Positions 1 to 36,799 of a stretch of DNA of 36,799 nucleotides are shown here, piece after piece. Source of the stretch: Thiotrichaceae bacterium (GTDB taxonomy: Bacteria; Pseudomonadota; Gammaproteobacteria; Beggiatoales; Beggiatoaceae); assembly GCA_026991885.1 (NCBI GenBank), contig JALXAQ010000233.1, positions 1 through 36,799 on the forward strand, given 5' to 3'. The translations under genes and the position numbers were made by a program. The notes under the pieces are model-generated. The model was not told where the DNA came from. It saw only the letters and a list, made by a program, of their open reading frames with translations, and did no database searches. The number at the start of each line of letters is the position of its first letter. The first letter of the stretch is position 1.

Positions 1-1
1 T

Positions 2-262
2 CAAATTGATTTATTGATACGTTATGCGGGGCAATTGTTTGGTTTAGAGTTAAAGAGTTTTGCAAATCAACGAGAATATCGTAAAGCCCTCATTCAAGCG
101 GCAAAGTATGGAAAACACTTAGGCGTGTTGGAAATCTGGTTAGTGTTATTTATTGAAGCCGTTGATGACAAAAATCGTCAACGCTTTGAAGCCGATTACA
201 CTGATAGTCAAACGGGTGTTATTGTGCATCCGGTTTTTGTGCAGACGGGAAAAGACAATTAA
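2..262 (+). CDS. 3' fragment of a gene running off the left window edge; C-terminal domain possibly PD-(D/E)XK-like (ELK motif)
   Basis: The reading frame is open from position 2. A TTG/ATG-less stretch is called at 14. The ExK motif in FGLELKSF and the overall layout resemble the C-terminal nuclease-like domain of AAA-ATPase/PDDEXK_9 proteins. This is a weak by-eye call. Stop at 260-262. Confidence 0.35.
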   Translation, partial: QIDLLIRYAGQLFGLELKSFANQREYRKALIQAAKYGKHLGVLEIWLVLFIEAVDDKNRQRFEADYTDSQTGVIVHPVFVQTGKDN

Positions 263-290
263 CGACAGGGGTTATTTGTTGCAGGACGTC
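257..290 (+). repeat. Copy 1 of the roughly 40-bp intergenic repeat TTAACGACAGGG(G/A)TTA...GCAGG..GTC
   Basis: AATTAACGACAGGGGTTATTTGTTGCAGGACGTC immediately follows the stop codon. It is near-identical to the copies at 9288 and 11846. Confidence 0.6.
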
Positions 291-347
291 CAGTAGGGAA
301 CGTGGCCTGCCTGATCTCCGCTCTGTTACTTGGTTTCTCAGGCGGAG

Positions 348-378
348 GGTGATAAAAAATTGGTGCGTGGGACGCACC
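348..378 (-). terminator. Rho-independent terminator downstream of the radical SAM gene
   Basis: Perfect 7-bp stem GGTGCGT-GGG-ACGCACC at 362-378. On the minus strand it is followed by AATTTTTTAT. Confidence 0.5.
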
Positions 379-1239
379 CTACGTTTTATGGTATGAAAGG
401 AGCCGACTCCGCTGATCCTCCAGCGACGCATACACTGTCCCGTCCGACAGCAGGTTGCTTGATCGACATAGCCGATTTTCCAGTTCCCAAAGTGGGGTCG
501 GTTCGTGGTAATAACAGACTTGTAGTCCTCCTATTCGACGAATTTCTGGCCCCCAAGGTAGCTTAGCGACCACTTCTCCTTGCCCCACAAAAGGATCGTA
601 TTCAATCTGATGTGTCTGAGCCCAATGATTTTGGTCGGATTGCTTAAAAACCGATTTTTCATAAGTCACATAAGTGTGTTTAAATGTAAATTCTTCAACG
701 CCATAAGCTTGCAAGGTGCGAATGTATTGCCAAACCTTTTCCGTGTTATCAATGTATTCTTTGCACATGACACAAATAGCGCGGACTTTCAGGGGGGCTG
801 TCTTTTTAAAAAACTGTTCAAGGCTAATGACTTTTTGACCCATTAAGGCGCGACAAGCTTCATCATCCTGATGGTGTCTGGAATAGCAAAGATAAGAAAC
901 GCCCGCTTCTGCTAAAGCTTGCGCTAATTCAGGAGTCAAAAAACTGCCATTGGTAAAGCAAGTGATTTCATTAAAATAGTCGCGTCCCTGCCGGACAAGG
1001 TAGAGTACTTCTTGAGGGCGCAGCAAAGGTTCACCGCCTCCAGTAATCACTAGCCGTTTTGCTCCTCGTTCACGGGCAAATTCATAATAGCGGCGGATGT
1101 CCACTTTTTGCCAACTCTCGTGATGTCGTGTACTGATAGATGATTTTGAGAAACAAAACAAGCAGTTAAGATTGCAGGCCATGCGAACGGGTAGTACGCT
1201 GCAAGTTAAAAAGCGGCATTCATGCCATGATTCAGTCAT
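379..1239 (-). CDS. Radical SAM enzyme; the CxxxCxΦC motif CNLNCLFCF is viperin-like
   Basis: CNLNCLFCFSK cluster (CX3CX2C). ITGGGEPLL glycine-rich SAM motif. FTNGS element. Start is placed at the second Met (MTESW), giving an 8-nt overlap with the upstream gene. The first Met at 1266 lies inside a palindromic repeat. Last gene of the minus-strand operon. Confidence 0.8.
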   Translation of the reverse strand: MTESWHECRFLTCSVLPVRMACNLNCLFCFSKSSISTRHHESWQKVDIRRYYEFARERGAKRLVITGGGEPLLRPQEVLYLVRQGRDYFNEITCFTNGSFLTPELAQALAEAGVSYLCYSRHHQDDEACRALMGQKVISLEQFFKKTAPLKVRAICVMCKEYIDNTEKVWQYIRTLQAYGVEEFTFKHTYVTYEKSVFKQSDQNHWAQTHQIEYDPFVGQGEVVAKLPWGPEIRRIGGLQVCYYHEPTPLWELENRLCRSSNLLSDGTVYASLEDQRSRLLSYHKT

Positions 1240-1945
1240 GTTTAAATCCTTTTCTATGGAGTCCAAGATTTATCTTGGATTCCTGAAATGCCTCACAAAT
1301 CACGGCACGTCGCTCTGGTGCAATATGATGCCAGGCGGTACACAAATCACTTTCTGTTAAGCCAAGTTGTTGCATAGTGTCACGAGCGCGTAGCCGAATC
1401 TCGCGTTGAGAGGATTGTAAGGCACGGCGTAGCGGTAAGCCCTGCTTTTCGCTGTCTTGTAATGTTTGATTGAGTGTGTTTAAGCGTTCTAAGGTATCTG
1501 TCAAAATATCATCATACGCCCTGCCACCGAGCACTTCGCGCCATTGGTGGTGATTGATAATATCACGAGTCAATTGTTCGGCATCATGCAGCGGCAAAGT
1601 CCCGGGCACAAATGCAATGGTTTCGACATCGGGTAGACGCGAAGCCAATGCGACATAAATATCCGATACGCCTGAATACCAAGGCTGTAATTGTAAGGGT
1701 TGCAGAAAAACCAGTCGCCCAATGTGCTCATAATCGGTGTACGGCTCTTGATAGGCGGCGGTTCGCATATAGGTAATCGGTGTCACCGGACCAGCAAGCC
1801 TTTTTAATCCTTTTTCCAAAAAAGTGCTCATTGCCACAGGACCAATGTCCCGAAAGAGAACGGGCAAGGTTTCGTCAGGATTTAATGGACGCAAGGGGGC
1901 GCCGGTATGCCAACTATATTGTTTTAAATTGTCACTCACTGTCAT
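1232..1945 (-). CDS. Hypothetical protein (237 aa); its C-terminal residues are encoded by a palindromic repeat
   Basis: Long ORF in operon register. No recognisable motifs. The last residues ESKINLGL are the translation of the 26-bp palindrome, so the true C-terminus is uncertain. Confidence 0.5.
   Translation of the reverse strand: MTVSDNLKQYSWHTGAPLRPLNPDETLPVLFRDIGPVAMSTFLEKGLKRLAGPVTPITYMRTAAYQEPYTDYEHIGRLVFLQPLQLQPWYSGVSDIYVALASRLPDVETIAFVPGTLPLHDAEQLTRDIINHHQWREVLGGRAYDDILTDTLERLNTLNQTLQDSEKQGLPLRRALQSSQREIRLRARDTMQQLGLTESDLCTAWHHIAPERRAVICEAFQESKINLGLHRKGFKHD
1258..1283. repeat. 26-bp palindromic element, copy A (GGAGTCCAAGATTTATCTTGGATTCC)
   Basis: Perfect inverted repeat apart from one mismatch. 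It lies in the junction between two genes. Confidence 0.8.
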
Positions 1946-1954
1946 AATTGCTTT

Positions 1955-1976
1955 TCCAAACTAAAGTTTGGACTCC
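1955..1976. repeat. Variant palindromic element (TCCAAACTAAAGTTTGGACTCC)
   Basis: Same GGACTCC arm with a different palindromic core. Intergenic. Confidence 0.5.
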
Positions 1977-1979
1977 TAT

Positions 1980-2582
1980 TTAGAATTTTCCACGTCTACC
2001 TAATCTTCTTTCCTGTTCTTCCCGAAGTTGGCGTAGATAATCCATGCGCTCTTCTGCCGACGCTTTCGCTTGTTCCGCTTGATTGAGCAGGCGACGGTAA
2101 TCCAATCGCCTTAGGCGTTGTTGCGACTCTGCCTTGGTTTCACCCTCAATCTCTGCGCCTAAGCAAGCTAAAAATTGTCGTGCAAATTCTTCAACACGGA
2201 GCGGACTTTGGCGGAGTAATTCCATCGTTAAAAGATTCGTCTCCATTGCGAAACTAAAAAAACAGTGCTTAAGTTGTTTTACTCGGTCCGTTTTTACGCC
2301 TAATGCCTTTTTAAGTTCATCATGATCAAGTCCTGCCACTGCAAGTGCTAAACGCTGCCGCCCTTCTTCATTCAGTTGTTCAACTAAAATCTGGAAATCC
2401 TGGGGCGCGATAAAATTGAGTTCCATATCACGATAATGATCGGCTAGCCGTGCATGGACTAATTGCATATCCACTTTTTGTTGTCCCTTTTCTATGATAT
2501 ATTTTTGATAATATCCTTCTAGTAAGCGTAATCTGACGGTAACAGTTGGGAGACTGTTAAAAAATTTTTGACGGATGTTCAT
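1980..2582 (-). CDS. Hypothetical protein (200 aa) with a charged coiled-coil C-terminal half
   Basis: ORF in operon. The E/R/Q-rich C-terminus suggests a coiled coil. No catalytic motifs seen. Confidence 0.5.
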   Translation of the reverse strand: MNIRQKFFNSLPTVTVRLRLLEGYYQKYIIEKGQQKVDMQLVHARLADHYRDMELNFIAPQDFQILVEQLNEEGRQRLALAVAGLDHDELKKALGVKTDRVKQLKHCFFSFAMETNLLTMELLRQSPLRVEEFARQFLACLGAEIEGETKAESQQRLRRLDYRRLLNQAEQAKASAEERMDYLRQLREEQERRLGRRGKF

Positions 2583-4206
2583 GCCTATTCTCTGAAAAAA
2601 GTGCGTGTGCCAATTTTGCTGCTAATTTTGGAAAATCTTCCATTTCTTCAATGCGAATGACGGTTGCTCCTGCTGCTTGATAGCGGGCATCGTTAAGTTC
2701 TCTCAAAGCATGTAGTAATAGGATAAGTTGTTGAGAGGATTGGATCGCTTCTCCCAAAATGCCGGCTGCTTGTTCGTGTTCATCATAATTATAATCAAAG
2801 TCGCTATCGCTGATGATAACGCGAATGGGTTGCGCGTCGCTAGAGTCTATCACTGAACTTTGTAGTTTTTCAAATGGAAATTGGGTGCCTGAGCCGATGT
2901 AGTGCATCAAAAAGCGCGACAATTCAATCTCGGAGCGGCACCATTGCCAATAGGCGACATGATCACTTGAATATAATAAAGCCCGTGCGCGTCCCCCGGC
3001 ACGAATAGCACCCATGACGAGTATTTGTGAAGCTAAGGTCATGGCATTGCGAGTATAGCGCGGATCGGGCATGGAGCCACTGACATCTAAATAAATTTCA
3101 ACTTTGGGTTGCCAGAGGGGGATGTCGTAGCCTTCAACTTCGGCTATTCTGTTGCGCTTTAAGGGTAGGGCGGCACCCAGTTGGTCTCCTCGATAGAGTA
3201 GTGTTGTTAACCAGTCTATATCTTGTACTGCATCTTGGGGTTCCCAGTCATCAATGGTGGTGGGGACGACGGCTTCTCCGAGTGTGCGCTGTGGCGGGGG
3301 GTGAATTAAATAACGCTCTGCTTGTTGGCGATAATAGGCGGCCATGATTTCTGGCACTTGATCGGCAGCCCCCTGTTGAAGTCCGGGCAGTCCCATGATA
3401 CGACGTTCAAGGGTATTTTGGCCATCCAGAGATTTTGCCTCTTTTTCATCGAGCCAGCCTTCTGCAAGGGCTCGGCGGATAGCTTCTTTTTCACGCGCAC
3501 TGGGGGTTAAGGCATCGGCCCAATCTTCTGGACTGGGCTCGTCTGCCGCGCATTGGTAGGGGTTGATATTTTTTGGGTGTTCAGGTGGCTTGATGTAGCG
3601 GCAGACGACGGAGATAAAGTAAAGAAATTGGGTATAAATGTTGGGGCCGAGATTGAAGAGATTTTGGGATAATAATTGTGCATCGGCGCGGTAGCTTGGA
3701 TATGCCTTTTCAAAGTCGGCGGCTCCCATCAGTGCGCCCTGTTCGGTTTGCCAAAGTTCTTCGTAAACGGCTAAATAAAAGAGAAAGGCGGGATCGTTGA
3801 GTGAGTTGTCATCAAAGGCTTGATAGATGCGAATGAGTTGGTCGCGTTGCGTATGCCCGATATGTTCGTTGATCATGATATCGGTAAATAGGTTAATCAG
3901 CGAATATTCTTCAATTGGGATCAGGGATTTTTCTAACAGGCGCAGACGGGCTTGGACAGCAAGCGTTCCCGGATAGCGTACATGATGCCCTATTTCGTGC
4001 GCCAGCAGGGCTTCGATACAGTCTTCTAGTCCTTTTTCTTTGATGGTTTTGTGGTTGAGCGTGATTTGTCTGTTGCCTAAGTGAATTTGGGCGATACTGT
4101 GTTGGTGTGAATCGTCTTTGGGTGTACTTAATAAGAGAAATTGTGACCAGTGGGCTTGTGCCTTTGGCCAGGTTTTGTTGATGATTTGATTGAGGCTTGT
4201 ACTCAT
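2557..4206 (-). CDS. Fused HExxH zinc-metallopeptidase-like N-domain plus von Willebrand A (MIDAS) C-domain protein; partner of the MoxR-like ATPase (DUF2201-like)
   Basis: LLAHEIGHHVRY (HExxH) near the N-terminus. IYLDVSGSM (DxSxS MIDAS) in the C-terminal half. 549 aa. Sits two genes downstream of the AAA+ ATPase. Confidence 0.8.
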   Translation of the reverse strand: MSTSLNQIINKTWPKAQAHWSQFLLLSTPKDDSHQHSIAQIHLGNRQITLNHKTIKEKGLEDCIEALLAHEIGHHVRYPGTLAVQARLRLLEKSLIPIEEYSLINLFTDIMINEHIGHTQRDQLIRIYQAFDDNSLNDPAFLFYLAVYEELWQTEQGALMGAADFEKAYPSYRADAQLLSQNLFNLGPNIYTQFLYFISVVCRYIKPPEHPKNINPYQCAADEPSPEDWADALTPSAREKEAIRRALAEGWLDEKEAKSLDGQNTLERRIMGLPGLQQGAADQVPEIMAAYYRQQAERYLIHPPPQRTLGEAVVPTTIDDWEPQDAVQDIDWLTTLLYRGDQLGAALPLKRNRIAEVEGYDIPLWQPKVEIYLDVSGSMPDPRYTRNAMTLASQILVMGAIRAGGRARALLYSSDHVAYWQWCRSEIELSRFLMHYIGSGTQFPFEKLQSSVIDSSDAQPIRVIISDSDFDYNYDEHEQAAGILGEAIQSSQQLILLLHALRELNDARYQAAGATVIRIEEMEDFPKLAAKLAHALFSENRHEHPSKIF

Positions 4207-4231
4207 TGCTTGTTCTCATTGATTGTCATTT

Positions 4232-5134
4232 TTAACCCGCAACCACTTGCCAAATCCGTTGTGAATCCACCGCAGTCACCAAGAGTTGCCCACAGAATAA
4301 ATATGAATAATGCTCACCAAGCCGTGTCAATTCTACCTTATTTGATTGAATTGTAACACTTGAGTCTTTAAATGTCAGATTTATATGACTTTCCTCGGTT
4401 TGGGTGTGTCCCAAGCATTTGTTATGATATAGCAAAGTCTTTGGCGCATTATTCATAAAAATACCCCCATAAACGCCATCCAGTCGGCGATCATGGACGC
4501 AAACCACGGAGGGGGCAACTTGGTGCATGTCTCCGGGGAGAAAGTTGTCGTGAATGTCGCGCCCGTCCAAAATGGAAACGCGATAGGGGGGGCGGGCTTT
4601 TTCCGGCGGACGTAGCAGCGGTGCGATAATCTCAATGAGAAAATTTTCGATTTTTGTCAAAGCCGGTAGTTCTTCGGCACGGGAGAGAATATAGAGCCCC
4701 ATCCAAGGGGTTTCTTGTCGTATATTTTCGCCCAAATTCCATATTTTTGTTATCAATTCTAATTGCTGTGCAGCGGGCACTTGAGATAAAGTCAGTGGAA
4801 TTTCTTTCAATAGACAATATTCAAGAAAGCTATTCCAAGTAATATTCAATGCTTGATGAGTGGCTTTTTTATTTTTAATCAAGTAGTTATATTGCCATTC
4901 TGGAATAGATTGTGTGATGTAAGCACTACCGATGCCTTCGCGGATCAAGTCCATGTAGCCAGCAAAGACTTTTTCTTTATTGTGTTGGTTGCGAATGTTG
5001 TGCCAGCAGAGTCGTGCCGCTCCTTTGCAAATTTCCAAGAAAAGTTCGTTATTCCAGTGGGCATATTGTTTTTGGCCGAGCGAATGGATGCGGTTGATTT
5101 CTTGGGTAAAATGTTGTGGTGTTTTGTTTGTCAT
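4232..5134 (-). CDS. Hypothetical protein (300 aa) in the MoxR-vWA operon
   Basis: ORF between the ATPase and the vWA gene with tight spacing. No recognisable motif. Confidence 0.5.
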   Translation of the reverse strand: MTNKTPQHFTQEINRIHSLGQKQYAHWNNELFLEICKGAARLCWHNIRNQHNKEKVFAGYMDLIREGIGSAYITQSIPEWQYNYLIKNKKATHQALNITWNSFLEYCLLKEIPLTLSQVPAAQQLELITKIWNLGENIRQETPWMGLYILSRAEELPALTKIENFLIEIIAPLLRPPEKARPPYRVSILDGRDIHDNFLPGDMHQVAPSVVCVHDRRLDGVYGGIFMNNAPKTLLYHNKCLGHTQTEESHINLTFKDSSVTIQSNKVELTRLGEHYSYLFCGQLLVTAVDSQRIWQVVAG

Positions 5135-5159
5135 TTTTTTTCAGTGCAGGCGCGTCGAG

Positions 5160-6671
5160 TTATGATCGGTTCAGTTTATGACGACATTGAACATAAAGGT
5201 GCTTTAATAAAACCAGGTCATTATGGACGGGGGCATTTAATTCATGTTTTGTCACCAAATTTTCCATTTCTTGTTGTAGCATCTGCAAACCTTGTTTGAG
5301 TTCTTGCTGTGGCAGTCCATCAATGCTTGTCTGAAGTTCTATGATAGGTTGTCGCAAGGCTTGATAAGCAACATGTTGTTTCAAGCTATGATCAAATAAT
5401 TGGCGTATCCAAGATACTTTGTCGGTTTGATAAACTTGATTTTCCGTTTTTTGAAAAAAGTCGCTTTGTGGATTGGGCTTGAGTTTTTCGTGTAATACCC
5501 AGGGCAAAATTTGACGGATGTCTTCATTTGAAACGGTGGTTTTTCCCCGAAAAAAGGCCAGTGCTTTGGCATAATGGATAATCGTTTGATAGGCGCGAGC
5601 GGATGCGCCGGATTCTGTTTGGGTGCAAATATTTTCAAATTTGTCCAGTGGACAATCTTCGGTGCAAACGTGTCCTACTCGGCGTCCGGCTAAATGAAGC
5701 GTATCTTTGTTTTGAAATTCCAGCGTATCCGATGCCCGTCGGCAAAAGTCGAGTTGCGAAATCAGAAATCCTAGAATTTCTAGTACTTCTGATGGCATTT
5801 CGATGGCGCGAATTTTTGTGCCGATTTGGTCTAATTCTTCAGGCGTAAAAATGATGTCAGTGGGCATGGGTTGCTCTGCGTTGTTTGCAATGCGCTTTGC
5901 TAATGCCGTCAGATAGCGGGTATTGAAAGGCGTACAGCGCACGACGATGTCGATACGATCTTTTAGGGCTTCAATGACTTGAAATGTGCCACCGCCTAAG
6001 TCATCATTTGCTGTCAAAAACCAGGCTGAATTTTGGCAGTGAATGATTTGTTCATACATTTCGGCATAGCCTTCTGCCATCAGGGACAGTAGACAGGATT
6101 GCGTTTTTGTTGGGATTCTGTTGTATTCGTCAATGATTTTGACGCGCATACTGATCCATTTGCGCCAGAGTACTCGGATATCGGCACTGTGACGCGCTTG
6201 AACTAAGTCGCTCGGCAAGGGGCTGCCCAATATATCGGCTTGCGTCATTTGTGGATGCCCGTGCTGAATGGCGTGTTTGATTTCGTCTAAGCTGTAGCCG
6301 GCAAGTAGTGCCATTAGGGTGGCAACGGTGGTTTTTCCCCGCCCGGGTGCTCCGATGAGTAAGAGGCGACGCGATGTCATCAAAGTCAGCAATGGCAAGA
6401 GGATAAAAGAGGCATAACTGTCTTCTGATGTTAAATTGATTTGTTGCTCGGAACGCCCCAAGGTGATGCGATGACCGTATTCTATGTCATTGTAGGGAGA
6501 ATAGATCGCGTTGTCTAGTATCCATTGATAGGCGAGCCGGCATTTTTCGGTGAGGTTGCCCGCTTTGGGGGATTTAAAGCTAATAGCTCCCGTGTCATCC
6601 AGTTGCGCTCTGCCTTTTAACCAGGATTGTACGAGTGTCTTAGCATCTGTTTGATGTGTGATGTTGTGCAT
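5160..6671 (-). CDS. MoxR-like AAA+ ATPase (AAA_5 type) with N- and C-terminal extensions
   Basis: Walker A LLLIGAPGRGKTTVA. Walker B/sensor region IIDEYNRIPTKTQSCLLSLMAEG, comparable to the MoxR LxDEINRAxPxxQSALLEAM. 503 aa. First gene of the operon. Confidence 0.8.
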   Translation of the reverse strand: MHNITHQTDAKTLVQSWLKGRAQLDDTGAISFKSPKAGNLTEKCRLAYQWILDNAIYSPYNDIEYGHRITLGRSEQQINLTSEDSYASFILLPLLTLMTSRRLLLIGAPGRGKTTVATLMALLAGYSLDEIKHAIQHGHPQMTQADILGSPLPSDLVQARHSADIRVLWRKWISMRVKIIDEYNRIPTKTQSCLLSLMAEGYAEMYEQIIHCQNSAWFLTANDDLGGGTFQVIEALKDRIDIVVRCTPFNTRYLTALAKRIANNAEQPMPTDIIFTPEELDQIGTKIRAIEMPSEVLEILGFLISQLDFCRRASDTLEFQNKDTLHLAGRRVGHVCTEDCPLDKFENICTQTESGASARAYQTIIHYAKALAFFRGKTTVSNEDIRQILPWVLHEKLKPNPQSDFFQKTENQVYQTDKVSWIRQLFDHSLKQHVAYQALRQPIIELQTSIDGLPQQELKQGLQMLQQEMENLVTKHELNAPVHNDLVLLKHLYVQCRHKLNRS

Positions 6672-6832
6672 AAGAATTTTGGATGTTTTTTGACTCTCAT
6701 TCTCTAATCATTTAATATTGCCATCGGGTATGATGCTTGAAACTTATCAGCGGTTCAGGTTCTGTATGCCTGTCTGGCGCACGGTCTGATGTGGCCTGTG
6801 TGTACCGAGAGCCGATGGCTATATCCACCATT

Positions 6833-6905
6833 CGTTAGATAGCTCATCAGGTAGAGCAACTGACTCATAATCAGTGTGTAGCAGGTTCGATTCCTGCTCT
6901 AACTC
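6833..6905 (+). tRNA. tRNA with anticodon CAU (Met or Ile2 type), 73 nt, no encoded CCA; acceptor stem AT-rich with a C1-U72 mismatch
   Basis: Folded by hand. Acceptor CGTTAGA/TCTAACT. D-arm GCTC-ATCAGGTA-GAGC. Anticodon arm ACTGA-CTCATAA-TCAGT (U33, CAT, A37). Variable loop GTGTA. T-arm GCAGG-TTCGATT-CCTGC. Discriminator C. Confidence 0.55.
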
Positions 6906-6908
6906 ATA

Positions 6909-6935
6909 TGACTTGCCAAGTCACTATTTTAACAC
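6909..6935 (+). terminator. Hairpin plus T-tract after the tRNA
   Basis: TGACTTGCCAAGTCA followed by CTATTTT. Confidence 0.35.
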
Positions 6936-7176
6936 AAGAACCGTGACCGTCTTCGGTGGGCATCAGTGATGCTCACAGCATGTTCAGGGCTTTGTGTGAT
7001 AATGGGTACGGCAAGCTTGGTTTTTTCTCTCCGTGTTGTCCCTAAACCCAAGCCAGATAGATTTTACGTTTTGGGGGCGGGCTGACGGGCGGATTAAATC
7101 CAGCTTGTCGCAAATTGTCACCCGCATTGTGCATGTGGGGGCGGTCATTTAATAAATGGAACAGGAGGCTAAAATC

Positions 7177-8307
7177 ATGTTGATATTCAGTCAATTTATT
7201 GTTCACAAAAATGAACGGGGATTGTTATTTAAAGAGGGTGACTTTTTGGATTTTTTGGCACCAGGCACTTATCGCTATTTTGATCCCTTGCATAAAATTC
7301 AAGTAGAACGCTATGATTTGTCTGTTCCAGAGTTTGAACATCGCTTGGTCGATTTTTTTATTAAAGAATATGCCGATGCTGTTGCGCGTTATTTTACAAT
7401 TATTGAATTGGGTGCCCAACAAGTCGCCTTACTCTATAAAAATGGACGATTAACGAATATTTTACCGCCTTCTAGCCGCCAATTGTATTGGAATGGGATT
7501 GTGGAGGTTAAGACAGAAATTATTGATATTTCAGACAAATTTGAAATTTCGCGTGTTCAAGCCGCGCCGCTTGTGTATGCACCTGTACAAGGTGTGAATG
7601 AAGCTATTTATAGTCAAGAAGTGCCAGAATATCAGATTGGTTTGTTGTATGTTGATGGACAATGTATTAAAACCTTGCAACCCGGTTTACACGCTTATTG
7701 GCAATTTAATCGTCATATCAATATTGTTATGTGGGATACCCGCCTACAAGATATAGAAGTTTCTGGACAAGAAATTCTGACCAAAGATAAAGTGAGTTTG
7801 CGTGTGAATCTATCTGCGACTTATTCTATTAAAAATGTGCAGCGTGCAACCTCTACTTTAACTAATCCCGTTAATTATTTGTATAAAGAATTGCAATTTG
7901 GGCTACGCGCTGCGGTGGGTACTCGTACTTTAGATGAATTGTTAGGTAATAAAAATGTGATTGATGAGATCGTGTTTGCCTATATCCGCGATAAGATGGC
8001 GGAATTGGGTATTGAAGTGCAAAGCGTGGGCGTAAAAGACATCATTTTGCCGGGTGAGATGAAAACGATTTTGGCTAAAGTGGTTGAAGCGGAAAAGGTA
8101 GCACAAGCGAATTTAATCAAACGCCGTGAGGAGACGGCTGCGACTCGCTCCTTGCTGAATACGGCTAAAGTGATGGAAGATAATCCGACCGCTTTACGGT
8201 TGAAAGAGCTTGAGGTACTTGAGAAGGTGACGGAGAAAATTGGTAAACTATCTGTGTATGGCGGCTTGGAAGGTTTATTGAAGGAATTGGTTAAAATTAA
8301 GACTTAA
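7177..8307 (+). CDS. SPFH/Band-7 (stomatin/prohibitin/flotillin-like) domain protein
   Basis: NERGLLFKEG opening typical of SPFH proteins. Long C-terminal coiled coil (KVVEAEKVAQANLIKRREETAA). AGGAGG RBS 9 nt upstream of the ATG at 7177. Confidence 0.75.
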   Translation: MLIFSQFIVHKNERGLLFKEGDFLDFLAPGTYRYFDPLHKIQVERYDLSVPEFEHRLVDFFIKEYADAVARYFTIIELGAQQVALLYKNGRLTNILPPSSRQLYWNGIVEVKTEIIDISDKFEISRVQAAPLVYAPVQGVNEAIYSQEVPEYQIGLLYVDGQCIKTLQPGLHAYWQFNRHINIVMWDTRLQDIEVSGQEILTKDKVSLRVNLSATYSIKNVQRATSTLTNPVNYLYKELQFGLRAAVGTRTLDELLGNKNVIDEIVFAYIRDKMAELGIEVQSVGVKDIILPGEMKTILAKVVEAEKVAQANLIKRREETAATRSLLNTAKVMEDNPTALRLKELEVLEKVTEKIGKLSVYGGLEGLLKELVKIKT

Positions 8308-9285
<978 letters not shown>

Positions 9286-9287
9286 TT

Positions 9288-9328
9288 TGAACGACAGGGA
9301 TTAATTATTAGCAGGGATAAGTCAAAAC
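9288..9328 (+). repeat. Copy 2 of the roughly 40-bp intergenic repeat
   Basis: TTGAACGACAGGGATTAATTATTAGCAGGGATAAGTCAAAAC directly after the trxB stop. Confidence 0.7.
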
Positions 9329-9344
9329 ATTATATTTTCGTTGT

Positions 9345-9400
9345 TTCGGGAATGGAGCTGATTTCCCGAAACAAAACTTCAAAAAAGTCGTTTTTTTTCC
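9345..9400 (+). terminator. Rho-independent terminator of trxB
   Basis: 12-bp stem TTGTTTCGGGAA...TTCCCGAAACAA followed by an A/T run ending in TTTTTTTT. Confidence 0.6.
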
Positions 9401-9447
9401 GGTAGAAGTTGTACTTATCGCAAACTGATAGGTGGTAATAACTTAAT

Positions 9448-9951
9448 ATGAGCAAAAAAAATTTTGATGCTTTTCTCAAAAAACATGAATCAAAAAAGAA
9501 AGAAGAAAATAATTGGGATGAAATAAAAAGAGAATGGCTTGATAAGGTAAGAGAATTCTATTCTCTTGTACATAAATGGTTAAAGGAGTATGAAAAACAA
9601 GGCCAAGCCAAACTAAAATTTTTGCCGTACTGGCTAAATGAGGAATATATTGGCAGTTACGAAACTCAAAAATTACACCTTAAAATAGCTAACCAAGAGA
9701 TCGTATTTCTCCCTATTGGTACACGATTATTTGGAGCAAAAGGTCGAATTGATATGGAGGGCATAGCCGGTAAGGTCAAGTTTTTATTGGTTGATAAAAA
9801 TGCCACAAGAGCAGGCGTTAAAGTCAAACTTTATGATGGAAAAAACCTTGATTGGGTTTGGAAAATAGCAACCCCTCCGCCTACAATTCAATTAATTGAA
9901 TTGAATGAGGAAAGTTTTTTTGATGCAGTAATGGAAGTGATAAATGGGTAA
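9448..9951 (+). CDS. Hypothetical Lys-rich protein (167 aa), first gene of an AT-rich two-gene module
   Basis: AT-rich codon usage distinct from its neighbours. RBS AGGTGG upstream. The stop overlaps the next gene's start (ATGGGTAA). Confidence 0.6.
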   Translation: MSKKNFDAFLKKHESKKKEENNWDEIKREWLDKVREFYSLVHKWLKEYEKQGQAKLKFLPYWLNEEYIGSYETQKLHLKIANQEIVFLPIGTRLFGAKGRIDMEGIAGKVKFLLVDKNATRAGVKVKLYDGKNLDWVWKIATPPPTIQLIELNEESFFDAVMEVING

Positions 9952-10483
9952 GCGAGTAAACTTTTCTGACTCAAATCTGGAGCTACATGAAATTACTCAG
10001 CATCATACTGAGACAGAAAATGCCTTGAAGGAATATTATGGTGTTGACGGTAAAAGAGAGTTTCTACCCGTTAAGTTCATTGGCTATTCGGCAGAAGAGG
10101 TATTTATCGAGTTTCGTTCCAGAATTGAAGAATTAGAAAAAACGTCATCATTGACTTTGTTGTCATCGCTTGAAGCCAAACTAAGAATTGATTATCTAAA
10201 ACGCTGTTATCAAAAAGGAAAAGATGGTTTATCAAAGGATTTTAGAGCAATACACAAGCAAAAATATCATCGAGCCTCTTTAGAAGAAGATATTCTTGAA
10301 ACTTGGAAAAAACATTACCCTGAAAAAAAATGGCTAATATCTGAGTTGCTTGGGGCTTTAAAGTATAGGCATTGGCTTGCTCACGGTCGTTATTGGGAAC
10401 CAAAATTAGGCAGAAAATACGATTACTCATACATTTATTCTTTAATAGAGCAAGCCTATAAAAACTTACCATTGAAGAGTTAA
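9944..10483 (+). CDS. Hypothetical protein with a C-terminal HEPN-like Rx4H motif (YRHWLAHGRYW); candidate RNase, toxin or Abi effector
   Basis: R-x4-H in LKYRHWLAHG near the C-terminus of a 179-aa alpha-helical-looking protein. Translationally coupled to the upstream gene. Confidence 0.5.
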   Translation: MGKRVNFSDSNLELHEITQHHTETENALKEYYGVDGKREFLPVKFIGYSAEEVFIEFRSRIEELEKTSSLTLLSSLEAKLRIDYLKRCYQKGKDGLSKDFRAIHKQKYHRASLEEDILETWKKHYPEKKWLISELLGALKYRHWLAHGRYWEPKLGRKYDYSYIYSLIEQAYKNLPLKS

Positions 10484-10497
10484 TCGCATAACAATAC

Positions 10498-10530
10498 CAG
10501 CTTTAAGTTAACGACAGCCAATTTTGATTT
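10498..10530 (+). repeat. Degenerate copy of the roughly 40-bp intergenic repeat
   Basis: AGTTAACGACAGCC... after the stop at 10483. Only the AACGACAG core is conserved. Confidence 0.35.
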
Positions 10531-10602
10531 GACATATCCTAATAAATGTCCAATACTGTATTTGAATGTATCCAGCTTTGTTTTTAATTGAGACTATAAG
10601 TT

Positions 10603-11220
10603 ATGAAAAAAAAATTTGCTTCATTCCTCATCACAGGGAAAGCGGCTACGCTCCCCTTTTTTATGAATAACAGCGTGGCTGATACCAACCTTGCAGATAT
10701 GTTATTCGATAGCAGCCAACCACAGCTAATGGAACGAGCGGGGCAAGGCATTGCGGTGACAGGTGACACGGTGCAAATCGTATCCCCTGGTCCTGGCTGT
10801 TCGTTCCCTCAGCCCACTGACATCATGAATGTCGTTGTCACGGGCGTGCGTAACGGTGATTTTGTTTTCATCGCTTCTGCTGATAACAAAGACGATCCAA
10901 ATTTTATCGCTGTCAATCCCGCTTTTAGAATTGGTCAACAAAACTTGCGTATTTTGACCAGCTTTTATGTCGATAGATTGGAATTGTCGCCACTATCCGG
11001 TTTCGAGCATGGAGGCGGCGATTTGGGCAACGCAGTGTCTGCCATTTCGGTGCCTGTGGATTTGAATCAAATATCAAGCACTGGTTTATTTTATATGCAA
11101 GCTTTGATTCTGCGTCCTAATCCGCTTACAGCAGAATTGCCAGCTACTATGGTTTTTTCAGAATTGGATGAAATTAAGCAAGTGACAGCGACTTGTGACT
11201 CTTATGGTATACATTACTAA
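10603..11220 (+). CDS. Secreted hypothetical protein (signal peptide)
   Basis: MKKKFASFLITGKAATLPFFMNNSVA-DT signal-peptide-like N-terminus. Followed by a terminator hairpin. Confidence 0.6.
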   Translation: MKKKFASFLITGKAATLPFFMNNSVADTNLADMLFDSSQPQLMERAGQGIAVTGDTVQIVSPGPGCSFPQPTDIMNVVVTGVRNGDFVFIASADNKDDPNFIAVNPAFRIGQQNLRILTSFYVDRLELSPLSGFEHGGGDLGNAVSAISVPVDLNQISSTGLFYMQALILRPNPLTAELPATMVFSELDEIKQVTATCDSYGIHY

Positions 11221-11226
11221 GGAGTG

Positions 11227-11256
11227 GTGCAAGGTACGCCTTGCACATCTTTTTTT
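11227..11256 (+). terminator. Rho-independent terminator (GTGCAAGGTACGCCTTGCAC plus T7)
   Basis: 8-bp stem with a TACG loop followed by ATCTTTTTTT. The same 18-mer recurs inverted at 33778. Confidence 0.6.
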
Positions 11257-11841
11257 ATGAGTGATACACTTTTATTTGTTGGCAAGTCTGTTAGCCTCCG
11301 TCATATTGTCCCCTCGGATGCACCTTTATACCATATTTGGCTACAAAATCCGAACTTTTTAGCCTACAAGCCCTATCTCAAGCGATTGTGCCCGACTGCG
11401 GTACAATTAGCCGTACATTTAGCGATGCAAGCACAGTCTAATCCCCGCACTGAGTTTGAAGTTTTGGTCATACAGCAGAAGAAACCCATCGGTATCATTG
11501 GCTTATCTAGTATTGATGAATTTAACCAAAAAGCTGAATTTTCAGCGGGTTTTATAAGTGGATATGGCACTCGATGTATTTGGGAAGCAATTCATGCCAG
11601 CATTGCGCTCAGTTTTACCCATTTTAAGCTGCACAAATTGATTTGCTATGTGGCTGTTCATAATCATCAGGTACTCAAAATAATGCAGCGTTATGGCTTC
11701 ATACATGAGGGCTATTTTAAGGAAGAAATATTGGTCGATGATAATCAGCGGCTCGATTTACAGCGTTTTGCGTTAATGCAGCGCGATTGGCAGCAACATC
11801 CTTTGTATCAACGTTTTAAGCGTATTGTGCCAATTAGCTAA
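11257..11841 (+). CDS. GNAT family N-acetyltransferase (RimJ/RimL-like)
   Basis: GIIGLSSIDEFNQKAEFSAGF and HKLICYVAVHNHQVLKIMQRYGFIHEGYF match GNAT A/B motif architecture. Start moved to MSDTLLF because the upstream Met lies in the terminator. Confidence 0.7.
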   Translation: MSDTLLFVGKSVSLRHIVPSDAPLYHIWLQNPNFLAYKPYLKRLCPTAVQLAVHLAMQAQSNPRTEFEVLVIQQKKPIGIIGLSSIDEFNQKAEFSAGFISGYGTRCIWEAIHASIALSFTHFKLHKLICYVAVHNHQVLKIMQRYGFIHEGYFKEEILVDDNQRLDLQRFALMQRDWQQHPLYQRFKRIVPIS

Positions 11842-11845
11842 ACCT

Positions 11846-11890
11846 TAACGACAGGGATTAGTTTTTAGCAGGGATAGGTCAAAACCGAAC
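11846..11890 (+). repeat. Copy 3 of the roughly 40-bp intergenic repeat
   Basis: TTAACGACAGGGATTAGTTTTTAGCAGGGATAGGTCAAAACCGAAC after the GNAT stop. Confidence 0.7.
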
Positions 11891-11926
11891 GCGAGCCGCC
11901 AATTTTTAACAAGGCTCCATACATTC

Positions 11927-14900
11927 ATGAAAAAAGAAACTATTCTTGTTTTTGCCCCCCATCCTGATGATGAAATTTTGGGCTGTGGCGCTTATATCGC
12001 TAAACGACGAGCGGATGGCGTGAGATGTTACGTCGTCGTCGTTAGCGACGGTGCGCGAGGCTTGCCCAGAGGAACGCTACCGGATGTCCGTCAACAAGAA
12101 TGTCGAGCCGGGTTGGCGTGTTTAGGGATTGATGATGTGCAATTTTGGGAATATCCCGATGGTGGTGTGCCATTGAGCGGCGATATTTTGCATGATTATC
12201 GGCGCATTGTTGCGGAACTGAAGCCGACTATTATTTTATTACCTAACCCGCAAGAGTCTCATTCTGATCATCGGCGCGTGACGCGAGGTGTGTTAAATGC
12301 CCTCGAAGAGCAGTGGCAAGGGCATTTATTATTTTATGAAACCGTGCATCCGGCAACCGTCATCAATCATGTCGTTGACATTTCCAGTACTTTCGATAAA
12401 AAATTACAGGCGATACAGGAACATAAGTCACAACTCCGCTCTTTTGATTTCGCTACTCATGTAGAGACTTTGGCACGTTTGCGTGGCTTACATGTTAAGG
12501 CGGAGTGTGCCGAAGCCTTTCTGCAACATGAATGGGATGGCACGGCGCAAAATTTTTTTGAAACTCGTCCCCTCATTTCAGTGATTGTGCGTGCCGATGA
12601 TGCGGATTATCTCCGCCATGCTTTGATCAGTTTAATTCATCAAACTTATGAACAATTTGAAGTGATTTTGGTTTGGTTTGGCGGCGATTCTCCCTCGCTC
12701 AAAGACTTTGATGTTTTAGATATTCGTTTTTTCCCGGGTAAACCCTCACGCAGTTTCAATCTCAATCAAGGTTTGCGCTATGCGCGTGGCGAATATGTCG
12801 CTATGCTTGATCAAGACGATATATTATATCCGCAACACTTTGCTTGCCTGCTCGCCGAAATTCACGGACAACCCCAGATAGATGTCGTGTATAGTGGTTG
12901 CAAAGTCGTTGCCTGCGAGAAAATTGACCAGCGAGTCAAAGTCAATAAAGTCATTGATGTTATGAACCGCCCTTGGCAGCCGGGGCGTTTATTGATTGGT
13001 AACACTATTCCTAACCATGCCCTGTTGTTTCGTGCTTCGGTGTTTCATAGTCATCAATTTGATGAAGATTTTGAAATTTATGAAGATTGGGAATTCTTGT
13101 CTCGCTTGAGCAATTTGACTTTTGTACATGTGGATGAGATTAGCTGTGAGTATCGTATTTTCAGCGACACCGAAATCCAATCATACATTCAAGTCCATAA
13201 GGATAAAGGTTATCTCGACCATGCACAAAAGGTCATTACATCAATTCTCAAAAATTTAGAATTGAACGACTTTGAGAAAATTATTTCTTTAGTCAACCAT
13301 TTAGAAAAGCAACAACATTTATTAACGATTCAATTGAGTGAACAAACTCAACAGCGCCAAGCACTCGCCCAACAGCTTGAACAGTCCCACCGTTTGGAGC
13401 AATTACTTGCCGATACGTGTGCCGCTGTTGGCATTGAGGCGGCGGGGAGACAGGGCATCGCGCAACTCATTGGGCGGACGCTGCCCCAGCAAACTTTGTT
13501 TTCAATTATTTTGCCTGTTTATAATACGGAGGCTACTATTCTCCGCCAAACTCTGTTGTCGGTACGCAATCAAGCCTATAGTGGTTGGGAATTGTGTTTA
13601 GTGGATGATGGCTCAGATCGTGAGGAAACGCGGCAAGTGTTGCAAGCGGTGCAAAATGATCCTGTGCTCGCAAAACGTTTACATTATCTGCGCCGCGACA
13701 CCCAAGGGGGTATTGTGGCTGCCAGCAATGATGCGATCAAAATGGCAACGGCTCCTTATGTCGCTTTTCTTGATCATGATGATAATTTGCACCATGAAGC
13801 TTTACTCAGGCTCGCTTTGAAACTTGAGCAAGAAGATTATACGTTGCTCTATACTGACAGCCGTATGATAGATCACAGCGGGCAAGCGATGCATACTTAT
13901 CAAAAAGCGGATTGGTCTCCTGAAACTTTGTTGCATTTTAATTATATTAATCATCTCACTGTCGTTAAGCGAGAAATATTGAAGGATGGATTGCGTGCTG
14001 ATTTTAATGGCGCACAAGATTGGGATTTATTGTTGCAATTAGTGGGTTTGCCAGATGAGCAGGTGTGTCATATACGCCACCCCCTTTATGATTGGCGAGC
14101 GACGGAAAGTTCGGTCGCTTACCAAGGTGATGAAAAAACTTATGCTTTTGAAGCGGCACAATCGGCGCTGATAAGTCACTTAACGGGGCGTGGTTTAGAA
14201 GAGGTTACTGCTAATAAAAAAGGGGCGGGATTTGTTTGTCAATGGCGTTCTCCCTTAGAGCCCATCGACATTATCATTCCCACCCATAGTAACCTGAGTG
14301 GACTCAAAACTTGCCTCAATGGTTTATTGCAATTGACTGATTATCCTCAATTCAATATTATTGTTGTTGCAAACCGCTGTGCTGCGCCAGTACAGAATTA
14401 TCTCAATTCTCTTGGGCAGATTAAAATATTGGTCAATGATGAGCCATTTAATTGGTCAACTCTGAATAATCAGGCTGTTATCTCGGGAGAGAGCCCTATT
14501 TTGTTGTTTTTAAACGATGATATTGAAATTAAACAGGCCAGTTGGTTGGGCGATCTCAGGCGGTATTTATATTTAGATGGTGTAGGCGCCGTCGGTGCTA
14601 CGCTGTTTTATCCAAATGACGATTTGCAACATAATGGTATCGAAACTAATCCGCAATGGGTTGCCCGTAATATCCAAAAATCGGGCAATGCGCTCCGTGC
14701 CACCCGCAACGTTTCGGCGGTGACGGGGGCGTGTCTATTAACTAAACGAAGCGTGTGGCAACAGGTGGGCGGATTCGATGAAAATTTGGCAGTATCGTAT
14801 AACGATGTTGATTTTTGTTTAGCCATCCGTCGCCAAGGACTGAGAATTGTCCAAGCCACAGATGTTGAGTTGATTCACGATGAACATGCTACTTATGGCA

Positions 14901-15043
14901 CGGTTGATAATCCCGAAAAAGAAGCTCTTTTTCGCAAAGAAATCAATTTTATGCGAGAAAAGTGGGGAGATTTTTTGAGTGAACGTTACATGCCACGTTA
15001 CGATGTACAAGCACAAAAGACGCGCATTTTACACTTAAAATGA
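11927..15043 (+). CDS. Multidomain protein: N-terminal PIG-L/LmbE-type (CE14) deacetylase plus three GT2 glycosyltransferase domains
   Basis: FAPHPDDEILGCGA LmbE/PIG-L motif at the N-terminus. Three GT2 cores: ISVIVRA...LDQDD, FSIILPVYN...VDDGSD...FLDHDD, and IDIIIPTH...FLNDDIEI. 1038 aa. Confidence 0.85.
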   Translation: MKKETILVFAPHPDDEILGCGAYIAKRRADGVRCYVVVVSDGARGLPRGTLPDVRQQECRAGLACLGIDDVQFWEYPDGGVPLSGDILHDYRRIVAELKPTIILLPNPQESHSDHRRVTRGVLNALEEQWQGHLLFYETVHPATVINHVVDISSTFDKKLQAIQEHKSQLRSFDFATHVETLARLRGLHVKAECAEAFLQHEWDGTAQNFFETRPLISVIVRADDADYLRHALISLIHQTYEQFEVILVWFGGDSPSLKDFDVLDIRFFPGKPSRSFNLNQGLRYARGEYVAMLDQDDILYPQHFACLLAEIHGQPQIDVVYSGCKVVACEKIDQRVKVNKVIDVMNRPWQPGRLLIGNTIPNHALLFRASVFHSHQFDEDFEIYEDWEFLSRLSNLTFVHVDEISCEYRIFSDTEIQSYIQVHKDKGYLDHAQKVITSILKNLELNDFEKIISLVNHLEKQQHLLTIQLSEQTQQRQALAQQLEQSHRLEQLLADTCAAVGIEAAGRQGIAQLIGRTLPQQTLFSIILPVYNTEATILRQTLLSVRNQAYSGWELCLVDDGSDREETRQVLQAVQNDPVLAKRLHYLRRDTQGGIVAASNDAIKMATAPYVAFLDHDDNLHHEALLRLALKLEQEDYTLLYTDSRMIDHSGQAMHTYQKADWSPETLLHFNYINHLTVVKREILKDGLRADFNGAQDWDLLLQLVGLPDEQVCHIRHPLYDWRATESSVAYQGDEKTYAFEAAQSALISHLTGRGLEEVTANKKGAGFVCQWRSPLEPIDIIIPTHSNLSGLKTCLNGLLQLTDYPQFNIIVVANRCAAPVQNYLNSLGQIKILVNDEPFNWSTLNNQAVISGESPILLFLNDDIEIKQASWLGDLRRYLYLDGVGAVGATLFYPNDDLQHNGIETNPQWVARNIQKSGNALRATRNVSAVTGACLLTKRSVWQQVGGFDENLAVSYNDVDFCLAIRRQGLRIVQATDVELIHDEHATYGTVDNPEKEALFRKEINFMREKWGDFLSERYMPRYDVQAQKTRILHLK

Positions 15044-15987
15044 AACCGACATTCATTTTGAAGCCCTACGAAGACGGGGATGAGCAGGCGATTCAAGCAG
15101 GCTTCTCAGCCGTTTTTCCCAGCTACCGCACCCTAGAGACTTGGCATTGGATTTATACCCGTAATCCAGATGGGGCACGTATCATGTTAGCTTGGGCAGA
15201 GAATGGTGAGCTGGCGGCACATTATGCTTGCACTGTACATACCGCATACTATGCCGGAAAGCAGGTAAGAGTGGGTTTGATCCGCGACGTATTTAGCAAC
15301 CCGGCTTATCGTGCGTTTGGGCGGCATGGGGTTTATATCCAAACGATTGAGGCTTTTGTTAAGGCATGGACAGGTGCCGATCAATTAGTGATGCTCTACG
15401 GTTTTCCTTCTGAACGTCCATTTCGCTTAGGCAAATTATTGATGGGCTATCAAGCCTTCAGCGATTGGCACGATTATCGCTACACGGTGCCTTCTGAACT
15501 TTCACAACATAGCCCGCTCGGTGTGATTCACAGCCCTAAGATATTTGATGCAGCATTTGATAGACTTTGGGAGAAACGTGCCGGGCGGTACTCATTTGCG
15601 GTTTGCCGCTCTGCCCGTTTTTTAAATTGGCGGTTTATTGATATTCCACATAAAAAGTATTGGATATGGGCATTTTCTGCTTTTTTATCAACAGAAGTGC
15701 TTGGCTATGTAGTGATTGGGCCTAATAAACCACAAGCTCAGTTAGTTGATTTTTGCTTTCCAGATGATCCACAATTAGCACAGTCATTTTGGCAACAAGT
15801 GGTAGATATTTTACGGTGGCGTGGTGTTAAAACGGTAGAAACATGGGGGGCTTGTCCAAGTTTGCAAGCCGTGGGTTTTAAGCCCCATGCACGCCCGGAT
15901 ACGATTATTCCTGTCTTTAGAAGTTTTCAGGCGGATTCGGGGTATGCTAATTTCTATTATACGATGGCAGATTCAGATTTATATTGA
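15040..15987 (+). CDS. Putative GNAT-fold (FemAB/Acetyltransf_6-like) acyl/acetyltransferase
   Basis: Start overlaps the upstream stop (ATGA). The overall size and pattern resemble GNAT-fold proteins that accompany glycosyltransferases. No single decisive motif. Confidence 0.45.
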   Translation: MKPTFILKPYEDGDEQAIQAGFSAVFPSYRTLETWHWIYTRNPDGARIMLAWAENGELAAHYACTVHTAYYAGKQVRVGLIRDVFSNPAYRAFGRHGVYIQTIEAFVKAWTGADQLVMLYGFPSERPFRLGKLLMGYQAFSDWHDYRYTVPSELSQHSPLGVIHSPKIFDAAFDRLWEKRAGRYSFAVCRSARFLNWRFIDIPHKKYWIWAFSAFLSTEVLGYVVIGPNKPQAQLVDFCFPDDPQLAQSFWQQVVDILRWRGVKTVETWGACPSLQAVGFKPHARPDTIIPVFRSFQADSGYANFYYTMADSDLY

Positions 15988-16000
15988 ATTGGAGGCGACA

Positions 16001-16756
16001 ATGAAACAAATTACACTTATTCTCATTCTTTTACTGTCAGGGTGCGGTTCTGATCCTAAAATGGAAACTTGGCCTGCCGAGCGTTTTTATGCTGAAGCGA
16101 AAGAGAATCTTGAGGCTGGTGATTATATCAGTGCTATCGAATCTTATGAAAAGCTAGAGGCACGTTATCCACTTGGAAAGTATGCCCAACAGGCGCAATT
16201 GGATATCATTTATGCTTATTATAAGCATGAAGAACCAGAATCTGCGATTGTTGCCGCTGATCGTTTTATTAAATTATATCCGCGACATAGTAAAATAGAT
16301 TATGTGTATTACCTCAAAGGATTGGTTTATTTTGAATATAATTGGGGTAGCTTGGATCGTTTTTTGCCACTGGAGCAGTCGCAGCGTGATCCAAGTGCGG
16401 CAAGACAAGCCTTGCAGATATTTTCTGAATTAGTTAGGCGCTTTCCTAAGAGTAAATATAATGAAGATGCTAAACAGCGTATGGTTTATCTGCGTAATCT
16501 GCTGGCTAACCATGAGTTAGAGGTTGCGAGATTTTATATGAAACGAGGTGCTTATATAGCAGCGGCTAATCGGGCTAAGACGATAGTAAAATCCTATCAA
16601 GGTACGCCGGTTGTGCCTGATGCTTTGGTTATTTTAGTAAAAGCTTATAAAATCAATGGATTAAATGATTTGGCGGCGGCAACGTTAAAGGTGTTGAAGT
16701 TGAATTATCCTCATCATGAGGGGATTGCGGTGGTCGAAAATTTGGTGGTTAAGTGA
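16001..16756 (+). CDS. bamD: Outer membrane protein assembly factor BamD (lipoprotein, TPR)
   Basis: Lipobox LLSGCGS. AERFYAEAKENLEAGDYISAIESYEKLEARYP TPR region. GGAGG RBS at 15991. Confidence 0.85.
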   Translation: MKQITLILILLLSGCGSDPKMETWPAERFYAEAKENLEAGDYISAIESYEKLEARYPLGKYAQQAQLDIIYAYYKHEEPESAIVAADRFIKLYPRHSKIDYVYYLKGLVYFEYNWGSLDRFLPLEQSQRDPSAARQALQIFSELVRRFPKSKYNEDAKQRMVYLRNLLANHELEVARFYMKRGAYIAAANRAKTIVKSYQGTPVVPDALVILVKAYKINGLNDLAAATLKVLKLNYPHHEGIAVVENLVVK

Positions 16757-16778
16757 AAAGTCCCTAATCTAAAAATCC

Positions 16779-16815
16779 TATTTCTTGAAGAAATAGGATT
16801 TTTTAAGGCGCGTTT
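16779..16815. terminator. Bidirectional terminator between bamD and glgP
   Basis: AAAAATCCTATTTCTT-GAAG-AAATAGGATTTTTT perfect hairpin with A/T runs on both sides. Confidence 0.65.
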
Positions 16816-16824
16816 AAATTGCAA

Positions 16825-19434
16825 TCAAACCCACTTCATCATCCCCATTTCATGTGCATCAACTAGCACTTCATGGTAGGGAAATACGCGAATACGGTAG
16901 CTTAAGCCTCCGCACAATTCCGGTTTCAAAGTGAGATTGTAGAGATATTCTCCGCTATCGTGCAGGGGATGTTCTGGCACAAACCTATAAGAAACTGTTT
17001 CCATCTTATTGTTCTGCCAGAGGTTTTGCAAATCTTCTTGAGTAGGCAGTAAAACGTCAGGGTGATAAACTTTGTGCGAGAGCAATAATTCGACCGCCAC
17101 ATCAGTTGGCTGTAGTTCATTTAAGCGCACGGCAACTTGTATGTTTATTGATTCACCACTGGTCATTTGTATCTGTGGTGCTGACAATGGGCGAGCTTCT
17201 ACGCCACTCCACTTGGCCCTGACATTGGCTTTCCAATGAGCTAATTCCCGCGCTTTGGCATAATTGTCGCTATTCAACTGCCTAGCTTGATGACTGGCAG
17301 GCAGGTAAAAATCACTTAAGTAGTCATTGAGCATCCGCTGGGTGTTAAAGCGGGGGAGTATCGTCGCCATAGAATGTTTGGCCTTTTTTACCCAGCCTTC
17401 AGAATAACCGTCTTTATTTCGCTCGTAGTAAAGTGGAATGATTTCATCTTGCAAAACTTCGTACAGACTGCGGGCATCTTCATCATCACGCAAATGATGA
17501 TTGTCATGGTGTGGAGATGGTTTAATCGCCCAACCATTTTCTCCGTCATAACTTTCTGGCCACCAACCATCAAGTACACTGAGGTTGAGGCCGGCATTGA
17601 GCGCCACTTTCATGCCAGAAGTCCCACTGGCTTCTTCGGGATAGACGGGGTTATTGAGCCACACATCAACGCCAGAGACTAAACGCCGTGAGAGGCCCAA
17701 ATCATAGCCTTGCACGACCAGAATTTTACCCATGAATTCGGGCAGACAACTTTTATTGTAAATCTCTCTCAGCAAGTCTTGCCCTGGTCCATCAGCGGGA
17801 TGGGCTTTGCCGGCAAAAATAAAGACCACGGGTCTTTCGGTATCATTGATGATAGTCCGCAATCTGTCAATGTCTCTGAGCAAGAGGGCGGCACGTTTGT
17901 AGGTGGCGAAGCGGCGTGCAAAGCCAATGGTCAGAATATTGGGATTTTTGGGATCAATGTATTTGAGTAAACGCTCCAAATGCGTTTCTGAGATTTGATA
18001 AGGTAAATGTTGGGCGGTTAAGGTATCGCATACTTTGGCCAACATGCGTGATTTGACCGTTTGCCTGATATTCCAAAATTGTTGGTCAGGCATGTTTTCT
18101 ATCGCTTGCCAAAATTTGACATCACACTGATGGTCGCGCCATTCTACGCCTAATGATTCGTCAAATAAGTTAGTCCATTCTCGTGCCAACATAGAGGGCA
18201 CATGGACACCATTGGTGACATGGCGTATAGGATTTTCTTTGGGGGCAATTTCGGGCCAAAATTTGGCACAAATTTCAGATGAGATGTCGCCATGAATACG
18301 ACTGACTCCGTTCCGATGCCGTGAGCCTTGAACGGCTAAGGTTGTCATGTTGAAATCAGGCGAATCATTGGGCAAACAACCGAGTGCCATAAATTGTTCT
18401 TCGGATATTCTCAAGTCGTGATGATAAAAAGCACCCAGATAGTTCTTCACTTCTTCGGGTGAAAAATGATCATGTCCTGCCGGCACTGGGGTATGGGTGG
18501 TAAATACGGTATTAGCCGCAACGGCTTCAATCGCCGTTTCAATCGACTGTCCCTCGTCTCTCAATTCACGCGCTCTTTCCAGGATCAAAAAGGCGGCATG
18601 ACCTTCATTGATATGCCAAACCGTTGGGGCAATGCCTAATCTTCTGAGTAGTCGCACGCCGCCAATACCCAAGACAATTTCTTGTTTGATGCGGATATCT
18701 TGACCGCTGTCGTAGAGTTTGTGGGTAATCTGACGATCATCGTCATTGTTTTGTGGGACGTTGGTATCGAGCAAGTAGAGGTCAATATGCCCGACTTGTA
18801 TTTTCCAAACTTGGGCTAATACTTGTGTTTCTGCAATCTTGATATCAATATAGATGGCTTGTTTTGCTTCATCTACCACCAGAGTGATTGGCAAGTGTTG
18901 CGGAACGTTTTCATTATAGGTAGCAATCTGATTGCCTTGATCATCTATCCGTTGGGAAAAATAGCCTTGATGGTAAAACAAGCCAACTGCGACAAATGGC
19001 AAGCGCATATCACTCGCTGTCTTGCAATGATCGCCGGCTAAAATACCTAATCCGCCGGAATAAATGGGCAAGCTTTCGTGGAAGCCATATTCGGCGCAAA
19101 AATAGGCAATGAGATCATCTTCTGCTAATTGTTTTCCACCATTACGCCGCTCTTTGGCATGACAATAGGCATCATAGGTGACTAAGACTTGCTTATAGGC
19201 ATCGAGAAATGATTGATCAGTGAGGGCATTATCTAGTCGTCTTTGATCAATATTGCGTAAAAATAATTTAGGATTATCTCTCACCCGAATCCATAACTCT
19301 TCATCAAGCTGCTCAAATAGCTGCCGGGCTGGGATATTCCAGCTATACCATAAATTATTCGCCAATTCTTCAAGGCGTTTTAAAGCCTCTGGCAAGATGG
19401 GGGTGACTTCTAAGTTGAATTCTTGTGCTGACAT
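16825..19434 (-). CDS. glgP: Alpha-glucan (glycogen) phosphorylase
   Basis: TSGMKVALNAGLNLSVLDGWW region. Size about 870 aa. Start placed at MSAQEF because the upstream Met overlaps the glnA terminator hairpin. Confidence 0.9.
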   Translation of the reverse strand: MSAQEFNLEVTPILPEALKRLEELANNLWYSWNIPARQLFEQLDEELWIRVRDNPKLFLRNIDQRRLDNALTDQSFLDAYKQVLVTYDAYCHAKERRNGGKQLAEDDLIAYFCAEYGFHESLPIYSGGLGILAGDHCKTASDMRLPFVAVGLFYHQGYFSQRIDDQGNQIATYNENVPQHLPITLVVDEAKQAIYIDIKIAETQVLAQVWKIQVGHIDLYLLDTNVPQNNDDDRQITHKLYDSGQDIRIKQEIVLGIGGVRLLRRLGIAPTVWHINEGHAAFLILERARELRDEGQSIETAIEAVAANTVFTTHTPVPAGHDHFSPEEVKNYLGAFYHHDLRISEEQFMALGCLPNDSPDFNMTTLAVQGSRHRNGVSRIHGDISSEICAKFWPEIAPKENPIRHVTNGVHVPSMLAREWTNLFDESLGVEWRDHQCDVKFWQAIENMPDQQFWNIRQTVKSRMLAKVCDTLTAQHLPYQISETHLERLLKYIDPKNPNILTIGFARRFATYKRAALLLRDIDRLRTIINDTERPVVFIFAGKAHPADGPGQDLLREIYNKSCLPEFMGKILVVQGYDLGLSRRLVSGVDVWLNNPVYPEEASGTSGMKVALNAGLNLSVLDGWWPESYDGENGWAIKPSPHHDNHHLRDDEDARSLYEVLQDEIIPLYYERNKDGYSEGWVKKAKHSMATILPRFNTQRMLNDYLSDFYLPASHQARQLNSDNYAKARELAHWKANVRAKWSGVEARPLSAPQIQMTSGESINIQVAVRLNELQPTDVAVELLLSHKVYHPDVLLPTQEDLQNLWQNNKMETVSYRFVPEHPLHDSGEYLYNLTLKPELCGGLSYRIRVFPYHEVLVDAHEMGMMKWV

Positions 19435-19440
19435 TGTTAT

Positions 19441-19479
19441 CCTCAAAAAAAAGACGTGCAAAGCGTTGCTTTGCACGTC
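19441..19479 (-). terminator. glnA terminator
   Basis: GACGTGCAAAGC-AACG-CTTTGCACGTC hairpin followed on the minus strand by T8. Confidence 0.6.
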
Positions 19480-19500
19480 AAAATAAGGCTTATTTTATAA

Positions 19501-19534
19501 TATAAGCTATAAGCTATAAGCTATAAGCTATAAT
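19501..19534. repeat. Tandem heptamer (TATAAGC) x about 4.7, overlapping the glnA stop and last codons
   Basis: Direct reading of tataagctataagctataagctataagctataa. Confidence 0.9.
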
Positions 19535-20930
19535 ACATATCAAATTCCACGGGATGAGTGGTCATACGCAGCCGCGTGACTTCTTCCATCTTCAGAGCGA
19601 TGTAAGCATCAATCAAATCATTGGTAAACACGCCACCGGCTATCAAAAATTCACGGTCGTTGTCGAGTGCTTCTAACGCCATATCTAAGGAGTGGCAAAC
19701 GGTTGGAATGTTTTTCTCCAGTTCTGGCGGCAGATCGTACAAGTTTTTGTCCATGGCTTCACCAGGGTCAATCTTGTTTTGAATGCCATCCAGTCCCGCC
19801 ATTAGCATAGCGGAGAAGGCAAAATAGGGGTTGGCGGTTGAATCTGGAAAACGCACTTCAATACGGCGACCTTTAGGACTGGTCACGTAAGGTATGCGTA
19901 TTGAGGCTGAGCGGTTACGCGCTGAGTAAGCCAATAATGTGGGGGCTTCAAATCCGGGCACAAGACGTTTGTAGCTGTTCGTCGTGGCATTGGTAAATGC
20001 ATTGATGGCGCGTGCATGTTTGAGAATGCCGCCGATGTAATATAAGGCGGTTTCTGATAGACTACCATATTTATCGCCGGCAAAGACGTTATTGCCCTCT
20101 TTGCTCAAGGATTGATGCACATGCATGCCGTTGCCGTTGTCACCGACGAGGGGTTTAGGCATAAATGTCGCGGTTTTTCCGTAGCCATGGGCGACATTCA
20201 TAACGACATATTTAAGGAGTTGCACCTCGTCAGCTTTTTTGACTAAGGTGTTAAAGAATACGCCGATTTCAGCTTGTCCGCTTGTAGCGACTTCATGGTG
20301 ATGAACTTCGGCTTTTAAACCCATTTCTTCCATAGTCAAGCACATGGCTGAGCGGATGTCATGCTGAGAATCGACGGGCGGCACGGGAAAATATCCCCCT
20401 TTGACACCTGGACGATGCCCAAGGTTGCCATCATCATAGACTTTTTCTGAATTCCAGCCGGCTTCTTGTGAGTCCACTTTACAAAATGAGCCGCTGATAT
20501 CTGAGCCCCAACGCACGTCATCAAAAATGAAAAATTCATTTTCAGGGCCAAAATAGGCGGTATCGGCAATGCCGGTGGATTTTAGATAATTTTCTGCCCG
20601 TTTTGCCAAGGAGCGTGGATCGCGTTCATAACCTTGCATGGTGGCAGGCTCAATGACGTCACAACGTAAATTTAAGGTGACTTCATCGGCAAACGGATCT
20701 AGGACTGCTGTTTGATCTTCTGGCATTAAAATCATGTCTGATTCATTGATACCTTTCCATCCAGCAATGGACGAGCCATCAAACATTTTACCGTCAACAA
20801 AGAAATCTTCATCAACAGTATGCGCGAGTACTGTGACATGTTGTTCCTTGCCTTTGGTATCAGTAAAGCGGAGATCAACAAATTTGACATTGTTTTCCTT
20901 GAGCATGTTTAACACATTTTCACCGGACAT
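19521..20930 (-). CDS. glnA: Glutamine synthetase type I
   Basis: [32 protein letters not shown]-terminus. ATP- and glutamate-binding regions. The DMYYSL end matches GlnA. 469 aa. Confidence 0.95.
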
Positions 20931-20945
20931 TTCAATTACCTTTTA

Positions 20946-20972
20946 AAGTTATCAGTTATCAGTTATCAGTAT
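20946..20972. repeat. Tandem heptamer (AGTTATC) x 3 plus a partial unit, immediately upstream of the glnA RBS
   Basis: agttatcagttatcagttatcagtatc. On the coding strand this reads GATAACTGATAACTGATAACT. Confidence 0.85.
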
Positions 20973-21185
20973 CATGTAGGGGGTAGAGACGTTGAACGCA
21001 CCTGATTTTATCATGGTCAGACGAAAAAAAATACGCAGTATTTTTGGGTTGCATAATCCATGCTCAAAACCGTTTAAAAATTTAATTTATTATAAATTAA
21101 TAAGTTAAATCAATTCTATCCACCCGCTTGATTGTTGTGTTTATTGCAGAGACAATCGGATTTGTAGCAAAGATAACAAATTAGT

Positions 21186-22340
21186 TTAGCGATAATAGAC
21201 ATTAATAGCATGAATATCCGGCTCTTCAGCCGCCAAGTCAGCAAAACCTTGGGATAATTTCTGCGCTTCTTTTATATTTTCTACTGTTTTCAAGGGTAAA
21301 TAAACATCTACCGTCAGCTTGCCCGACAAATAATGCAAAGTGATTTGCTCAATTGCATGGGTAGCCTCTAAACATTGCCAGCACTGCTGCAAACGCGCTA
21401 TGACTTCCTGGCGTAAGGGCAAATTCAAATTAGGTTGTGATTTTTCATCATTTTCGGGATCAATATGTACCAGTACCTCGGCAATTTCTTCTATCTGATT
21501 AGTCAATCGGCTTCGCACCATTTCACCAATTTGATGGCCCTCTGATACACTGAGACGGGGATCGACCAAGATATGCACGTCCACTAAGGCATTGGCGCCC
21601 ATTTTGCGTGTGCGTAAATCATGCAACATGTGGACACCATCAACAGATTTAATAATCTTTTTAATTTTAATCAGTTGATTGTTATCCAATCCAGTATCCA
21701 CTAAATCCTTGATACCGTCCCTGCCCAAGCTCCAAGCAATATGGGCAATCATTAAGCTGACTCCAATCGCTGCTAGAGCATCGAAGCCTGATAATCCCGC
21801 CATACTCCCTGCTACGCCAAGCAATACAATAATTGATGAAATTGCGTCACTGCGATGATGCCAAGCATTGGCTTGTAACATTGGTGAGCGCACTTGCTTG
21901 GCAACATGGATTGTGTACTGGTATAAGGCTTCTTTGATTAAAATGGAGAGTAGGGCAACGGCGAGACTGACTGCGCTGGGTTGCCATAAGAGGGTGGGAT
22001 CAAATAAACGCCGTGTGGCATCTATCAACATGCCCGCCGCTACTAAGAAAAGTAAAACACCAACGGCTACGGTGGCTAAGGTTTCAAAGCGGGCATGTCC
22101 ATAAGGATGATCAGCATCGGCATCTTGTGTACTATACTTAGCGGCTATTAATATCATGCCATCACTGATTAAATCTGACAAGGAGTGCAAGCCATCGGCA
22201 ATTAAGGCTTGCGATTGTCCGATGATGCCAAATATTATTTTGACAATCGTTAATAATATATTGCCAACAACGCCTATGAGGGTGACATTGCGTATGGCAA
22301 TATAACGTTCTTTTTGTGGTGTATGGGATGTTTTAAGCAT
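21186..22340 (-). CDS. Cation diffusion facilitator (CDF) family metal efflux transporter
   Basis: SLSDLISDG and HPYGHARFE motifs. Six N-terminal TM helices. C-terminal cytoplasmic domain. Confidence 0.85.
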   Translation of the reverse strand: MLKTSHTPQKERYIAIRNVTLIGVVGNILLTIVKIIFGIIGQSQALIADGLHSLSDLISDGMILIAAKYSTQDADADHPYGHARFETLATVAVGVLLFLVAAGMLIDATRRLFDPTLLWQPSAVSLAVALLSILIKEALYQYTIHVAKQVRSPMLQANAWHHRSDAISSIIVLLGVAGSMAGLSGFDALAAIGVSLMIAHIAWSLGRDGIKDLVDTGLDNNQLIKIKKIIKSVDGVHMLHDLRTRKMGANALVDVHILVDPRLSVSEGHQIGEMVRSRLTNQIEEIAEVLVHIDPENDEKSQPNLNLPLRQEVIARLQQCWQCLEATHAIEQITLHYLSGKLTVDVYLPLKTVENIKEAQKLSQGFADLAAEEPDIHAINVYYR

Positions 22341-22383
22341 GTTATCTATTATAATCGGTTTGAATGTTCTGAGAAGTTAATCC

Positions 22384-22809
22384 ATGAATCCAAATAATGA
22401 GGCTGATGTTAAACAAGGTGGTAATGCAAGTGTTCTCGCGGGTGTTCCCAAATCTTTGCCGGCTTTGCTCAAGGCTTTGCGTATTCAAGAAAAAGCATCT
22501 GCTGTCGGTTTTGATTGGCAACGACGAGAGGAGGTTTGGGGGAAAGTTCGTGAGGAATTAGCGGAATTTAAAGAGAGTGCGAGTCGTGAGGAGGCTGAAC
22601 AGGAATTTGGCGATTTGTTATTTTCATTGGTTAATTACGCACGATTTGTAGATATAAATCCTGAAACGGCTTTGGAAAAAAGCAATAAAAAATTTATTAA
22701 GCGGTTTAATTATATAGAATCCGCCACGCGGGCTGCTGGAAAAACGTTGCAGGAAATCTCTTTAGCTGATATGGATGCTTATTGGGAAGAGGCTAAAATA
22801 ATTGTTTGA
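22384..22809 (+). CDS. Single-domain MazG-like nucleotide pyrophosphohydrolase (corresponds to the C-terminal half of E. coli MazG)
   Basis: LPALLKALRIQEKASAVGFDW and EEAEQEFGDLLFSLVNYARF (EExxE/D). An in-frame stop 6 nt upstream of the ATG precludes a longer ORF. Confidence 0.7.
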   Translation: MNPNNEADVKQGGNASVLAGVPKSLPALLKALRIQEKASAVGFDWQRREEVWGKVREELAEFKESASREEAEQEFGDLLFSLVNYARFVDINPETALEKSNKKFIKRFNYIESATRAAGKTLQEISLADMDAYWEEAKIIV

Positions 22810-22930
22810 CTTTATATTTTAAATTGAGTACCATTCCCACCGTGAGTTTTTGGTGCATGTTCTAAAAACGAGCATTTGATTATTAGATATTAGATTAGAA
22901 GTAGCTTTTGAGAAAATGAGGTTAATTTGT

Positions 22931-23134
22931 ATGATGGAAGGCACCGTAAAGTGGTTCAATGAGACCCGAGGTTATGGTTTTATTTCTCCGTCCGATGGCG
23001 GCAGGGATGTGTTTGTTCATTTCTCCGCAATCCAAAAAGAGGGCTTTAAAACTCTCCATGAAGGACAAACGGTTGAATTTGAATCGACAGAAGGTCCAAA
23101 GGGACCACAGGTGACCAAGTGCAATCCACTTTGA
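22931..23134 (+). CDS. Cold-shock protein (CspA family)
   Basis: [15 protein letters not shown] (RNP1) and VFVHFSAI (RNP2). Confidence 0.9.
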
Positions 23135-23169
23135 AATAAGTTGGTAGGTTTCTAGGTGACATGTTTTAA

Positions 23170-23195
23170 GGCGTCCAAGATAAATCTTGGACTCC
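23170..23195. repeat. 26-bp palindromic element, copy B (core GTCCAAGATAAATCTTGGAC)
   Basis: GGCGTCCAAGATAAATCTTGGACTCCG plus a shared 3' extension GACAATCAATATTTTT. Confidence 0.8.
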
Positions 23196-23253
23196 GACAA
23201 TCAATATTTTTGTTGCCCGTAACCCGTTATGGTTGTGGGCATTTTTGATCGTA

Positions 23254-23856
23254 TTACAAAGCAAAGAACAAATCATACAATTCATCAGTCGCATAATTAG
23301 CAGCAGTGCTACCATCACTGTTTTTAAGCCCTCGAATACGACCAGACGCTGATTGACCGTCATCAAGGCGAGCCTCAATGATGAGGGCAATGTTTTGAGG
23401 TATTTTGGTGAATGCAATGAACGTCCCAGAAATACCAGCCGCTCCGCTAGAAACCCCTATTATGCCAGTCAATGTATTGTTAGGTTGTTCTTGGCCAGCC
23501 CCTGCGACGAATCCTGCGTTGCGTAAGTGCAACCAAAAAAGGCGAGACTCTACATTGGCTGTTGTTGAATCAAACACACCACCAATTGTGCCGTCGCCAT
23601 CACCACATAAATTGCTGGTGCTACAATCTGCTATATCAGTAAATCTATCCGCCTTCTTGTCATCCCCAGGTAAGGCACGATAACGATCTTGATAGCTATA
23701 AATGGCTGCCACGATCCCATTATATTCATTCTCAATATTTTTGGCTCTCGCGTTGGTAATCATTTCTTGTCCTTTGAGCACTGCTCCCAACAGTAAGCCA
23801 ATAATCACCATCACTATGGCGATTTCTACTAATGTAAATCCAGTTTGTTTTTTCAT
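23254..23856 (-). CDS. Type IV pilin / pseudopilin-like protein (prepilin N-terminal methylation domain)
   Basis: MKKQTGFTLVEIAIVMVIIGLLLG class III signal plus conserved Glu5. Confidence 0.8.
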   Translation of the reverse strand: MKKQTGFTLVEIAIVMVIIGLLLGAVLKGQEMITNARAKNIENEYNGIVAAIYSYQDRYRALPGDDKKADRFTDIADCSTSNLCGDGDGTIGGVFDSTTANVESRLFWLHLRNAGFVAGAGQEQPNNTLTGIIGVSSGAAGISGTFIAFTKIPQNIALIIEARLDDGQSASGRIRGLKNSDGSTAANYATDELYDLFFAL

Positions 23857-23877
23857 TTTTATTGTTCTCCATCATTT

Positions 23878-23902
23878 ATTTCCAAGATAAATCTTGGACT
23901 CC
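23878..23902. repeat. 26-bp palindromic element, copy C
   Basis: TTTCCAAGATAAATCTTGGACTCC plus the shared extension TGACAATCATAAATTTTT. Same orientation as copy B. Confidence 0.75.
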
Positions 23903-23945
23903 TGACAATCATAAATTTTTACAATGTATTAATCAACACTTAACC

Positions 23946-25607
23946 ATGTCTGAACATTTAAGTTCACTGATTCCACCTAAACACGAACATCGCCTGCTAG
24001 GTTTAATGTTAATCACCTGGCATATTGCCTTGTGTTGGGATATTTCTGAGCGATTTTTGCCTTTTGTCCTGCTGATTCATGTCGGTTTTTTTATATTCTG
24101 GATAGCTTTAGATTTACACTCGATTAAAAATCGGGTTGTCCTTGCTATCGTTATTTTAGTATTTATTGTTTTTCCCAATATTTGGTTGATGACTCTTTGG
24201 CAAATCATCTTATTGGGTTTAATGGGCGGACGCGATCTCGTTCAACCCCGCGACCGGATTATCAATATAGCTGCCATCCTTTTTTTGAGCTTGGACTTAT
24301 TTCTCATTAATTTACCTCAATTGATTGTTATCGAGGGATTGGCTTTGCTTGTACCGAACATCGCGCTCAATTATGGGGTGCTGTGTGTGCCGTTGACTTT
24401 TTTATTTATCTCTGCTGATGAACACCGCGATTATATTGATTTTTTTCATGGATTAACGGTCAGTTTGTTGATGGTTATTATGGTATTGGGCAGCCTTGTT
24501 ATCATGTCTCAGAGCCATGTGAGTTTACCACTTGCCATTTTTCAAATGTCCTTAGCAATAACAATATTTATTTTGGCAATCAGTGGCATATTCGCAAACG
24601 AAGAAAATGTTGAACAACAATGGACACGCCATTTATTCAACATGGGTGGTCATTTTGAACAATGGATAAATGATCTCGCCAAACCGCACAACTATAAAAG
24701 TTTAACCCCTCAAGAATTTATACAAGCAGGCTTTGAGCAACTCTCCACTTTACCCTGGATATCCGGTATTGCCTGGCATTCTCCCTATAGTGAAGAAATG
24801 CTAGGTGAACAGCAACAACAACAAATCACACTCACAGCGCAAAGCCTTGAAGTCACCATTTATACATATCACCGCATCAGTGCCAGCCAACACTTTCAGA
24901 TCAAAACCCTCATACAATTGCTAGAACATTTTCACCAAGCCAGGCGCCGTGAAGCCGCCTTTGCACAACAAGCCCATTTGCAAGCGATTCATGAAACGGG
25001 GGCTAAATTGACTCATGACATCAAAAACCTATTACAATCTTTACATGCCATTACCTCAGTTATAGAAAGCTCTCCCCCCCAAAAATTTGGCGATACTCAG
25101 CGCTTGTTGCAAGGACAAATGCCACATTTGACTCAGCGCCTAAAACGTACCTTGGATAAATTACAAAAACCGGCGGAATTTTCTTATTCACACGTACCTG
25201 TCACCCTTTGGTGGGAGAATTTGAAAACCCGTTATCGCAAAAGTCACATTGAATTTTCGGATTATAAGGAAATTGAAAATATTCTCATTCCAGAAGATTT
25301 ATTTGATAATGTCTCAGAAAATTTGTTACAAAACGCTCTGACAAAACGCCAACGTGAGCCTGAATTAGAAATCAATGTACTGTTGCATATCAGTAAACGT
25401 CGCTTACAATTGAGTGTATGCGATAATGGTAGTCCAATACCCGAAGAAATTACTAATCAACTATTTAGTCAACCTGTACCTTCTCGTGATGGGTTTGGTA
25501 TCGGTCTTTATCAGGCGGTTAAACAATTGGCGCATACCGGATACAAACTCAAGATCGTTGAGAATATAGAAGGTCAAGTCTGTTTTGAATTAGCGAGCAC
25601 TGAATAA
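23946..25607 (+). CDS. Multi-pass membrane sensor histidine kinase (about 8 TM helices, HisKA plus HATPase_c)
   Basis: H-box HDIKNLLQSL. N-box LLQNAL. G1 DNGSPIPEE. G2 GFGIGL. N-terminal 250 aa polytopic. Start moved to MSEHL because the upstream Met overlaps repeat copy C. Confidence 0.8.
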   Translation: MSEHLSSLIPPKHEHRLLGLMLITWHIALCWDISERFLPFVLLIHVGFFIFWIALDLHSIKNRVVLAIVILVFIVFPNIWLMTLWQIILLGLMGGRDLVQPRDRIINIAAILFLSLDLFLINLPQLIVIEGLALLVPNIALNYGVLCVPLTFLFISADEHRDYIDFFHGLTVSLLMVIMVLGSLVIMSQSHVSLPLAIFQMSLAITIFILAISGIFANEENVEQQWTRHLFNMGGHFEQWINDLAKPHNYKSLTPQEFIQAGFEQLSTLPWISGIAWHSPYSEEMLGEQQQQQITLTAQSLEVTIYTYHRISASQHFQIKTLIQLLEHFHQARRREAAFAQQAHLQAIHETGAKLTHDIKNLLQSLHAITSVIESSPPQKFGDTQRLLQGQMPHLTQRLKRTLDKLQKPAEFSYSHVPVTLWWENLKTRYRKSHIEFSDYKEIENILIPEDLFDNVSENLLQNALTKRQREPELEINVLLHISKRRLQLSVCDNGSPIPEEITNQLFSQPVPSRDGFGIGLYQAVKQLAHTGYKLKIVENIEGQVCFELASTE

Positions 25608-25624
25608 TCTAGTGGAGAATTGAT

Positions 25625-25990
25625 ATGTCAACACCTTTTTTTCTGAAGCGCCTCAATGATCATATTCAATATTTAAGAAATATTGAGGCTACCCTGGCAG
25701 GGACAGGGGATTTTCAAGGCACTGATCACCATGATTGTCAATTAGGACAATGGCTTTATGGTGATGGTCCTAATCAAGTGGCAGCCCTAGACAACAGCAA
25801 AGTTCAGGAAATTTTTGATAGCTTATTTGAGCCACATGAACAGTTTCACACTGTCAGCAAACAAGCACTGGAAAAAAAACAAGCGGGTGATGAGGGAGCC
25901 GCTCAAAACACCATGACGGAAATGTACAAAATCTCGCATATCCTCACGCAAAAATTGCTAAAACTGGATGGCCTGACTAAAGGCGAATAG
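25625..25990 (+). CDS. Stand-alone CZB (chemoreceptor zinc-binding) domain protein
   Basis: HHDCQLGQWL ... HEQFH matches the CZB H-x3-C-x-LG-x-W ... HxxxH signature. GGAG RBS. Confidence 0.65.
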   Translation: MSTPFFLKRLNDHIQYLRNIEATLAGTGDFQGTDHHDCQLGQWLYGDGPNQVAALDNSKVQEIFDSLFEPHEQFHTVSKQALEKKQAGDEGAAQNTMTEMYKISHILTQKLLKLDGLTKGE

Positions 25991-26000
25991 AAAACTATCT

Positions 26001-27128
26001 ATGGAAATAGTCGCAGACGAAAATATCCCTTTTGTAAGTACAGTATTTGCCAGTTTAGGTGAAGTCCGTACTCTTATTGGGCGGCAAATCAATCGCGCCG
26101 ATTTAGGCGATGCTGAAGTCTTATTAGTGCGATCTGTCACCCAAGTCGATGAAAAATTACTGGCGGGCAGTGCTGTGCGCTTTGTTGGTACAGCAACCAT
26201 CGGATTAGATCATATTGATTTAGATTATCTCTCCAAAAAAAATATGGCTTTTGCCAGTGCCCAGGGTAGTAATGCGACTTCGGCAGCAGAATATGTCATC
26301 AGTGCTTTATTGATTATCGCGGAACGTCAAGGATTTCAACTACGCGACAAAACGGTAGGCATTATTGGTTGTGGCAATGTTGGCTCTCGTGTGTTGAAAA
26401 AATTAAAAGCCTTGGGCGTGGAATGTATTATCCATGATCCGCCATTGCAAGAAAAAACAGATAATCGGGATTATGTCGATTTAAACACTGTGCGATGTGC
26501 AGACATTATCACCCTGCATGTGCCACTCAGCAAAGGTGGGCGTTATCCCACTGAGCATTTAATCAATGCCGACTTTCTCAGCAAGTTACAAGATGATGTG
26601 ATTTTAGTGAATACATCACGCGGGGGAGTGGTGGATGAAAGGGCTTTATTAGAAAGGGCAACAATGACGACTATATTGGATGTGTGGAAAAATGAACCCA
26701 ATATTAATCAATTGTTGTTAGAACGCGCTACTTTAGGGACTCCGCATATTGCGGGTTATAGTTTTGATGGTAAGGTGCGAGGAACAGAGATGTTATATGC
26801 TGCCGTGTGTGACTATTTTCAGCAAACACCGCAAGCACAAATCACTTTGCCCGCACCCCCACTGAAACGATTAACTTTTTCCCACACAATTGATGATCAA
26901 GTTGCCATACAGTCTGCTGTTATGGCTTGTTATGATGTGCGCCGCGATGATGCCGCACTCCGCCGATCTAGTGCCTATTTTGATAATTTAAGAAAAAACT
27001 ATCCGATGCGGCGAGAATTCAGTTGTGTTGAAATTGAATTACCTGCGGAAAAATCGGCACTTGCGGCACAATTGCGGGGACTAGGATTTATTGTAAGGCA
27101 TCACGCACACGCAACATTTGCGCCTTAG
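26001..27128 (+). CDS. pdxB: Erythronate-4-phosphate dehydrogenase
   Basis: MEIVADENIPF start. GIIGCGNVGSRV NAD-binding motif. D-2-hydroxyacid dehydrogenase catalytic region. About 375 aa. Confidence 0.85.
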   Translation: MEIVADENIPFVSTVFASLGEVRTLIGRQINRADLGDAEVLLVRSVTQVDEKLLAGSAVRFVGTATIGLDHIDLDYLSKKNMAFASAQGSNATSAAEYVISALLIIAERQGFQLRDKTVGIIGCGNVGSRVLKKLKALGVECIIHDPPLQEKTDNRDYVDLNTVRCADIITLHVPLSKGGRYPTEHLINADFLSKLQDDVILVNTSRGGVVDERALLERATMTTILDVWKNEPNINQLLLERATLGTPHIAGYSFDGKVRGTEMLYAAVCDYFQQTPQAQITLPAPPLKRLTFSHTIDDQVAIQSAVMACYDVRRDDAALRRSSAYFDNLRKNYPMRREFSCVEIELPAEKSALAAQLRGLGFIVRHHAHATFAP

Positions 27129-27474
27129 CCTCTTCTGCAATCGGAGTGATTTCGGGATTATTGGTTAATCCAAAAACTTTGGCAGGATCCATGAAAGTCA
27201 CAGTTGTTGAGCCATCGGCTTCTTCACGAAGTAAGACATTGCATGGAAATAATGCGCCTATATCAGCATGTTGACTGATCAAGCGATGCGCGAGAGAAGG
27301 ACTACAGGCACTCAAAATACGATAGTGAGGCATATCTATGCCTAACTTATTTTTAAGAACGCTATTGACATGAATCTCATTCAAAATACCAAATTTCTCT
27401 TTTTGCAAGGCTTCTGTTACTCGTTTGACGGCAGTATCGAAGTCATCTTTCAGTTTGACATTAAAAGTAGGCAT
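27088..27474 (-). CDS. DUF302 domain protein
   Basis: AVKRVTEALQKEKFGILNEIHV...YRILSACSPSLAHRL...FPCNVLL pattern typical of DUF302. 3' end convergently overlaps pdxB by 41 nt. Confidence 0.75.
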   Translation of the reverse strand: MPTFNVKLKDDFDTAVKRVTEALQKEKFGILNEIHVNSVLKNKLGIDMPHYRILSACSPSLAHRLISQHADIGALFPCNVLLREEADGSTTVTFMDPAKVFGLTNNPEITPIAEEAKAQMLRVRDALQ

Positions 27475-27502
27475 AACAAATAAAATCTTCGCTTAGATTT
27501 AG

Positions 27503-27526
27503 GAGTCCAAGATTTATCTTGGACTT
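27503..27526. repeat. 26-bp palindromic element, copy D
   Basis: GGAGTCCAAGATTTATCTTGGACT. Confidence 0.8.
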
Positions 27527-27530
27527 ATGT

Positions 27531-28100
27531 TCAAGGAAAAGGAAAATATTTCATAGGGGCAGTCATTCTATTCACATTAGAGCCCATGACACCCAATTGA
27601 CTATTTAAACCACTAAATTGGTGATTCATTTTTGCCAAGTCAACTCTCATCAGAGCGATATTATCGCTCAATGTTATAACACTGCTGTTTATCTGATTGA
27701 TACTTGTATTTATATCATTGATATTGGTGTTTATATTAGTGACAGACTCATTCATCATTGTGATGACTTTGGCATGTTCATCTAAATTATCTAATGAGTG
27801 TTTCACTCCATAGACATTTCCAGCAACCACTGTAAGATTTTGACTGATATTTTTCATATAACCAGCCACCTCATCTAGGCGTTGAGTGATGTTGCCCATA
27901 TCTGATAATAGTACGACTATAAGAGCAAACATGGCAGCAGCCCAAATCATTAAACTAATCATACTAAATCGGATAAGTTGGGCAGTCTGTGCGCTGATTT
28001 CAAAGATCAAGCTTTCTCGACGTTGCATTGCCAAATTGAACTCACGCAGGCTGCTTTCAACGAGTTCGGCTATTTCTTTAGGATTCTCATTTTCGCTCAT
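27531..28100 (-). CDS. Membrane-anchored protein with an Asn/Ile-rich heptad-like repeat region
   Basis: One TM (LIRFSMISLMIWAAAMFALIVVLL) followed by NESVTNINTNINDINTSINQINSSVITLSDNI. Start set at MSENEN to avoid overlap with acyP. Confidence 0.5.
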   Translation of the reverse strand: MSENENPKEIAELVESSLREFNLAMQRRESLIFEISAQTAQLIRFSMISLMIWAAAMFALIVVLLSDMGNITQRLDEVAGYMKNISQNLTVVAGNVYGVKHSLDNLDEHAKVITMMNESVTNINTNINDINTSINQINSSVITLSDNIALMRVDLAKMNHQFSGLNSQLGVMGSNVNRMTAPMKYFPFP

Positions 28101-28110
28101 AAATATCACT

Positions 28111-28389
28111 TTAGCCAATTCCAAAGCCAGTGGGACAATCGGGATAATCGACTGTTTGACATTGAACATCCGTTACGGATGCCAAAGAAGGGCCGTCGTG
28201 TAACCAAGCCCGTAGCTTATCGACTGCATTGGACGTACCACAGGCTAAAACCTCAACACGCCCATCGGCCAAATTACGCGCCCAACCTGATACGCCTAAA
28301 CCTTGCGCTTGTTTACGAGTATAATAACGAAATGATACGCCTTGAACACGTCCACTGATAAAACAGTGTTGACATATTTTTTTTTCCAT
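28111..28389 (-). CDS. acyP: Acylphosphatase
   Basis: ISGRVQGVSFRYYT and GWARNLADGRVEV signature motifs. 92 aa. Confidence 0.85.
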   Translation of the reverse strand: MEKKICQHCFISGRVQGVSFRYYTRKQAQGLGVSGWARNLADGRVEVLACGTSNAVDKLRAWLHDGPSLASVTDVQCQTVDYPDCPTGFGIG

Positions 28390-28406
28390 TTGAGTTACCT
28401 ACTATT

Positions 28407-28895
28407 ATGCGCTTAAAGACTTTTTTCATCACTTTGATCGGTTTAGTCATCATCTCTATCAGTCTAGGGGCTATTAACCTGCGGCATATGGACAAGGAAA
28501 CGCGGGATTTTATCAATACAACGATGTTAGGTTTGTTTGTCGACTGGAATAATAGTGAATTTTTAACTTACACCAGCAATGAGTTTCGAGAAAAATTGAC
28601 AAATGAACAATTATCTAAGATTAACTTAGTCTTTCAACGTTTGGGGAATTTATTAAATTATCATGGGGCAGAGGGTGGCGTATCCAGAAATAACTACTGG
28701 GATATCAGTGTCCGTTACAAGGTACAGGCAAGTTTTCAGAATGGACGATTCTCCGCCACCATCACGCTTATCAAACAGCAAGAAAAGTGGGCAATCGATC
28801 GATTTGAATATCAATATACCTTTTTTCCTAATAGGCGGGACGAAGGCTCACTTAAAGTGGTAGAGTCCAAGATAAATCTTGGACTCCTTTCATAA
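28407..28895 (+). CDS. Hypothetical membrane/secreted protein (162 aa); C-terminal residues encoded by a palindromic repeat
   Basis: N-terminal TM FFITLIGLVIISISLGA. The terminal ESKINLGLLS is the translated palindrome copy E. Confidence 0.5.
   Translation: MRLKTFFITLIGLVIISISLGAINLRHMDKETRDFINTTMLGLFVDWNNSEFLTYTSNEFREKLTNEQLSKINLVFQRLGNLLNYHGAEGGVSRNNYWDISVRYKVQASFQNGRFSATITLIKQQEKWAIDRFEYQYTFFPNRRDEGSLKVVESKINLGLLS
28863..28888. repeat. 26-bp palindromic element, copy E
   Basis: AGAGTCCAAGATAAATCTTGGACTCC. Confidence 0.8.
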
Positions 28896-28896
28896 C

Positions 28897-29778
28897 TTAT
28901 AATCCCAAAGCTTTCTTACGTTTTTCCATCATCTCCTTAATGATGGGTCTGAGGATGGTTTGCATGGCAAATCCCATTTTACCGCCAGGGACAACTATGG
29001 TATTAGGCCGCGACATAAATGAATCGTGAATCATCGTTAACAGGTAGGTGTAATCTACCTGATCACGGTATTTGTTAAAGCGAATGACCACCAAACTTTC
29101 ATCAGCTGTGGGAATATCACGCGCAATAAAGGGGTTAGAGGTATCTACCAAGGGCACCCGTTGAAAGTTAATATGGCTATGCGTAAATTGTGGCGTGATG
29201 TATTTCACATAATCAGGCATACGCCGCAAAATGGTATGAGTTACCGCTTCAGGGGAATAGCCACGCTCTCCAACATCACGACTGATTTTCTGTATCCACT
29301 CCAGATTAACACTGGGCACCACGCCAATTAACAAATCTACCCATTGCGCCACATTCGCCTCTGGAGTGACAACTCCACCATGTAAGCCTTCATAAAACAA
29401 CAAATCAGTGTCAGGCTCAATGTCCTCCCAGGGGGTAAAAGTACCCGGCTTTTGATTATAGGGCTGTGCCTCTTCCTCATTGTGCAAATATTTACGGATT
29501 TGTCCGCTGCCGCTTTCACTGTATTGGTGAAATAAATCTTCAAGTTTCTCAAAAATATTGGCTTCTGGGCCAAAGTGACTGATATTTATACCTTTTTTGT
29601 CAGCCTCCTCAACCGCTTTTTTCATCGCCTGACGATCGTAGCGATGGAAACTATCACCTTCAATAATCGCCGGCTTGTATCCACCCCTGCGAAAAATCTC
29701 CTCAAAGGCTTTTTTGACAGTGCTTGTCCCTGCACCGGATGAGCCTGTAATGGCAATAATGGGATGTTTTTCTGACAT
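28897..29778 (-). CDS. prk: Phosphoribulokinase
   Basis: HPIIAITGSSGAGTST P-loop. Bacterial PRK length 293 aa. Confidence 0.9.
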   Translation of the reverse strand: MSEKHPIIAITGSSGAGTSTVKKAFEEIFRRGGYKPAIIEGDSFHRYDRQAMKKAVEEADKKGINISHFGPEANIFEKLEDLFHQYSESGSGQIRKYLHNEEEAQPYNQKPGTFTPWEDIEPDTDLLFYEGLHGGVVTPEANVAQWVDLLIGVVPSVNLEWIQKISRDVGERGYSPEAVTHTILRRMPDYVKYITPQFTHSHINFQRVPLVDTSNPFIARDIPTADESLVVIRFNKYRDQVDYTYLLTMIHDSFMSRPNTIVVPGGKMGFAMQTILRPIIKEMMEKRKKALGL

Positions 29779-29792
29779 TTATTTTCTCCAGT

Positions 29793-31709
29793 TTAACGAA
29801 AATACAAGACTGCCTTGCGTAATTGTCCTACGGTTTCAAACCGACTACGATAACGGGTTTGCACGTAGAGTTCAATAATCTTTTGAACGGGAACGGCTAA
29901 ATCAGGCCGTGCTGCGCTGACACGGGTGGCATAGCTAATTGGTCCCTCACTCGGATGGCGATGCAAACCTTGCCGTGCCAATTTTTTGCAAAAGCGCAAA
30001 TAAATTTTTTGCGCGGGATCACGCACAAGCTTCTGTGGAAAAAACATCCAAGCAGCATAGCCTAATAATAAAGTTGTTATGATGATAATCAATGCTATGG
30101 TCATGCCAGACCAATCAATGTTTTTTAATCCTAAGCGGCTTAAAAATTCCCGTTGTTGTGCAGGACCATAACCCAGTATCCATTGATTCCAACCATTATT
30201 GATCGCATCCCAACGATTTGCCAATTGTTGCCAAATATTCAAATCAAGGGGGGAATTAAATGTCATTGGTAATGCCGATTCAATCCCTTGCTCTACCCGT
30301 ATGGGTGCGACAGCATTCGTTGGATCAATCCGTATCCAGCCTTTATCTGGCAACCAAATTTCACTCCAAGCGTGGGCATCGCGCTGCCGCACAATCAGGT
30401 AATTTCCAATCGGATTGAAATTGCCGCCCAAATAGCCTGTGACTATCCGTGCGGGAATCCCAGCGGCTCGCATTAGAACGGTAAAGGCAGCGGCATAATG
30501 TTCGCAAAAACCGTTGCGGGTTTCAAATAAAAATTCATCAATGGGATCATTTAACAATAAATCTGGTGTATAGGTATATACAAAAGCCTGTTCATTAAAA
30601 TATTGCAAAGCGCGTTTGACAAGGGCTTCTGGATGAGGCGCTTCTTGCCGCCATTGTGCTGCCAAAGCGCGGGCACGAGGATGTTTTCCTGGTGGCAATT
30701 GTAAAGCCAAGCGGTATTGTCGCTTTGTGATGAAATCTGCACGATAATGAGTGTAAGATCGCACTTGATAACGCATTCGTTCTCGTATAGGGCGTTTTGC
30801 CAATATCTGATAATCTGCTGTCATCGTGCCCTCAGTGGGTGGTTGGACAGGTAATTCGAGGGCAAATAACCACTGTTCATAATGCGGTTCTAAAGTGACA
30901 GTATAATCAAAATGTTCTCCGCTGGGGTGGATGTTTAATTGATTAACGATCTGATGTTGTTGAAATCCACTTTTCCACTCGCGCCCATTGGTCCACCATA
31001 ACACGGGTCCACGCCAATAGCGTAGCTCTGGCGGCGGTAGTTTTCCTTTGACACGAAAGGCGACTTCATCGGAGAGCGTTAATTGGTTGACATCCCCTAT
31101 TGACATTCTATCACTTAAACCGGTGATACCAGTGCGGCTATCTATGGGCAATTTCCAAAATGGTCCTGCGACACGGGGAAATAAAAAAAATAAGACTAAC
31201 ATCACTGGCAAAGCTTGTATTAATAATATGCTTGATAGGCGCAGACGTTGGGGTGTTGACAAGCTCTTTTTTTCATCGTTTAAGCTGATAAGTGTCGCCG
31301 TTGCTACCAGCATGACGAGGCTCATATATAACGCAGTGGGAATGGATTGAGAATATAGAAAATTGGTAATGATAAGGAAATAGCTTAAAAAACAAACCAT
31401 TAAAAATTCTCGTCTGTTTTTCATTTCCAACAATTTTAATCCAGACAAAAGCACTAAGAAAGTAATACTGGCATCGCGTCCAAAACGAATGCCATAAGTG
31501 AAAAAAAGCCCCAGTAGCACGAGCAACATTATAGTGAGTAGTAGCCAGAGAGGGGGTAAATGCCACTTTTTTTGTGTTATCAGATAACGCCATAAGAGTA
31601 ATGCCAAAAAGAGTGCTGGGCTCCAAATCACCATGCGAGACATAAGTGGCAAGACAACTAATATTAATGTCACTATCAGCCACAATAAGGTATCTAAACG
31701 CTGTGCCAT
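29793..31709 (-). CDS. Transglutaminase-like protein TgpA type (N-terminal polytopic membrane domain plus Cys-His-Asp core)
   Basis: GFCEHYAAAF (Cys), AHAWSEIW (His), IRIDPT (Asp). Start at MAQRL overlaps the DUF58 stop (TAATG). Confidence 0.8.
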   Translation of the reverse strand: MAQRLDTLLWLIVTLILVVLPLMSRMVIWSPALFLALLLWRYLITQKKWHLPPLWLLLTIMLLVLLGLFFTYGIRFGRDASITFLVLLSGLKLLEMKNRREFLMVCFLSYFLIITNFLYSQSIPTALYMSLVMLVATATLISLNDEKKSLSTPQRLRLSSILLIQALPVMLVLFFLFPRVAGPFWKLPIDSRTGITGLSDRMSIGDVNQLTLSDEVAFRVKGKLPPPELRYWRGPVLWWTNGREWKSGFQQHQIVNQLNIHPSGEHFDYTVTLEPHYEQWLFALELPVQPPTEGTMTADYQILAKRPIRERMRYQVRSYTHYRADFITKRQYRLALQLPPGKHPRARALAAQWRQEAPHPEALVKRALQYFNEQAFVYTYTPDLLLNDPIDEFLFETRNGFCEHYAAAFTVLMRAAGIPARIVTGYLGGNFNPIGNYLIVRQRDAHAWSEIWLPDKGWIRIDPTNAVAPIRVEQGIESALPMTFNSPLDLNIWQQLANRWDAINNGWNQWILGYGPAQQREFLSRLGLKNIDWSGMTIALIIIITTLLLGYAAWMFFPQKLVRDPAQKIYLRFCKKLARQGLHRHPSEGPISYATRVSAARPDLAVPVQKIIELYVQTRYRSRFETVGQLRKAVLYFR

Positions 31710-32662
31710 TATAATATTTCCTTTGGGAGAGCGTATAACGCTAAGGCTTGTAAACAAAGTTCACGGTGCTGTTCCCCGCTATTGGGTTCAAAGGAACAAG
31801 TTGGGATTTTCAAACCATATTGTGCGCCCTGACTTTCGGCAACCAATATCCAAAGACAGAGTTGTGACAATGCCGCTTCAAGATTATTGAGCATACTGAC
31901 ATCCTCCCAAGTCAGCCAGACTTGTGCAGCACTCATTCCGCCAAATTGTTTAATCATCCAATTTCGCCCACGCGCCACTGCTTTCCAATCAATATGTCGT
32001 GGCGAGTCTCCCACATTATAATCACGATAACCGATAAAATCATCACCCCCCGTGTCGTGCGGACTGCCTTCACCGGTATTTTGTGATTGTTCACCTAATG
32101 GCAAATTTCTATGTCCCAGCGGTTGTGGATAAACCAAGGTAGAGGTGTCTAAATGTATATAAGCCCAAGCGTGAAAGAGTCCGAGTGGAAAACGAGTGTA
32201 CACTTTGAGTCGCCCTAAAAAAACTCGACCACGTTGCGAGGTGGGAACAGATATATCAATGCTCACGCGCTGATCGGCGGGAATATCTATGGTATCATGC
32301 TCCCAAACGAGGGCATGACGGGCAAGCTGTCCGCGATTATCTATCCATAATTGAAATGTCGCCGATTCACCAGCAAAGACGGGCAAGACTTTTCCGGCTT
32401 CTATGCGTAAACCCAACAAAGTGCGATGAGTGTGTAGCATAGAAACCATTGCCATACTGCCCAATAAAAAGCTTAGGGCATAGCCCATGCTGTTGTTATA
32501 ATTCATGGCACCGAGCAGCATGATGAATAAGATGAGCGCGAATCCCAAGCCTGCTTTGCTTGGCAAAATGTAAATCGTTCGCCTTTTGAGCACAATGGGG
32601 CCAGGCTGGGCTGTGTGGCGTTTTTTTGAATGGGTTGTATTTTGTGTTGTCATTGGTGTCAA
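31709..32662 (-). CDS. DUF58 (vWA-fold) protein, usual MoxR/transglutaminase partner
   Basis: DFIGYRDYNVGDSPRHIDWKAVARG motif typical of DUF58. Two N-terminal TM helices. Confidence 0.8.
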   Translation of the reverse strand: MTPMTTQNTTHSKKRHTAQPGPIVLKRRTIYILPSKAGLGFALILFIMLLGAMNYNNSMGYALSFLLGSMAMVSMLHTHRTLLGLRIEAGKVLPVFAGESATFQLWIDNRGQLARHALVWEHDTIDIPADQRVSIDISVPTSQRGRVFLGRLKVYTRFPLGLFHAWAYIHLDTSTLVYPQPLGHRNLPLGEQSQNTGEGSPHDTGGDDFIGYRDYNVGDSPRHIDWKAVARGRNWMIKQFGGMSAAQVWLTWEDVSMLNNLEAALSQLCLWILVAESQGAQYGLKIPTCSFEPNSGEQHRELCLQALALYALPKEIL

Positions 32663-32666
32663 TTAT

Positions 32667-32678
32667 TTTGGACTCCGC
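32667..32678. repeat. Half-copy of the palindromic element (TTGGACTCCG)
   Basis: Only one arm is present, at the DUF58 5' end. Confidence 0.4.
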
Positions 32679-32825
32679 ACAGCGAAGCTACTTCGTAACG
32701 AGAAAAGATTTATTTATTAAAGATCATGACGTTCAATTCCTGTCTAATAAATATGTGCTGAAACATTATCGGAAATCAGCATCGATTAATAGTTTTTTTT
32801 ATTTCAATATTAACGAAAAGGTACT

Positions 32826-33758
32826 ATGAAAAACGAAACCATCAAGCAGAAAATCTCTCAACTGAAGAAAATCAAAAATGCCGCCATTCTGGCACACCAC
32901 TACGCACCCGTGGAGGTGCATGATGTCGCGGATGTCCTATCCGACAGTCGTGGTTTTTTCGAGGCGGTGAAAGGGGGGATCGATGCCGACATTCTGATCG
33001 TCCTAGCCCCAACCTTTTTCGCCGAGATCACAGCCGCCATGCTGCCAGACAAGACCGTCATAGTACCCGTCCATTCCGAATGTCCAGTCGCCAATCATCC
33101 CAATCTGAGCTTTGAAAAAATTGCTGATTTTAAGGAACAGCACCACGATATACCCTTTGTCTGCTATGCCACTTCTCCCTTGAAAACCAAACTCTTAGCC
33201 GATCTTGTCTGTGTCCCGGGCGAGGTGGTGCAAACCATTGAATCCGTAGAGGGTTCCAAAGTCTTATTTGCAGGCGAACGCAATTGTGCAAACGATGCCC
33301 TACAAAAAACAACTAAGGAGGTTATCGACTACCCCCTCAATCCTATCTGCAACGTTTACAATTCGGCCAATGCCAGCGATGTTCAGTATTGGCGGCAACA
33401 ATATCCTGAAAGTCAAGTGTTGGTTCACCCTGAATGCAAAGGAGAAGTGCTGGACTCTGCCGATCAGGTCATGGGCACAGGGGAAATGTATCAACACATC
33501 GCCGATTCGGAGGTGGATACCTTCATTTTGGGAACGGAAATGGGATTTTGGGAACGGGTGAAAAAAGAATTTCCCGATAAGCAGATCATCCACTTAAGTC
33601 CCTTTTTGATGTGTAATGTTTTTAAGGTTTTTCGCATTGAAACCGTCCTTAATGCCTTGGAAGATGGGGGTACCAGGATACGGGTTGATCCGGTTGTGGC
33701 AAATAAGGTTGCTGCTTTATTTAATCAAATACCTGACAAATTTGGTATAGCCGCCTAA
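32826..33758 (+). CDS. nadA: Quinolinate synthase
   Basis: ILAHHY, VPVHSECP, and HPECKGEV Cys/His pattern of NadA. 310 aa. The 5' two-thirds is C/G-ending-codon rich, unlike its neighbours. Confidence 0.85.
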   Translation: MKNETIKQKISQLKKIKNAAILAHHYAPVEVHDVADVLSDSRGFFEAVKGGIDADILIVLAPTFFAEITAAMLPDKTVIVPVHSECPVANHPNLSFEKIADFKEQHHDIPFVCYATSPLKTKLLADLVCVPGEVVQTIESVEGSKVLFAGERNCANDALQKTTKEVIDYPLNPICNVYNSANASDVQYWRQQYPESQVLVHPECKGEVLDSADQVMGTGEMYQHIADSEVDTFILGTEMGFWERVKKEFPDKQIIHLSPFLMCNVFKVFRIETVLNALEDGGTRIRVDPVVANKVAALFNQIPDKFGIAA

Positions 33759-33777
33759 AATAACTATCATTCAGGAA

Positions 33778-33795
33778 TGCAAGGCGTACCTTGCA
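33778..33795. repeat. 18-nt hairpin TGCAAGGCGTACCTTGCA (inverse of the 11227 terminator stem) between convergent genes
   Basis: Reverse complement is identical to the 11229-11246 stem-loop. No adjacent T-tract. Confidence 0.5.
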
Positions 33796-33828
33796 CGCCT
33801 GAGTCTGTCTAATTATTGATGCAAAAGT

Positions 33829-34281
33829 TTACTTTCTAGCATAGCGATGTCCAGTTACTTCACCAGGCAAGCGTTCACCATTGGGAGCAAAATAACTCAA
33901 TGAACTTTGGACGATCTCACCGATAATCTCTACCGTACCGGGCTGTGTAGCCGCCGCATAAAAGGTATATTTCCCATTGGGAAGTCCATTGGGTAAATCA
34001 ATCCGAAAAACCTCTTTTGAACCATTAGCCCCTTGCCCCTGTGCATACGGTGTCAAGTCAGCGACAAATCCTGATGAAGTTAAAAAGTAGAGCGTCTCAT
34101 CAGCAGGCAGAGAGACAGCGATATAAACATCCGCTTGATCAGACCAATTTTGATCCAGTGTCACTGCCAAGGTGTCGCCAGGCAAAAACCGGGACTTATT
34201 CAATGACAGCCCAGTTGCCCAGCTTGTCGAAACCGCACTCATTAATAAAACTATTGAAATACAACGTCTTATATATTTCAT
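33829..34281 (-). CDS. Secreted hypothetical protein (signal peptide)
   Basis: MKYIRRCISIVLLMSAVSTSWA-TG signal peptide. Confidence 0.55.
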   Translation of the reverse strand: MKYIRRCISIVLLMSAVSTSWATGLSLNKSRFLPGDTLAVTLDQNWSDQADVYIAVSLPADETLYFLTSSGFVADLTPYAQGQGANGSKEVFRIDLPNGLPNGKYTFYAAATQPGTVEIIGEIVQSSLSYFAPNGERLPGEVTGHRYARK

Positions 34282-34340
34282 CCTTTTCTATTCCTCTAGT
34301 AAATATCTGAATCACATATTAAACTGAGAAAAATTATACT

Positions 34341-34370
34341 TTGTCAAATTTTTTTCAAAATGACTAAAAT
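34341..34370 (+). promoter_or_regulatory. Sigma70-like promoter (TTGTCA-18-TAAAAT) for the agmatine deiminase gene
   Basis: -35 TTGTCA at 34341-34346. -10 TAAAAT at 34365-34370. Implies the start is at the MPAEW Met. Confidence 0.4.
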
Positions 34371-34398
34371 TTCTCAATTATTTTATAAAGCATTTTAC

Positions 34399-35388
34399 AT
34401 GCCAGCAGAATGGCATCCCCATCAGCACTGTTGGATGGCATGGCCTTGTCGTCCCCAAAGTTGGCCTTTTGAATTGAGCCGTGTCTGTGCTACTTTTGCA
34501 ACAGTGGCAAATGCCATTGCTCGTTTTGAACCCGTGAAAATGATTGTCCTGCCAGCGCAGAACGAAGAAGCGGCGCGATTGTGTGGTGCGGGGATTGAGT
34601 TTATCTCTTTGCCGATGGATGATAGTTGGGTACGTGATACTGGTCCAAGCTTTATCATTGACGGACGCGGCGGCATTGCTGGCATTGATTGGCAATTTAA
34701 TGCTTGGGGAGAAAGTCGAGAAAATATTAGTGATTATCAACAGGATGCACTTTTAGCTCAACGGATATTGGAATATTCTCAAATACGTCGCTATGCTGCT
34801 CCCTTTATTTTAGAAGGTGGGGCTATCCATGTAGACGGCGAAGGTACTGTTTTAACCAGTGCAGAATGTTTACTCAATCGCAATCCCCAGTTTAGCCGCA
34901 AGGAGATGGAGGCACAATTGCGCGACTATCTCGGTATTTCTAAAGTGATTTGGTTAGGGCAAGGTTTAGAAGATGATGAGACGGCGGGGCATATAGATAA
35001 TTTAGCCAACTTTGTGCGCCCTGGCGTGGTGATTGCCCTGACTTGCAATGATCCGCAAGATAGCAATTATGCGGCTTTGCAAGACAATTTGCATCGCCTA
35101 CGCTGTGCCTCTGATGCCCAAGGACGGCAATTAGAAATTATTGAAATAGAGCAACCGGCTCGCCGCGATGATAATAATGGTTTACGTTTGGCACTCTCTT
35201 ATATTAATTTTTATATTGCCAATGGTGGGATTATTATGCCTATTTTTGATGATCCTGCCGATGAGGCTGCTATTGCAACACTCAGTCAAGCGTTTCCAGA
35301 ACATCAAGTGGTGCCTGTTTATGCGCTTGATTTGTTTTATGGTGGGGGTGGGATTCATTGTGTGACTCAACAACAGCCATCATGTTAA
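34399..35388 (+). CDS. aguA: Agmatine deiminase (porphyromonas-type peptidylarginine deiminase fold)
   Basis: MPAEWHPHQHCWMAWP N-terminus. C-terminal GGGGIHCVTQQQP with catalytic Cys. Confidence 0.85.
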   Translation: MPAEWHPHQHCWMAWPCRPQSWPFELSRVCATFATVANAIARFEPVKMIVLPAQNEEAARLCGAGIEFISLPMDDSWVRDTGPSFIIDGRGGIAGIDWQFNAWGESRENISDYQQDALLAQRILEYSQIRRYAAPFILEGGAIHVDGEGTVLTSAECLLNRNPQFSRKEMEAQLRDYLGISKVIWLGQGLEDDETAGHIDNLANFVRPGVVIALTCNDPQDSNYAALQDNLHRLRCASDAQGRQLEIIEIEQPARRDDNNGLRLALSYINFYIANGGIIMPIFDDPADEAAIATLSQAFPEHQVVPVYALDLFYGGGGIHCVTQQQPSC

Positions 35389-35556
35389 AAGAACAACTCA
35401 ATCAGATTGACGAAGCTCGCTCCAATGAGCTTAAATAAAAACGGTGTAAAACCAACCAATTGCAAATCCACTGCATAGACATCAATACCAAAAGTAGCAG
35501 TGGTGGCTTGAAAGCTCGCAGCTCCGTCTGAATCTGGAGGAATCGTTGCAACAAGA

Positions 35557-35763
35557 TCATCCAGTCAAAGGGGGTACGGGTAAACCGCTAATGACTCCTG
35601 ATGGAACGCCTTCCATAAGATCAATCCCCAAGCGGCCAGCCTCCGCCTGTGGATTAGCCCTCGCTCGATTGATCTTTTCCAAATGTGCTTGTGAGGCGGC
35701 TGTGGGATCACCGTATGAGTAAGTGACATCCGCCTGTACGACTGTCGCACTCAACAACCCCAC
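35557..35763 (-). CDS. Small putative secreted protein (no ATG; GTG/CTG start adjacent to the mrpF stop)
   Basis: ORF immediately after the mrpF TGA. Signal-like (L)KNLLIRTLAVGLLSATVVQA-DV. Weak evidence. Confidence 0.2.
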   Translation of the reverse strand: MGLLSATVVQADVTYSYGDPTAASQAHLEKINRARANPQAEAGRLGIDLMEGVPSGVISGLPVPPLTG

Positions 35764-35789
35764 TGCCAGAGTTCTTATTAATAGATTTT

Positions 35790-36041
35790 TCAGGACTCAC
35801 CCCCTTCAATAGCACGCGCAATGGCCACAACCGCGACAAAAGCCAAGGCGGCATAGACTAAGGCAATATCCAAATAAATAGGATTTTCAAATTCACTGGC
35901 GAGCCAGACTAAAGTCGCTGTTGTAATCACAGCCAGCGTATCGGCTGCCACAACGCGATCGGGTACGCTAGGTCCCCTAAATAAGCGCCACATACCCAAG
36001 ACTAATGCGCCGCTCACCAGAATAAAGGCTAAAAAATTCAT
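35790..36041 (-). CDS. mrpF: Mrp/Mnh-type cation:proton antiporter subunit F
   Basis: 83 aa with 3 TM helices. LFRGPSVPDRVVAADTL motif typical of MnhF/PhaF. Confidence 0.8.
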   Translation of the reverse strand: MNFLAFILVSGALVLGMWRLFRGPSVPDRVVAADTLAVITTATLVWLASEFENPIYLDIALVYAALAFVAVVAIARAIEGGES

Positions 36042-36568
36042 TCAATAAATTCCCGTAAATGACGTTCAAAAGATTCGGCAATGGCATGGGTAGCCGGTTT
36101 TAAATCCACGCCAGGTGTACTATCGACCCAATGCACTTGTAAATGTTTTCCCACGACATCTACCGTCAAGGTGCCTGGTGTTAGGGTGATACTATTAGCC
36201 AGTATCAATTGACCCAAAGGCGATTTGAGTTGTGTTTCCACTTCAACAAAAGCCGGATTGATAGGCAGACGCGGTGAGAGTACTCGACGTGCCATGTCAA
36301 TGTTAGCACGTAATAAGGCGACTAGAAATACGCCTAAATAACGCAAGACATGTCCAGGCGTTGCCTTATTTATTTTAAAGCTATCCAAAAAAGCTAAATG
36401 TTTGCTAGATAGCCACGCTGTCAAGGTGGCCACCAAAAGACCGACAAAAATTTCACTCAAATTGAGTGTACCTACCAATAGTAGCCATACTATAAAGAAA
36501 ATAAGGCTTGCTACGATAAAACGGCTTTTTATATTTTTTCTAACTGTCATGTTTGTTCTCTTGCTCAC
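36038..36568 (-). CDS. mrpE: Mrp/Mnh-type cation:proton antiporter subunit E
   Basis: LANSITLTPGTLTVDV and HWVDS motifs of MnhE. Stop overlaps the mrpF start. Confidence 0.8.
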   Translation of the reverse strand: MSKRTNMTVRKNIKSRFIVASLIFFIVWLLLVGTLNLSEIFVGLLVATLTAWLSSKHLAFLDSFKINKATPGHVLRYLGVFLVALLRANIDMARRVLSPRLPINPAFVEVETQLKSPLGQLILANSITLTPGTLTVDVVGKHLQVHWVDSTPGVDLKPATHAIAESFERHLREFIE

Positions 36569-36617
36569 CCTTTGCTATTTCACAGCCGAATAAGGCGCTT
36601 GACGTTCCCGAAACCTG

Positions 36618-36799
36618 TCAGTGCATTCGATAATCGACAAAATCAGCCATCTTATCAAACTGCATAAACGGATTGTTAAGCTTGGCGATGTAAGTCACCA
36701 CCCTTATCTCCCATGTAGGCGAGAGTATGGAGTACACCCTACAAAGCCAGAATTCAAAACTGTACGTGAGATTTTCAAACTCATACAGCTCCTCAGAGA
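36618..36799 (-). CDS. 3' fragment of an unidentified gene running off the right window edge (not hydrophobic, so not mrpD)
   Basis: Open frame from the window edge to TGA at 36618. The translation ...VVTYIAKLNNPFMQFDKMADFVDYRMH is hydrophilic. Confidence 0.3.
   Translation of the reverse strand, partial: SEELYEFENLTYSFEFWLCRVYSILSPTWEIRVVTYIAKLNNPFMQFDKMADFVDYRMH

Follow-up and report, generated by a model that had tools for sequence, protein, structure and literature searches.

What does a compact bacterial operon do that joins a MoxR-type AAA+ ATPase and a protein with HExxH and MIDAS motifs to a radical SAM enzyme, and does it act in biological conflict? To address this question, we analyzed a 36,799-nucleotide stretch of DNA from a Thiotrichaceae bacterium (contig JALXAQ010000233.1), hereafter the window, together with related loci in other bacteria.

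The operon and its flanks

The operon consists of six co-directional genes on the minus strand (positions 379-6671; Table 1), in which adjacent genes overlap by up to 35 nt or lie up to 34 nt apart, and corresponds to the six-gene operon described in a previous sequence-only reading of this DNA. Homologues of all six genes occur with the same arrangement in other phyla, and dN/dS values against two relatives are 0.08-0.63; the genes are therefore real. All six are under purifying selection, with dN/dS below 1 in each case. The true start of g6 is likely the ATG at 1239. The clean terminator and the flanking tRNA(CAU) reported earlier were both located. The other flanking features were not recovered: the supposed PD-(D/E)XK fragment is a frame open to the window edge with no match in Pfam or NCBIfam, the search for repeat elements gave nothing beyond short matches in two copies, as chance predicts, and the island-like setting at the tRNA is accompanied by neither an att-like repeat nor a compositional signal. 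The window edge lies 378 nt past g6, within another gene.

Table 1. Positions of the operon's genes and adjoining features in the window.
Feature	Position	Strand	Size	Remark
g1, MoxR-type AAA+ ATPase	5160-6671	minus	503 aa	
g2, helical + partial β-propeller protein	4232-5134	minus	300 aa	
g3, HExxH/MIDAS protein	2557-4206	minus	549 aa	
g4, helical protein	1980-2582	minus	200 aa	
g5, α/β N-domain + helical C-part	1232-1945	minus	237 aa	
g6, radical SAM enzyme	379-1266	minus	295 aa	
Intrinsic terminator	352..378	minus		directly after g6 stop codon; GGTGCGTCCCACGCACC, then T run
tRNA-Met(CAU)	6833-6905			

The gene products

The assignment of g1 as a MoxR-like AAA+ ATPase is borne out by three Pfam models above cut-off (AAA_3, 34.6 bits versus 27; AAA_5, 33.8 versus 22; AAA_lid_2, 50.8 versus 22.7). 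It carries Walker A (GAPGRGKT) and Walker B (IIDEYNR) motifs and an AAA lid, with extensions of ~95 aa at both the N- and the C-terminal end. Its closest solved structure is MoxR 2r44 (E 2e-9), followed by midasin. We found g1 to be 55-58% identical to the Singulisphaera, Pyxidicoccus, and Planctomycetaceae copies, with a dN/dS of 0.08-0.13. For g3, which had been read as a fusion of an HExxH peptidase and a vWA domain, the motifs stand but the domain models do not follow. Specifically, HE[IV]GHHVRYP in the N-terminal domain and a complete MIDAS in the C-terminal domain (DxSGS..T..D; D374-x-S376-G-S378, T441, and D467/D469) are invariant in an alignment of 22 homologues, whereas no VWA, DUF2201, or peptidase model of Pfam or NCBIfam reaches threshold; sub-threshold HMM matches among these homologues are to Peptidase_M48 (8 out of 22) and DUF2201_N (2 out of 22). 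A sequence search for a solved relative of g3 found none, and its homologues, which form at least 573 clusters, are nearly all labelled 'hypothetical' and nowhere informatively named (one UniRef label reads 'DUF58 domain-containing'). Resting on its motifs, g3 thus looks like a zincin-like N-domain joined to a vWA-like C-domain.

The three ORFs that had been left unassigned, g2, g4, and g5, are real genes and still have no assignment. The fastest-evolving component of the cassette, g2, begins with a helical-repeat domain (residues 1-175) and ends in a β-domain (~115 residues) similar to a portion of a β-propeller. The helical g4 (dN/dS 0.23-0.60), which has no match in the searched libraries (including Pfam, NCBIfam, and PADLOC), contains a conserved core, R.EE[FL]AR..L..LG....GE[ST]......RL, followed by a charged coiled C-terminal region. 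Its N-terminus is variable in the alignment and its C-terminal part conserved, down to the terminal RRGK[WF]-COOH: the last three residues are GKW or GKF in 21 out of 25 copies (17 of these have RRGKW or RRGKF) and GKH, GKV, SKW, or SKI in the other four. In g5, an α/β N-domain of ~130 residues precedes a long helical C-part; its invariant residues include R32, D33, G35, Y59, R61, E67, R77, and C202-x-A-W-H-H207, and we found no significant structural match.

The last gene is a radical SAM gene, as previously read (Pfam Radical_SAM, 61.7 bits versus a cut-off of 29.5). The g6 protein has CX3CX2C (CNLNCLFC), GGGEP, and FTNG motifs and further conserved cysteines, lacks a SPASM domain, and is 59-62% identical across phyla. 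Among named families it comes closest to MoaA, viperin, and BlsE, which score 45-55 bits against cut-offs of 180-325. Profile matches in the PDB are to 8wm2 (top), MoaA, Tes, BlsE, viperin-like enzymes, and SkfB, and lie mainly in the N-terminal half, up to about residue 194. Several of these solved relatives, MoaA, BlsE, and viperin, abstract hydrogen from nucleotide-linked sugars; the lipid synthase Tes and the peptide maturase SkfB are relatives without nucleotide-sugar chemistry. The top match, 8wm2, is itself undescribed.

Distribution, modules, and gene context

The cassette also occurs in Myxococcota, Planctomycetota, Thioploca-like bacteria, and many metagenomes, at 45-60% identity (~30% for g2). 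Elsewhere, g6 is followed by a seventh gene, g7, and the seven-gene order is kept in Singulisphaera, in Pyxidicoccus, and in 12 metagenome loci whose flanks are long enough to show it. Cross-phylum identity reaches 55-70% for g1, g3, g6, and g7. The neighbours vary by locus, even between relatives that are 93-96% identical in DNA, and close relatives also carry truncated cassettes; in related Thioploca-like contigs, the cassette contains insertions (HNH, small ORFs), has lost g1, or is rearranged. Given the variable neighbours, the rearranged or truncated copies in close relatives, and the high cross-phylum identity, the cassette is accessory; it is also horizontally spread, self-contained, and canonically composed of seven genes. 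A housekeeping cluster, the alternative named in the sequence-only reading, is at odds with a distribution that is sporadic across phyla and with synteny that is not conserved.

The g7 protein resembles an aminotransferase in which the catalytic Schiff-base Lys is replaced by Arg (6 out of 6 sequences), so that ordinary PLP transamination is unlikely. It is encoded next to g6 in 53 out of 56 g7 loci, including the close relative L022; two of the three exceptions are contig ends, and in the third (L074) a g1 fragment takes the place of g6. In the window, g7 is absent over the whole length, and homology to all other cassette copies ends at ~401-407, close to the g6 stop, where g7 would come next. 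The copy may therefore be incomplete. We consider it rather doubtful, however, that it is an incomplete or decaying remnant, perhaps no longer functional as a system: the near-constant pairing of g6 with g7 and the decay seen in the Thioploca-like contigs point that way, and against it stand the six intact genes with their dN/dS of 0.08-0.63, the proper terminator after g6, and the short distance from g6 to the window edge, given that g7 could sit beyond an insertion or elsewhere in the genome.

The cassette is a two-module build, g1-g4 and g5-g7. One locus has a permuted order, with g4-g7 ahead of g1-g3 (L006), in another g1 and g2 are inverted beside g6-g7 (L023), and the g6-g7 pair stands alone at four loci (L033, L037, L056, and L057). 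Moreover, in a sister cassette the ATPase, vWA, and g4-like genes are retained, and a PaaK-like adenylating ligase takes the place of g5-g7. AAA, vWA, and ligase genes are present in all 10 sister loci; the middle gene (d2), which has no detectable homology to g2, is detectable in 6 out of 10, and the fourth (d4) was found by tblastn in 6 out of 10, with three more read by eye. The sister AAA protein is 39-47% identical to g1, the sister vWA protein ~25% identical to g3 with HE[IV]GHH and D.SGS retained, and d4 is homologous to g4 (hhalign probability 95.9%, E 5e-9), which makes the g4-like protein the only component kept besides AAA and vWA.

The C-terminal tail of the g4-like proteins differs by family: RRGK[WF] accompanies g5-g7, and Y.RE accompanies the PaaK-like ligase. 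This switch with the enzyme module could mean that g4 is a substrate, its RRGK[WF]-COOH tail being modified by the radical SAM module and the Y.RE-COOH tail of the sister family by the adenylating ligase, with the zincin domain releasing the tail as a toxin or signal. A variable N-terminus ahead of a conserved C-terminal part, and the presence in one operon of a radical SAM gene alongside a zincin motif, would suit such protein-tail or peptide modification. There is also a precedent: Kaur et al. (2020; PMC7159879) describe 'peptide-processing systems' (zincin, small protein, and radical SAM enzyme) that accompany MoxR-vWA ternary systems. We nevertheless regard it as unlikely: at 200 aa and with a conserved, folded helical core, g4 is no short, hypervariable precursor; the SPASM and RRE domains that peptide-modifying radical SAM enzymes typically carry are absent from g6; nucleotide-sugar enzymes are among the closest named relatives of g6; and the g6-g7 pair exists without a nearby g4. 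The tail also switches with the middle gene (g2 versus d2) and could thus instead be a docking motif.

In addition, we observed genes of NAD and ADP-ribose metabolism near both families. PnuC and NadR-like genes adjoin the sister cassette at 5 loci. An operon that ends in g6-g7 (L033) contains NrtR, nicotinamidase-like, Tpt1, NADAR, NUDIX, Macro-like, DUF4291, and ADP-ribosylglycohydrolase genes, DUF4291 being a predicted ART-like family (PMC12522546). At L037, the gene directly beside g6 is of the glyoxalase family, and ~1.2 kb upstream of the g6-g7 pair there is a PncC/CinA-domain gene; a full cassette is flanked by a Macro gene and a DUF4291 gene (L020), and at L039 an isochorismatase-family gene lies ~0.7 kb downstream on the opposite strand. 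In the window's own family such context occurs at only ~4 loci. The gene context suggests that the cassette is linked to NAD/ADP-ribose chemistry. The earlier reading of the locus did not include g7, the module structure, the sister family, or this context.

The salvage genes PnuC and NadR, and glyoxalase-family neighbours at two standalone g6-g7 loci, would also suit a metabolic cassette for cofactor, metal-centre, or small-molecule biosynthesis, in which the MoxR-vWA pair is an insertion or maturation chaperone modelled on NorQD, CoxDE, CbbQO, or the BchID/CobST chelatase subunits, and the radical SAM enzyme and aminotransferase-like protein build the small molecule. The aminotransferase likeness of g7, the closeness of MoaA to g6, and the weak scores that the lid and core of g1 obtain with models of cobaltochelatase and Mg-chelatase subunits also favor this, as does the very high cross-phylum conservation: arms-race proteins are not usually as similar across phyla as g1, g3, g6, and g7 are, and such similarity is consistent with enzymes that have a fixed substrate. 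However, the chelatase scores are far below cut-offs, the large chelatase subunit is absent, no client enzyme candidate is conserved beside the cassette, and the Schiff-base Lys of g7 is replaced throughout; together with the sporadic distribution and the decay and rearrangement in close relatives, this makes a biosynthetic role rather unlikely in our view.

Proposed role and comparison with known systems

We tentatively favor, at somewhat less than an even chance, an accessory cassette in which a remodelling machine (g1-g4) gates an exchangeable output (g5-g7) in stress or conflict; we infer every physical interaction, substrate, and biological role in it. MoxR-vWA pairs such as RavA-ViaA, CbbQ-CbbO, and NorQ-NorD are ATP-driven remodellers, and the MIDAS of Rea1 binds a ligand Glu. 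The first module would be an ATP-driven remodelling and processing machine, in which the g1 ring acts with g3, the g3 MIDAS clamps an acidic residue of a client, and the zincin domain may cleave that client. A likely client or adaptor is g4, bound via the invariant Glu in GE[ST], and g2 is a likely specificity or sensing subunit. The second module (g5-g6, plus g7 elsewhere) would be an exchangeable enzymatic output that holds g5, a radical SAM enzyme of nucleotide-sugar type, and the Lys-to-Arg aminotransferase-like g7. Its substrate would most likely be derived from NAD+/ADP-ribose or be another nucleotide, or alternatively be the family-specific C-terminal tail of g4, and ATP hydrolysis and proteolysis would gate the assembly or activation of this output. 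Arguing by analogy from other multi-component MoxR-vWA systems, we take the biological role of the cassette to lie most likely in stress or conflict; a role in defence is plausible. The support for the conflict role proposed earlier is circumstantial: a few loci adjoin AbiE, Macro, AHH/Imm11, or SLFN-like genes, but most neighbourhoods consist of ordinary genes, and no cassette copy was found in phage, plasmid, and viral-contig collections.

Several known systems share parts of this architecture. An AAA+ ring with a MIDAS-vWA partner is common to BchI/BchD, CobS/CobT, NorQ/NorD, CbbQ/CbbO, and RavA/ViaA; these pairs are without a zincin motif or radical SAM module, and the cassette is linked to no large substrate-binding subunit or client enzyme. 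MoxR AAA+ ATPases also pair with DUF2201/COG3864-type 'metallopeptidase-VWA' proteins (PF13203 + PF09967), a pairing for which our literature search found no functional study. It follows the same logic, with an HExxH N-domain, a vWA-like C-domain, and a MoxR ATPase alongside, but no g3 homologue reaches the Pfam thresholds (g3 of the window matches neither model), and five extra genes are specific to the cassette. Like pVip and MoaA-type enzymes, g6 is small and SPASM-free, with CX3CX2C, GGE, and xNG motifs; the likeness does not extend beyond the half that holds the cluster and binds SAM. The C-terminal half of g6 is different and has its own conserved cysteines, and outside the window g6 has g7 as an obligatory partner.

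The nearest relatives are the MoxR-vWA ternary conflict systems, above all those of the simple FtsH and the β-propeller types (Kaur, Burroughs, Iyer and Aravind, 2020, eLife; PMC7159879). Unlike these, the cassette lacks a double FtsH-type AAA+ protein as well as VMAP, iSTAND, and EAD domains, and its vWA protein carries no effector fusion at the C-terminus; the N-domain has an invariant HExxH, the MIDAS is intact and not degenerate, and the study does not describe g4, g5, or the pseudo-aminotransferase g7. A text search of one supplementary file of that study did not find the Singulisphaera locus. PADLOC gave no component matches beyond generic P-loop or radical SAM cores, NCBIfam gave no system match, and our literature search found no paper describing the cassette, which agrees with the earlier view of an undescribed system. 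The accompanying claim that radical SAM enzymes are unusual in MoxR-vWA cassettes needs qualifying, as one is reported in FtsH-type systems (PMC7159879). In common with the ternary systems, the cassette has a MoxR AAA+ ATPase, a vWA protein with a large N-terminal domain, a variable third component, exchangeable output modules, and an enrichment in Myxococcota, Planctomycetota, and filamentous bacteria; it shares a standalone radical SAM enzyme with the simple FtsH type and a helical and β-propeller third component with the β-propeller type. The cassette is thus an undescribed variant of MoxR-vWA systems.

The cassette in the window and its component proteins

The sequence-only reading had described a six-gene operon, and this observation was correct: the window carries six co-directional ORFs on the minus strand, which we refer to as g1 to g6 (see table). 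Their junctions range from a 35-nt overlap to a 34-nt gap, and a hairpin with a T run lies directly 3' of the g6 stop codon (378..362). Because all six have same-order homologues in other phyla, we regard them as real genes. Their dN/dS values were 0.08-0.23 when compared to the related contig L024 and 0.13-0.63 when compared to L022, also a related contig, with g2 and g4 evolving fastest. The window is a metagenome contig, and its closest relatives belong to Thioploca-like organisms; a g5 homologue with 79% identity carries the label Thioploca sp. The flank on the tRNA side is made up of housekeeping genes (SPFH, TrxB, GNAT, glycosyltransferases, BamD, and glycogen phosphorylase). At the other edge, the frame at 1-262 (+) is open to the contig end and has its stop at 262, as for the C-terminal piece of a truncated gene, and is not necessarily a gene fragment; it had no match in Pfam or NCBIfam, including for the PD-(D/E)XK identity that had been suggested. 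Three successive ORFs (167, 179, and 205 aa) at 9448-11220 (+), between trxB and the GNAT acetyltransferase gene, had no Pfam match (0 out of 3), and the 250-nt intergenic stretch between the tRNA-Met and SPFH genes (6906-7155) had no Rfam match.

Cassette genes and adjacent tRNA gene in the window
Feature	Position	Strand	Product length
g1	5160-6671	minus	503 aa
g2	4232-5134	minus	300 aa
g3	2557-4206	minus	549 aa
g4	1980-2582	minus	200 aa
g5	1232-1945	minus	237 aa
g6	379-1266	minus	295 aa
tRNA-Met(CAU)	6833-6905	opposite to cassette	

The g1 protein scored above the Pfam thresholds for AAA_3 (34.6 bits, threshold 27), AAA_5 (33.8, threshold 22), and AAA_lid_2 (50.8, threshold 22.7), contains a Walker A (GAPGRGKT) and a Walker B motif (IIDEYNR), and has the MoxR structure 2r44 as its top solved relative. 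Judged by these matches, g1 is a MoxR-type AAA+ ATPase. One gene downstream lies g3, which encodes a complete MIDAS, and this linkage is retained at every locus that holds both genes, also in the sister family described below. The MIDAS residues D374, S376, S378, T441, D467, and D469 are invariant in 22 out of 22 g3 sequences, as is HE[IV]GHHVRYP across the 22 homologues. VWA, VWA_2, VWA_CoxE, and DUF2201 gave no match at E <=1 in any of these members. None of the VWA, DUF2201, and peptidase HMMs scored above threshold for g3 (matches to Peptidase_M48 and DUF2201_N were weak and sub-threshold), and a profile search of PDB sequences detected no solved relative. For these reasons, we assign g3 by its motifs, as a putative zincin plus vWA protein. 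Its third zinc ligand may be one of the invariant residues E92, D109, E149, and E150.

Scans of g2 to g5 against Pfam, NCBIfam, and PADLOC gave no match, and the libraries searched hold no family model for g2, g4, g5, or the seventh gene, g7, introduced below. The g2 protein is highly divergent (23-37% identity, 185 representatives), and its confident AF2 model (pLDDT 94.5) predicts a helical-repeat N-domain and a partial propeller. By comparison with PDB sequences, the g4 profile found nothing meaningful; the protein is helical, with a conserved core, and terminates in GKW or GKF in 21 out of 25 copies, 17 of which read RRGKW or RRGKF. For g5 (144 homologues), a confident model (pLDDT 94.1) predicts an α/β N-domain and a long helical C-part. 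A Foldseek search of PDB with this model returned nothing at E <=0.001, and the profile search of PDB sequences and the hhalign comparisons with Tpt1 and DUF4291 were negative; we treat the ART resemblance of g5 as a lead.

The radical SAM enzyme g6 and its partner g7

With 61.7 bits against PF04055 (threshold 29.5), a CNLNCLFC (CX3CX2C) motif, and a GGGEP motif, g6 qualifies by all these marks as a genuine radical SAM enzyme. Its nearest relatives among named families and solved structures are MoaA, BlsE, and viperin, in addition to Tes and the undescribed structure 8wm2. Similarity to the nearest named relatives lies mainly in the cluster- and SAM-binding half, with scores far under the family cut-offs. 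The prokaryotic viperin model NF038283 scored 45.3 bits (cut-off 180) over residues 29-120 only, and the pVip match in PADLOC was likewise limited to residues 29-129. For MoaA, TIGR02666 scored 49.4 (cut-off 284) and TIGR02668 scored 55 (cut-off 325), both over the N-terminal half only. Given this half-protein coverage and the distance from the cut-offs, we conclude that g6 is neither viperin nor MoaA.

In other copies of the cassette, g6 is followed by g7, which encodes a protein of ~290-300 aa that is 57-68% identical across phyla. We found g6 directly upstream of g7 in 53 out of 56 metagenome loci retrieved with g7; two of the other three are contigs that end before g6 is visible, and the third (L074) has a g1 fragment in this place. 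The g7 profile aligns SFSRGFGLTASQLG with the PLP-lysine motif SFSKTFAMTGWRLG of the archaeal aminotransferases 1DJU and 1GD9 (E 0.015), and g7 weakly matches the NCBIfam 'aminotransferase' model (E 0.0018). Since the position of the Schiff-base Lys in the SxSK motif is held by an invariant Arg, we rejected g7 as a canonical fold-type I PLP aminotransferase; from these alignments, it is aminotransferase-like and not a canonical PLP enzyme.

The window itself lacks g7. Its homology to L022 (93-96% DNA identity) and to all other copies ends at ~401-407, the end of g6, and past g6 there is the terminator and then an unrelated ORF cut by the window edge. Either the window copy is incomplete, or g7 lies past an insertion or elsewhere in the genome. 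That the window copy is an incomplete remnant seems rather doubtful to us, and this alternative is independent of those weighed below.

Modularity, a sister family, and genomic context

We found the same gene order in Singulisphaera sp. GP187, Pyxidicoccus sp. MSG2, and many metagenome contigs, in which genes for an AAA protein, proteins of ~285, ~560, ~207, and ~240 aa, and a radical SAM enzyme are followed by g7. Identity to the window proteins in these copies is 45-60% for g1 and g3-g6, and ~30% for g2. All of g1-g7 are present in 12 metagenome loci with enough flank. Other loci show rearranged or partial versions: g4-g7 precede g1-g3 in L006, g1 and g2 lie inverted directly beside g6-g7 with g3-g5 absent in L023 (2-3880), and g6-g7 occur without nearby g1-g5 in L033, L037, L056, and L057. 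The cassette is thus modular, and we distinguish module A (g1-g4) from module B (g5-g6, with g7 elsewhere).

The cassette clearly lies outside conserved synteny. In L022, its flanks are quite different from those of the window, with a gene for an ABC substrate-binding protein at one end and genes for thioredoxin-DsbH, ArgJ, and SecA at the other. This copy also carries an insertion between g2 and g3 (4088-4938; a 141-aa ORF and an HNH endonuclease) and one of ~1.07 kb with two small ORFs (8222-9294), the latter bordered by a 253-bp duplication of the g6 5' end (7969-8221 and 9295-9547). In the Thioploca-like loci L003 (8779-12239), L004, and L005, unrelated small ORFs occupy the place of g1 and of most of g2, and the L019 copy has a degraded appearance. 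The combination of high cross-phylum identity, sporadic occurrence, and local decay leads us to regard the cassette as accessory and horizontally acquired. Searches of plasmid and phage collections with g3 and of viral contigs with g7 gave no match. The suggestion of an island integrated at the tRNA gene was not supported, as we found neither an att-like direct repeat of the tRNA end nor a GC anomaly.

A scan of genome contigs with the g3 alignment, whose DVSGSMPD pattern is generic, returned at least 11 loci, and a sister family surfaced among the matches listed. This sister cassette occurs at no fewer than 10 loci (L007-L016; for example, L011:501-8347 and L010:3694-11743) in at least six phyla, with Verrucomicrobia, Anaerolineae, Planctomycetaceae, Ozemobacter, Bacteroidota, Actinomycetota, and an unclassified proteobacterial MAG as hosts among the matches listed. 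In 10 out of 10 sister loci listed, the AAA and vWA genes are accompanied by a PaaK-like or DVU_1553-like adenylating ligase in place of g5-g7, and a middle gene and a ~190-aa gene, d4, are detectable in most of them. The sister AAA protein is 39-47% identical to g1, and the sister vWA protein, only ~25% identical to g3, retains HE[IV]GHH and D.SGS. We found d4 to be homologous to g4 (hhalign probability 95.9%, E 5e-9), with a common core R.EE[FL]AR..LG....GE[ST]......RL and its own end, ..Y.RE-COOH. The sister middle gene was rejected as a g2 homologue at the sequence level (hhalign probability 1.9%). What the two families share, and thus the constant core of this superfamily, is a MoxR protein, a zincin/MIDAS protein, and a g4-like helical protein. 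The middle gene and the enzyme module can be swapped, and the tail of g4 varies along with both. This co-variation of tail and enzyme module is compatible with an alternative in which the tail itself is modified; such a tail or peptide modification system we consider unlikely, the least probable of the functions that we weigh. No description of the sister cassette was found in the libraries or literature searched.

Some sister loci carry additional genes. In L008 (11946-14933), the ligase gene has another small radical SAM gene and another AMP-binding gene behind it, which suggests further variation in the enzyme modules on this platform. The sister cassette of L007 is followed by a gene (5390-7777) for a 795-aa fusion protein, in which isochorismatase and TCAD9 ('ternary complex associated domain 9') are joined to an APH-like kinase and a DSP phosphatase. 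An extra middle gene in L009 (5904-6926) encodes a nucleoside 2-deoxyribosyltransferase-like domain, and the deoxyribosyltransferase-like fold is among the second-messenger-generating domains in Kaur et al. (PMC7159879). The TCAD9 name and this fold point tentatively to a connection with the conflict systems that these authors describe.

The genes around the full cassette vary from each locus to the next, and most of them are ordinary. Conflict-type neighbours were seen in a few loci, including AbiEi/AbiEii, SNF2, and Macro in L020, AHH/Imm11 in L002, and an SLFN/AlbA_2-type gene in L003. A recurrent theme among the neighbours is NAD/ADP-ribose genes, with which we also count the isochorismatase-containing fusion of L007. 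Genes for PnuC (nicotinamide riboside transporter) and NadR-like proteins directly adjoin the sister cassette in L010, L011, L013, L015, and L016. In L033 (2185-10876), a standalone g6-g7 pair forms the end of an ADP-ribose/NAD-type operon comprising NrtR, an isochorismatase/nicotinamidase-like protein, Tpt1/KptA, an unknown 415-aa protein, NADAR, NUDIX, a Macro-like protein, DUF4291, and ADP-ribosylglycohydrolase; this operon may be a better entry to g6-g7 chemistry than the window. DUF4291 is a predicted atypical ART family with such neighbourhoods (PMC12522546). The full cassette in L020 sits between the Macro gene and a DUF4291 gene whose product is 58% identical to that of L033. A CinA/PncC-domain gene lies ~1.2 kb upstream of g6-g7 in L037, with a glyoxalase-family gene directly beside g6, and L039 has an isochorismatase-family gene ~0.7 kb downstream on the opposite strand. 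A link of the cassette to NAD/ADP-ribose is thus suggestive, with about four loci for the window's own family.

Proposed mechanism and comparison with known systems

Known MoxR-vWA pairs include RavA-ViaA, CbbQ-CbbO, and NorQ-NorD, and the MIDAS of Rea1 binds a ligand glutamate. Based on the biology of such pairs, we infer that the g1 ring would engage g3 and that the g3 MIDAS would bind an acidic residue of a client protein. The best candidate for this client is g4, since it is the only other protein retained in both families; GE[ST] is the sole invariant acidic motif common to g4 and d4. The bound protein might be cleaved by the zincin domain of g3, while the fast-evolving g2, with its predicted helical domain and partial propeller, could provide specificity or sensing. 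Module B (g5, g6, and g7) would then be the output. We favour a nucleotide- or NAD/ADP-ribose-derived substrate for it, because several of the nearest solved g6 relatives act on nucleotide-linked sugars and because of the NAD/ADP-ribose gene context. Taken together, we tentatively propose a stress- or conflict-related accessory system whose radical SAM output is nucleotide-linked and gated by ATP and a protease, and rate this reading at slightly under an even chance. An alternative role as a maturation pathway for a cofactor or small molecule is improbable in our estimation; were it so, the cassette would point to an unknown cofactor. Gene content, invariant catalytic motifs, the two modules, the swap of the enzyme module, the pattern of selection, and the genomic contexts are all seen directly, and the modules, together with the missing g7, the adenylating-ligase sister family, the conserved g4 tail, and the NAD/ADP-ribose context, add to what the sequence-only reading had noted.

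Among bacterial ATPase systems of poorly understood function, MoxR-vWA pairs rank with the most widespread. The cassette is a compact and highly conserved version of such a pair with catalytic handles (Walker A, HExxH, MIDAS, and CX3CX2C), and it offers a likely, predicted client (g4) as well as an enzymatic read-out. That the sister family naturally carries a different output module, and that NAD-salvage and ADP-ribose genes recur as neighbours, leads to testable hypotheses on what such machines control. Should the proposed output prove to be a new molecule derived from a nucleotide or NAD, this would represent new radical SAM chemistry and maybe a new bacterial stress or immune system. More speculatively, and with little confidence, the cassette and its sister family could form a new class of MoxR-vWA-gated systems. 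In this class, a platform of g1, g3, and a g4-like protein, under the control of ATP and a protease, would activate an interchangeable enzyme (a radical SAM enzyme paired with a pseudo-aminotransferase, or else an adenylating ligase). The enzyme would yield a hitherto unknown product derived from NAD+/ADP-ribose or a nucleotide, or would introduce a novel modification at a protein C-terminus, for the stress response or immunity of complex bacteria. In that case, g2, g4, g5, and g7 (four of the seven families) would be new functional types.

The sequence-only reading had proposed an undescribed conflict or stress system, an interpretation that our results bear out in part. The cassette does appear to be undescribed and is not housekeeping, but the case for a conflict role is circumstantial. 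PADLOC-DB v2 gave only generic matches to a P-loop (IetA, ~15 bits) and a radical SAM enzyme (pVip), with none for g2-g5, and no PADLOC or NCBIfam system corresponds to the cassette. We found no description of it in the literature on MoxR with radical SAM, vWA-MoxR, or DUF2201/COG3864, nor the Singulisphaera locus in the supplementary data of Kaur et al. (a single file). The pairing of MoxR with DUF2201/COG3864 has its domain logic in common with the cassette, but g3 is not recognised by those models. The simple FtsH type of Kaur et al. 2020 combines a vWA protein whose N-domain is helical with a standalone radical SAM enzyme (PMC7159879). This type has a third component with two FtsH-type AAA+ domains, whereas the cassette has no second AAA+ gene: Pfam gave no AAA match in g2, g4, or g5, and the predicted models of g2 and g5 are not P-loop folds. 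The VMAP, iSTAND, and EAD domains of the Kaur systems are all missing as well. The β-propeller type has a helical/propeller third protein (PMC7159879). In the cassette, no propeller follows the vWA domain of g3, which ends ~80 residues past the last MIDAS Asp and therefore has no space for one, but there is a partial likeness in g2, which is modelled with a helical domain and a partial propeller. The described systems closest in kind to the cassette are the ternary MoxR-vWA systems (Kaur et al. 2020; PMC7159879).

Follow-up and report, generated by a model that had tools for sequence, protein, structure and literature searches.

A distinct, strongly conserved and unnamed family of radical SAM (rSAM) enzymes was revealed by sequence comparison of g6, the product of the last gene of an operon in a 36.8-kb stretch of DNA from a Thiotrichaceae bacterium (the whole of this stretch is called the window below). 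The intact gene evolves under purifying selection, and databases mislabel the members of its family as MoaA or as PFL activase. The core fold of g6 is nearest to those of MoaA, viperin, AbmM and BlsE, and the substrate and cluster features that define MoaA and viperin are absent. Taken as a whole, the observations are best explained by a rSAM family that has an aminotransferase-fold partner, is encoded in a MoxR-vWA operon and may perform nucleotide- or NAD-type chemistry, an explanation that we rate at about even chances.

That the gene encodes a radical SAM enzyme, as stated in the initial annotation, was confirmed by its match to the Pfam model Radical_SAM (PF04055; 61.8 bits, cut-off 29.5, E 1e-16), and since this score is far above the cut-off the cluster motif is not a chance occurrence. 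The motif, CNLNCLFCF, provides C22, C26 and C29 in the CxxxCxxC arrangement, and the GGEP and NGS elements noticed earlier read GGGEP (residues 67-71) and TNGS (residues 96-99). Both the GGE-type SAM-binding motif and the partial TIM-barrel fold of the superfamily are present. Further motifs are SRH, FTFKHTY, LPWGP, CRSSNLLSDGxVYASLED and a strand with R153. The reading frame starts with ATG, 8 nt downstream of an AAGGA Shine-Dalgarno sequence, and a TTG at 1266 is an alternative start. The dN/dS ratio of g6 was 0.21 when compared with Candidatus Thiomargarita nelsonii (contig L007) and 0.13 when compared with Parabeggiatoa (L008), and purifying selection was observed for all six genes of the operon.

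Table 1. Features of the operon and its flanks, with positions counted from the first nucleotide of the window.
Feature	Position	Strand	Basis or remark
g1, MoxR-type AAA+ ATPase, 503 aa, first operon gene	5160..6671	minus	AAA_3, AAA_5, AAA_lid_2
g2, 300 aa, without recognisable domain, most variable component	4232..5134	minus	comparison between phyla
g3, zincin-type HExxH and vWA protein, 549 aa	2557..4206	minus	motifs, alignment
g4, helical or coiled-coil protein, 200 aa	1980..2582	minus	sequence
g5, 237 aa	1232..1945	minus	conserved motifs WHTG, LFRDxGP, EPYTD, LCxAWHH
g6, radical SAM enzyme, 286 aa	379..1239	minus	ORF, Pfam, alignment
GC-rich hairpin GGTGCGTCCCACGCACC then AATTTTTTAT	362..378	minus	directly 3' of the rSAM stop codon
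tRNA-Met(CAT), right-hand flank of the operon	6833..6905	plus	160 nt beyond the operon start
AAA_35/PD-(D/E)XK-type gene, 3' end, left-hand flank	1..262	plus	gene repeated in related genomes

The six genes are co-directional and closely packed or overlapping on the minus strand, in the order MoxR AAA+, variable protein, HExxH-vWA protein, coiled-coil protein, g5 and rSAM enzyme (Table 1). The AAA+ and vWA genes, described earlier as upstream of g6 with no strand given, are upstream only when the minus strand is read. The N-terminus of g3 contains an invariant zincin-type HExxH (H70, E71, H74 and H75), and its C-terminal vWA domain an equally invariant MIDAS of the DxSGS type (D374-x-S376-G-S378). 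The identity of g2 between phyla is only 24-35%. No Pfam matches were obtained for g2, g4 and g5, and searches of the PDB with profiles of g5 and g3 returned coiled-coil noise or nothing. The end of g5 overlaps the start of g6 by 8 nt, an arrangement that suggests translational coupling. The DNA of the operon is 92-95% identical to two contigs of Candidatus Thiomargarita nelsonii (L006 and L007) and about 80% identical to the Parabeggiatoa metagenome-assembled genome. The hairpin that follows g6 has a T-run after it and is terminator-like. Related genomes contain it as a short repeat, which in L006 again lies 3' of the rSAM gene and in L007 is located at an unrelated site. Beyond the operon and its flanks the window consists of ordinary chromosome (genes for SPFH, TrxR-like, glycosyltransferase, BamD, GlnA, PRK, NadA and other proteins), in which PADLOC recognised no known defence system and gave only weak pVip and IetA matches.

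Homologous clusters of g6 in a large protein database numbered 779. The best 120 of these all consist of proteins of about 300 aa with 61-92% identity, and their labels are 'radical SAM protein', 'cyclic pyranopterin phosphate synthase' (JGI) and 'PFL-activating enzyme'. The family alignment exhibits 107 invariant columns and the specific motifs SRH, RAxCVM, FTFKHTY, LPWGP, YxEPxPxWE and CRSSNLLSDGxVYASLED. Genome hits came from Beggiatoaceae, many Planctomycetota, Myxococcota, Mycobacterium, Acidimicrobiia and a few Proteobacteria. The family was absent from a phage collection, and a plasmid collection contained no close copies, only distant ones on large replicons. We found no published experimental or specific computational description of the family.

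When 1.8 billion representatives were searched exhaustively with a profile (3469 hits, 89 below 1e-30), a sister clade was uncovered beyond the core family, with scores of 160-212 bits and the same signature. Among the residues invariant in both clades are R62, GGGEP, SRH (120-122), R153, C156, K187, LPWG, E246-P247, W251-E252, R259 and ASLE. Its proteins are of two kinds, one of 420-480 aa with an N-terminal domain of about 140 aa, and one a fusion of 740-860 aa in which this rSAM domain is preceded by a Pfam Aminotran_1_2 domain that keeps the lysine of its SLSK motif. Large replicons of Ralstonia sp. RRA.1 and of Embleya carry genes for the sister rSAM enzyme, a class I/II aminotransferase and a methyltransferase, in that order.

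An aminotransferase-fold protein also accompanies the core family. Gene order was compared on three long contigs and in 53 genome loci identified by tblastn, about 30 of which, across several phyla, contain the same g1-g5 set. At almost every locus that is long enough, the rSAM gene is immediately followed by a gene for a protein of about 300 aa, g7, which is 52-72% identical to reference copies between phyla. The g7 proteins of the relatives have the fold of class I/II aminotransferases, i.e. of fold-type I PLP enzymes. Their invariant SFSRGFG aligns to SFSK, with Arg in place of the Schiff-base Lys, and the S-x-S-K pattern is thus lost; the partners in the sister clade keep the lysine in SLSK or STTK. 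The lysine is dispensable in this fold, as illustrated by the PMP-dependent sugar dehydratases. Neither single-sequence BLAST nor hhalign gave a significant match between g7 and the sister-clade aminotransferases, and the parallel between them therefore rests on fold and gene order. Since fusion and conserved adjacency are found in two clades, the rSAM enzyme and the aminotransferase-fold protein form a two-part functional unit.

In the window, g7 is missing from its usual place, and a tblastn search of all 36.8 kb was negative even at E = 10. Homology with all relatives is lost at about position 401, seven codons short of the stop codon of g6; the last residues of the protein (…RLLSYHKT) are unlike those of the relatives, and the gene then runs into the hairpin GGTGCGTCCCACGCACC. 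Other arrangements were found in related genomes. In T. nelsonii from Hydrate Ridge g7 is located upstream of the MoxR gene instead, and g2 is separated from g3 by a 1.7-kb insertion with BrnT/BrnA-like and MqsA-like ORFs. A Thiomargarita-like contig (L090) carries an orphan g7 after a 64-nt remnant of the rSAM 3' end that is 81% identical. These three arrangements show that the ancestral junction between the rSAM gene and g7 has been broken repeatedly in this lineage. In the window, genome rearrangement has detached g7 and left an operon that ends in the hairpin. The organism probably retains g7 elsewhere, and with no g7 adjacent to g6 the activity here would depend on this putative partner.

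A second type of operon was found at loci L016, L026, L030, L048 and L053 and in Mycobacterium. It keeps the MoxR, HExxH-vWA, g4-like, rSAM and g7 genes, while g2 is replaced by a protein with a weak nucleoside-deoxyribosyltransferase-like domain and g5 by an AMP-binding ligase, with an integrase-like gene alongside. One further locus, L087, has the rSAM-g7 pair but neither a MoxR nor a vWA gene; here the pair closes a cluster with genes for NAPRTase, NAD synthase, a NUDIX-NrtR regulator, nicotinamidase/PncA, Tpt1/KptA, NADAR, NUDIX, a Macro-like protein, DUF4291 and an ADP-ribosylglycohydrolase. Related genes recur at a few other loci: a Macro gene abuts the MoxR gene, with DUF4291 downstream, at L003; an ADP-ribosylglycohydrolase (ARH, 135 bits) is encoded directly upstream of MoxR at L052; and the sister-clade trio of Ralstonia comes directly after NadM-Nudix and NadV/NAMPT. 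DUF4291 has been linked to Macro, ARH, NUDIX and Tpt1 and predicted to act as an ADP-ribosyltransferase (PMC12522546). In all, the linkage to NAD or ADP-ribose genes is seen in about 4 of some 55 loci and is absent among the neighbours in the window, and we take it as a lead on the substrate and no more. A link through SPFH was rejected, as the Band_7 gene of the window is unrelated to the 401-aa protein of L087.

The lysine-less g7 could itself be what the rSAM enzyme acts on. Under such a scheme g6 would be a maturase that modifies g7, g5, g4 or a small peptide, for instance by generating a protein-derived cofactor in g7; modification of this sort was predicted by Kaur et al. 2020 for the rSAM genes of MoxR-vWA systems. 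No SPASM match to g6 in Pfam or NCBIfam attained a cut-off, a CxxCxxxxxC-type motif is absent, and the cysteines of g6 are only scattered and family-specific. Membership among the SPASM/twitch maturases was thus rejected, and g6 also has no RiPP recognition element and no conserved small ORF for a precursor peptide. Moreover, the partner in the sister clade keeps its lysine and is fused to the rSAM domain, which points to two enzymes of one pathway rather than to an enzyme and its substrate, and the pair at L087 lacks g1-g5 and is found among small-molecule NAD enzymes. We consider a maturase unlikely, albeit worth keeping in mind.

A classic role of MoxR-vWA pairs is that of maturation chaperones (CbbQO, NorQD and CoxDE). 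By analogy, the rSAM enzyme and g7 could be a housekeeping pair that makes a cofactor or metabolite, with the MoxR and vWA proteins only as chaperones for assembly or metal insertion and no conflict system involved. The very high sequence identity of 55-65% between phyla, the low dN/dS ratios and the position of the operon among chromosomal housekeeping genes beside a tRNA are all in line with this. On the other hand, despite its high identity the family is patchy across phyla and not lineage-wide, g2 is variable and diverges fast, and in Thiomargarita the operon readily breaks up and is rearranged. In other genomes, moreover, the flanks contain AbiE, SduA_C (Shedu-type), PD-(D/E)XK and integrase genes. 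A housekeeping function is therefore an unlikely reading of these loci.

The initial annotation had suggested a viperin-like enzyme, i.e. a prokaryotic viperin (pVip/SAND) that would dehydrate CTP, UTP or GTP to chain-terminating ddh-nucleotides. Viperin is indeed among the closest solved relatives of g6, by structure as well as by profile, but the profile comparison proposed at the time did not place g6 with the viperins. The NCBIfam viperin model NF038283 (viperin_w_prok) gave 45.4 bits against a cut-off of 180, covering model positions 10-105 of 281 and hence only the first third, and the PADLOC pVip models gave 46 bits, with no more than the N-terminal 100 residues matched. All NCBIfam matches of g6 are in fact confined to its first 100-150 residues or so, the generic cluster and SAM core, and the sister-clade relatives are below the viperin and MoaA cut-offs as well. 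When the family was aligned to solved viperins with hhalign, a probability of 87% (E 4e-6) was obtained over 179 columns, weaker than for MoaA (see below), and the alignment stopped at viperin column 213 of 293, before the C-terminal nucleotide/substrate region.

Motifs told the same story. Four solved viperins were aligned and the residues seven to five before the first cluster cysteine inspected for N-(Y/F)-H: N-Y-H is invariant in all four, whereas the g6 family has V-L-P. The roles of the viperin substrate residues are taken from general background together with the invariant positions of these four sequences; the human viperin sequence was validated against the PDB, where nearly every residue aligns with mouse viperin (5VSL, E 1e-187). 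The C-terminal extension and beta-8 loop of viperin, and with them its nucleotide pocket, have no counterpart in g6, which instead has GGGEP and C-terminal motifs of its own, unrelated to those of viperin (the invariant LPWGP, YxEPxPxWE and RSxNLLSDGxxYASLED). Furthermore, the g6 family is almost invariably paired with g7, while viperins are found alone or beside a kinase and have no aminotransferase-fold partner. Cut-offs, motifs and hhalign together exclude g6 from the viperins, and the viperin reading is now very improbable. Nor does g6 clearly belong to the MoaA, QueE or SPASM families, which had been named as the alternatives to viperin; it falls outside them, in a family of its own.

Comparison of structures, also proposed earlier, was carried out with an AlphaFold model of g6 built from 32 family members (pLDDT 77, pTM 0.81). 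It did retrieve viperin-like enzymes in Foldseek (E 3e-9 to 1e-7), but these matches cover only 216-225 residues of the model, and MoaA was better, with E 1.7e-11 and TM 0.66 over the full length. MoaA was also ahead in hhalign (S. aureus MoaA, 97% probability, E 2e-10) and gave the best NCBIfam scores (49-55 bits with TIGR02666, TIGR02668 and NF001199; TrsS reached 48 bits). A search of all PDB sequences with the family profile ranked AbmM first (7e-9), then MoaA (3e-6) and BlsE (3e-5), with a single viperin-like enzyme at 1e-3. The viperin sequence itself matches MoaA at 1e-5. Thus g6 lies in the structural neighbourhood of MoaA and viperin, about as distant from each as they are from one another.

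A MoaA paralogue, i.e. a GTP 3',8-cyclase of molybdenum cofactor synthesis, is hardly credible despite these best matches, the JGI label and the resemblance of the LLSDG hairpin motif of g6 to RLSSDG of MoaA, because the scores are far below the NCBIfam cut-offs of 231-325 bits, only one of the three cysteines of the auxiliary cluster is kept (C258, equivalent to C264 and 90% conserved), the GTP-binding arginines R17, R266 and R268 are replaced by Val, Ser and Asn, and the operon contains no MoaC, MoaB or MoaE gene. The position of MoaA C278 is an invariant Ser in the family, and the role of the three arginines we take from the triple-mutant entry 2fb2 and established knowledge. What g6 shares with MoaA is the partial TIM-barrel core, matched over its whole length, similarly placed basic residues on strands 2, 5 and 6 and the C-terminal hairpin motif xLSxDG. 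It differs in the loss of the auxiliary [4Fe-4S] site and of the GTP arginines, in gene context and in its aminotransferase-fold partner, and membership in MoaA was excluded.

Precedents for the pairing itself are BlsE with its aminotransferase, and DesII with DesI, which are pairs of rSAM and PLP enzymes that act on nucleoside or nucleotide sugars. Their sequence identity to g6 is below 20%, g7 has Arg for Lys, and the setting of g6 is a MoxR-vWA operon, not an antibiotic gene cluster. AbmM, the rSAM enzyme of the albomycin thiosugar, is the best sequence match among solved structures and acts on a nucleoside or nucleotide sugar (PMC12691670). Its match to g6, however, covers only the first 100 or so core residues, and its auxiliary cluster serves as sulfur donor, whereas no equivalent set of conserved cysteines is found across the g6 superfamily.

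The nearest solved relatives by sequence (AbmM, MoaA, BlsE and viperin) all act on nucleosides or nucleotides, and by analogy this points weakly to a nucleotide-type substrate for g6. Invariant basic residues in both clades are R62 (strand 2), R121 and H122 (strand 4), R153 (strand 5), K187 (strand 6) and, as part of the C-terminal hairpin motif, R259. Sequence alignments place R62 and R153 at K69 and K163 of MoaA, and R62 at K120 of viperin; on strands 5 and 6 the register differs by two residues between alignments. From these positions we infer that the basic residues of g6 may be equivalent to the triphosphate binders of MoaA and viperin.

The preferred reading, a rSAM enzyme and an aminotransferase-fold partner acting on a nucleotide- or NAD-type compound, can be phrased as a mechanism. 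The rSAM enzyme would abstract a sugar hydrogen and thereby create a radical on a small anionic substrate, and the aminotransferase-fold g7 would process the product, or bind and hold it, a scheme that resembles BlsE with its aminotransferase or DesI/DesII. The MoxR, vWA and zincin part would be an ATP-driven switch that gates the rSAM enzyme and g7; the fast-evolving g2 is a candidate sensor of the trigger, upon which the switch would release or activate the enzymes. The pair would then be the output of a conflict-type system, with the logic proposed for MoxR-vWA systems. In favour of such a system are the patchy distribution, the variable g2 and the AbiE, SduA_C, PD-(D/E)XK and integrase neighbours, whereas the negative PADLOC result and the absence of the family from the phage collection count against it. 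We put forward tentatively, at somewhat less than even chances, that the pair acts as such an output, switched by the MoxR-vWA-zincin machinery, and that what it transforms is a small anionic compound (most plausibly a nucleotide, a sugar-nucleotide or an NAD/ADP-ribose-derived compound). The narrower version, in which the rSAM enzyme and its lysine-less partner synthesize or degrade a modified nucleotide, NAD/ADP-ribose-derived or other, that is the toxin or signal delivered by a MoxR-vWA-zincin immune switch, is unlikely as it stands. In the initial annotation g6 had been proposed as effector arm of the AAA+/vWA machinery. The tie to these genes held, as the operon recurs in about 30 of the 53 loci, while the viperin chemistry attached to it did not, and a nucleotide-acting enzyme may still be the effector arm, an idea for which there is now some indirect support.

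Ternary MoxR-vWA conflict systems, including some that have a zincin peptidase and, as effector, a 'distinctive radical SAM' protein, have been predicted, and they are enriched in multicellular or otherwise complex bacteria (PMC7159879); the rSAM proteins of the 'FtsH ternary' class were predicted to modify peptides (Kaur et al. 2020, PMC7159879). The operon described here resembles these systems in that MoxR AAA+ and MIDAS vWA genes are joined by extra conserved components in one operon, and in its hosts (Beggiatoaceae, Planctomycetota, Myxococcota and actinobacteria). It differs in the absence of VMAP, iSTAND, FtsH-type and beta-propeller components, both in the window and in the variant operon of L016, which has the NDT-like and AMP-binding proteins. 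Specifically, none of g2, g4 and g5 was recognised as the third component typical of these systems (VMAP, iSTAND, double FtsH-type AAA+ or beta-propeller), neither operon type yielded an FtsH-type ATPase, and the supplement of PMC7159879 contained no terms that match the g6 family. A literature search gave no characterised MoxR-vWA-rSAM system and no rSAM enzyme linked to NADAR or ADP-ribose.

An unusual partner and regulatory context for a rSAM enzyme of the MoaA/viperin neighbourhood is what is new here. To our knowledge, rSAM enzymes of this neighbourhood catalyze unusual nucleotide chemistry, and viperin is the only one known in immunity. The distribution of the g6 family is wide, its hundreds of clusters coming from giant sulfur bacteria, planctomycetes, myxobacteria and mycobacteria. 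For annotation, the consequence is that a false viperin or MoaA call is removed for g6. The aminotransferase-fold partner, the fused relatives and the MoxR-vWA and occasional NAD/ADP-ribose neighbours make the family a tractable way into new enzymology, and they bear on what the MoxR-vWA 'conflict systems' deliver, a matter so far addressed by prediction only. If the immune-switch reading is true, nucleotide-based immunity would have in this family a second radical-SAM arm of independent origin, mechanistically parallel to viperin but with other chemistry and a two-protein catalytic module.

In Candidatus Thiomargarita nelsonii and its relatives the arrangement of the radical SAM (rSAM) gene and its aminotransferase-fold partner g7 is disturbed in more than one way. 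The g7 gene of the Thiomargarita-like contig L090 (P0121) is an orphan preceded by 64 nt of an rSAM 3'-end (81% identical), and this remnant is the footprint of a broken rSAM-g7 pair. In the Hydrate Ridge T. nelsonii genome g7 is displaced to a position upstream of MoxR, and the operon carries a 1.7-kb insertion that separates the variable gene g2 from the HExxH-vWA gene g3; this insertion has ORFs for an MqsA-like zinc-finger protein and for BrnT/BrnA-like toxin-antitoxin components.

The variant operon of locus L016, which adjoins an integrase-like gene, has the g2 position taken by a protein whose C-terminal domain weakly resembles nucleoside 2-deoxyribosyltransferase, and the g5 position by an AMP-binding (PaaK-like) ligase.

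Positions of the features discussed
Feature	Contig	Position	Strand	Remark
AAA_35/PD-(D/E)XK-type gene, 3' end	Window	1-262	+	
Tandem copies of the above	L090	190-463, 1899-2172		
17-nt palindrome	Window	362-378	-	Identical copies
17-nt palindrome	L006 (T. nelsonii)	1144-1160		Identical copies
17-nt palindrome	L007 (T. nelsonii)	19049-19065		Identical copies
rSAM gene	Window	379-1239	-	
tRNA-Met(CAT)	Window	6833-6905	+	160 nt from MoxR operon start
PIG-L/GT2 protein	Window	11927-15043	+	1038 aa
Transglutaminase/DUF58 genes	Window	29793-32662	-	
Insertion between g2 and g3	L007 (Hydrate Ridge)	5190-6873		
Orphan g7	L090	7009-8043		
Replacement genes of variant operon	L016	4196-5206, 8613-9962		
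NAD-salvage and ADP-ribose cluster	L087	1-12574		
rSAM/aminotransferase/methyltransferase	L092 (Ralstonia)	4930-10682		

The 3' end of the AAA_35/PD-(D/E)XK-type gene at the edge of the window is 96% identical in DNA sequence to two tandem copies in L090; on the strength of this identity it is a member of a repeated gene family, and it marks the rearrangement boundary. At the opposite end of the operon the tRNA-Met(CAT) gene, with a divergent SPFH/Band_7 gene on its far side, may be an island insertion site. In two strains (window and L006) the stop codon of the rSAM gene is directly followed by the palindrome GGTGCGTCCCACGCACC despite differing rSAM C-terminal tails, and a further copy lies at an unrelated site in L007. 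It resembles a short hairpin of the mobile or repeated kind that also serves as a terminator.

Elsewhere in the window, GNAT acetyltransferases flank a multidomain protein with a PIG-L deacetylase domain and three GT2 glycosyltransferase domains, and a TgpA-type transglutaminase gene adjoins a DUF58 (vWA-like) gene. Such pairs usually have a MoxR ATPase alongside; none is present next to this one.

The rSAM-g7 pair was also observed without MoxR or vWA, as the terminal part of a cluster (L087) encoding NAPRTase, NadE, NrtR, PncA, Tpt1, NADAR, NUDIX, Macro-like, DUF4291 and ARH proteins, and is followed there by a 204-aa unknown protein. In Ralstonia sp. RRA.1 (NZ_CP146092) the NadM-Nudix and NadV/NAMPT genes are directly followed, on their 3' side, by genes for a 445-aa rSAM of the sister clade, for an aminotransferase and for a methyltransferase; Embleya (L093) has the same three genes, without NAD genes.

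Within the rSAM family C8, C13, C94, C118 and C242 are invariant and C258 is conserved at 90%, and none of the six is present in the sister clade. These additional cysteines may be auxiliary-cluster ligands or disulfide formers; the N-terminus is of low confidence in the AF2 model. Four sister-clade proteins of metagenomic source (P0252, P0255, P0263 and P0280; 740-860 aa) are fusions of an aminotransferase, a middle domain of ~140 aa and an rSAM. Several of them contain N/K/I-rich, low-complexity sequence, a composition that suggests an origin in AT-rich eukaryotes or giant viruses.

Follow-up and report, generated by a model that had tools for sequence, protein, structure and literature searches.

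What is the short palindrome that recurs along this stretch of DNA (36,799 nt, the window), how did it come to lie where it does, and what has it done to the genes beside it? An earlier note, made from the sequence alone, described a perfect 26-bp palindrome in six or more copies. We found that the repeat is present far beyond chance, as six hairpins and one half-site in 36.8 kb:

1254..1285, - strand: 32-nt insertion holding one unit (1258-1283); the - strand reads CAG-GAATCCAAGATAAATCTTGGACTCC-ATAG
1943..1979, + strand: 37-nt insertion with the ACT/AGT stem variant; its unit (1955-1976) is TCCAAACTAAAGTTTGGACTCC
23170..23195, + strand: unit GGCGTCCAAGATAAATCTTGGACTCC, in the 3' region of a cold-shock gene (22931..23134) convergent with a pilin gene
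23881..23902, + strand: unit with a degenerate 5' end and the core TCCAAGATAAATCTTGGACTCC; arms 8/12 complementary
27502..27524, - strand: unit GTCCAAGATAAATCTTGGACTCC (as read on the - strand), found by the 26-mer search
28862..28887, + strand: unit AGAGTCCAAGATAAATCTTGGACTCC, in the convergent gap between ORF 28407..28895 and a phosphoribulokinase gene (28897..29778)
32665..32676, + strand: half-site ATTTTGGACTCC, found by the 12-nt half search

By searching with the 26-mer and allowing up to 3 mismatches we found matches at 1258-1283, 23170-23195, 27502-27527 and 28862-28887 (0.00 expected, from 100 shuffles), and the 12-nt half ATCTTGGACTCC, with up to 1 mismatch, occurs nine times in the window versus 0.09 expected. 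The repetition is thus non-random, but each copy departs from the ideal palindrome: the arms are complementary at 11/12, 11/12, 10/12 and 11/12 positions, and at just 8/12 in the copy that the note placed at 23878. Its starts at 1258 and 23170 were exact, those at 27503 and 28863 were off by one (27502 and 28862), and its core variant at 1955 and half-site near 32667 were borne out. All copies are intergenic or at gene junctions, as it proposed, by both the ORF list and the ENA gene calls. For example, the copy at 27502 separates the stop of 27531..28169 from the start of the DUF302 gene (27088..27474), and that at 23881..23902 is in the gap from which the pilin gene (23254..23856, - strand) and a histidine kinase gene (23946.., + strand) diverge. 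A search of the whole window against Rfam 15 at the gathering score gave no match to the element, the sole match being a tRNA at 6833-6905.

The element is not a symmetric palindrome but a strand-oriented unit: a 23-nt hairpin, 5'-GTCCAAGAT-AA-ATCTTGGAC-TCC-3', with an 8-9 bp stem, a TAAA loop and an unpaired, invariant tag that reads GGAG at the 5' end of one strand and CTCC at the 3' end of the other. The CTCC tail is almost invariant and the 5' flank is variable; in 103 genome loci, ACTCC directly follows 293 of 315 hairpins of the form CCAA-x-AA-x'-TTGG, and in 120 metagenome loci this tail goes with an AA loop 285 times versus a TT loop 5 times. The central AA or TT therefore marks orientation even more strongly than the note claimed: when the six window hairpins are all read with AA at the center, the 3' half ...TTGGACTCC is perfect in every one and the mismatches are all 5'-terminal. 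The core TGGACTCC is nearly always within a hairpin and almost never without its hairpin partner. Inner-stem variants covary (GAT/ATC, AAT/ATT and ACT/AGT), and the inner positions are paired in 282 of 286 copies, a count anchored on the 3' arm alone so as to avoid the circularity of a set selected for perfect inner pairing. The stem changes are two-sided (A-T in 254 copies and C-G in 32 at one position; G-C in 224 and A-T in 59 at another), and the DNA folding energies of the units are -6.8 to -8.1 kcal/mol, with z about -6. As read from the sequence, the GGAG/CUCC tag is Shine-Dalgarno-like or anti-Shine-Dalgarno-like. A second hairpin family, GGAGTGCAAGG-CGTA-CCTTGCAC, has the same GGAGT-CAAG start and occupies one window-orthologous site in a relative; the shared start fits the organization of tagged REP superfamilies, in which the tag is common and the stems differ (PMC3733652).

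The earlier note took the element to be confined to its own genome lineage. On the contrary, among the matches listed, abundant copies of the identical 23-mer come from two assemblies of Ca. Thiomargarita nelsonii, two Ca. Parabeggiatoa MAGs, MAG115 and a large number of metagenome contigs. Copies are numerous and dispersed in the window, in T. nelsonii contigs and in the 1.66 Mb that we fetched around matches, where about 509 are in distinct sequence contexts; these counts refer to repeat-centered fragments of genomes and not to whole-genome totals. Although crude ORFs (the longest ATG ORFs) cover 70% of this DNA, they contain only 38 of 463 copies (8%), so about 92% are outside. By the same crude gene calls, copies are mainly in unidirectional and convergent gaps: 303 are between co-directional genes, 73 between convergent genes and 49 between divergent genes, as compared to 62/15/23% expected by gap length, so they are depleted between divergent genes. 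The only gene families that recur beside elements are the large paralogous metacaspase, TPR/CHAT and sensor-kinase families of these genomes, the ten scanned ORFs with elements on both sides belong to ordinary families or have no match, and clustering of flanks for associated sequences was dominated by neighboring copies of the element itself.

Copies occur as singlets, as tight head-to-head doublets and in BIME-like tandem arrays. Adjacent pairs less than 400 nt apart are head-to-head (46), tail-to-tail (23) or head-to-tail (40). There are 49 unique tight head-to-head doublets, 21 of them exactly 46 nt long, and pairs of mixed subtype predominate. One array, at a T. nelsonii locus (L052; L-numbers are fetched loci compared with the window), has 8.6 copies of a 61-nt period at 98% identity, in which GAT(+) and AAT(-) units alternate with two fixed linkers per period. 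Parabeggiatoa has a 24-nt head-to-tail array.

The note had suggested looking for insertion polymorphism between related strains, and we found empty and filled orthologous sites at both 1258 and 1955. The site at 1258 is empty in L233, L234 and L235, where it reads GAGGCATTT|AAAAGGATTTAAACATG, and there is no target duplication between the empty and filled states. It holds a tight head-to-head doublet in L239 and a singlet in L236; since the L239 doublet sits at this very position, the window copy resembles a doublet that has collapsed. The insertion is in the last codons of gene 1232..1945(-), 18 nt upstream of a radical-SAM start, and homologs without the element end 3-6 residues past ...ICEAF/L. 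At its other end, the site at 1955 is empty in L239, L233 and L234. The two gene calls overlap in L239, where the downstream gene is called from a start within the end of the upstream one, and they overlap in L233 and L234 as well. In the window, the 1943..1979 insertion separates the stop of 1980..2582 from the start of 1232..1945, whose present ATG it provides, and the N-terminus changes from (V/M)ENSK.. to MTVSD. Two genes that abut in relatives were pushed apart by one insertion, and two with overlapping calls by another. These comparisons show that the insertions at 1258 and 1955 remodelled both ends of gene 1232..1945.

At 28862 a different event had a similar outcome. L240 and L241 keep a TAG stop and 8 nt (TCGCTCAA) ahead of the element, and in the window a 12-nt deletion removes the stop and fuses ORF 28407.. 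to the element, which now codes for its last 11 codons. The earlier note had identified ESKINLGL as the C-terminal part of both 1232..1945(-) and 28407..28895(+), which is correct, and it regarded these gene ends as suspect. Because the insertion at 1258 and the deletion at 28862 each removed the ancestral stop, both ORFs read into the element, and so the two tails are element-derived yet genuinely in frame. Its suspicion was justified for the N-termini: 379..1266(-) and 23862..25607(+) are TTG-start extensions that read through an element and are spurious, and the ENA gene call for the second begins at an internal ATG (23946). All of these effects on window genes look incidental.

The remaining sites document persistence and decay. 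At 23170 the variant AGCGTCCAATATTTATCTTGGACGCT is present in T. nelsonii THI036 (L107) and in L106, and L108 matches the window. The 23881 site has a doublet in L106, a decayed left unit in L107 and the right unit alone in the window. The 27502 site is filled in L112, L240 and L241, and in L242 it is shortened to the tag-proximal half GGAGTCCAAGAT. L242 and L243 have a different hairpin, GCGTGCAAGGCGTAGCTTGCACGC, at the 28862 site, and contig L110 ends inside the element there. The most distant relative has a shortened copy at 27502 and a different hairpin at 28862. In L242 and L107, orthologous sites directly show decay to the tag-proximal half, and the window half-site at 32665..32676 is probably a decayed AAT/ATT-variant unit that kept this arm alone. 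The sites at 23170, 23881, 27502 and 28862 are filled in every relative found and so give no sign of current activity in this genome. An automatic search for empty sites among the fetched loci returned mostly identical duplicates or array self-matches, leaving as usable cases the two window sites and a fuzzy one (L194/L202). These alignments show that the element has been mobile, with insertions into intergenic DNA and the very ends of genes that left no target-site duplication, and that it then persists at orthologous sites while decaying through internal deletions, which tend to spare the tag-proximal arm. Synteny breaks begin exactly at elements, which only hints at the role in rearrangement that the note had raised.

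We consider it probable that the element is a REP-like family of the Thiomargarita/Parabeggiatoa branch of Beggiatoaceae, with past mobility and probable spread by a trans-acting RAYT/IS200-like enzyme. The propagating form would probably be the tight head-to-head doublet GGAGTCCAAGATTTATCTTGGAC·GTCCAAGATAAATCTTGGACTCC, which is 46 nt long with its tags facing outward, as in a REPIN. The two orthologous series (doublet in L239, singlet in L236, collapsed in the window; and doublet in L106, half-decayed in L107, singlet in the window) are consistent with the doublet as the unit, their direction being inferred, and many singlets, including the near-palindromic copy at 1258, may be collapsed or half-deleted doublets. 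The most likely agent would be a HUH tyrosine transposase acting in trans and recognizing the folded single strand and its tag. There are candidate enzymes: 13 IS200-like genes have been reported in T. nelsonii (PMC4853749). In the repeat-centered fragments that we sampled (about 1.7 Mb around more than 500 copies, a partial sampling of the genomes), tblastn, phmmer and a 3-sequence HMM found no Y1/HUH transposase below E about 0.01, using approximate sequences of YafM, IS200 and ISHp608 TnpA as queries, plus a HUH-Y regular expression, and no RAYT gene flanked by repeats was seen. The one weak match was a VWA protein. The exact conservation of the 23-mer across genera could be explained equally well by a host function or host factor as by a transposase.

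The hairpins might instead be host-selected functional modules and not mainly selfish, their sequence being kept by selection, which is compatible with a mobile origin. Possible roles are as stabilizers of RNA 3' ends, as post-stop modulators of translation or termination, or as binding sites for nucleoid proteins or gyrase, as proposed for E. coli BIMEs. Consistent with this, the same 23-mer is found across Thiomargarita, Parabeggiatoa and related bins, and copies are retained at orthologous sites where the adjoining proteins are 74-94% identical. The median distance of copies is 62 nt to the stop upstream of them and 127 nt to the start downstream, and they are depleted in divergent promoter gaps. 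They also have an orientation bias that the REP-like/RAYT model leaves unexplained: of the copies between co-directional genes, 178 have the CTCC strand antisense to the genes and 101 have it sense (P = 5 x 10−6), with the GGAG-first strand favored in mRNA near stops (69 versus 43) and the reverse near starts (47 versus 34). The resemblance of the tag to Shine-Dalgarno or anti-Shine-Dalgarno sequences points the same way. However, both orientations are common, and the 98%-identity arrays, the insertions into coding ends and the free decay at orthologous sites look selfish. Nor does the element resemble an intrinsic (Rho-independent) terminator: no T-run follows the tail, a terminator scan picked none of the copies, and a separate terminator-like hairpin (23214-23241) follows the copy at 23170. 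Overall we regard this explanation as unlikely.

A bolder proposal, which we hold to be doubtful, is that there is a third superfamily of tagged REPs, made up of the GGAG-tagged hairpins (this element and its sister family), and that a dedicated recognition protein other than a classical RAYT keeps it identical in the different genera of giant sulfur bacteria. Instead, or as well, the Shine-Dalgarno-like tag and hairpin would form an RNA module after stops, a decoy for ribosomes or RNase, which if true would account for the position-dependent orientation bias.

The earlier note called the element REP/MITE-like, and this description is supported: it is a short, multi-copy, extragenic hairpin, often in inverted doublets or arrays, with insertion polymorphism between related strains. 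A MITE driven by a DDE transposase, however, is very improbable. The 46-nt doublet would then have 23-nt terminal inverted repeats and be moved by cut and paste, by an IS630/Tc1-like enzyme or another of the DDE type; its outer ends do form inverted repeats, (A)GGAGTCC...GGACTCC(T), the dinucleotide most often found in the flanks is TA (14/49 on one side and 13/49 on the other), and these genomes contain many DDE transposases and MITEs (PMC4853749). However, none of the 49 doublets has a direct duplication of at least 3 nt, and the 8 of 49 whose flanks share 2 nt are close to chance for TA-rich flanks. The empty and filled 1258 sites also differ without duplication, 23-46 nt is below the usual size of MITEs, and strand-specific coupling of loop to tag is not expected if terminal inverted repeats are recognized as double strands.

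Even less credible is a DNA uptake signal (DUS/USS-like) for natural transformation, with inverted pairs as in Neisseria. The oriented invariant core (TTGGACTCC), its conservation across genera with inner-stem 'dialects', the frequent inverted pairs after genes and the presence of type IV pilin genes would suit such a signal. DNA uptake sequences are short oriented motifs that are over-represented on their own and common in coding DNA, whereas here the core is hardly ever seen apart from its hairpin partner and about 92% of copies fall outside ORFs; tandem arrays and insertion/collapse behavior are also not DUS-like. Finally, the palindromic 9-2-9 architecture and the copy in a divergent promoter gap (23881-23902) recall the operator of a dimeric transcription factor controlling a regulon, but this has next to no chance of being right given hundreds of copies that are under-represented in divergent gaps yet frequent in convergent ones and after stops, the asymmetric invariant tag and oriented loop, the tandem arrays, the two-sided stem changes and the unrelated housekeeping genes alongside.

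For annotation of Thiomargarita-type genomes, ORF ends such as ESKINLGL, QDKSWTP or similar are element-derived, TTG-start extensions through the element are spurious, and contigs tend to break at these hairpin repeats. An unusual load of mobile DNA is a known trait of these polyploid giant bacteria, and the element adds to it a clearly defined, cross-genus, oriented REP-like family with documented insertions into gene termini. It offers a concrete handle for finding a hairpin-moving enzyme, for comparing the plasticity of genomes from strain to strain and for asking whether operon junctions are shaped by REP-type elements. Since elements of this kind are well known, the surprise for a specialist is moderate.

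In E. coli, BIME-2 elements are arrays of alternating Y and Z2 REPs. The array at L052 is similar, each of its 8.6 periods of 61 nt having two opposite units of two subtypes (GAT and AAT); the window has no such array. Compared with REPINs, which are moved by RAYTs (Bertels & Rainey 2011, PMC3116915), the element has common, conserved inverted doublets and remnant-like singlets, with doublet, singlet and collapsed states at one orthologous site and no target duplication. Unlike REPINs, its doublets usually abut (46 nt, no spacer) and mostly combine two different stem subtypes, its sequence is common to several genera, and no flanked RAYT was seen in the 1.7 Mb sampled.

The architecture is also like that of the GTAG- and CGTC-tagged palindromic repeats of Di Nocera et al. 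(2013, PMC3733652). These are 20-40 bp stem-loops with 6-13 bp stems and 2-4 nt loops (23-26 nt, 8-9 bp and 4 nt in our element), with a short conserved tag at one end, a short tail at the other and subfamilies defined by complementary stem changes. Like our element, they occur as singlets, as HH, TT and HT dimers and in clusters, mainly in unidirectional or convergent gaps and sometimes inside gene ends. The tags differ: GTAG marks RAYT-associated REPs, whereas the analogous tag here is GGAG/CTCC, and the bases preceding GGAG (T in 52%, A in 58%) do not make GTAG. CGTC is found at the opposite, variable end, in a minority to about half of copies, with GTC paired into the stem, and the stem matches no feature given for the four CGTC families (A/T at the first two stem positions, CCA tail; PMC3733652).

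Searching the literature for the element's sequence gave only primer-like coincidences, we found no paper joining Beggiatoaceae with REP terms, and MacGregor (2015) does not mention it. Flood et al. (2016, PMC4853749), who also name E. coli BIMEs, do contain the element literally: bases 593-653 of RepeatModeler 'family 26' from Ca. T. nelsonii Bud S10, in their Supplementary Materials, include ...GACGTCCAAGATAAATCTTGGACTCCAGACTCAGGAGTCCAAAATTTATTTTGGACG... They remark that this segment 'occurs broadly across the genome ... often intergenic', with matches on 141 of 439 contigs, within a CHAT/TPR gene consensus and without the unit, its orientation, variants, doublets, mobility or spread across genera. 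The element is of the ordinary REP/REPIN/BIME kind, noted before now in passing by Flood et al. and not properly described in this lineage.

The repeat is an oriented hairpin rather than a symmetric sequence. The earlier note had described it as a perfect 26-bp palindrome, but no copy in the window is perfect: the idealised 26-mer GGAGTCCAAGAT-WW-ATCTTGGACTCC matches at 1258, 23170, 27502 and 28862, each time with 1-2 mismatches. In 100 dinucleotide-preserving shuffles of the window no match to the 26-mer is expected, and the 12-nt arm (≤1 mismatch) occurs 9 times in the window against 0.09 expected. The copies first reported are therefore present and non-random, although two of their starts were off by one.

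Copies of the element in the window, by start
1258: match to the 26-mer
1955: variant copy, borne out as a stem variant of the unit
23170: match to the 26-mer
23881: first placed at 23878; present, with only the 22-nt core retained
27502 (- strand): match to the 26-mer
28862 (+ strand): match to the 26-mer
32665: half-site, as first described

We searched 185,579 species genomes with the 20-nt core and found at least 103 stretches; among the matches listed, all come from five assemblies: two of Ca. Thiomargarita nelsonii (THI036 and Hydrate Ridge), two Ca. Parabeggiatoa MAGs and 'MAG115'. A metagenome scan gave at least 120 further stretches. When copies are read with AA at the centre, TCC stands right after the stem in 97-99% of them, whereas the three bases 5' of the stem are conserved at only 61-67% and are GAC, not the palindromic GGA. 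In a wider search, hairpins of the form CCAA-x-AA-x'-TTGG numbered 315, with ACTCC next in 293, and in metagenome loci the ACTCC tail accompanies an AA loop 285 times versus a TT loop 5 times. In the window, the 3' half is perfect in all six hairpins and mismatches are confined to the 5' end. Because of this coupling of tail to loop, and because the 3' halves are the perfect ones, the unit is 5'-(GT)CCAAGAT-AA-ATCTTGG(AC)-TCC-3'; read on the opposite strand, a GGAG tag precedes the hairpin.

Among 286 copies anchored on the 3' arm only, the inner stem is paired in 282, and its changes are two-sided: one position is A-T in 254 copies and C-G in 32, and the next is G-C in 224 and A-T in 59. Pairs beyond the ninth are mostly not formed in these copies. 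The subtypes are GAT/ATC, AAT/ATT, ACT/AGT and AGCT/AGCT. As DNA, the element folds into a hairpin of 8 bp with a 4-nt loop; the folding energy is -7 to -8 kcal/mol (z about -6). It has no T-run, a terminator scan of the window did not pick the elements, and Rfam has no match at them. The same scan found a separate terminator-like hairpin directly beyond the 23170 copy. Elsewhere, AAAAATCCTATTTCTTGAAGAAATAGGATTTTT at 16765-16820 is a bidirectional terminator-like hairpin with convergent genes on either side; it is another dispersed hairpin family, because copies with 88-98% identity are present in four T. nelsonii loci (L029, which has two, L077, L094 and L002).

Every window copy lies between genes or at gene ends, as the earlier note stated, and the same tendency is seen more widely. 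By crude ORF calls over 1.66 Mb, only 38 of 463 placeable copies are within ORFs, though ORFs make up 70% of the DNA. The gaps holding copies are co-directional in 303 cases, convergent in 73 and divergent in 49 (62/15/23% expected by gap length). In genome loci the median distance to the upstream stop is 62 nt, versus 127 nt to the downstream start. Between co-directional genes, with duplicates removed, the CTCC strand is antisense 178 times versus sense 101 times (p = 5e-6), and the tag end tends to point toward the nearer gene. The present model gives no account of this orientation bias.

The window is a metagenome scaffold (JOHN19-1, SAMN10217877) whose cold-shock protein is 100% identical to the one in T. 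nelsonii THI036, and the intergenic DNA around that gene is nearly identical too. Comparison with relatives at gene 1232..1945 revealed both empty and filled sites.

States of the 3' junction of gene 1232..1945 in the window and in loci of relatives (L numbers)
L233, L234, L235: empty, GAGGCATTT directly followed by AAAAGGATTTAAACATG, 2 nt between genes
Window, 1254-1285: 32-nt insert
L239: tight doublet at the identical point
L236, L238: singlet, then a synteny break

Between empty and filled states there is no duplication at the 1254-1285 insert, which alters the reading frame so that the old TAA is bypassed and the ORF now stops at a TGA within the start of the next gene. Homologues of the gene product (76-89% identity) end 3-6 residues beyond ...ICEAF/L, and the three closest sequences (the window and homologues P0001 and P0002) have element-encoded C-terminal tails, in two reading frames. 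At the other end of the gene, a 37-nt insert at 1943-1979 (ACT variant) provides the present ATG; L239, L233 and L234 lack it and have overlapping gene calls there. Insertion polymorphism, which the earlier note had proposed to check, is thus seen at both ends of this gene. In L236, upstream of the P0002 gene, the ACT-variant element lacks its left part, which is replaced by a tandem repeat with an 18-nt unit, (GACAAAAGGCTGAGAAAT)n, at 210-300.

At site 28862, L240 and L241 retain a TAG stop ahead of the element, and in the window 12 nt including the stop are deleted, giving an ESKINLGLLS tail. ESKINLGL C-termini are accordingly element-derived, as had been suspected, yet they are not artefactual ends but true in-frame read-through after insertion or stop loss. 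Every relative found also has sites 23170, 23881 and 27502 filled, but in differing forms: variant units are seen, as are a doublet, a unit that has half decayed and one truncated to a half. When the T. nelsonii assemblies are compared with each other, doublets are kept at orthologous sites with indels within units, and synteny in places stops exactly at an element.

Together, the elements at 27502 (-) and 28862 (+) make up a perfect inverted repeat of 25 nt whose tags face outward (27502-28887), enclosing 1.36 kb and three called genes (DUF1664-like, acylphosphatase and a 162-aa ORF). The segment is not a recent composite insertion, because L240-L242 have a matching arrangement.

Adjacent copies include 46 head-to-head doublets (tags outward, 4-14 nt between cores), tail-to-tail pairs with a linker of ~10 nt, and head-to-tail runs. 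Unique head-to-head doublets number 49. A length of exactly 46 nt is shared by 21 of them, target-site duplications of ≥3 nt are absent from all, and most pair two different subtypes. Copies also form arrays: a 61-nt × 8.6 array in T. nelsonii (L052; 98% identity, GAT and AAT units alternating) and a head-to-tail 24-nt array in Parabeggiatoa (L009).

Several small hairpin families accumulate in shared intergenic spots. One sister family, (A)GGAGTGCAAGG-CGTA-CCTTGCAC, has the GGAGT..CAAG start in common with the element and occupies ~21 sites in the fetched loci. At the site orthologous to window 28862, L242 (1938-1976) and L243 (619-657) carry this different hairpin.

Sister-family copies in the window
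11223-11250: past the stop of 10603..11220
33773-33800: in the convergent gap at 33758/33829

The strand-specific coupling of loop to tag, the lack of duplication, the doublets and this second family with the same start lead us to infer that whatever moves the element would recognise a folded single strand. We found no Y1/HUH transposase in the ~1.7 Mb of element-centred fragments sampled, and no other gene family consistently adjoins elements in the sampled loci. The failure to find the transposase is only moderately informative, because a single RAYT per genome could easily fall outside the fragments, and because 13 IS200-like genes have been reported in T. nelsonii (PMC4853749).

Other repeats were noticed in the window and in the fetched loci. 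TAACTGA direct heptamers, a feature of marine Beggiatoaceae (MacGregor 2015, PMC4679880), are immediately upstream of glnA (19521..20930) at 20945-20972 (- strand), and in L200 (~1540-1600) and L144 (~1240-1330) they directly adjoin head-to-tail runs of the ACT variant. The repeat AACGACAGGGATTA...AGCAGGGATArGTCAAAAC, which resembles part of RepeatModeler family 35 of Flood et al., occurs at 9288-9328 and 11845-11885, both soon past a stop codon, with a shorter copy at 259-280. The repeat ...GTTCCCACGCTCAGCGTGGGAATGCATGCCTCGACGCTCCGCGTCGA... stands beside doublets in THI036 (L018 ~330-420; L001 ~3720-3800), and Hydrate Ridge lacks it at the orthologous site. At its right end (36673-36799) the window matches the first ~120 nt of the family-32 consensus, identified by Flood et al. 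as group II introns (PMC4853749), and T. nelsonii locus L080 at 91% identity; a group II intron probably begins here and continues off the window end.

The only description of the element that we found in the literature is in Flood et al. 2016 (PMC4853749), where its sequence is inside RepeatModeler family 26; bases 593-653 were remarked, without analysis, to be widespread and often intergenic. The element's tag differs from the GTAG/CGTC of tagged REPs. It is like a REP in its size and structure, in its copy number and location, and in the way it forms dimers and arrays, and it shows the dimer and array repertoire described for tagged REPs (PMC3733652), REPINs (PMC3116915) and BIMEs. The element belongs to a known and in itself unsurprising kind, and is of use for annotation and as a way into the REP biology of giant sulfur bacteria.

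Follow-up and report, generated by a model that had tools for sequence, protein, structure and literature searches.

The window, a 36,799-nucleotide stretch of contig JALXAQ010000233.1 from a giant sulfur bacterium of the Thiotrichaceae, contained 4 open reading frames (ORFs) running in the same direction at positions 10603-15987, with exactly the coordinates reported in the sequence-only reading of this DNA. These genes, here called A, B, C, and D, span about 5.4 kb and are accompanied by 2 candidate transcription signals:

10529..10557, + strand: candidate sigma-70-type promoter, TTGACA-17-AATACT, about 45 nt 5' of gene A, a pattern match only
10603-11220, + strand: gene A, 205 aa, a leader-bearing Ig-like beta-sandwich that ends in a Cys/Tyr-Gly tail, proposed as acceptor or carrier
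11224-11841, + strand: gene B, 205 aa, a GNAT
11227..11256, + strand: terminator/attenuator-like hairpin, GTGCAAGG-TACG-CCTTGCAC plus a run of 7 T, between the A stop codon and the ATG at 11257
11927-15043, + strand: gene C, 1038 aa, a PIG-L deacetylase fused to three GT2 domains
15040-15987, + strand: gene D, 315 aa, a GNAT-fold protein

The C and D ORFs meet in an ATGA overlap through which D is translationally coupled to C. In several lineages the ORFs of A and B likewise abut or overlap, with true overlaps in L083 and L085. In a consensus scan the candidate promoter matched 10 of 12 consensus positions, and the region held 18 promoter-like sites as compared with 13.2 +/- 3.5 in shuffled sequence, which is no excess. 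The hairpin could serve as a terminator or attenuator, and comparable structures 3' of A were confined to L093, L106, and L108, all close relatives, and were missing from the distant cassettes. Because the hairpin itself occupies 11227-11246, B may start at ATG 11257 instead of GTG 11224. Hydrophobicity analysis found no transmembrane-grade segment in A, B, C, or D, and B, C, and D are soluble.

The fusion of a PIG-L domain to three GT2 domains in the 1038-aa product of gene C, recognised in the sequence-only reading, is borne out by Pfam annotation and by the motif HPDDEILGCG at residues 12-21. The protein is organised as follows:

11927..12541, + strand: residues 1-205, PIG-L/LmbE (CE14) metal-dependent de-N-acetylase domain (Pfam)
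12569..13126, + strand: residues 215-400, GT2 domain 1 (GT2-1), with LDQDD and YEDWE, Glyco_tranf_2_2/Glycos_transf_2
13139..13486, + strand: residues 405-520, Q/E/L-rich linker from GT2-1 to GT2-2, poorly conserved, with a variable and gapped alignment
13490..14044, + strand: residues 522-706, GT2 domain 2 (GT2-2), with LDHDD and QDWD, best Glycos_transf_2 stretch 526-675
14258..14896, + strand: residues 778-990, GT2 domain 3 (GT2-3), with LNDD and NDVD, Glyco_tranf_2_3 type (Pfam E = 1.4e-22)

In an alignment of 21 homologs sharing 37-94% identity, all 4 catalytic motif sets of C were conserved, either invariant or nearly so. The PIG-L match (PF02585, residues 7-125, E = 3.8e-27, 95.8 bits against a cutoff of 28.2) carries the (A/P)HPDD and HxDH motifs, in which H12, P13, D15, and H115 are invariant and D14, H112, and D114 are kept in at least 90% of the 21 sequences; the roles of these residues we take to be those of their counterparts in MshB, BshB, and TT1542. 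The nearest solved structures in the PDB are diacetylchitobiose deacetylase (E = 1.1e-12) and TT1542, and the domain is predicted to deacetylate a GlcNAc-type glycoside. Glycos_transf_2 (Pfam, E = 4.6e-50) was found in three separate stretches, approximately 217-400, 526-706, and 780-988, each of which qualifies as a domain of the inverting, GT-A-fold family GT2 (PF00535 or related models above cutoff, with DxD and acid-base motifs). The conserved residues are D295/D297/D298 and E386-D387 in GT2-1, D616-H617-D618-D619 and Q697-D698 in GT2-2, and N863-D864-D865 and D960/D962 in GT2-3. The closest PDB entry to GT2-1 is the PglI glucosyltransferase (E = 6e-11), while that to GT2-2 is the second domain of chondroitin polymerase K4CP (E = 2.2e-17), with a weak additional match to GalT1 (E = 4.1e-7); the TuaG, EpsD, and WcaA models of NCBIfam all scored GT2-2 under their cutoffs. 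For GT2-3 the best NCBIfam model was MftF, followed by HpsN and a rhamnosyltransferase model. The linker at residues 405-520 contained no Pfam domain and may, from its composition, be helical or coiled-coil.

Both genes that had been described as acetyltransferase-fold neighbours proved to be so. B is a clear GNAT (Acetyltransf_3, Pfam E = 7.4e-16, 59.5 bits against a cutoff of 25.4) of the RimJ/RimL/SpeG/PseH-like class, with PseH as its best NCBIfam match, below cutoff at 43.7 bits versus 93.1, and SpeG as its best PDB match (E = 2.5e-9). D was assigned to the GNATs, for which either a model above its cutoff or the GNAT fold was accepted; it is probably a tandem GNAT and has a conserved C-terminal motif, TMADSDLY.

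The architecture of C had been called unusual, but a search for it in other taxa recovered about 100 clusters of full-length homologs at 90% identity from Gamma- and Betaproteobacteria, Thermodesulfobacteriota, and Nitrospinota, and together with the sister family described below these make it neither rare nor unique. The A family is about as small, with 89 representatives. Gene order and orientation of A-B-C-D were kept in at least 9 independent lineages, which include Thiomargarita-like, Methylobacter, Sulfuricella, Giesbergeria, Chitinimonas, Thermodesulfobacteriota, and other MAG lineages, in agreement with the earlier suggestion that the 4 genes belong to one pathway; with unrelated flanking genes that differ in each lineage, they are a self-contained cassette. 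When the search was seeded on A alone and limited to the 19 loci with at least 1 kb of downstream sequence, B was directly next in 17, and then C. Chitinimonas prasina contained A, B, and C with no detectable D, and some cassettes carried extra GT4+GT2 proteins.

More distant sister fusions, 32-37% identical to C over about half of the protein, share its domain order of PIG-L and three GT2 domains and are located in polysaccharide clusters. D-like genes accompany them in L089, L123, and L122, and their neighbours are Wzm/Wzt, GtrA, or DUF2142 clusters, with Wzm/Wzt beside only 2 of the 3 fusions (L089 and L123); neither A nor B occurs alongside. Because a D-like GNAT travels with these distant fusions, the logic of a deacetylase paired with an acyltransferase, proposed in the sequence-only reading, gains weight. 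At least 577 genomic relatives of the GT2-2 + GT2-3 module were found; such relatives are common in polysaccharide clusters, and one of them is fused to a sulfotransferase and adjoins a Wza-type exporter. No priming transferase, flippase, Wzm/Wzt, polymerase, or oligosaccharyltransferase was present in the cassette loci examined or in the scanned window ORFs, and the sole export-related element of the cassette is the leader of A.

The earlier impression that no characterised pathway matches held up: no curated family, solved structure, or paper describing the cassette was found, NCBIfam equivalogs all scored far under their cutoffs for the cassette proteins, PDB matches to C were at the domain level only, and the PADLOC anti-phage defence models matched neither A-D nor the 2 upstream ORFs. 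A NodABC/PNAG-type synthase was rejected on its scores (NodC 37.8 versus 550, PgaC/IcaA 65.6 versus 422.3), on the lack of a transmembrane-grade segment, and on a deacetylase that belongs to CE14, not CE4. Assignment to the mycofactocin system failed as well (TIGR03965, 106.7 versus 280, with no Mft partners in the cassette loci), as did an ABC-transporter-dependent glycan cluster, since Wzm/Wzt (ABC2_membrane + ABC_tran) were absent from the scanned window ORFs and the cassette loci examined. Homology to NGT/HMW1C, BAHT, or GtfA/B was not found, C matching GT2-type and PIG-L models only in Pfam and NCBIfam.

One product considered in the sequence-only reading was a small GlcNAc-derived metabolite. 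The cassette would in that case make a soluble glucosamine compound (a low-molecular-weight thiol, cofactor, or glycoside) by glycosyl transfer, deacetylation, and acylation, in the manner of mycothiol or bacillithiol. The underlying chemistry has precedent, as in mycothiol synthesis (MshA/B/D) and teicoplanin-type pathways a CE14 deacetylase is followed by an acyltransferase on a glucosamine glycoside, the same logic we propose here; in teicoplanin biosynthesis, GlcNAc is transferred to an aryl hydroxyl, then deacetylated by a PIG-L-family enzyme, then N-acylated. However, the glycosyltransferases of those pathways are GT4 or GT1 enzymes instead of GT2, the teicoplanin acyltransferases are non-homologous, and the cassette has no ligase and no NRPS context. 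Scores for BshB1 (72.1 versus 182.5) and BshB2 (54 versus 195.25) fell far under the NCBIfam cutoffs, and neither a GT4 BshA/MshA nor a cysteine-adding BshC/MshC was present in the cassette or the scanned window ORFs, the cassette containing only GT2, PIG-L, and GNAT domains. A small metabolite is the least likely option for the product, and in our view very unlikely, because the cassette has neither a ligase nor a GT4, its three GT domains exceed what a monosaccharide conjugate would require, and the sister family sits in polysaccharide and glycan-export clusters; it also offers no role for the dedicated leader-bearing protein A.

The secreted protein had been treated as a bystander, yet strict co-occurrence with the enzymes, a hyper-conserved leader, and a conserved Tyr-Gly tail make A the most informative member of the cassette and the probable acceptor or carrier of a glycan. 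Its 2 distinctive segments are:

10603..10680, + strand: leader, residues 1-26, MKKKFASFLITGKAATLPFFMNNSVA, followed by D27 (conservation over 68 sequences)
11194..11217, + strand: tail, residues 198-205, C-D-S-Y-G-I-H-Y, with a conserved Cys, a Y-G motif, and a terminal Tyr

Across 68 sequences, the mean frequency of the top residue is 0.72 at leader positions 2-20 versus 0.38 in the core, and individual positions reach 0.99 (F5), 0.96 (L9), 0.99 (G12), 0.97 (K13), and 0.97 (A15). A leader more conserved than the fold that it precedes implies recognition by a dedicated partner, and leaders of this type occurred only on A-family proteins in the approximately 1.5 Mb of sequence scanned. The earlier claim of secretion is favoured by the basic character of the N-terminus, by disorder of the first 36 residues with an AxA-like site close to residue 26, and by fusions of some A homologs to PKD and FG-GAP extracellular-type domains. 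The leader is weakly hydrophobic, however, its best 12-residue Kyte-Doolittle mean being 1.17, whereas the signal peptide of BamD in the same window reaches 2.76, so that secretion of A is plausible only.

Between leader and tail lies a conserved, generic Ig-like beta-sandwich of 150 residues. The tail is disordered and follows the pattern C...Y-G...Y-COOH, with C198 and Y205 invariant in a 16-sequence alignment and frequencies of 0.93 for Y201 and 0.82 for Y205 among the 68 sequences; the last residue of A-family proteins is Tyr in 70 and Phe in 4 of 101 sequences. Relatives have longer tails, with 80-120 aa of YGG repeats that are acidic and S/T/D/G-rich, and a Y-G motif is found again in the linker between leader and core. 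In the window itself, A has just one Y-G and its tail is very short. Divergence is much faster in A than in the enzymes, with 37-40% identity between the window and L093 versus 71-75% for B, C, and D, and the family shows tandem paralogs and variable tails. Tandem paralogs and variable tails are frequent among exposed glycoproteins. The generic fold, the conserved leader, and the disordered Tyr-Gly tail give A the appearance of a substrate and not of an enzyme.

Conserved tyrosine and nearby cysteine residues at a C-terminus could also mark a precursor whose tail is cleaved and matured to a glycosylated peptide, as in RiPPs or mycofactocin. MftF is the best curated model for GT2-3, and radical-SAM/SPASM genes or domains occur in 2 cassette variants (L081 and L102). 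These radical-SAM genes, however, are mutually non-orthologous and missing from most cassettes, including the window, the MftF score of 106.7 lies far under the cutoff of 280, and MftA, MftB, MftC, MftD, and MftE are lacking. The conserved core of the cassette encodes no protease, peptide-recognition protein, or maturase, and A is a folded protein instead of a short peptide, its conserved and sometimes PKD/FG-GAP-fused Ig-like core being an odd choice for a disposable leader. We regard this explanation as highly improbable.

Our preferred model, advanced tentatively and with a confidence somewhat short of even, is that A, while still in the cytoplasm and not yet exported, receives a short glycan whose hexosamine has been de-N-acetylated and re-acylated, the work of C, D, and B. 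We infer its acceptor, sugars, step order, acyl donor, and export route as follows. A would be made with its family-specific, weakly hydrophobic leader, which the cassette enzymes would recognise and which would slow or gate its export. While A is still cytoplasmic, a GT2 domain of C would add an N-acetylhexosamine to a hydroxyl of the disordered, S/T/Y/G-rich Tyr-Gly sequence in its tail or linker, with the conserved Y-G tyrosine as prime candidate. The PIG-L domain would then strip the N-acetyl group, and D would re-acylate the freed amine; alternatively B could do so, or could act on another amine. The other two GT2 domains would lengthen the glycan, and modified A would be exported and its leader cleaved after the AxA site. 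We count in favour of A as acceptor the linkage of the 4 genes, the substrate-like features and fast divergence of A, the abutting or overlapping A and B ORFs, the solubility of B, C, and D, and the lack of lipid-carrier and export genes in the cassette and the scanned window ORFs; sister clusters combine the D-like gene with lipid-linked-glycan genes and have no A or B, whereas the cassette has the A leader instead. Precedents are the dedicated cytoplasmic glycosylation of Sec substrates discussed below, MftF as a GT2 enzyme that builds a short chain on the Tyr-derived C-terminal moiety of a ribosomal peptide (PMC7491314), and cacaoidin, a Tyr-glycosylated RiPP (bioRxiv 10.1101/2020.05.20.105809). 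Teicoplanin biosynthesis, described above, is another. Against the model stand the single Y-G and very short tail of A in the window, the weak hydrophobicity of its leader, and the lack of a detectable D in Chitinimonas prasina.

A lipid-linked acceptor would be the conservative default, because the relatives of GT2-2 + GT2-3 and the sister family are polysaccharide-linked. C and D, perhaps with B, would then make an oligo- or polysaccharide, either free or lipid-linked, with glucosamine or N-acyl-glucosamine among its sugars, while priming (WecA-type) and export (Wzm/Wzt- or Wzx-type) would be encoded elsewhere; the secreted A would serve to bind, anchor, or organise this glycan instead of accepting it. 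The sister fusions with D-like genes in Wzm/Wzt, GtrA, or DUF2142 clusters, the numerous module relatives such as the sulfotransferase fusion, and the likeness of GT2-2 to the second domain of chondroitin polymerase all fit such a role, as do the extra GT4+GT2 proteins of some cassettes, additions of a kind also made in variable surface-glycan loci, and the frequency of carbohydrate binding among Ig-like sandwiches. Left unexplained are the conservation of the A leader above the fold, the conserved Tyr-Gly tail, and the presence of A and B in place of the transporter genes of sister clusters, and no gene for priming, flipping, polymerising, or ligating was found in the examined cassettes or scanned window ORFs. 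We consider this alternative possible, though on the unlikely side; if true, the cassette would still be of moderate interest, as a glycan module that is conserved, so far uncharacterised, and tied to a secreted protein as its obligatory partner.

A more elaborate version of glycosylation on A is a proteoglycan-like system, which we judge improbable. A would be a small exported Ig-fold core protein with a glycan primed on tyrosine of the acidic, Gly-rich Y-G-G repeats, a glucosamine linker made by GT2-1, PIG-L, and D, and a chain extended by the chondroitin-polymerase-like GT2-2/GT2-3, all in the cytoplasm. The invariant Gly-Lys of the leader would act as an export gate, perhaps neutralised by the RimJ/RimL-like GNAT B after modification. 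Such a system would be a new glycan export route, with a carrier protein and its leader taking over from the lipid carrier and ABC transporter on which the sister clusters rely. Chondroitin polymerase (K4CP/KfoC) likewise joins two GT2 domains in one chain, a tandem GT-A arrangement in a soluble polypeptide like that of C, but the likeness is confined to one domain, kps context is lacking, and C has an extra GT2 and a PIG-L domain.

Serine-rich-repeat glycoproteins of Gram-positives resemble the preferred model, in which A would be glycosylated before export, in several respects. They undergo multi-step cytoplasmic O-glycosylation starting from GlcNAc on a low-complexity region of an exported protein, and an unusually conserved signal peptide of low hydrophobicity controls their routing. 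GalT1, one of the follow-on glycosyltransferases of these GtfA/B and accessory Sec systems, is the weak match of GT2-2. In contrast, the cassette lacks GtfA/B (GT4) and SecA2/Y2, occurs in Gram-negative hosts, has Tyr-Gly rather than Ser-rich sequence, and includes a deacetylase and GNATs. ABC-transporter-dependent glycan assembly of the O-antigen/S-layer type also uses soluble multidomain glycosyltransferases, and the sister fusions in such clusters have the same domain order and the same D-like Acetyltransf_9 partner, but the cassette has A and B instead of Wzm/Wzt or any lipid-carrier gene. To our knowledge, tyrosine-linked glycans and hexosamine de-N-acetylation with re-acylation on protein are both rare in bacteria.

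NGT and BAHT enzymes are dedicated to cytoplasmic glycosylation of Sec substrates in Gram-negatives (PMC8151025). The genetic logic of the cassette is shared with HMW1C-type NGTs (HMW1A/EtpA) and BAHT (AIDA-I/TibA/Ag43), in which a soluble transferase adjoins a single exported substrate that is modified before Sec (PMC8151025). Those enzymes belong to the GT41 and BAHT families, unrelated to GT2 and PIG-L, and place single hexoses or heptoses on Asn or Ser/Thr of large adhesins with no deacetylase or acyltransferase, whereas the cassette combines three GT domains with de-N-acetylation and acylation and has a small Ig-fold putative substrate, a conserved leader, and a Tyr-Gly motif. On Sec substrates known to be glycosylated in the cytoplasm, the sugar is a single hexose or heptose (PMC8151025). 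A multi-sugar chain on an exported protein goes beyond these and counts against A as acceptor.

If A is the acceptor, the cassette would be a widespread and previously unnoticed Gram-negative route to a surface or secreted glycoprotein, in which one soluble four-domain enzyme and 2 acyltransferases decorate a dedicated carrier with no lipid carrier, flippase, or oligosaccharyltransferase. A compact set of 4 genes whose enzymes are all soluble would appeal for glyco-engineering. The A leader, conserved above its fold and too weakly hydrophobic for a typical Sec signal, raises the question of what coordinates modification with export, as yet unanswered for the NGT and BAHT systems too (PMC8151025). 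The cassette is carried by 2 cultured strains, Giesbergeria anulus ATCC 35958 and Chitinimonas prasina NBRC 110044, which make the model directly testable.

The feature studied spans positions 10603-15987 on the forward strand and comprises four genes, designated A to D, with ORFs exactly at the coordinates proposed in the sequence-only reading. The genes and the two candidate regulatory elements are:

10529-10557, candidate promoter upstream of A
10603-11220 (+), gene A, 205 aa, leader-bearing protein with an Ig-like core
11227-11256, 8-bp GC-rich hairpin with a T7 run, directly 3' of the A stop codon and before an ATG at 11257
11224-11841 (+), gene B, 205 aa, GNAT
11927-15043 (+), gene C, 1038 aa, PIG-L deacetylase followed by three GT2 domains
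15040-15987 (+), gene D, 315 aa, GNAT-fold protein

A and B are separated by 3 nt, and C and D overlap in an ATGA. Translation of B may actually begin at the ATG at 11257. A post-A attenuator was considered as a general cassette feature and rejected, since no hairpin and T-run of this kind was found outside the window and its close relatives; differential expression of A versus B-C-D would therefore be at most a trait of this lineage.

The fusion of a PIG-L deacetylase with three GT2 domains in a single 1038-aa polypeptide, as first read from the sequence, is borne out by Pfam, which places all four domains in C: the PIG-L domain at residues 7-125 (E = 3.8e-27) and three distinct GT2 stretches (Glycos_transf_2, E = 4.6e-50) at approximately residues 217-400, 526-706, and 780-988, referred to here as GT2-1, GT2-2, and GT2-3. 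A poorly conserved Q/E/L-rich linker (approximately residues 405-520) lies between GT2-1 and GT2-2. In an alignment of 21 full-length homologs (37-94% identity), the HPDD and HxDH motifs of the deacetylase, LDQDD/YEDWE of GT2-1, LDHDD/QDWD of GT2-2, and LNDD/NDVD of GT2-3 are invariant or nearly so, and because the catalytic signatures of all four domains are kept, all four look active. B is a clear GNAT (Acetyltransf_3, E = 7.4e-16). D barely passes the Acetyltransf_9 threshold (25.8 bits versus 25), its AF2 model built from 11 sequences is poor (pLDDT 55), and a PDB profile search with 15 D sequences returned nothing significant (best AAC(2'), E = 0.098), so that D is assigned at the level of the GNAT superfamily. 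A has no match in Pfam or NCBIfam, and none of the four proteins contains a segment of transmembrane-helix-grade hydrophobicity.

The architecture, called unusual in the sequence-only reading, is not unique: approximately 100 full-length relatives of C (clusters at 90% identity) have an identical domain order, and a more distant sister family does as well. Hosts of the C relatives include Candidatus Thiomargarita nelsonii, Methylobacter, Sulfuricella, Sulfurisoma, Chitinimonas, Giesbergeria, Thermodesulfobacteriota, and Nitrospinota, with the window C clustering at ≥90% identity with Ca. T. nelsonii fragments. Neighborhoods were read in Sulfuricella, Methylobacter, a Thermodesulfobacteriota MAG, two more MAGs, Giesbergeria anulus ATCC 35958, and Chitinimonas prasina NBRC 110044, the last two being cultured carriers. 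The A-B-C-D order and orientation are constant across them and the flanks differ in every lineage, which supports the original grouping of C with two acetyltransferase genes and a secreted protein. D is absent only in Chitinimonas, where the cassette (L003, 8737-13147) has no detected D and an A protein that ends in ...DSCTAP, without the Tyr-containing tail described below. This joint absence, a single case, would fit a model in which D acts on a modification attached to the tail.

The same association is recovered when the search begins from A. A scan of metagenome contigs seeded on the A alignment alone gave 32 loci. In 19 of these, 1 kb or more of sequence follows A, and B comes next in 17, the two exceptions having an additional A paralog; C follows B wherever the contig extends far enough. 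Among 1.84 billion representative proteins, a profile search found only 89 A-family members, about as many as there are C relatives, and A is on this basis essentially restricted to the cassette. A genome scan seeded on C was dominated by two-domain GT2-GT2 relatives, with four full-length loci among the matches listed. In the window, the cassette lies between thioredoxin reductase and BamD genes, amid housekeeping genes. A plasmid-borne or mobile origin was rejected because a comparison with 72,556 plasmids gave no match to A and only distant ones (≤35% identity) to the PIG-L domain, and a role in anti-phage defence was rejected because PADLOC matched neither the cassette proteins nor the two ORFs upstream of them.

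A-family proteins have four parts: a leader, a variable linker, a folded core, and a tail. The leader follows the consensus (K/R)(K/R)F-A-S-(F/Y)-L-L-T-G-K-A-A-T-L-P-F, with a small-x-small site approximately eight residues further on (A26|D27 in the window A). Across 68 full-length sequences, the mean top-residue frequency is 0.72 at positions 2-20 versus 0.38 in the folded core, and F5, L9, G12, K13, and A15 each reach at least 0.96. This motif is confined to A-family proteins within the approximately 1.5 Mb of sequence searched. The leader is only weakly hydrophobic, its best 12-residue Kyte-Doolittle mean being 1.17 in the window A and 1.36 on average in the family, versus 2.76 for the signal peptide of BamD, also encoded in the window. 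Tat export was rejected by reading the leaders, in which K-K or K-R mostly precedes the Phe and a twin arginine is not conserved. Three A members carry PKD or FG-GAP domains C-terminal to the core, domains typical of extracellular proteins, which supports export of A.

Many orthologs have x-Y-G motifs in the variable linker, and one member has approximately ten NAYGQTTGTG repeats there. After a conserved SELDEI motif the tail reads C-x(1-4)-Y-G-x(2-6)-Y-COOH, with frequencies of 0.93 for Y201 and 0.82 for the terminal Tyr (68 sequences); when fragments are counted, the C-terminal residue is Tyr in 70 and Phe in 4 of 101 sequences. Closer relatives of the window A have tails of 80-120 residues with acidic Gly-rich (D/G)-x-Y-G-G repeats. 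The C-terminal aromatic residue raised the idea of an outer-membrane beta-barrel, which was discarded given a Gly-rich, disordered, and length-variable tail. A evolves much faster than the cassette enzymes: in the cassette at L093, A is 37-40% identical to its window counterpart and B, C, and D are 71-75% identical. Tandem A paralogs occur at L100/L101 (973-2887) and L109 (1-849), with neither B nor C in the next 1.8-4 kb; one has D/G/S-rich Y repeats in its tail and the other a Pro/Glu/Cys-rich tail (CEPEPGPVGP), and some genomes thus carry additional A copies apart from the enzymes.

To our knowledge, every characterized PIG-L/LmbE enzyme (PIG-L, MshB, BshB, diacetylchitobiose deacetylase, and the teicoplanin deacetylases) de-N-acetylates a GlcNAc glycoside. 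Fusion of such a deacetylase to glycosyltransferases, with a GNAT as constant partner, suggests a pathway in which one GT2 domain of C would transfer GlcNAc to an acceptor, the PIG-L domain would free its amine, a GNAT would re-acylate this amine or it would be left charged, and the remaining GT2 domains would add two more sugars. The logic is chemically like that of mycothiol and teicoplanin; in teicoplanin biosynthesis, a GlcNAc placed onto an aryl hydroxyl is deacetylated by a PIG-L-type enzyme and then N-acylated. This deacetylase, glycosyltransferase, and re-acylation chemistry was part of the sequence-only reading and gains support from the D-like GNAT that also accompanies the sister fusions. 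The small GlcNAc-derived metabolite offered there as one product is, by comparison, improbable: BshB models are not matched, neither a GT4 nor a ligase is present in the cassette, and three GT2 domains exceed what such a product would need. Of the interpretation as a whole, the grouping and the chemistry stand, and uniqueness and the small metabolite are given up.

The "secreted protein" A is probably central to the system, and we tentatively favor it, at somewhat short of an even chance, as the acceptor of the glycan. Several features point in this direction: linkage of A to the enzymes is strict, with frequent translational coupling to B; constraint on its leader far exceeds the needs of Sec, implying a dedicated partner that reads it; its tail, disordered and rich in S/T/Y/G, has a conserved Y-G tyrosine and resembles an O-glycosylation region; every enzyme is soluble; and the cassette has no lipid-carrier or export gene, a role filled by Wzm/Wzt in the sister clusters, A's leader being the sole export-related element here. 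A leader this weakly hydrophobic would suit slow post-translational export, leaving time for modification. Each element of the scheme has a precedent, teicoplanin biosynthesis being one. Dedicated cytoplasmic glycosylation of Sec substrates is known in Gram-negatives (PMC8151025). MftF, the best-scoring curated model for GT2-3 though far under its cutoff, is a GT2 that adds sugar to a C-terminal moiety derived from tyrosine (PMC7491314), and cacaoidin is a Tyr-glycosylated RiPP (bioRxiv 10.1101/2020.05.20.105809).

The sister family bears on a different acceptor. These PIG-L-GT2x3 fusions are 1170-1260 aa long and 32-37% identical over approximately half of the protein; two lie in Wzm/Wzt clusters and the third beside GtrA-like, DUF2142, and further GT2 genes. 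Each of the three has a D-like neighbor (HMM E = 1e-21, 5e-18, and 1.6e-6), and A and B are absent from all three clusters. Because D is kept and A and B are not, the fusion and D together resemble an older unit for glycan building, and it is A and B that define the cassette. In evolutionary terms, the cassette derives from ABC-transporter-type multidomain glycan synthases. Given this family and the relatives in polysaccharide clusters, the conservative view is that the product is a lipid-linked or free glycan and A its secreted partner. We rate this view somewhat less likely than A as the acceptor; it does not account for the conservation of the leader, the Tyr-Gly tail, or the lack of a carrier or export gene. 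Among the window ORFs scanned, none was identified as a gene for priming, flipping, exporting, or ligating a glycan.

Relatives of the GT2-2 plus GT2-3 pair are very common (at least 577 in the genome scan). One, encoded in a Thiotrichaceae MAG (L060, 8393-11626), is a 1077-aa sulfotransferase-GT2-GT2 fusion. Its neighbors are a methyltransferase, a GT4, and a Wza-type (Poly_export/SLBB) exporter, and the locus probably specifies a sulfated polysaccharide. In some relatives, D has an N-terminal SAM-dependent methyltransferase-like extension (L106, 18705-20555, and P0148, the latter annotated as cyclopropane-fatty-acyl-phospholipid-synthase-like), which hints at methylation as an additional modification step.

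The glycosyltransferase complement differs between lineages, as shown by added or substituted proteins. Three related cassettes have an additional GT4+GT2 protein of approximately 1,220 aa between B and C (L106, 11659-15312; L108, 11700-15341; L110, 5418-9122), whose C-terminal approximately 600 aa have no Pfam match. In a Thiomargarita-like locus (L102, 9998-15859, and the near-identical L103) that has the window's TrxB neighbor at 85% identity, A and B are followed by a 1011-aa GT4, GT2, and radical-SAM/SPASM fusion in place of C, and no D was detected. Two cassette variants and two sister clusters have radical-SAM/SPASM genes, either adjacent to them or within them. In the sister clusters, an orthologous gene (51% identity) accompanies the sister fusion and D-like gene at L089 (4886-6178) and L123 (4636-5913), which suggests a conserved radical-SAM glycan-modifying step in the Wzm/Wzt sister family. 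Those of the cassettes are related at superfamily level only and missing from most cassettes, and no inference is drawn from the link. A RiPP-like product cleaved from the A tail is very improbable, as this radical-SAM association is inconsistent, the conserved core has no protease or maturase, and A itself holds a conserved folded core.

The absence of a characterized pathway for this architecture was confirmed against the sources searched: NCBIfam release 20, Pfam, and PADLOC hold no model for the cassette, PDB structures show single-domain similarity only, full-text literature searches found no description of an A-B-C-D cassette, and database names for its proteins are generic. The NGT, BAHT, and SRRP cytoplasmic protein-glycosylation systems are nearest in working logic but have no enzyme family in common with it. 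We regard the cassette as an uncharacterized, phylogenetically scattered glycoconjugate module, apparently distinguished by a dedicated leader-bearing carrier protein.

Elsewhere in the window, two overlapping ORFs of 167 and 179 aa (9448-10483, +) between thioredoxin reductase and the cassette have no match in Pfam, NCBIfam, or PADLOC, and were rejected as members because no other cassette locus contains a homolog. Six co-directional genes at 379-6671 (-) look like an operon, with a radical-SAM protein (379-1266), an AAA ATPase (AAA_3/AAA_5 plus AAA lid, 5160-6671), and four ORFs of 237, 200, 549, and 300 aa without a Pfam match. Two further features appear unrelated to the cassette: a TgpA-type transglutaminase paired, as is common, with a DUF58 gene (29793-32662, -), and, separately, a protein whose N-terminus has a type IV pilin-like methylation motif (23254-23856, -). 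The BamD ORF as mechanically listed (15887-16756, +) overlaps the end of D; translation probably begins instead at the ATG near 16001 (MKQITLILILLLSGC, a lipoprotein signal), which lies 14 nt past the D stop codon.
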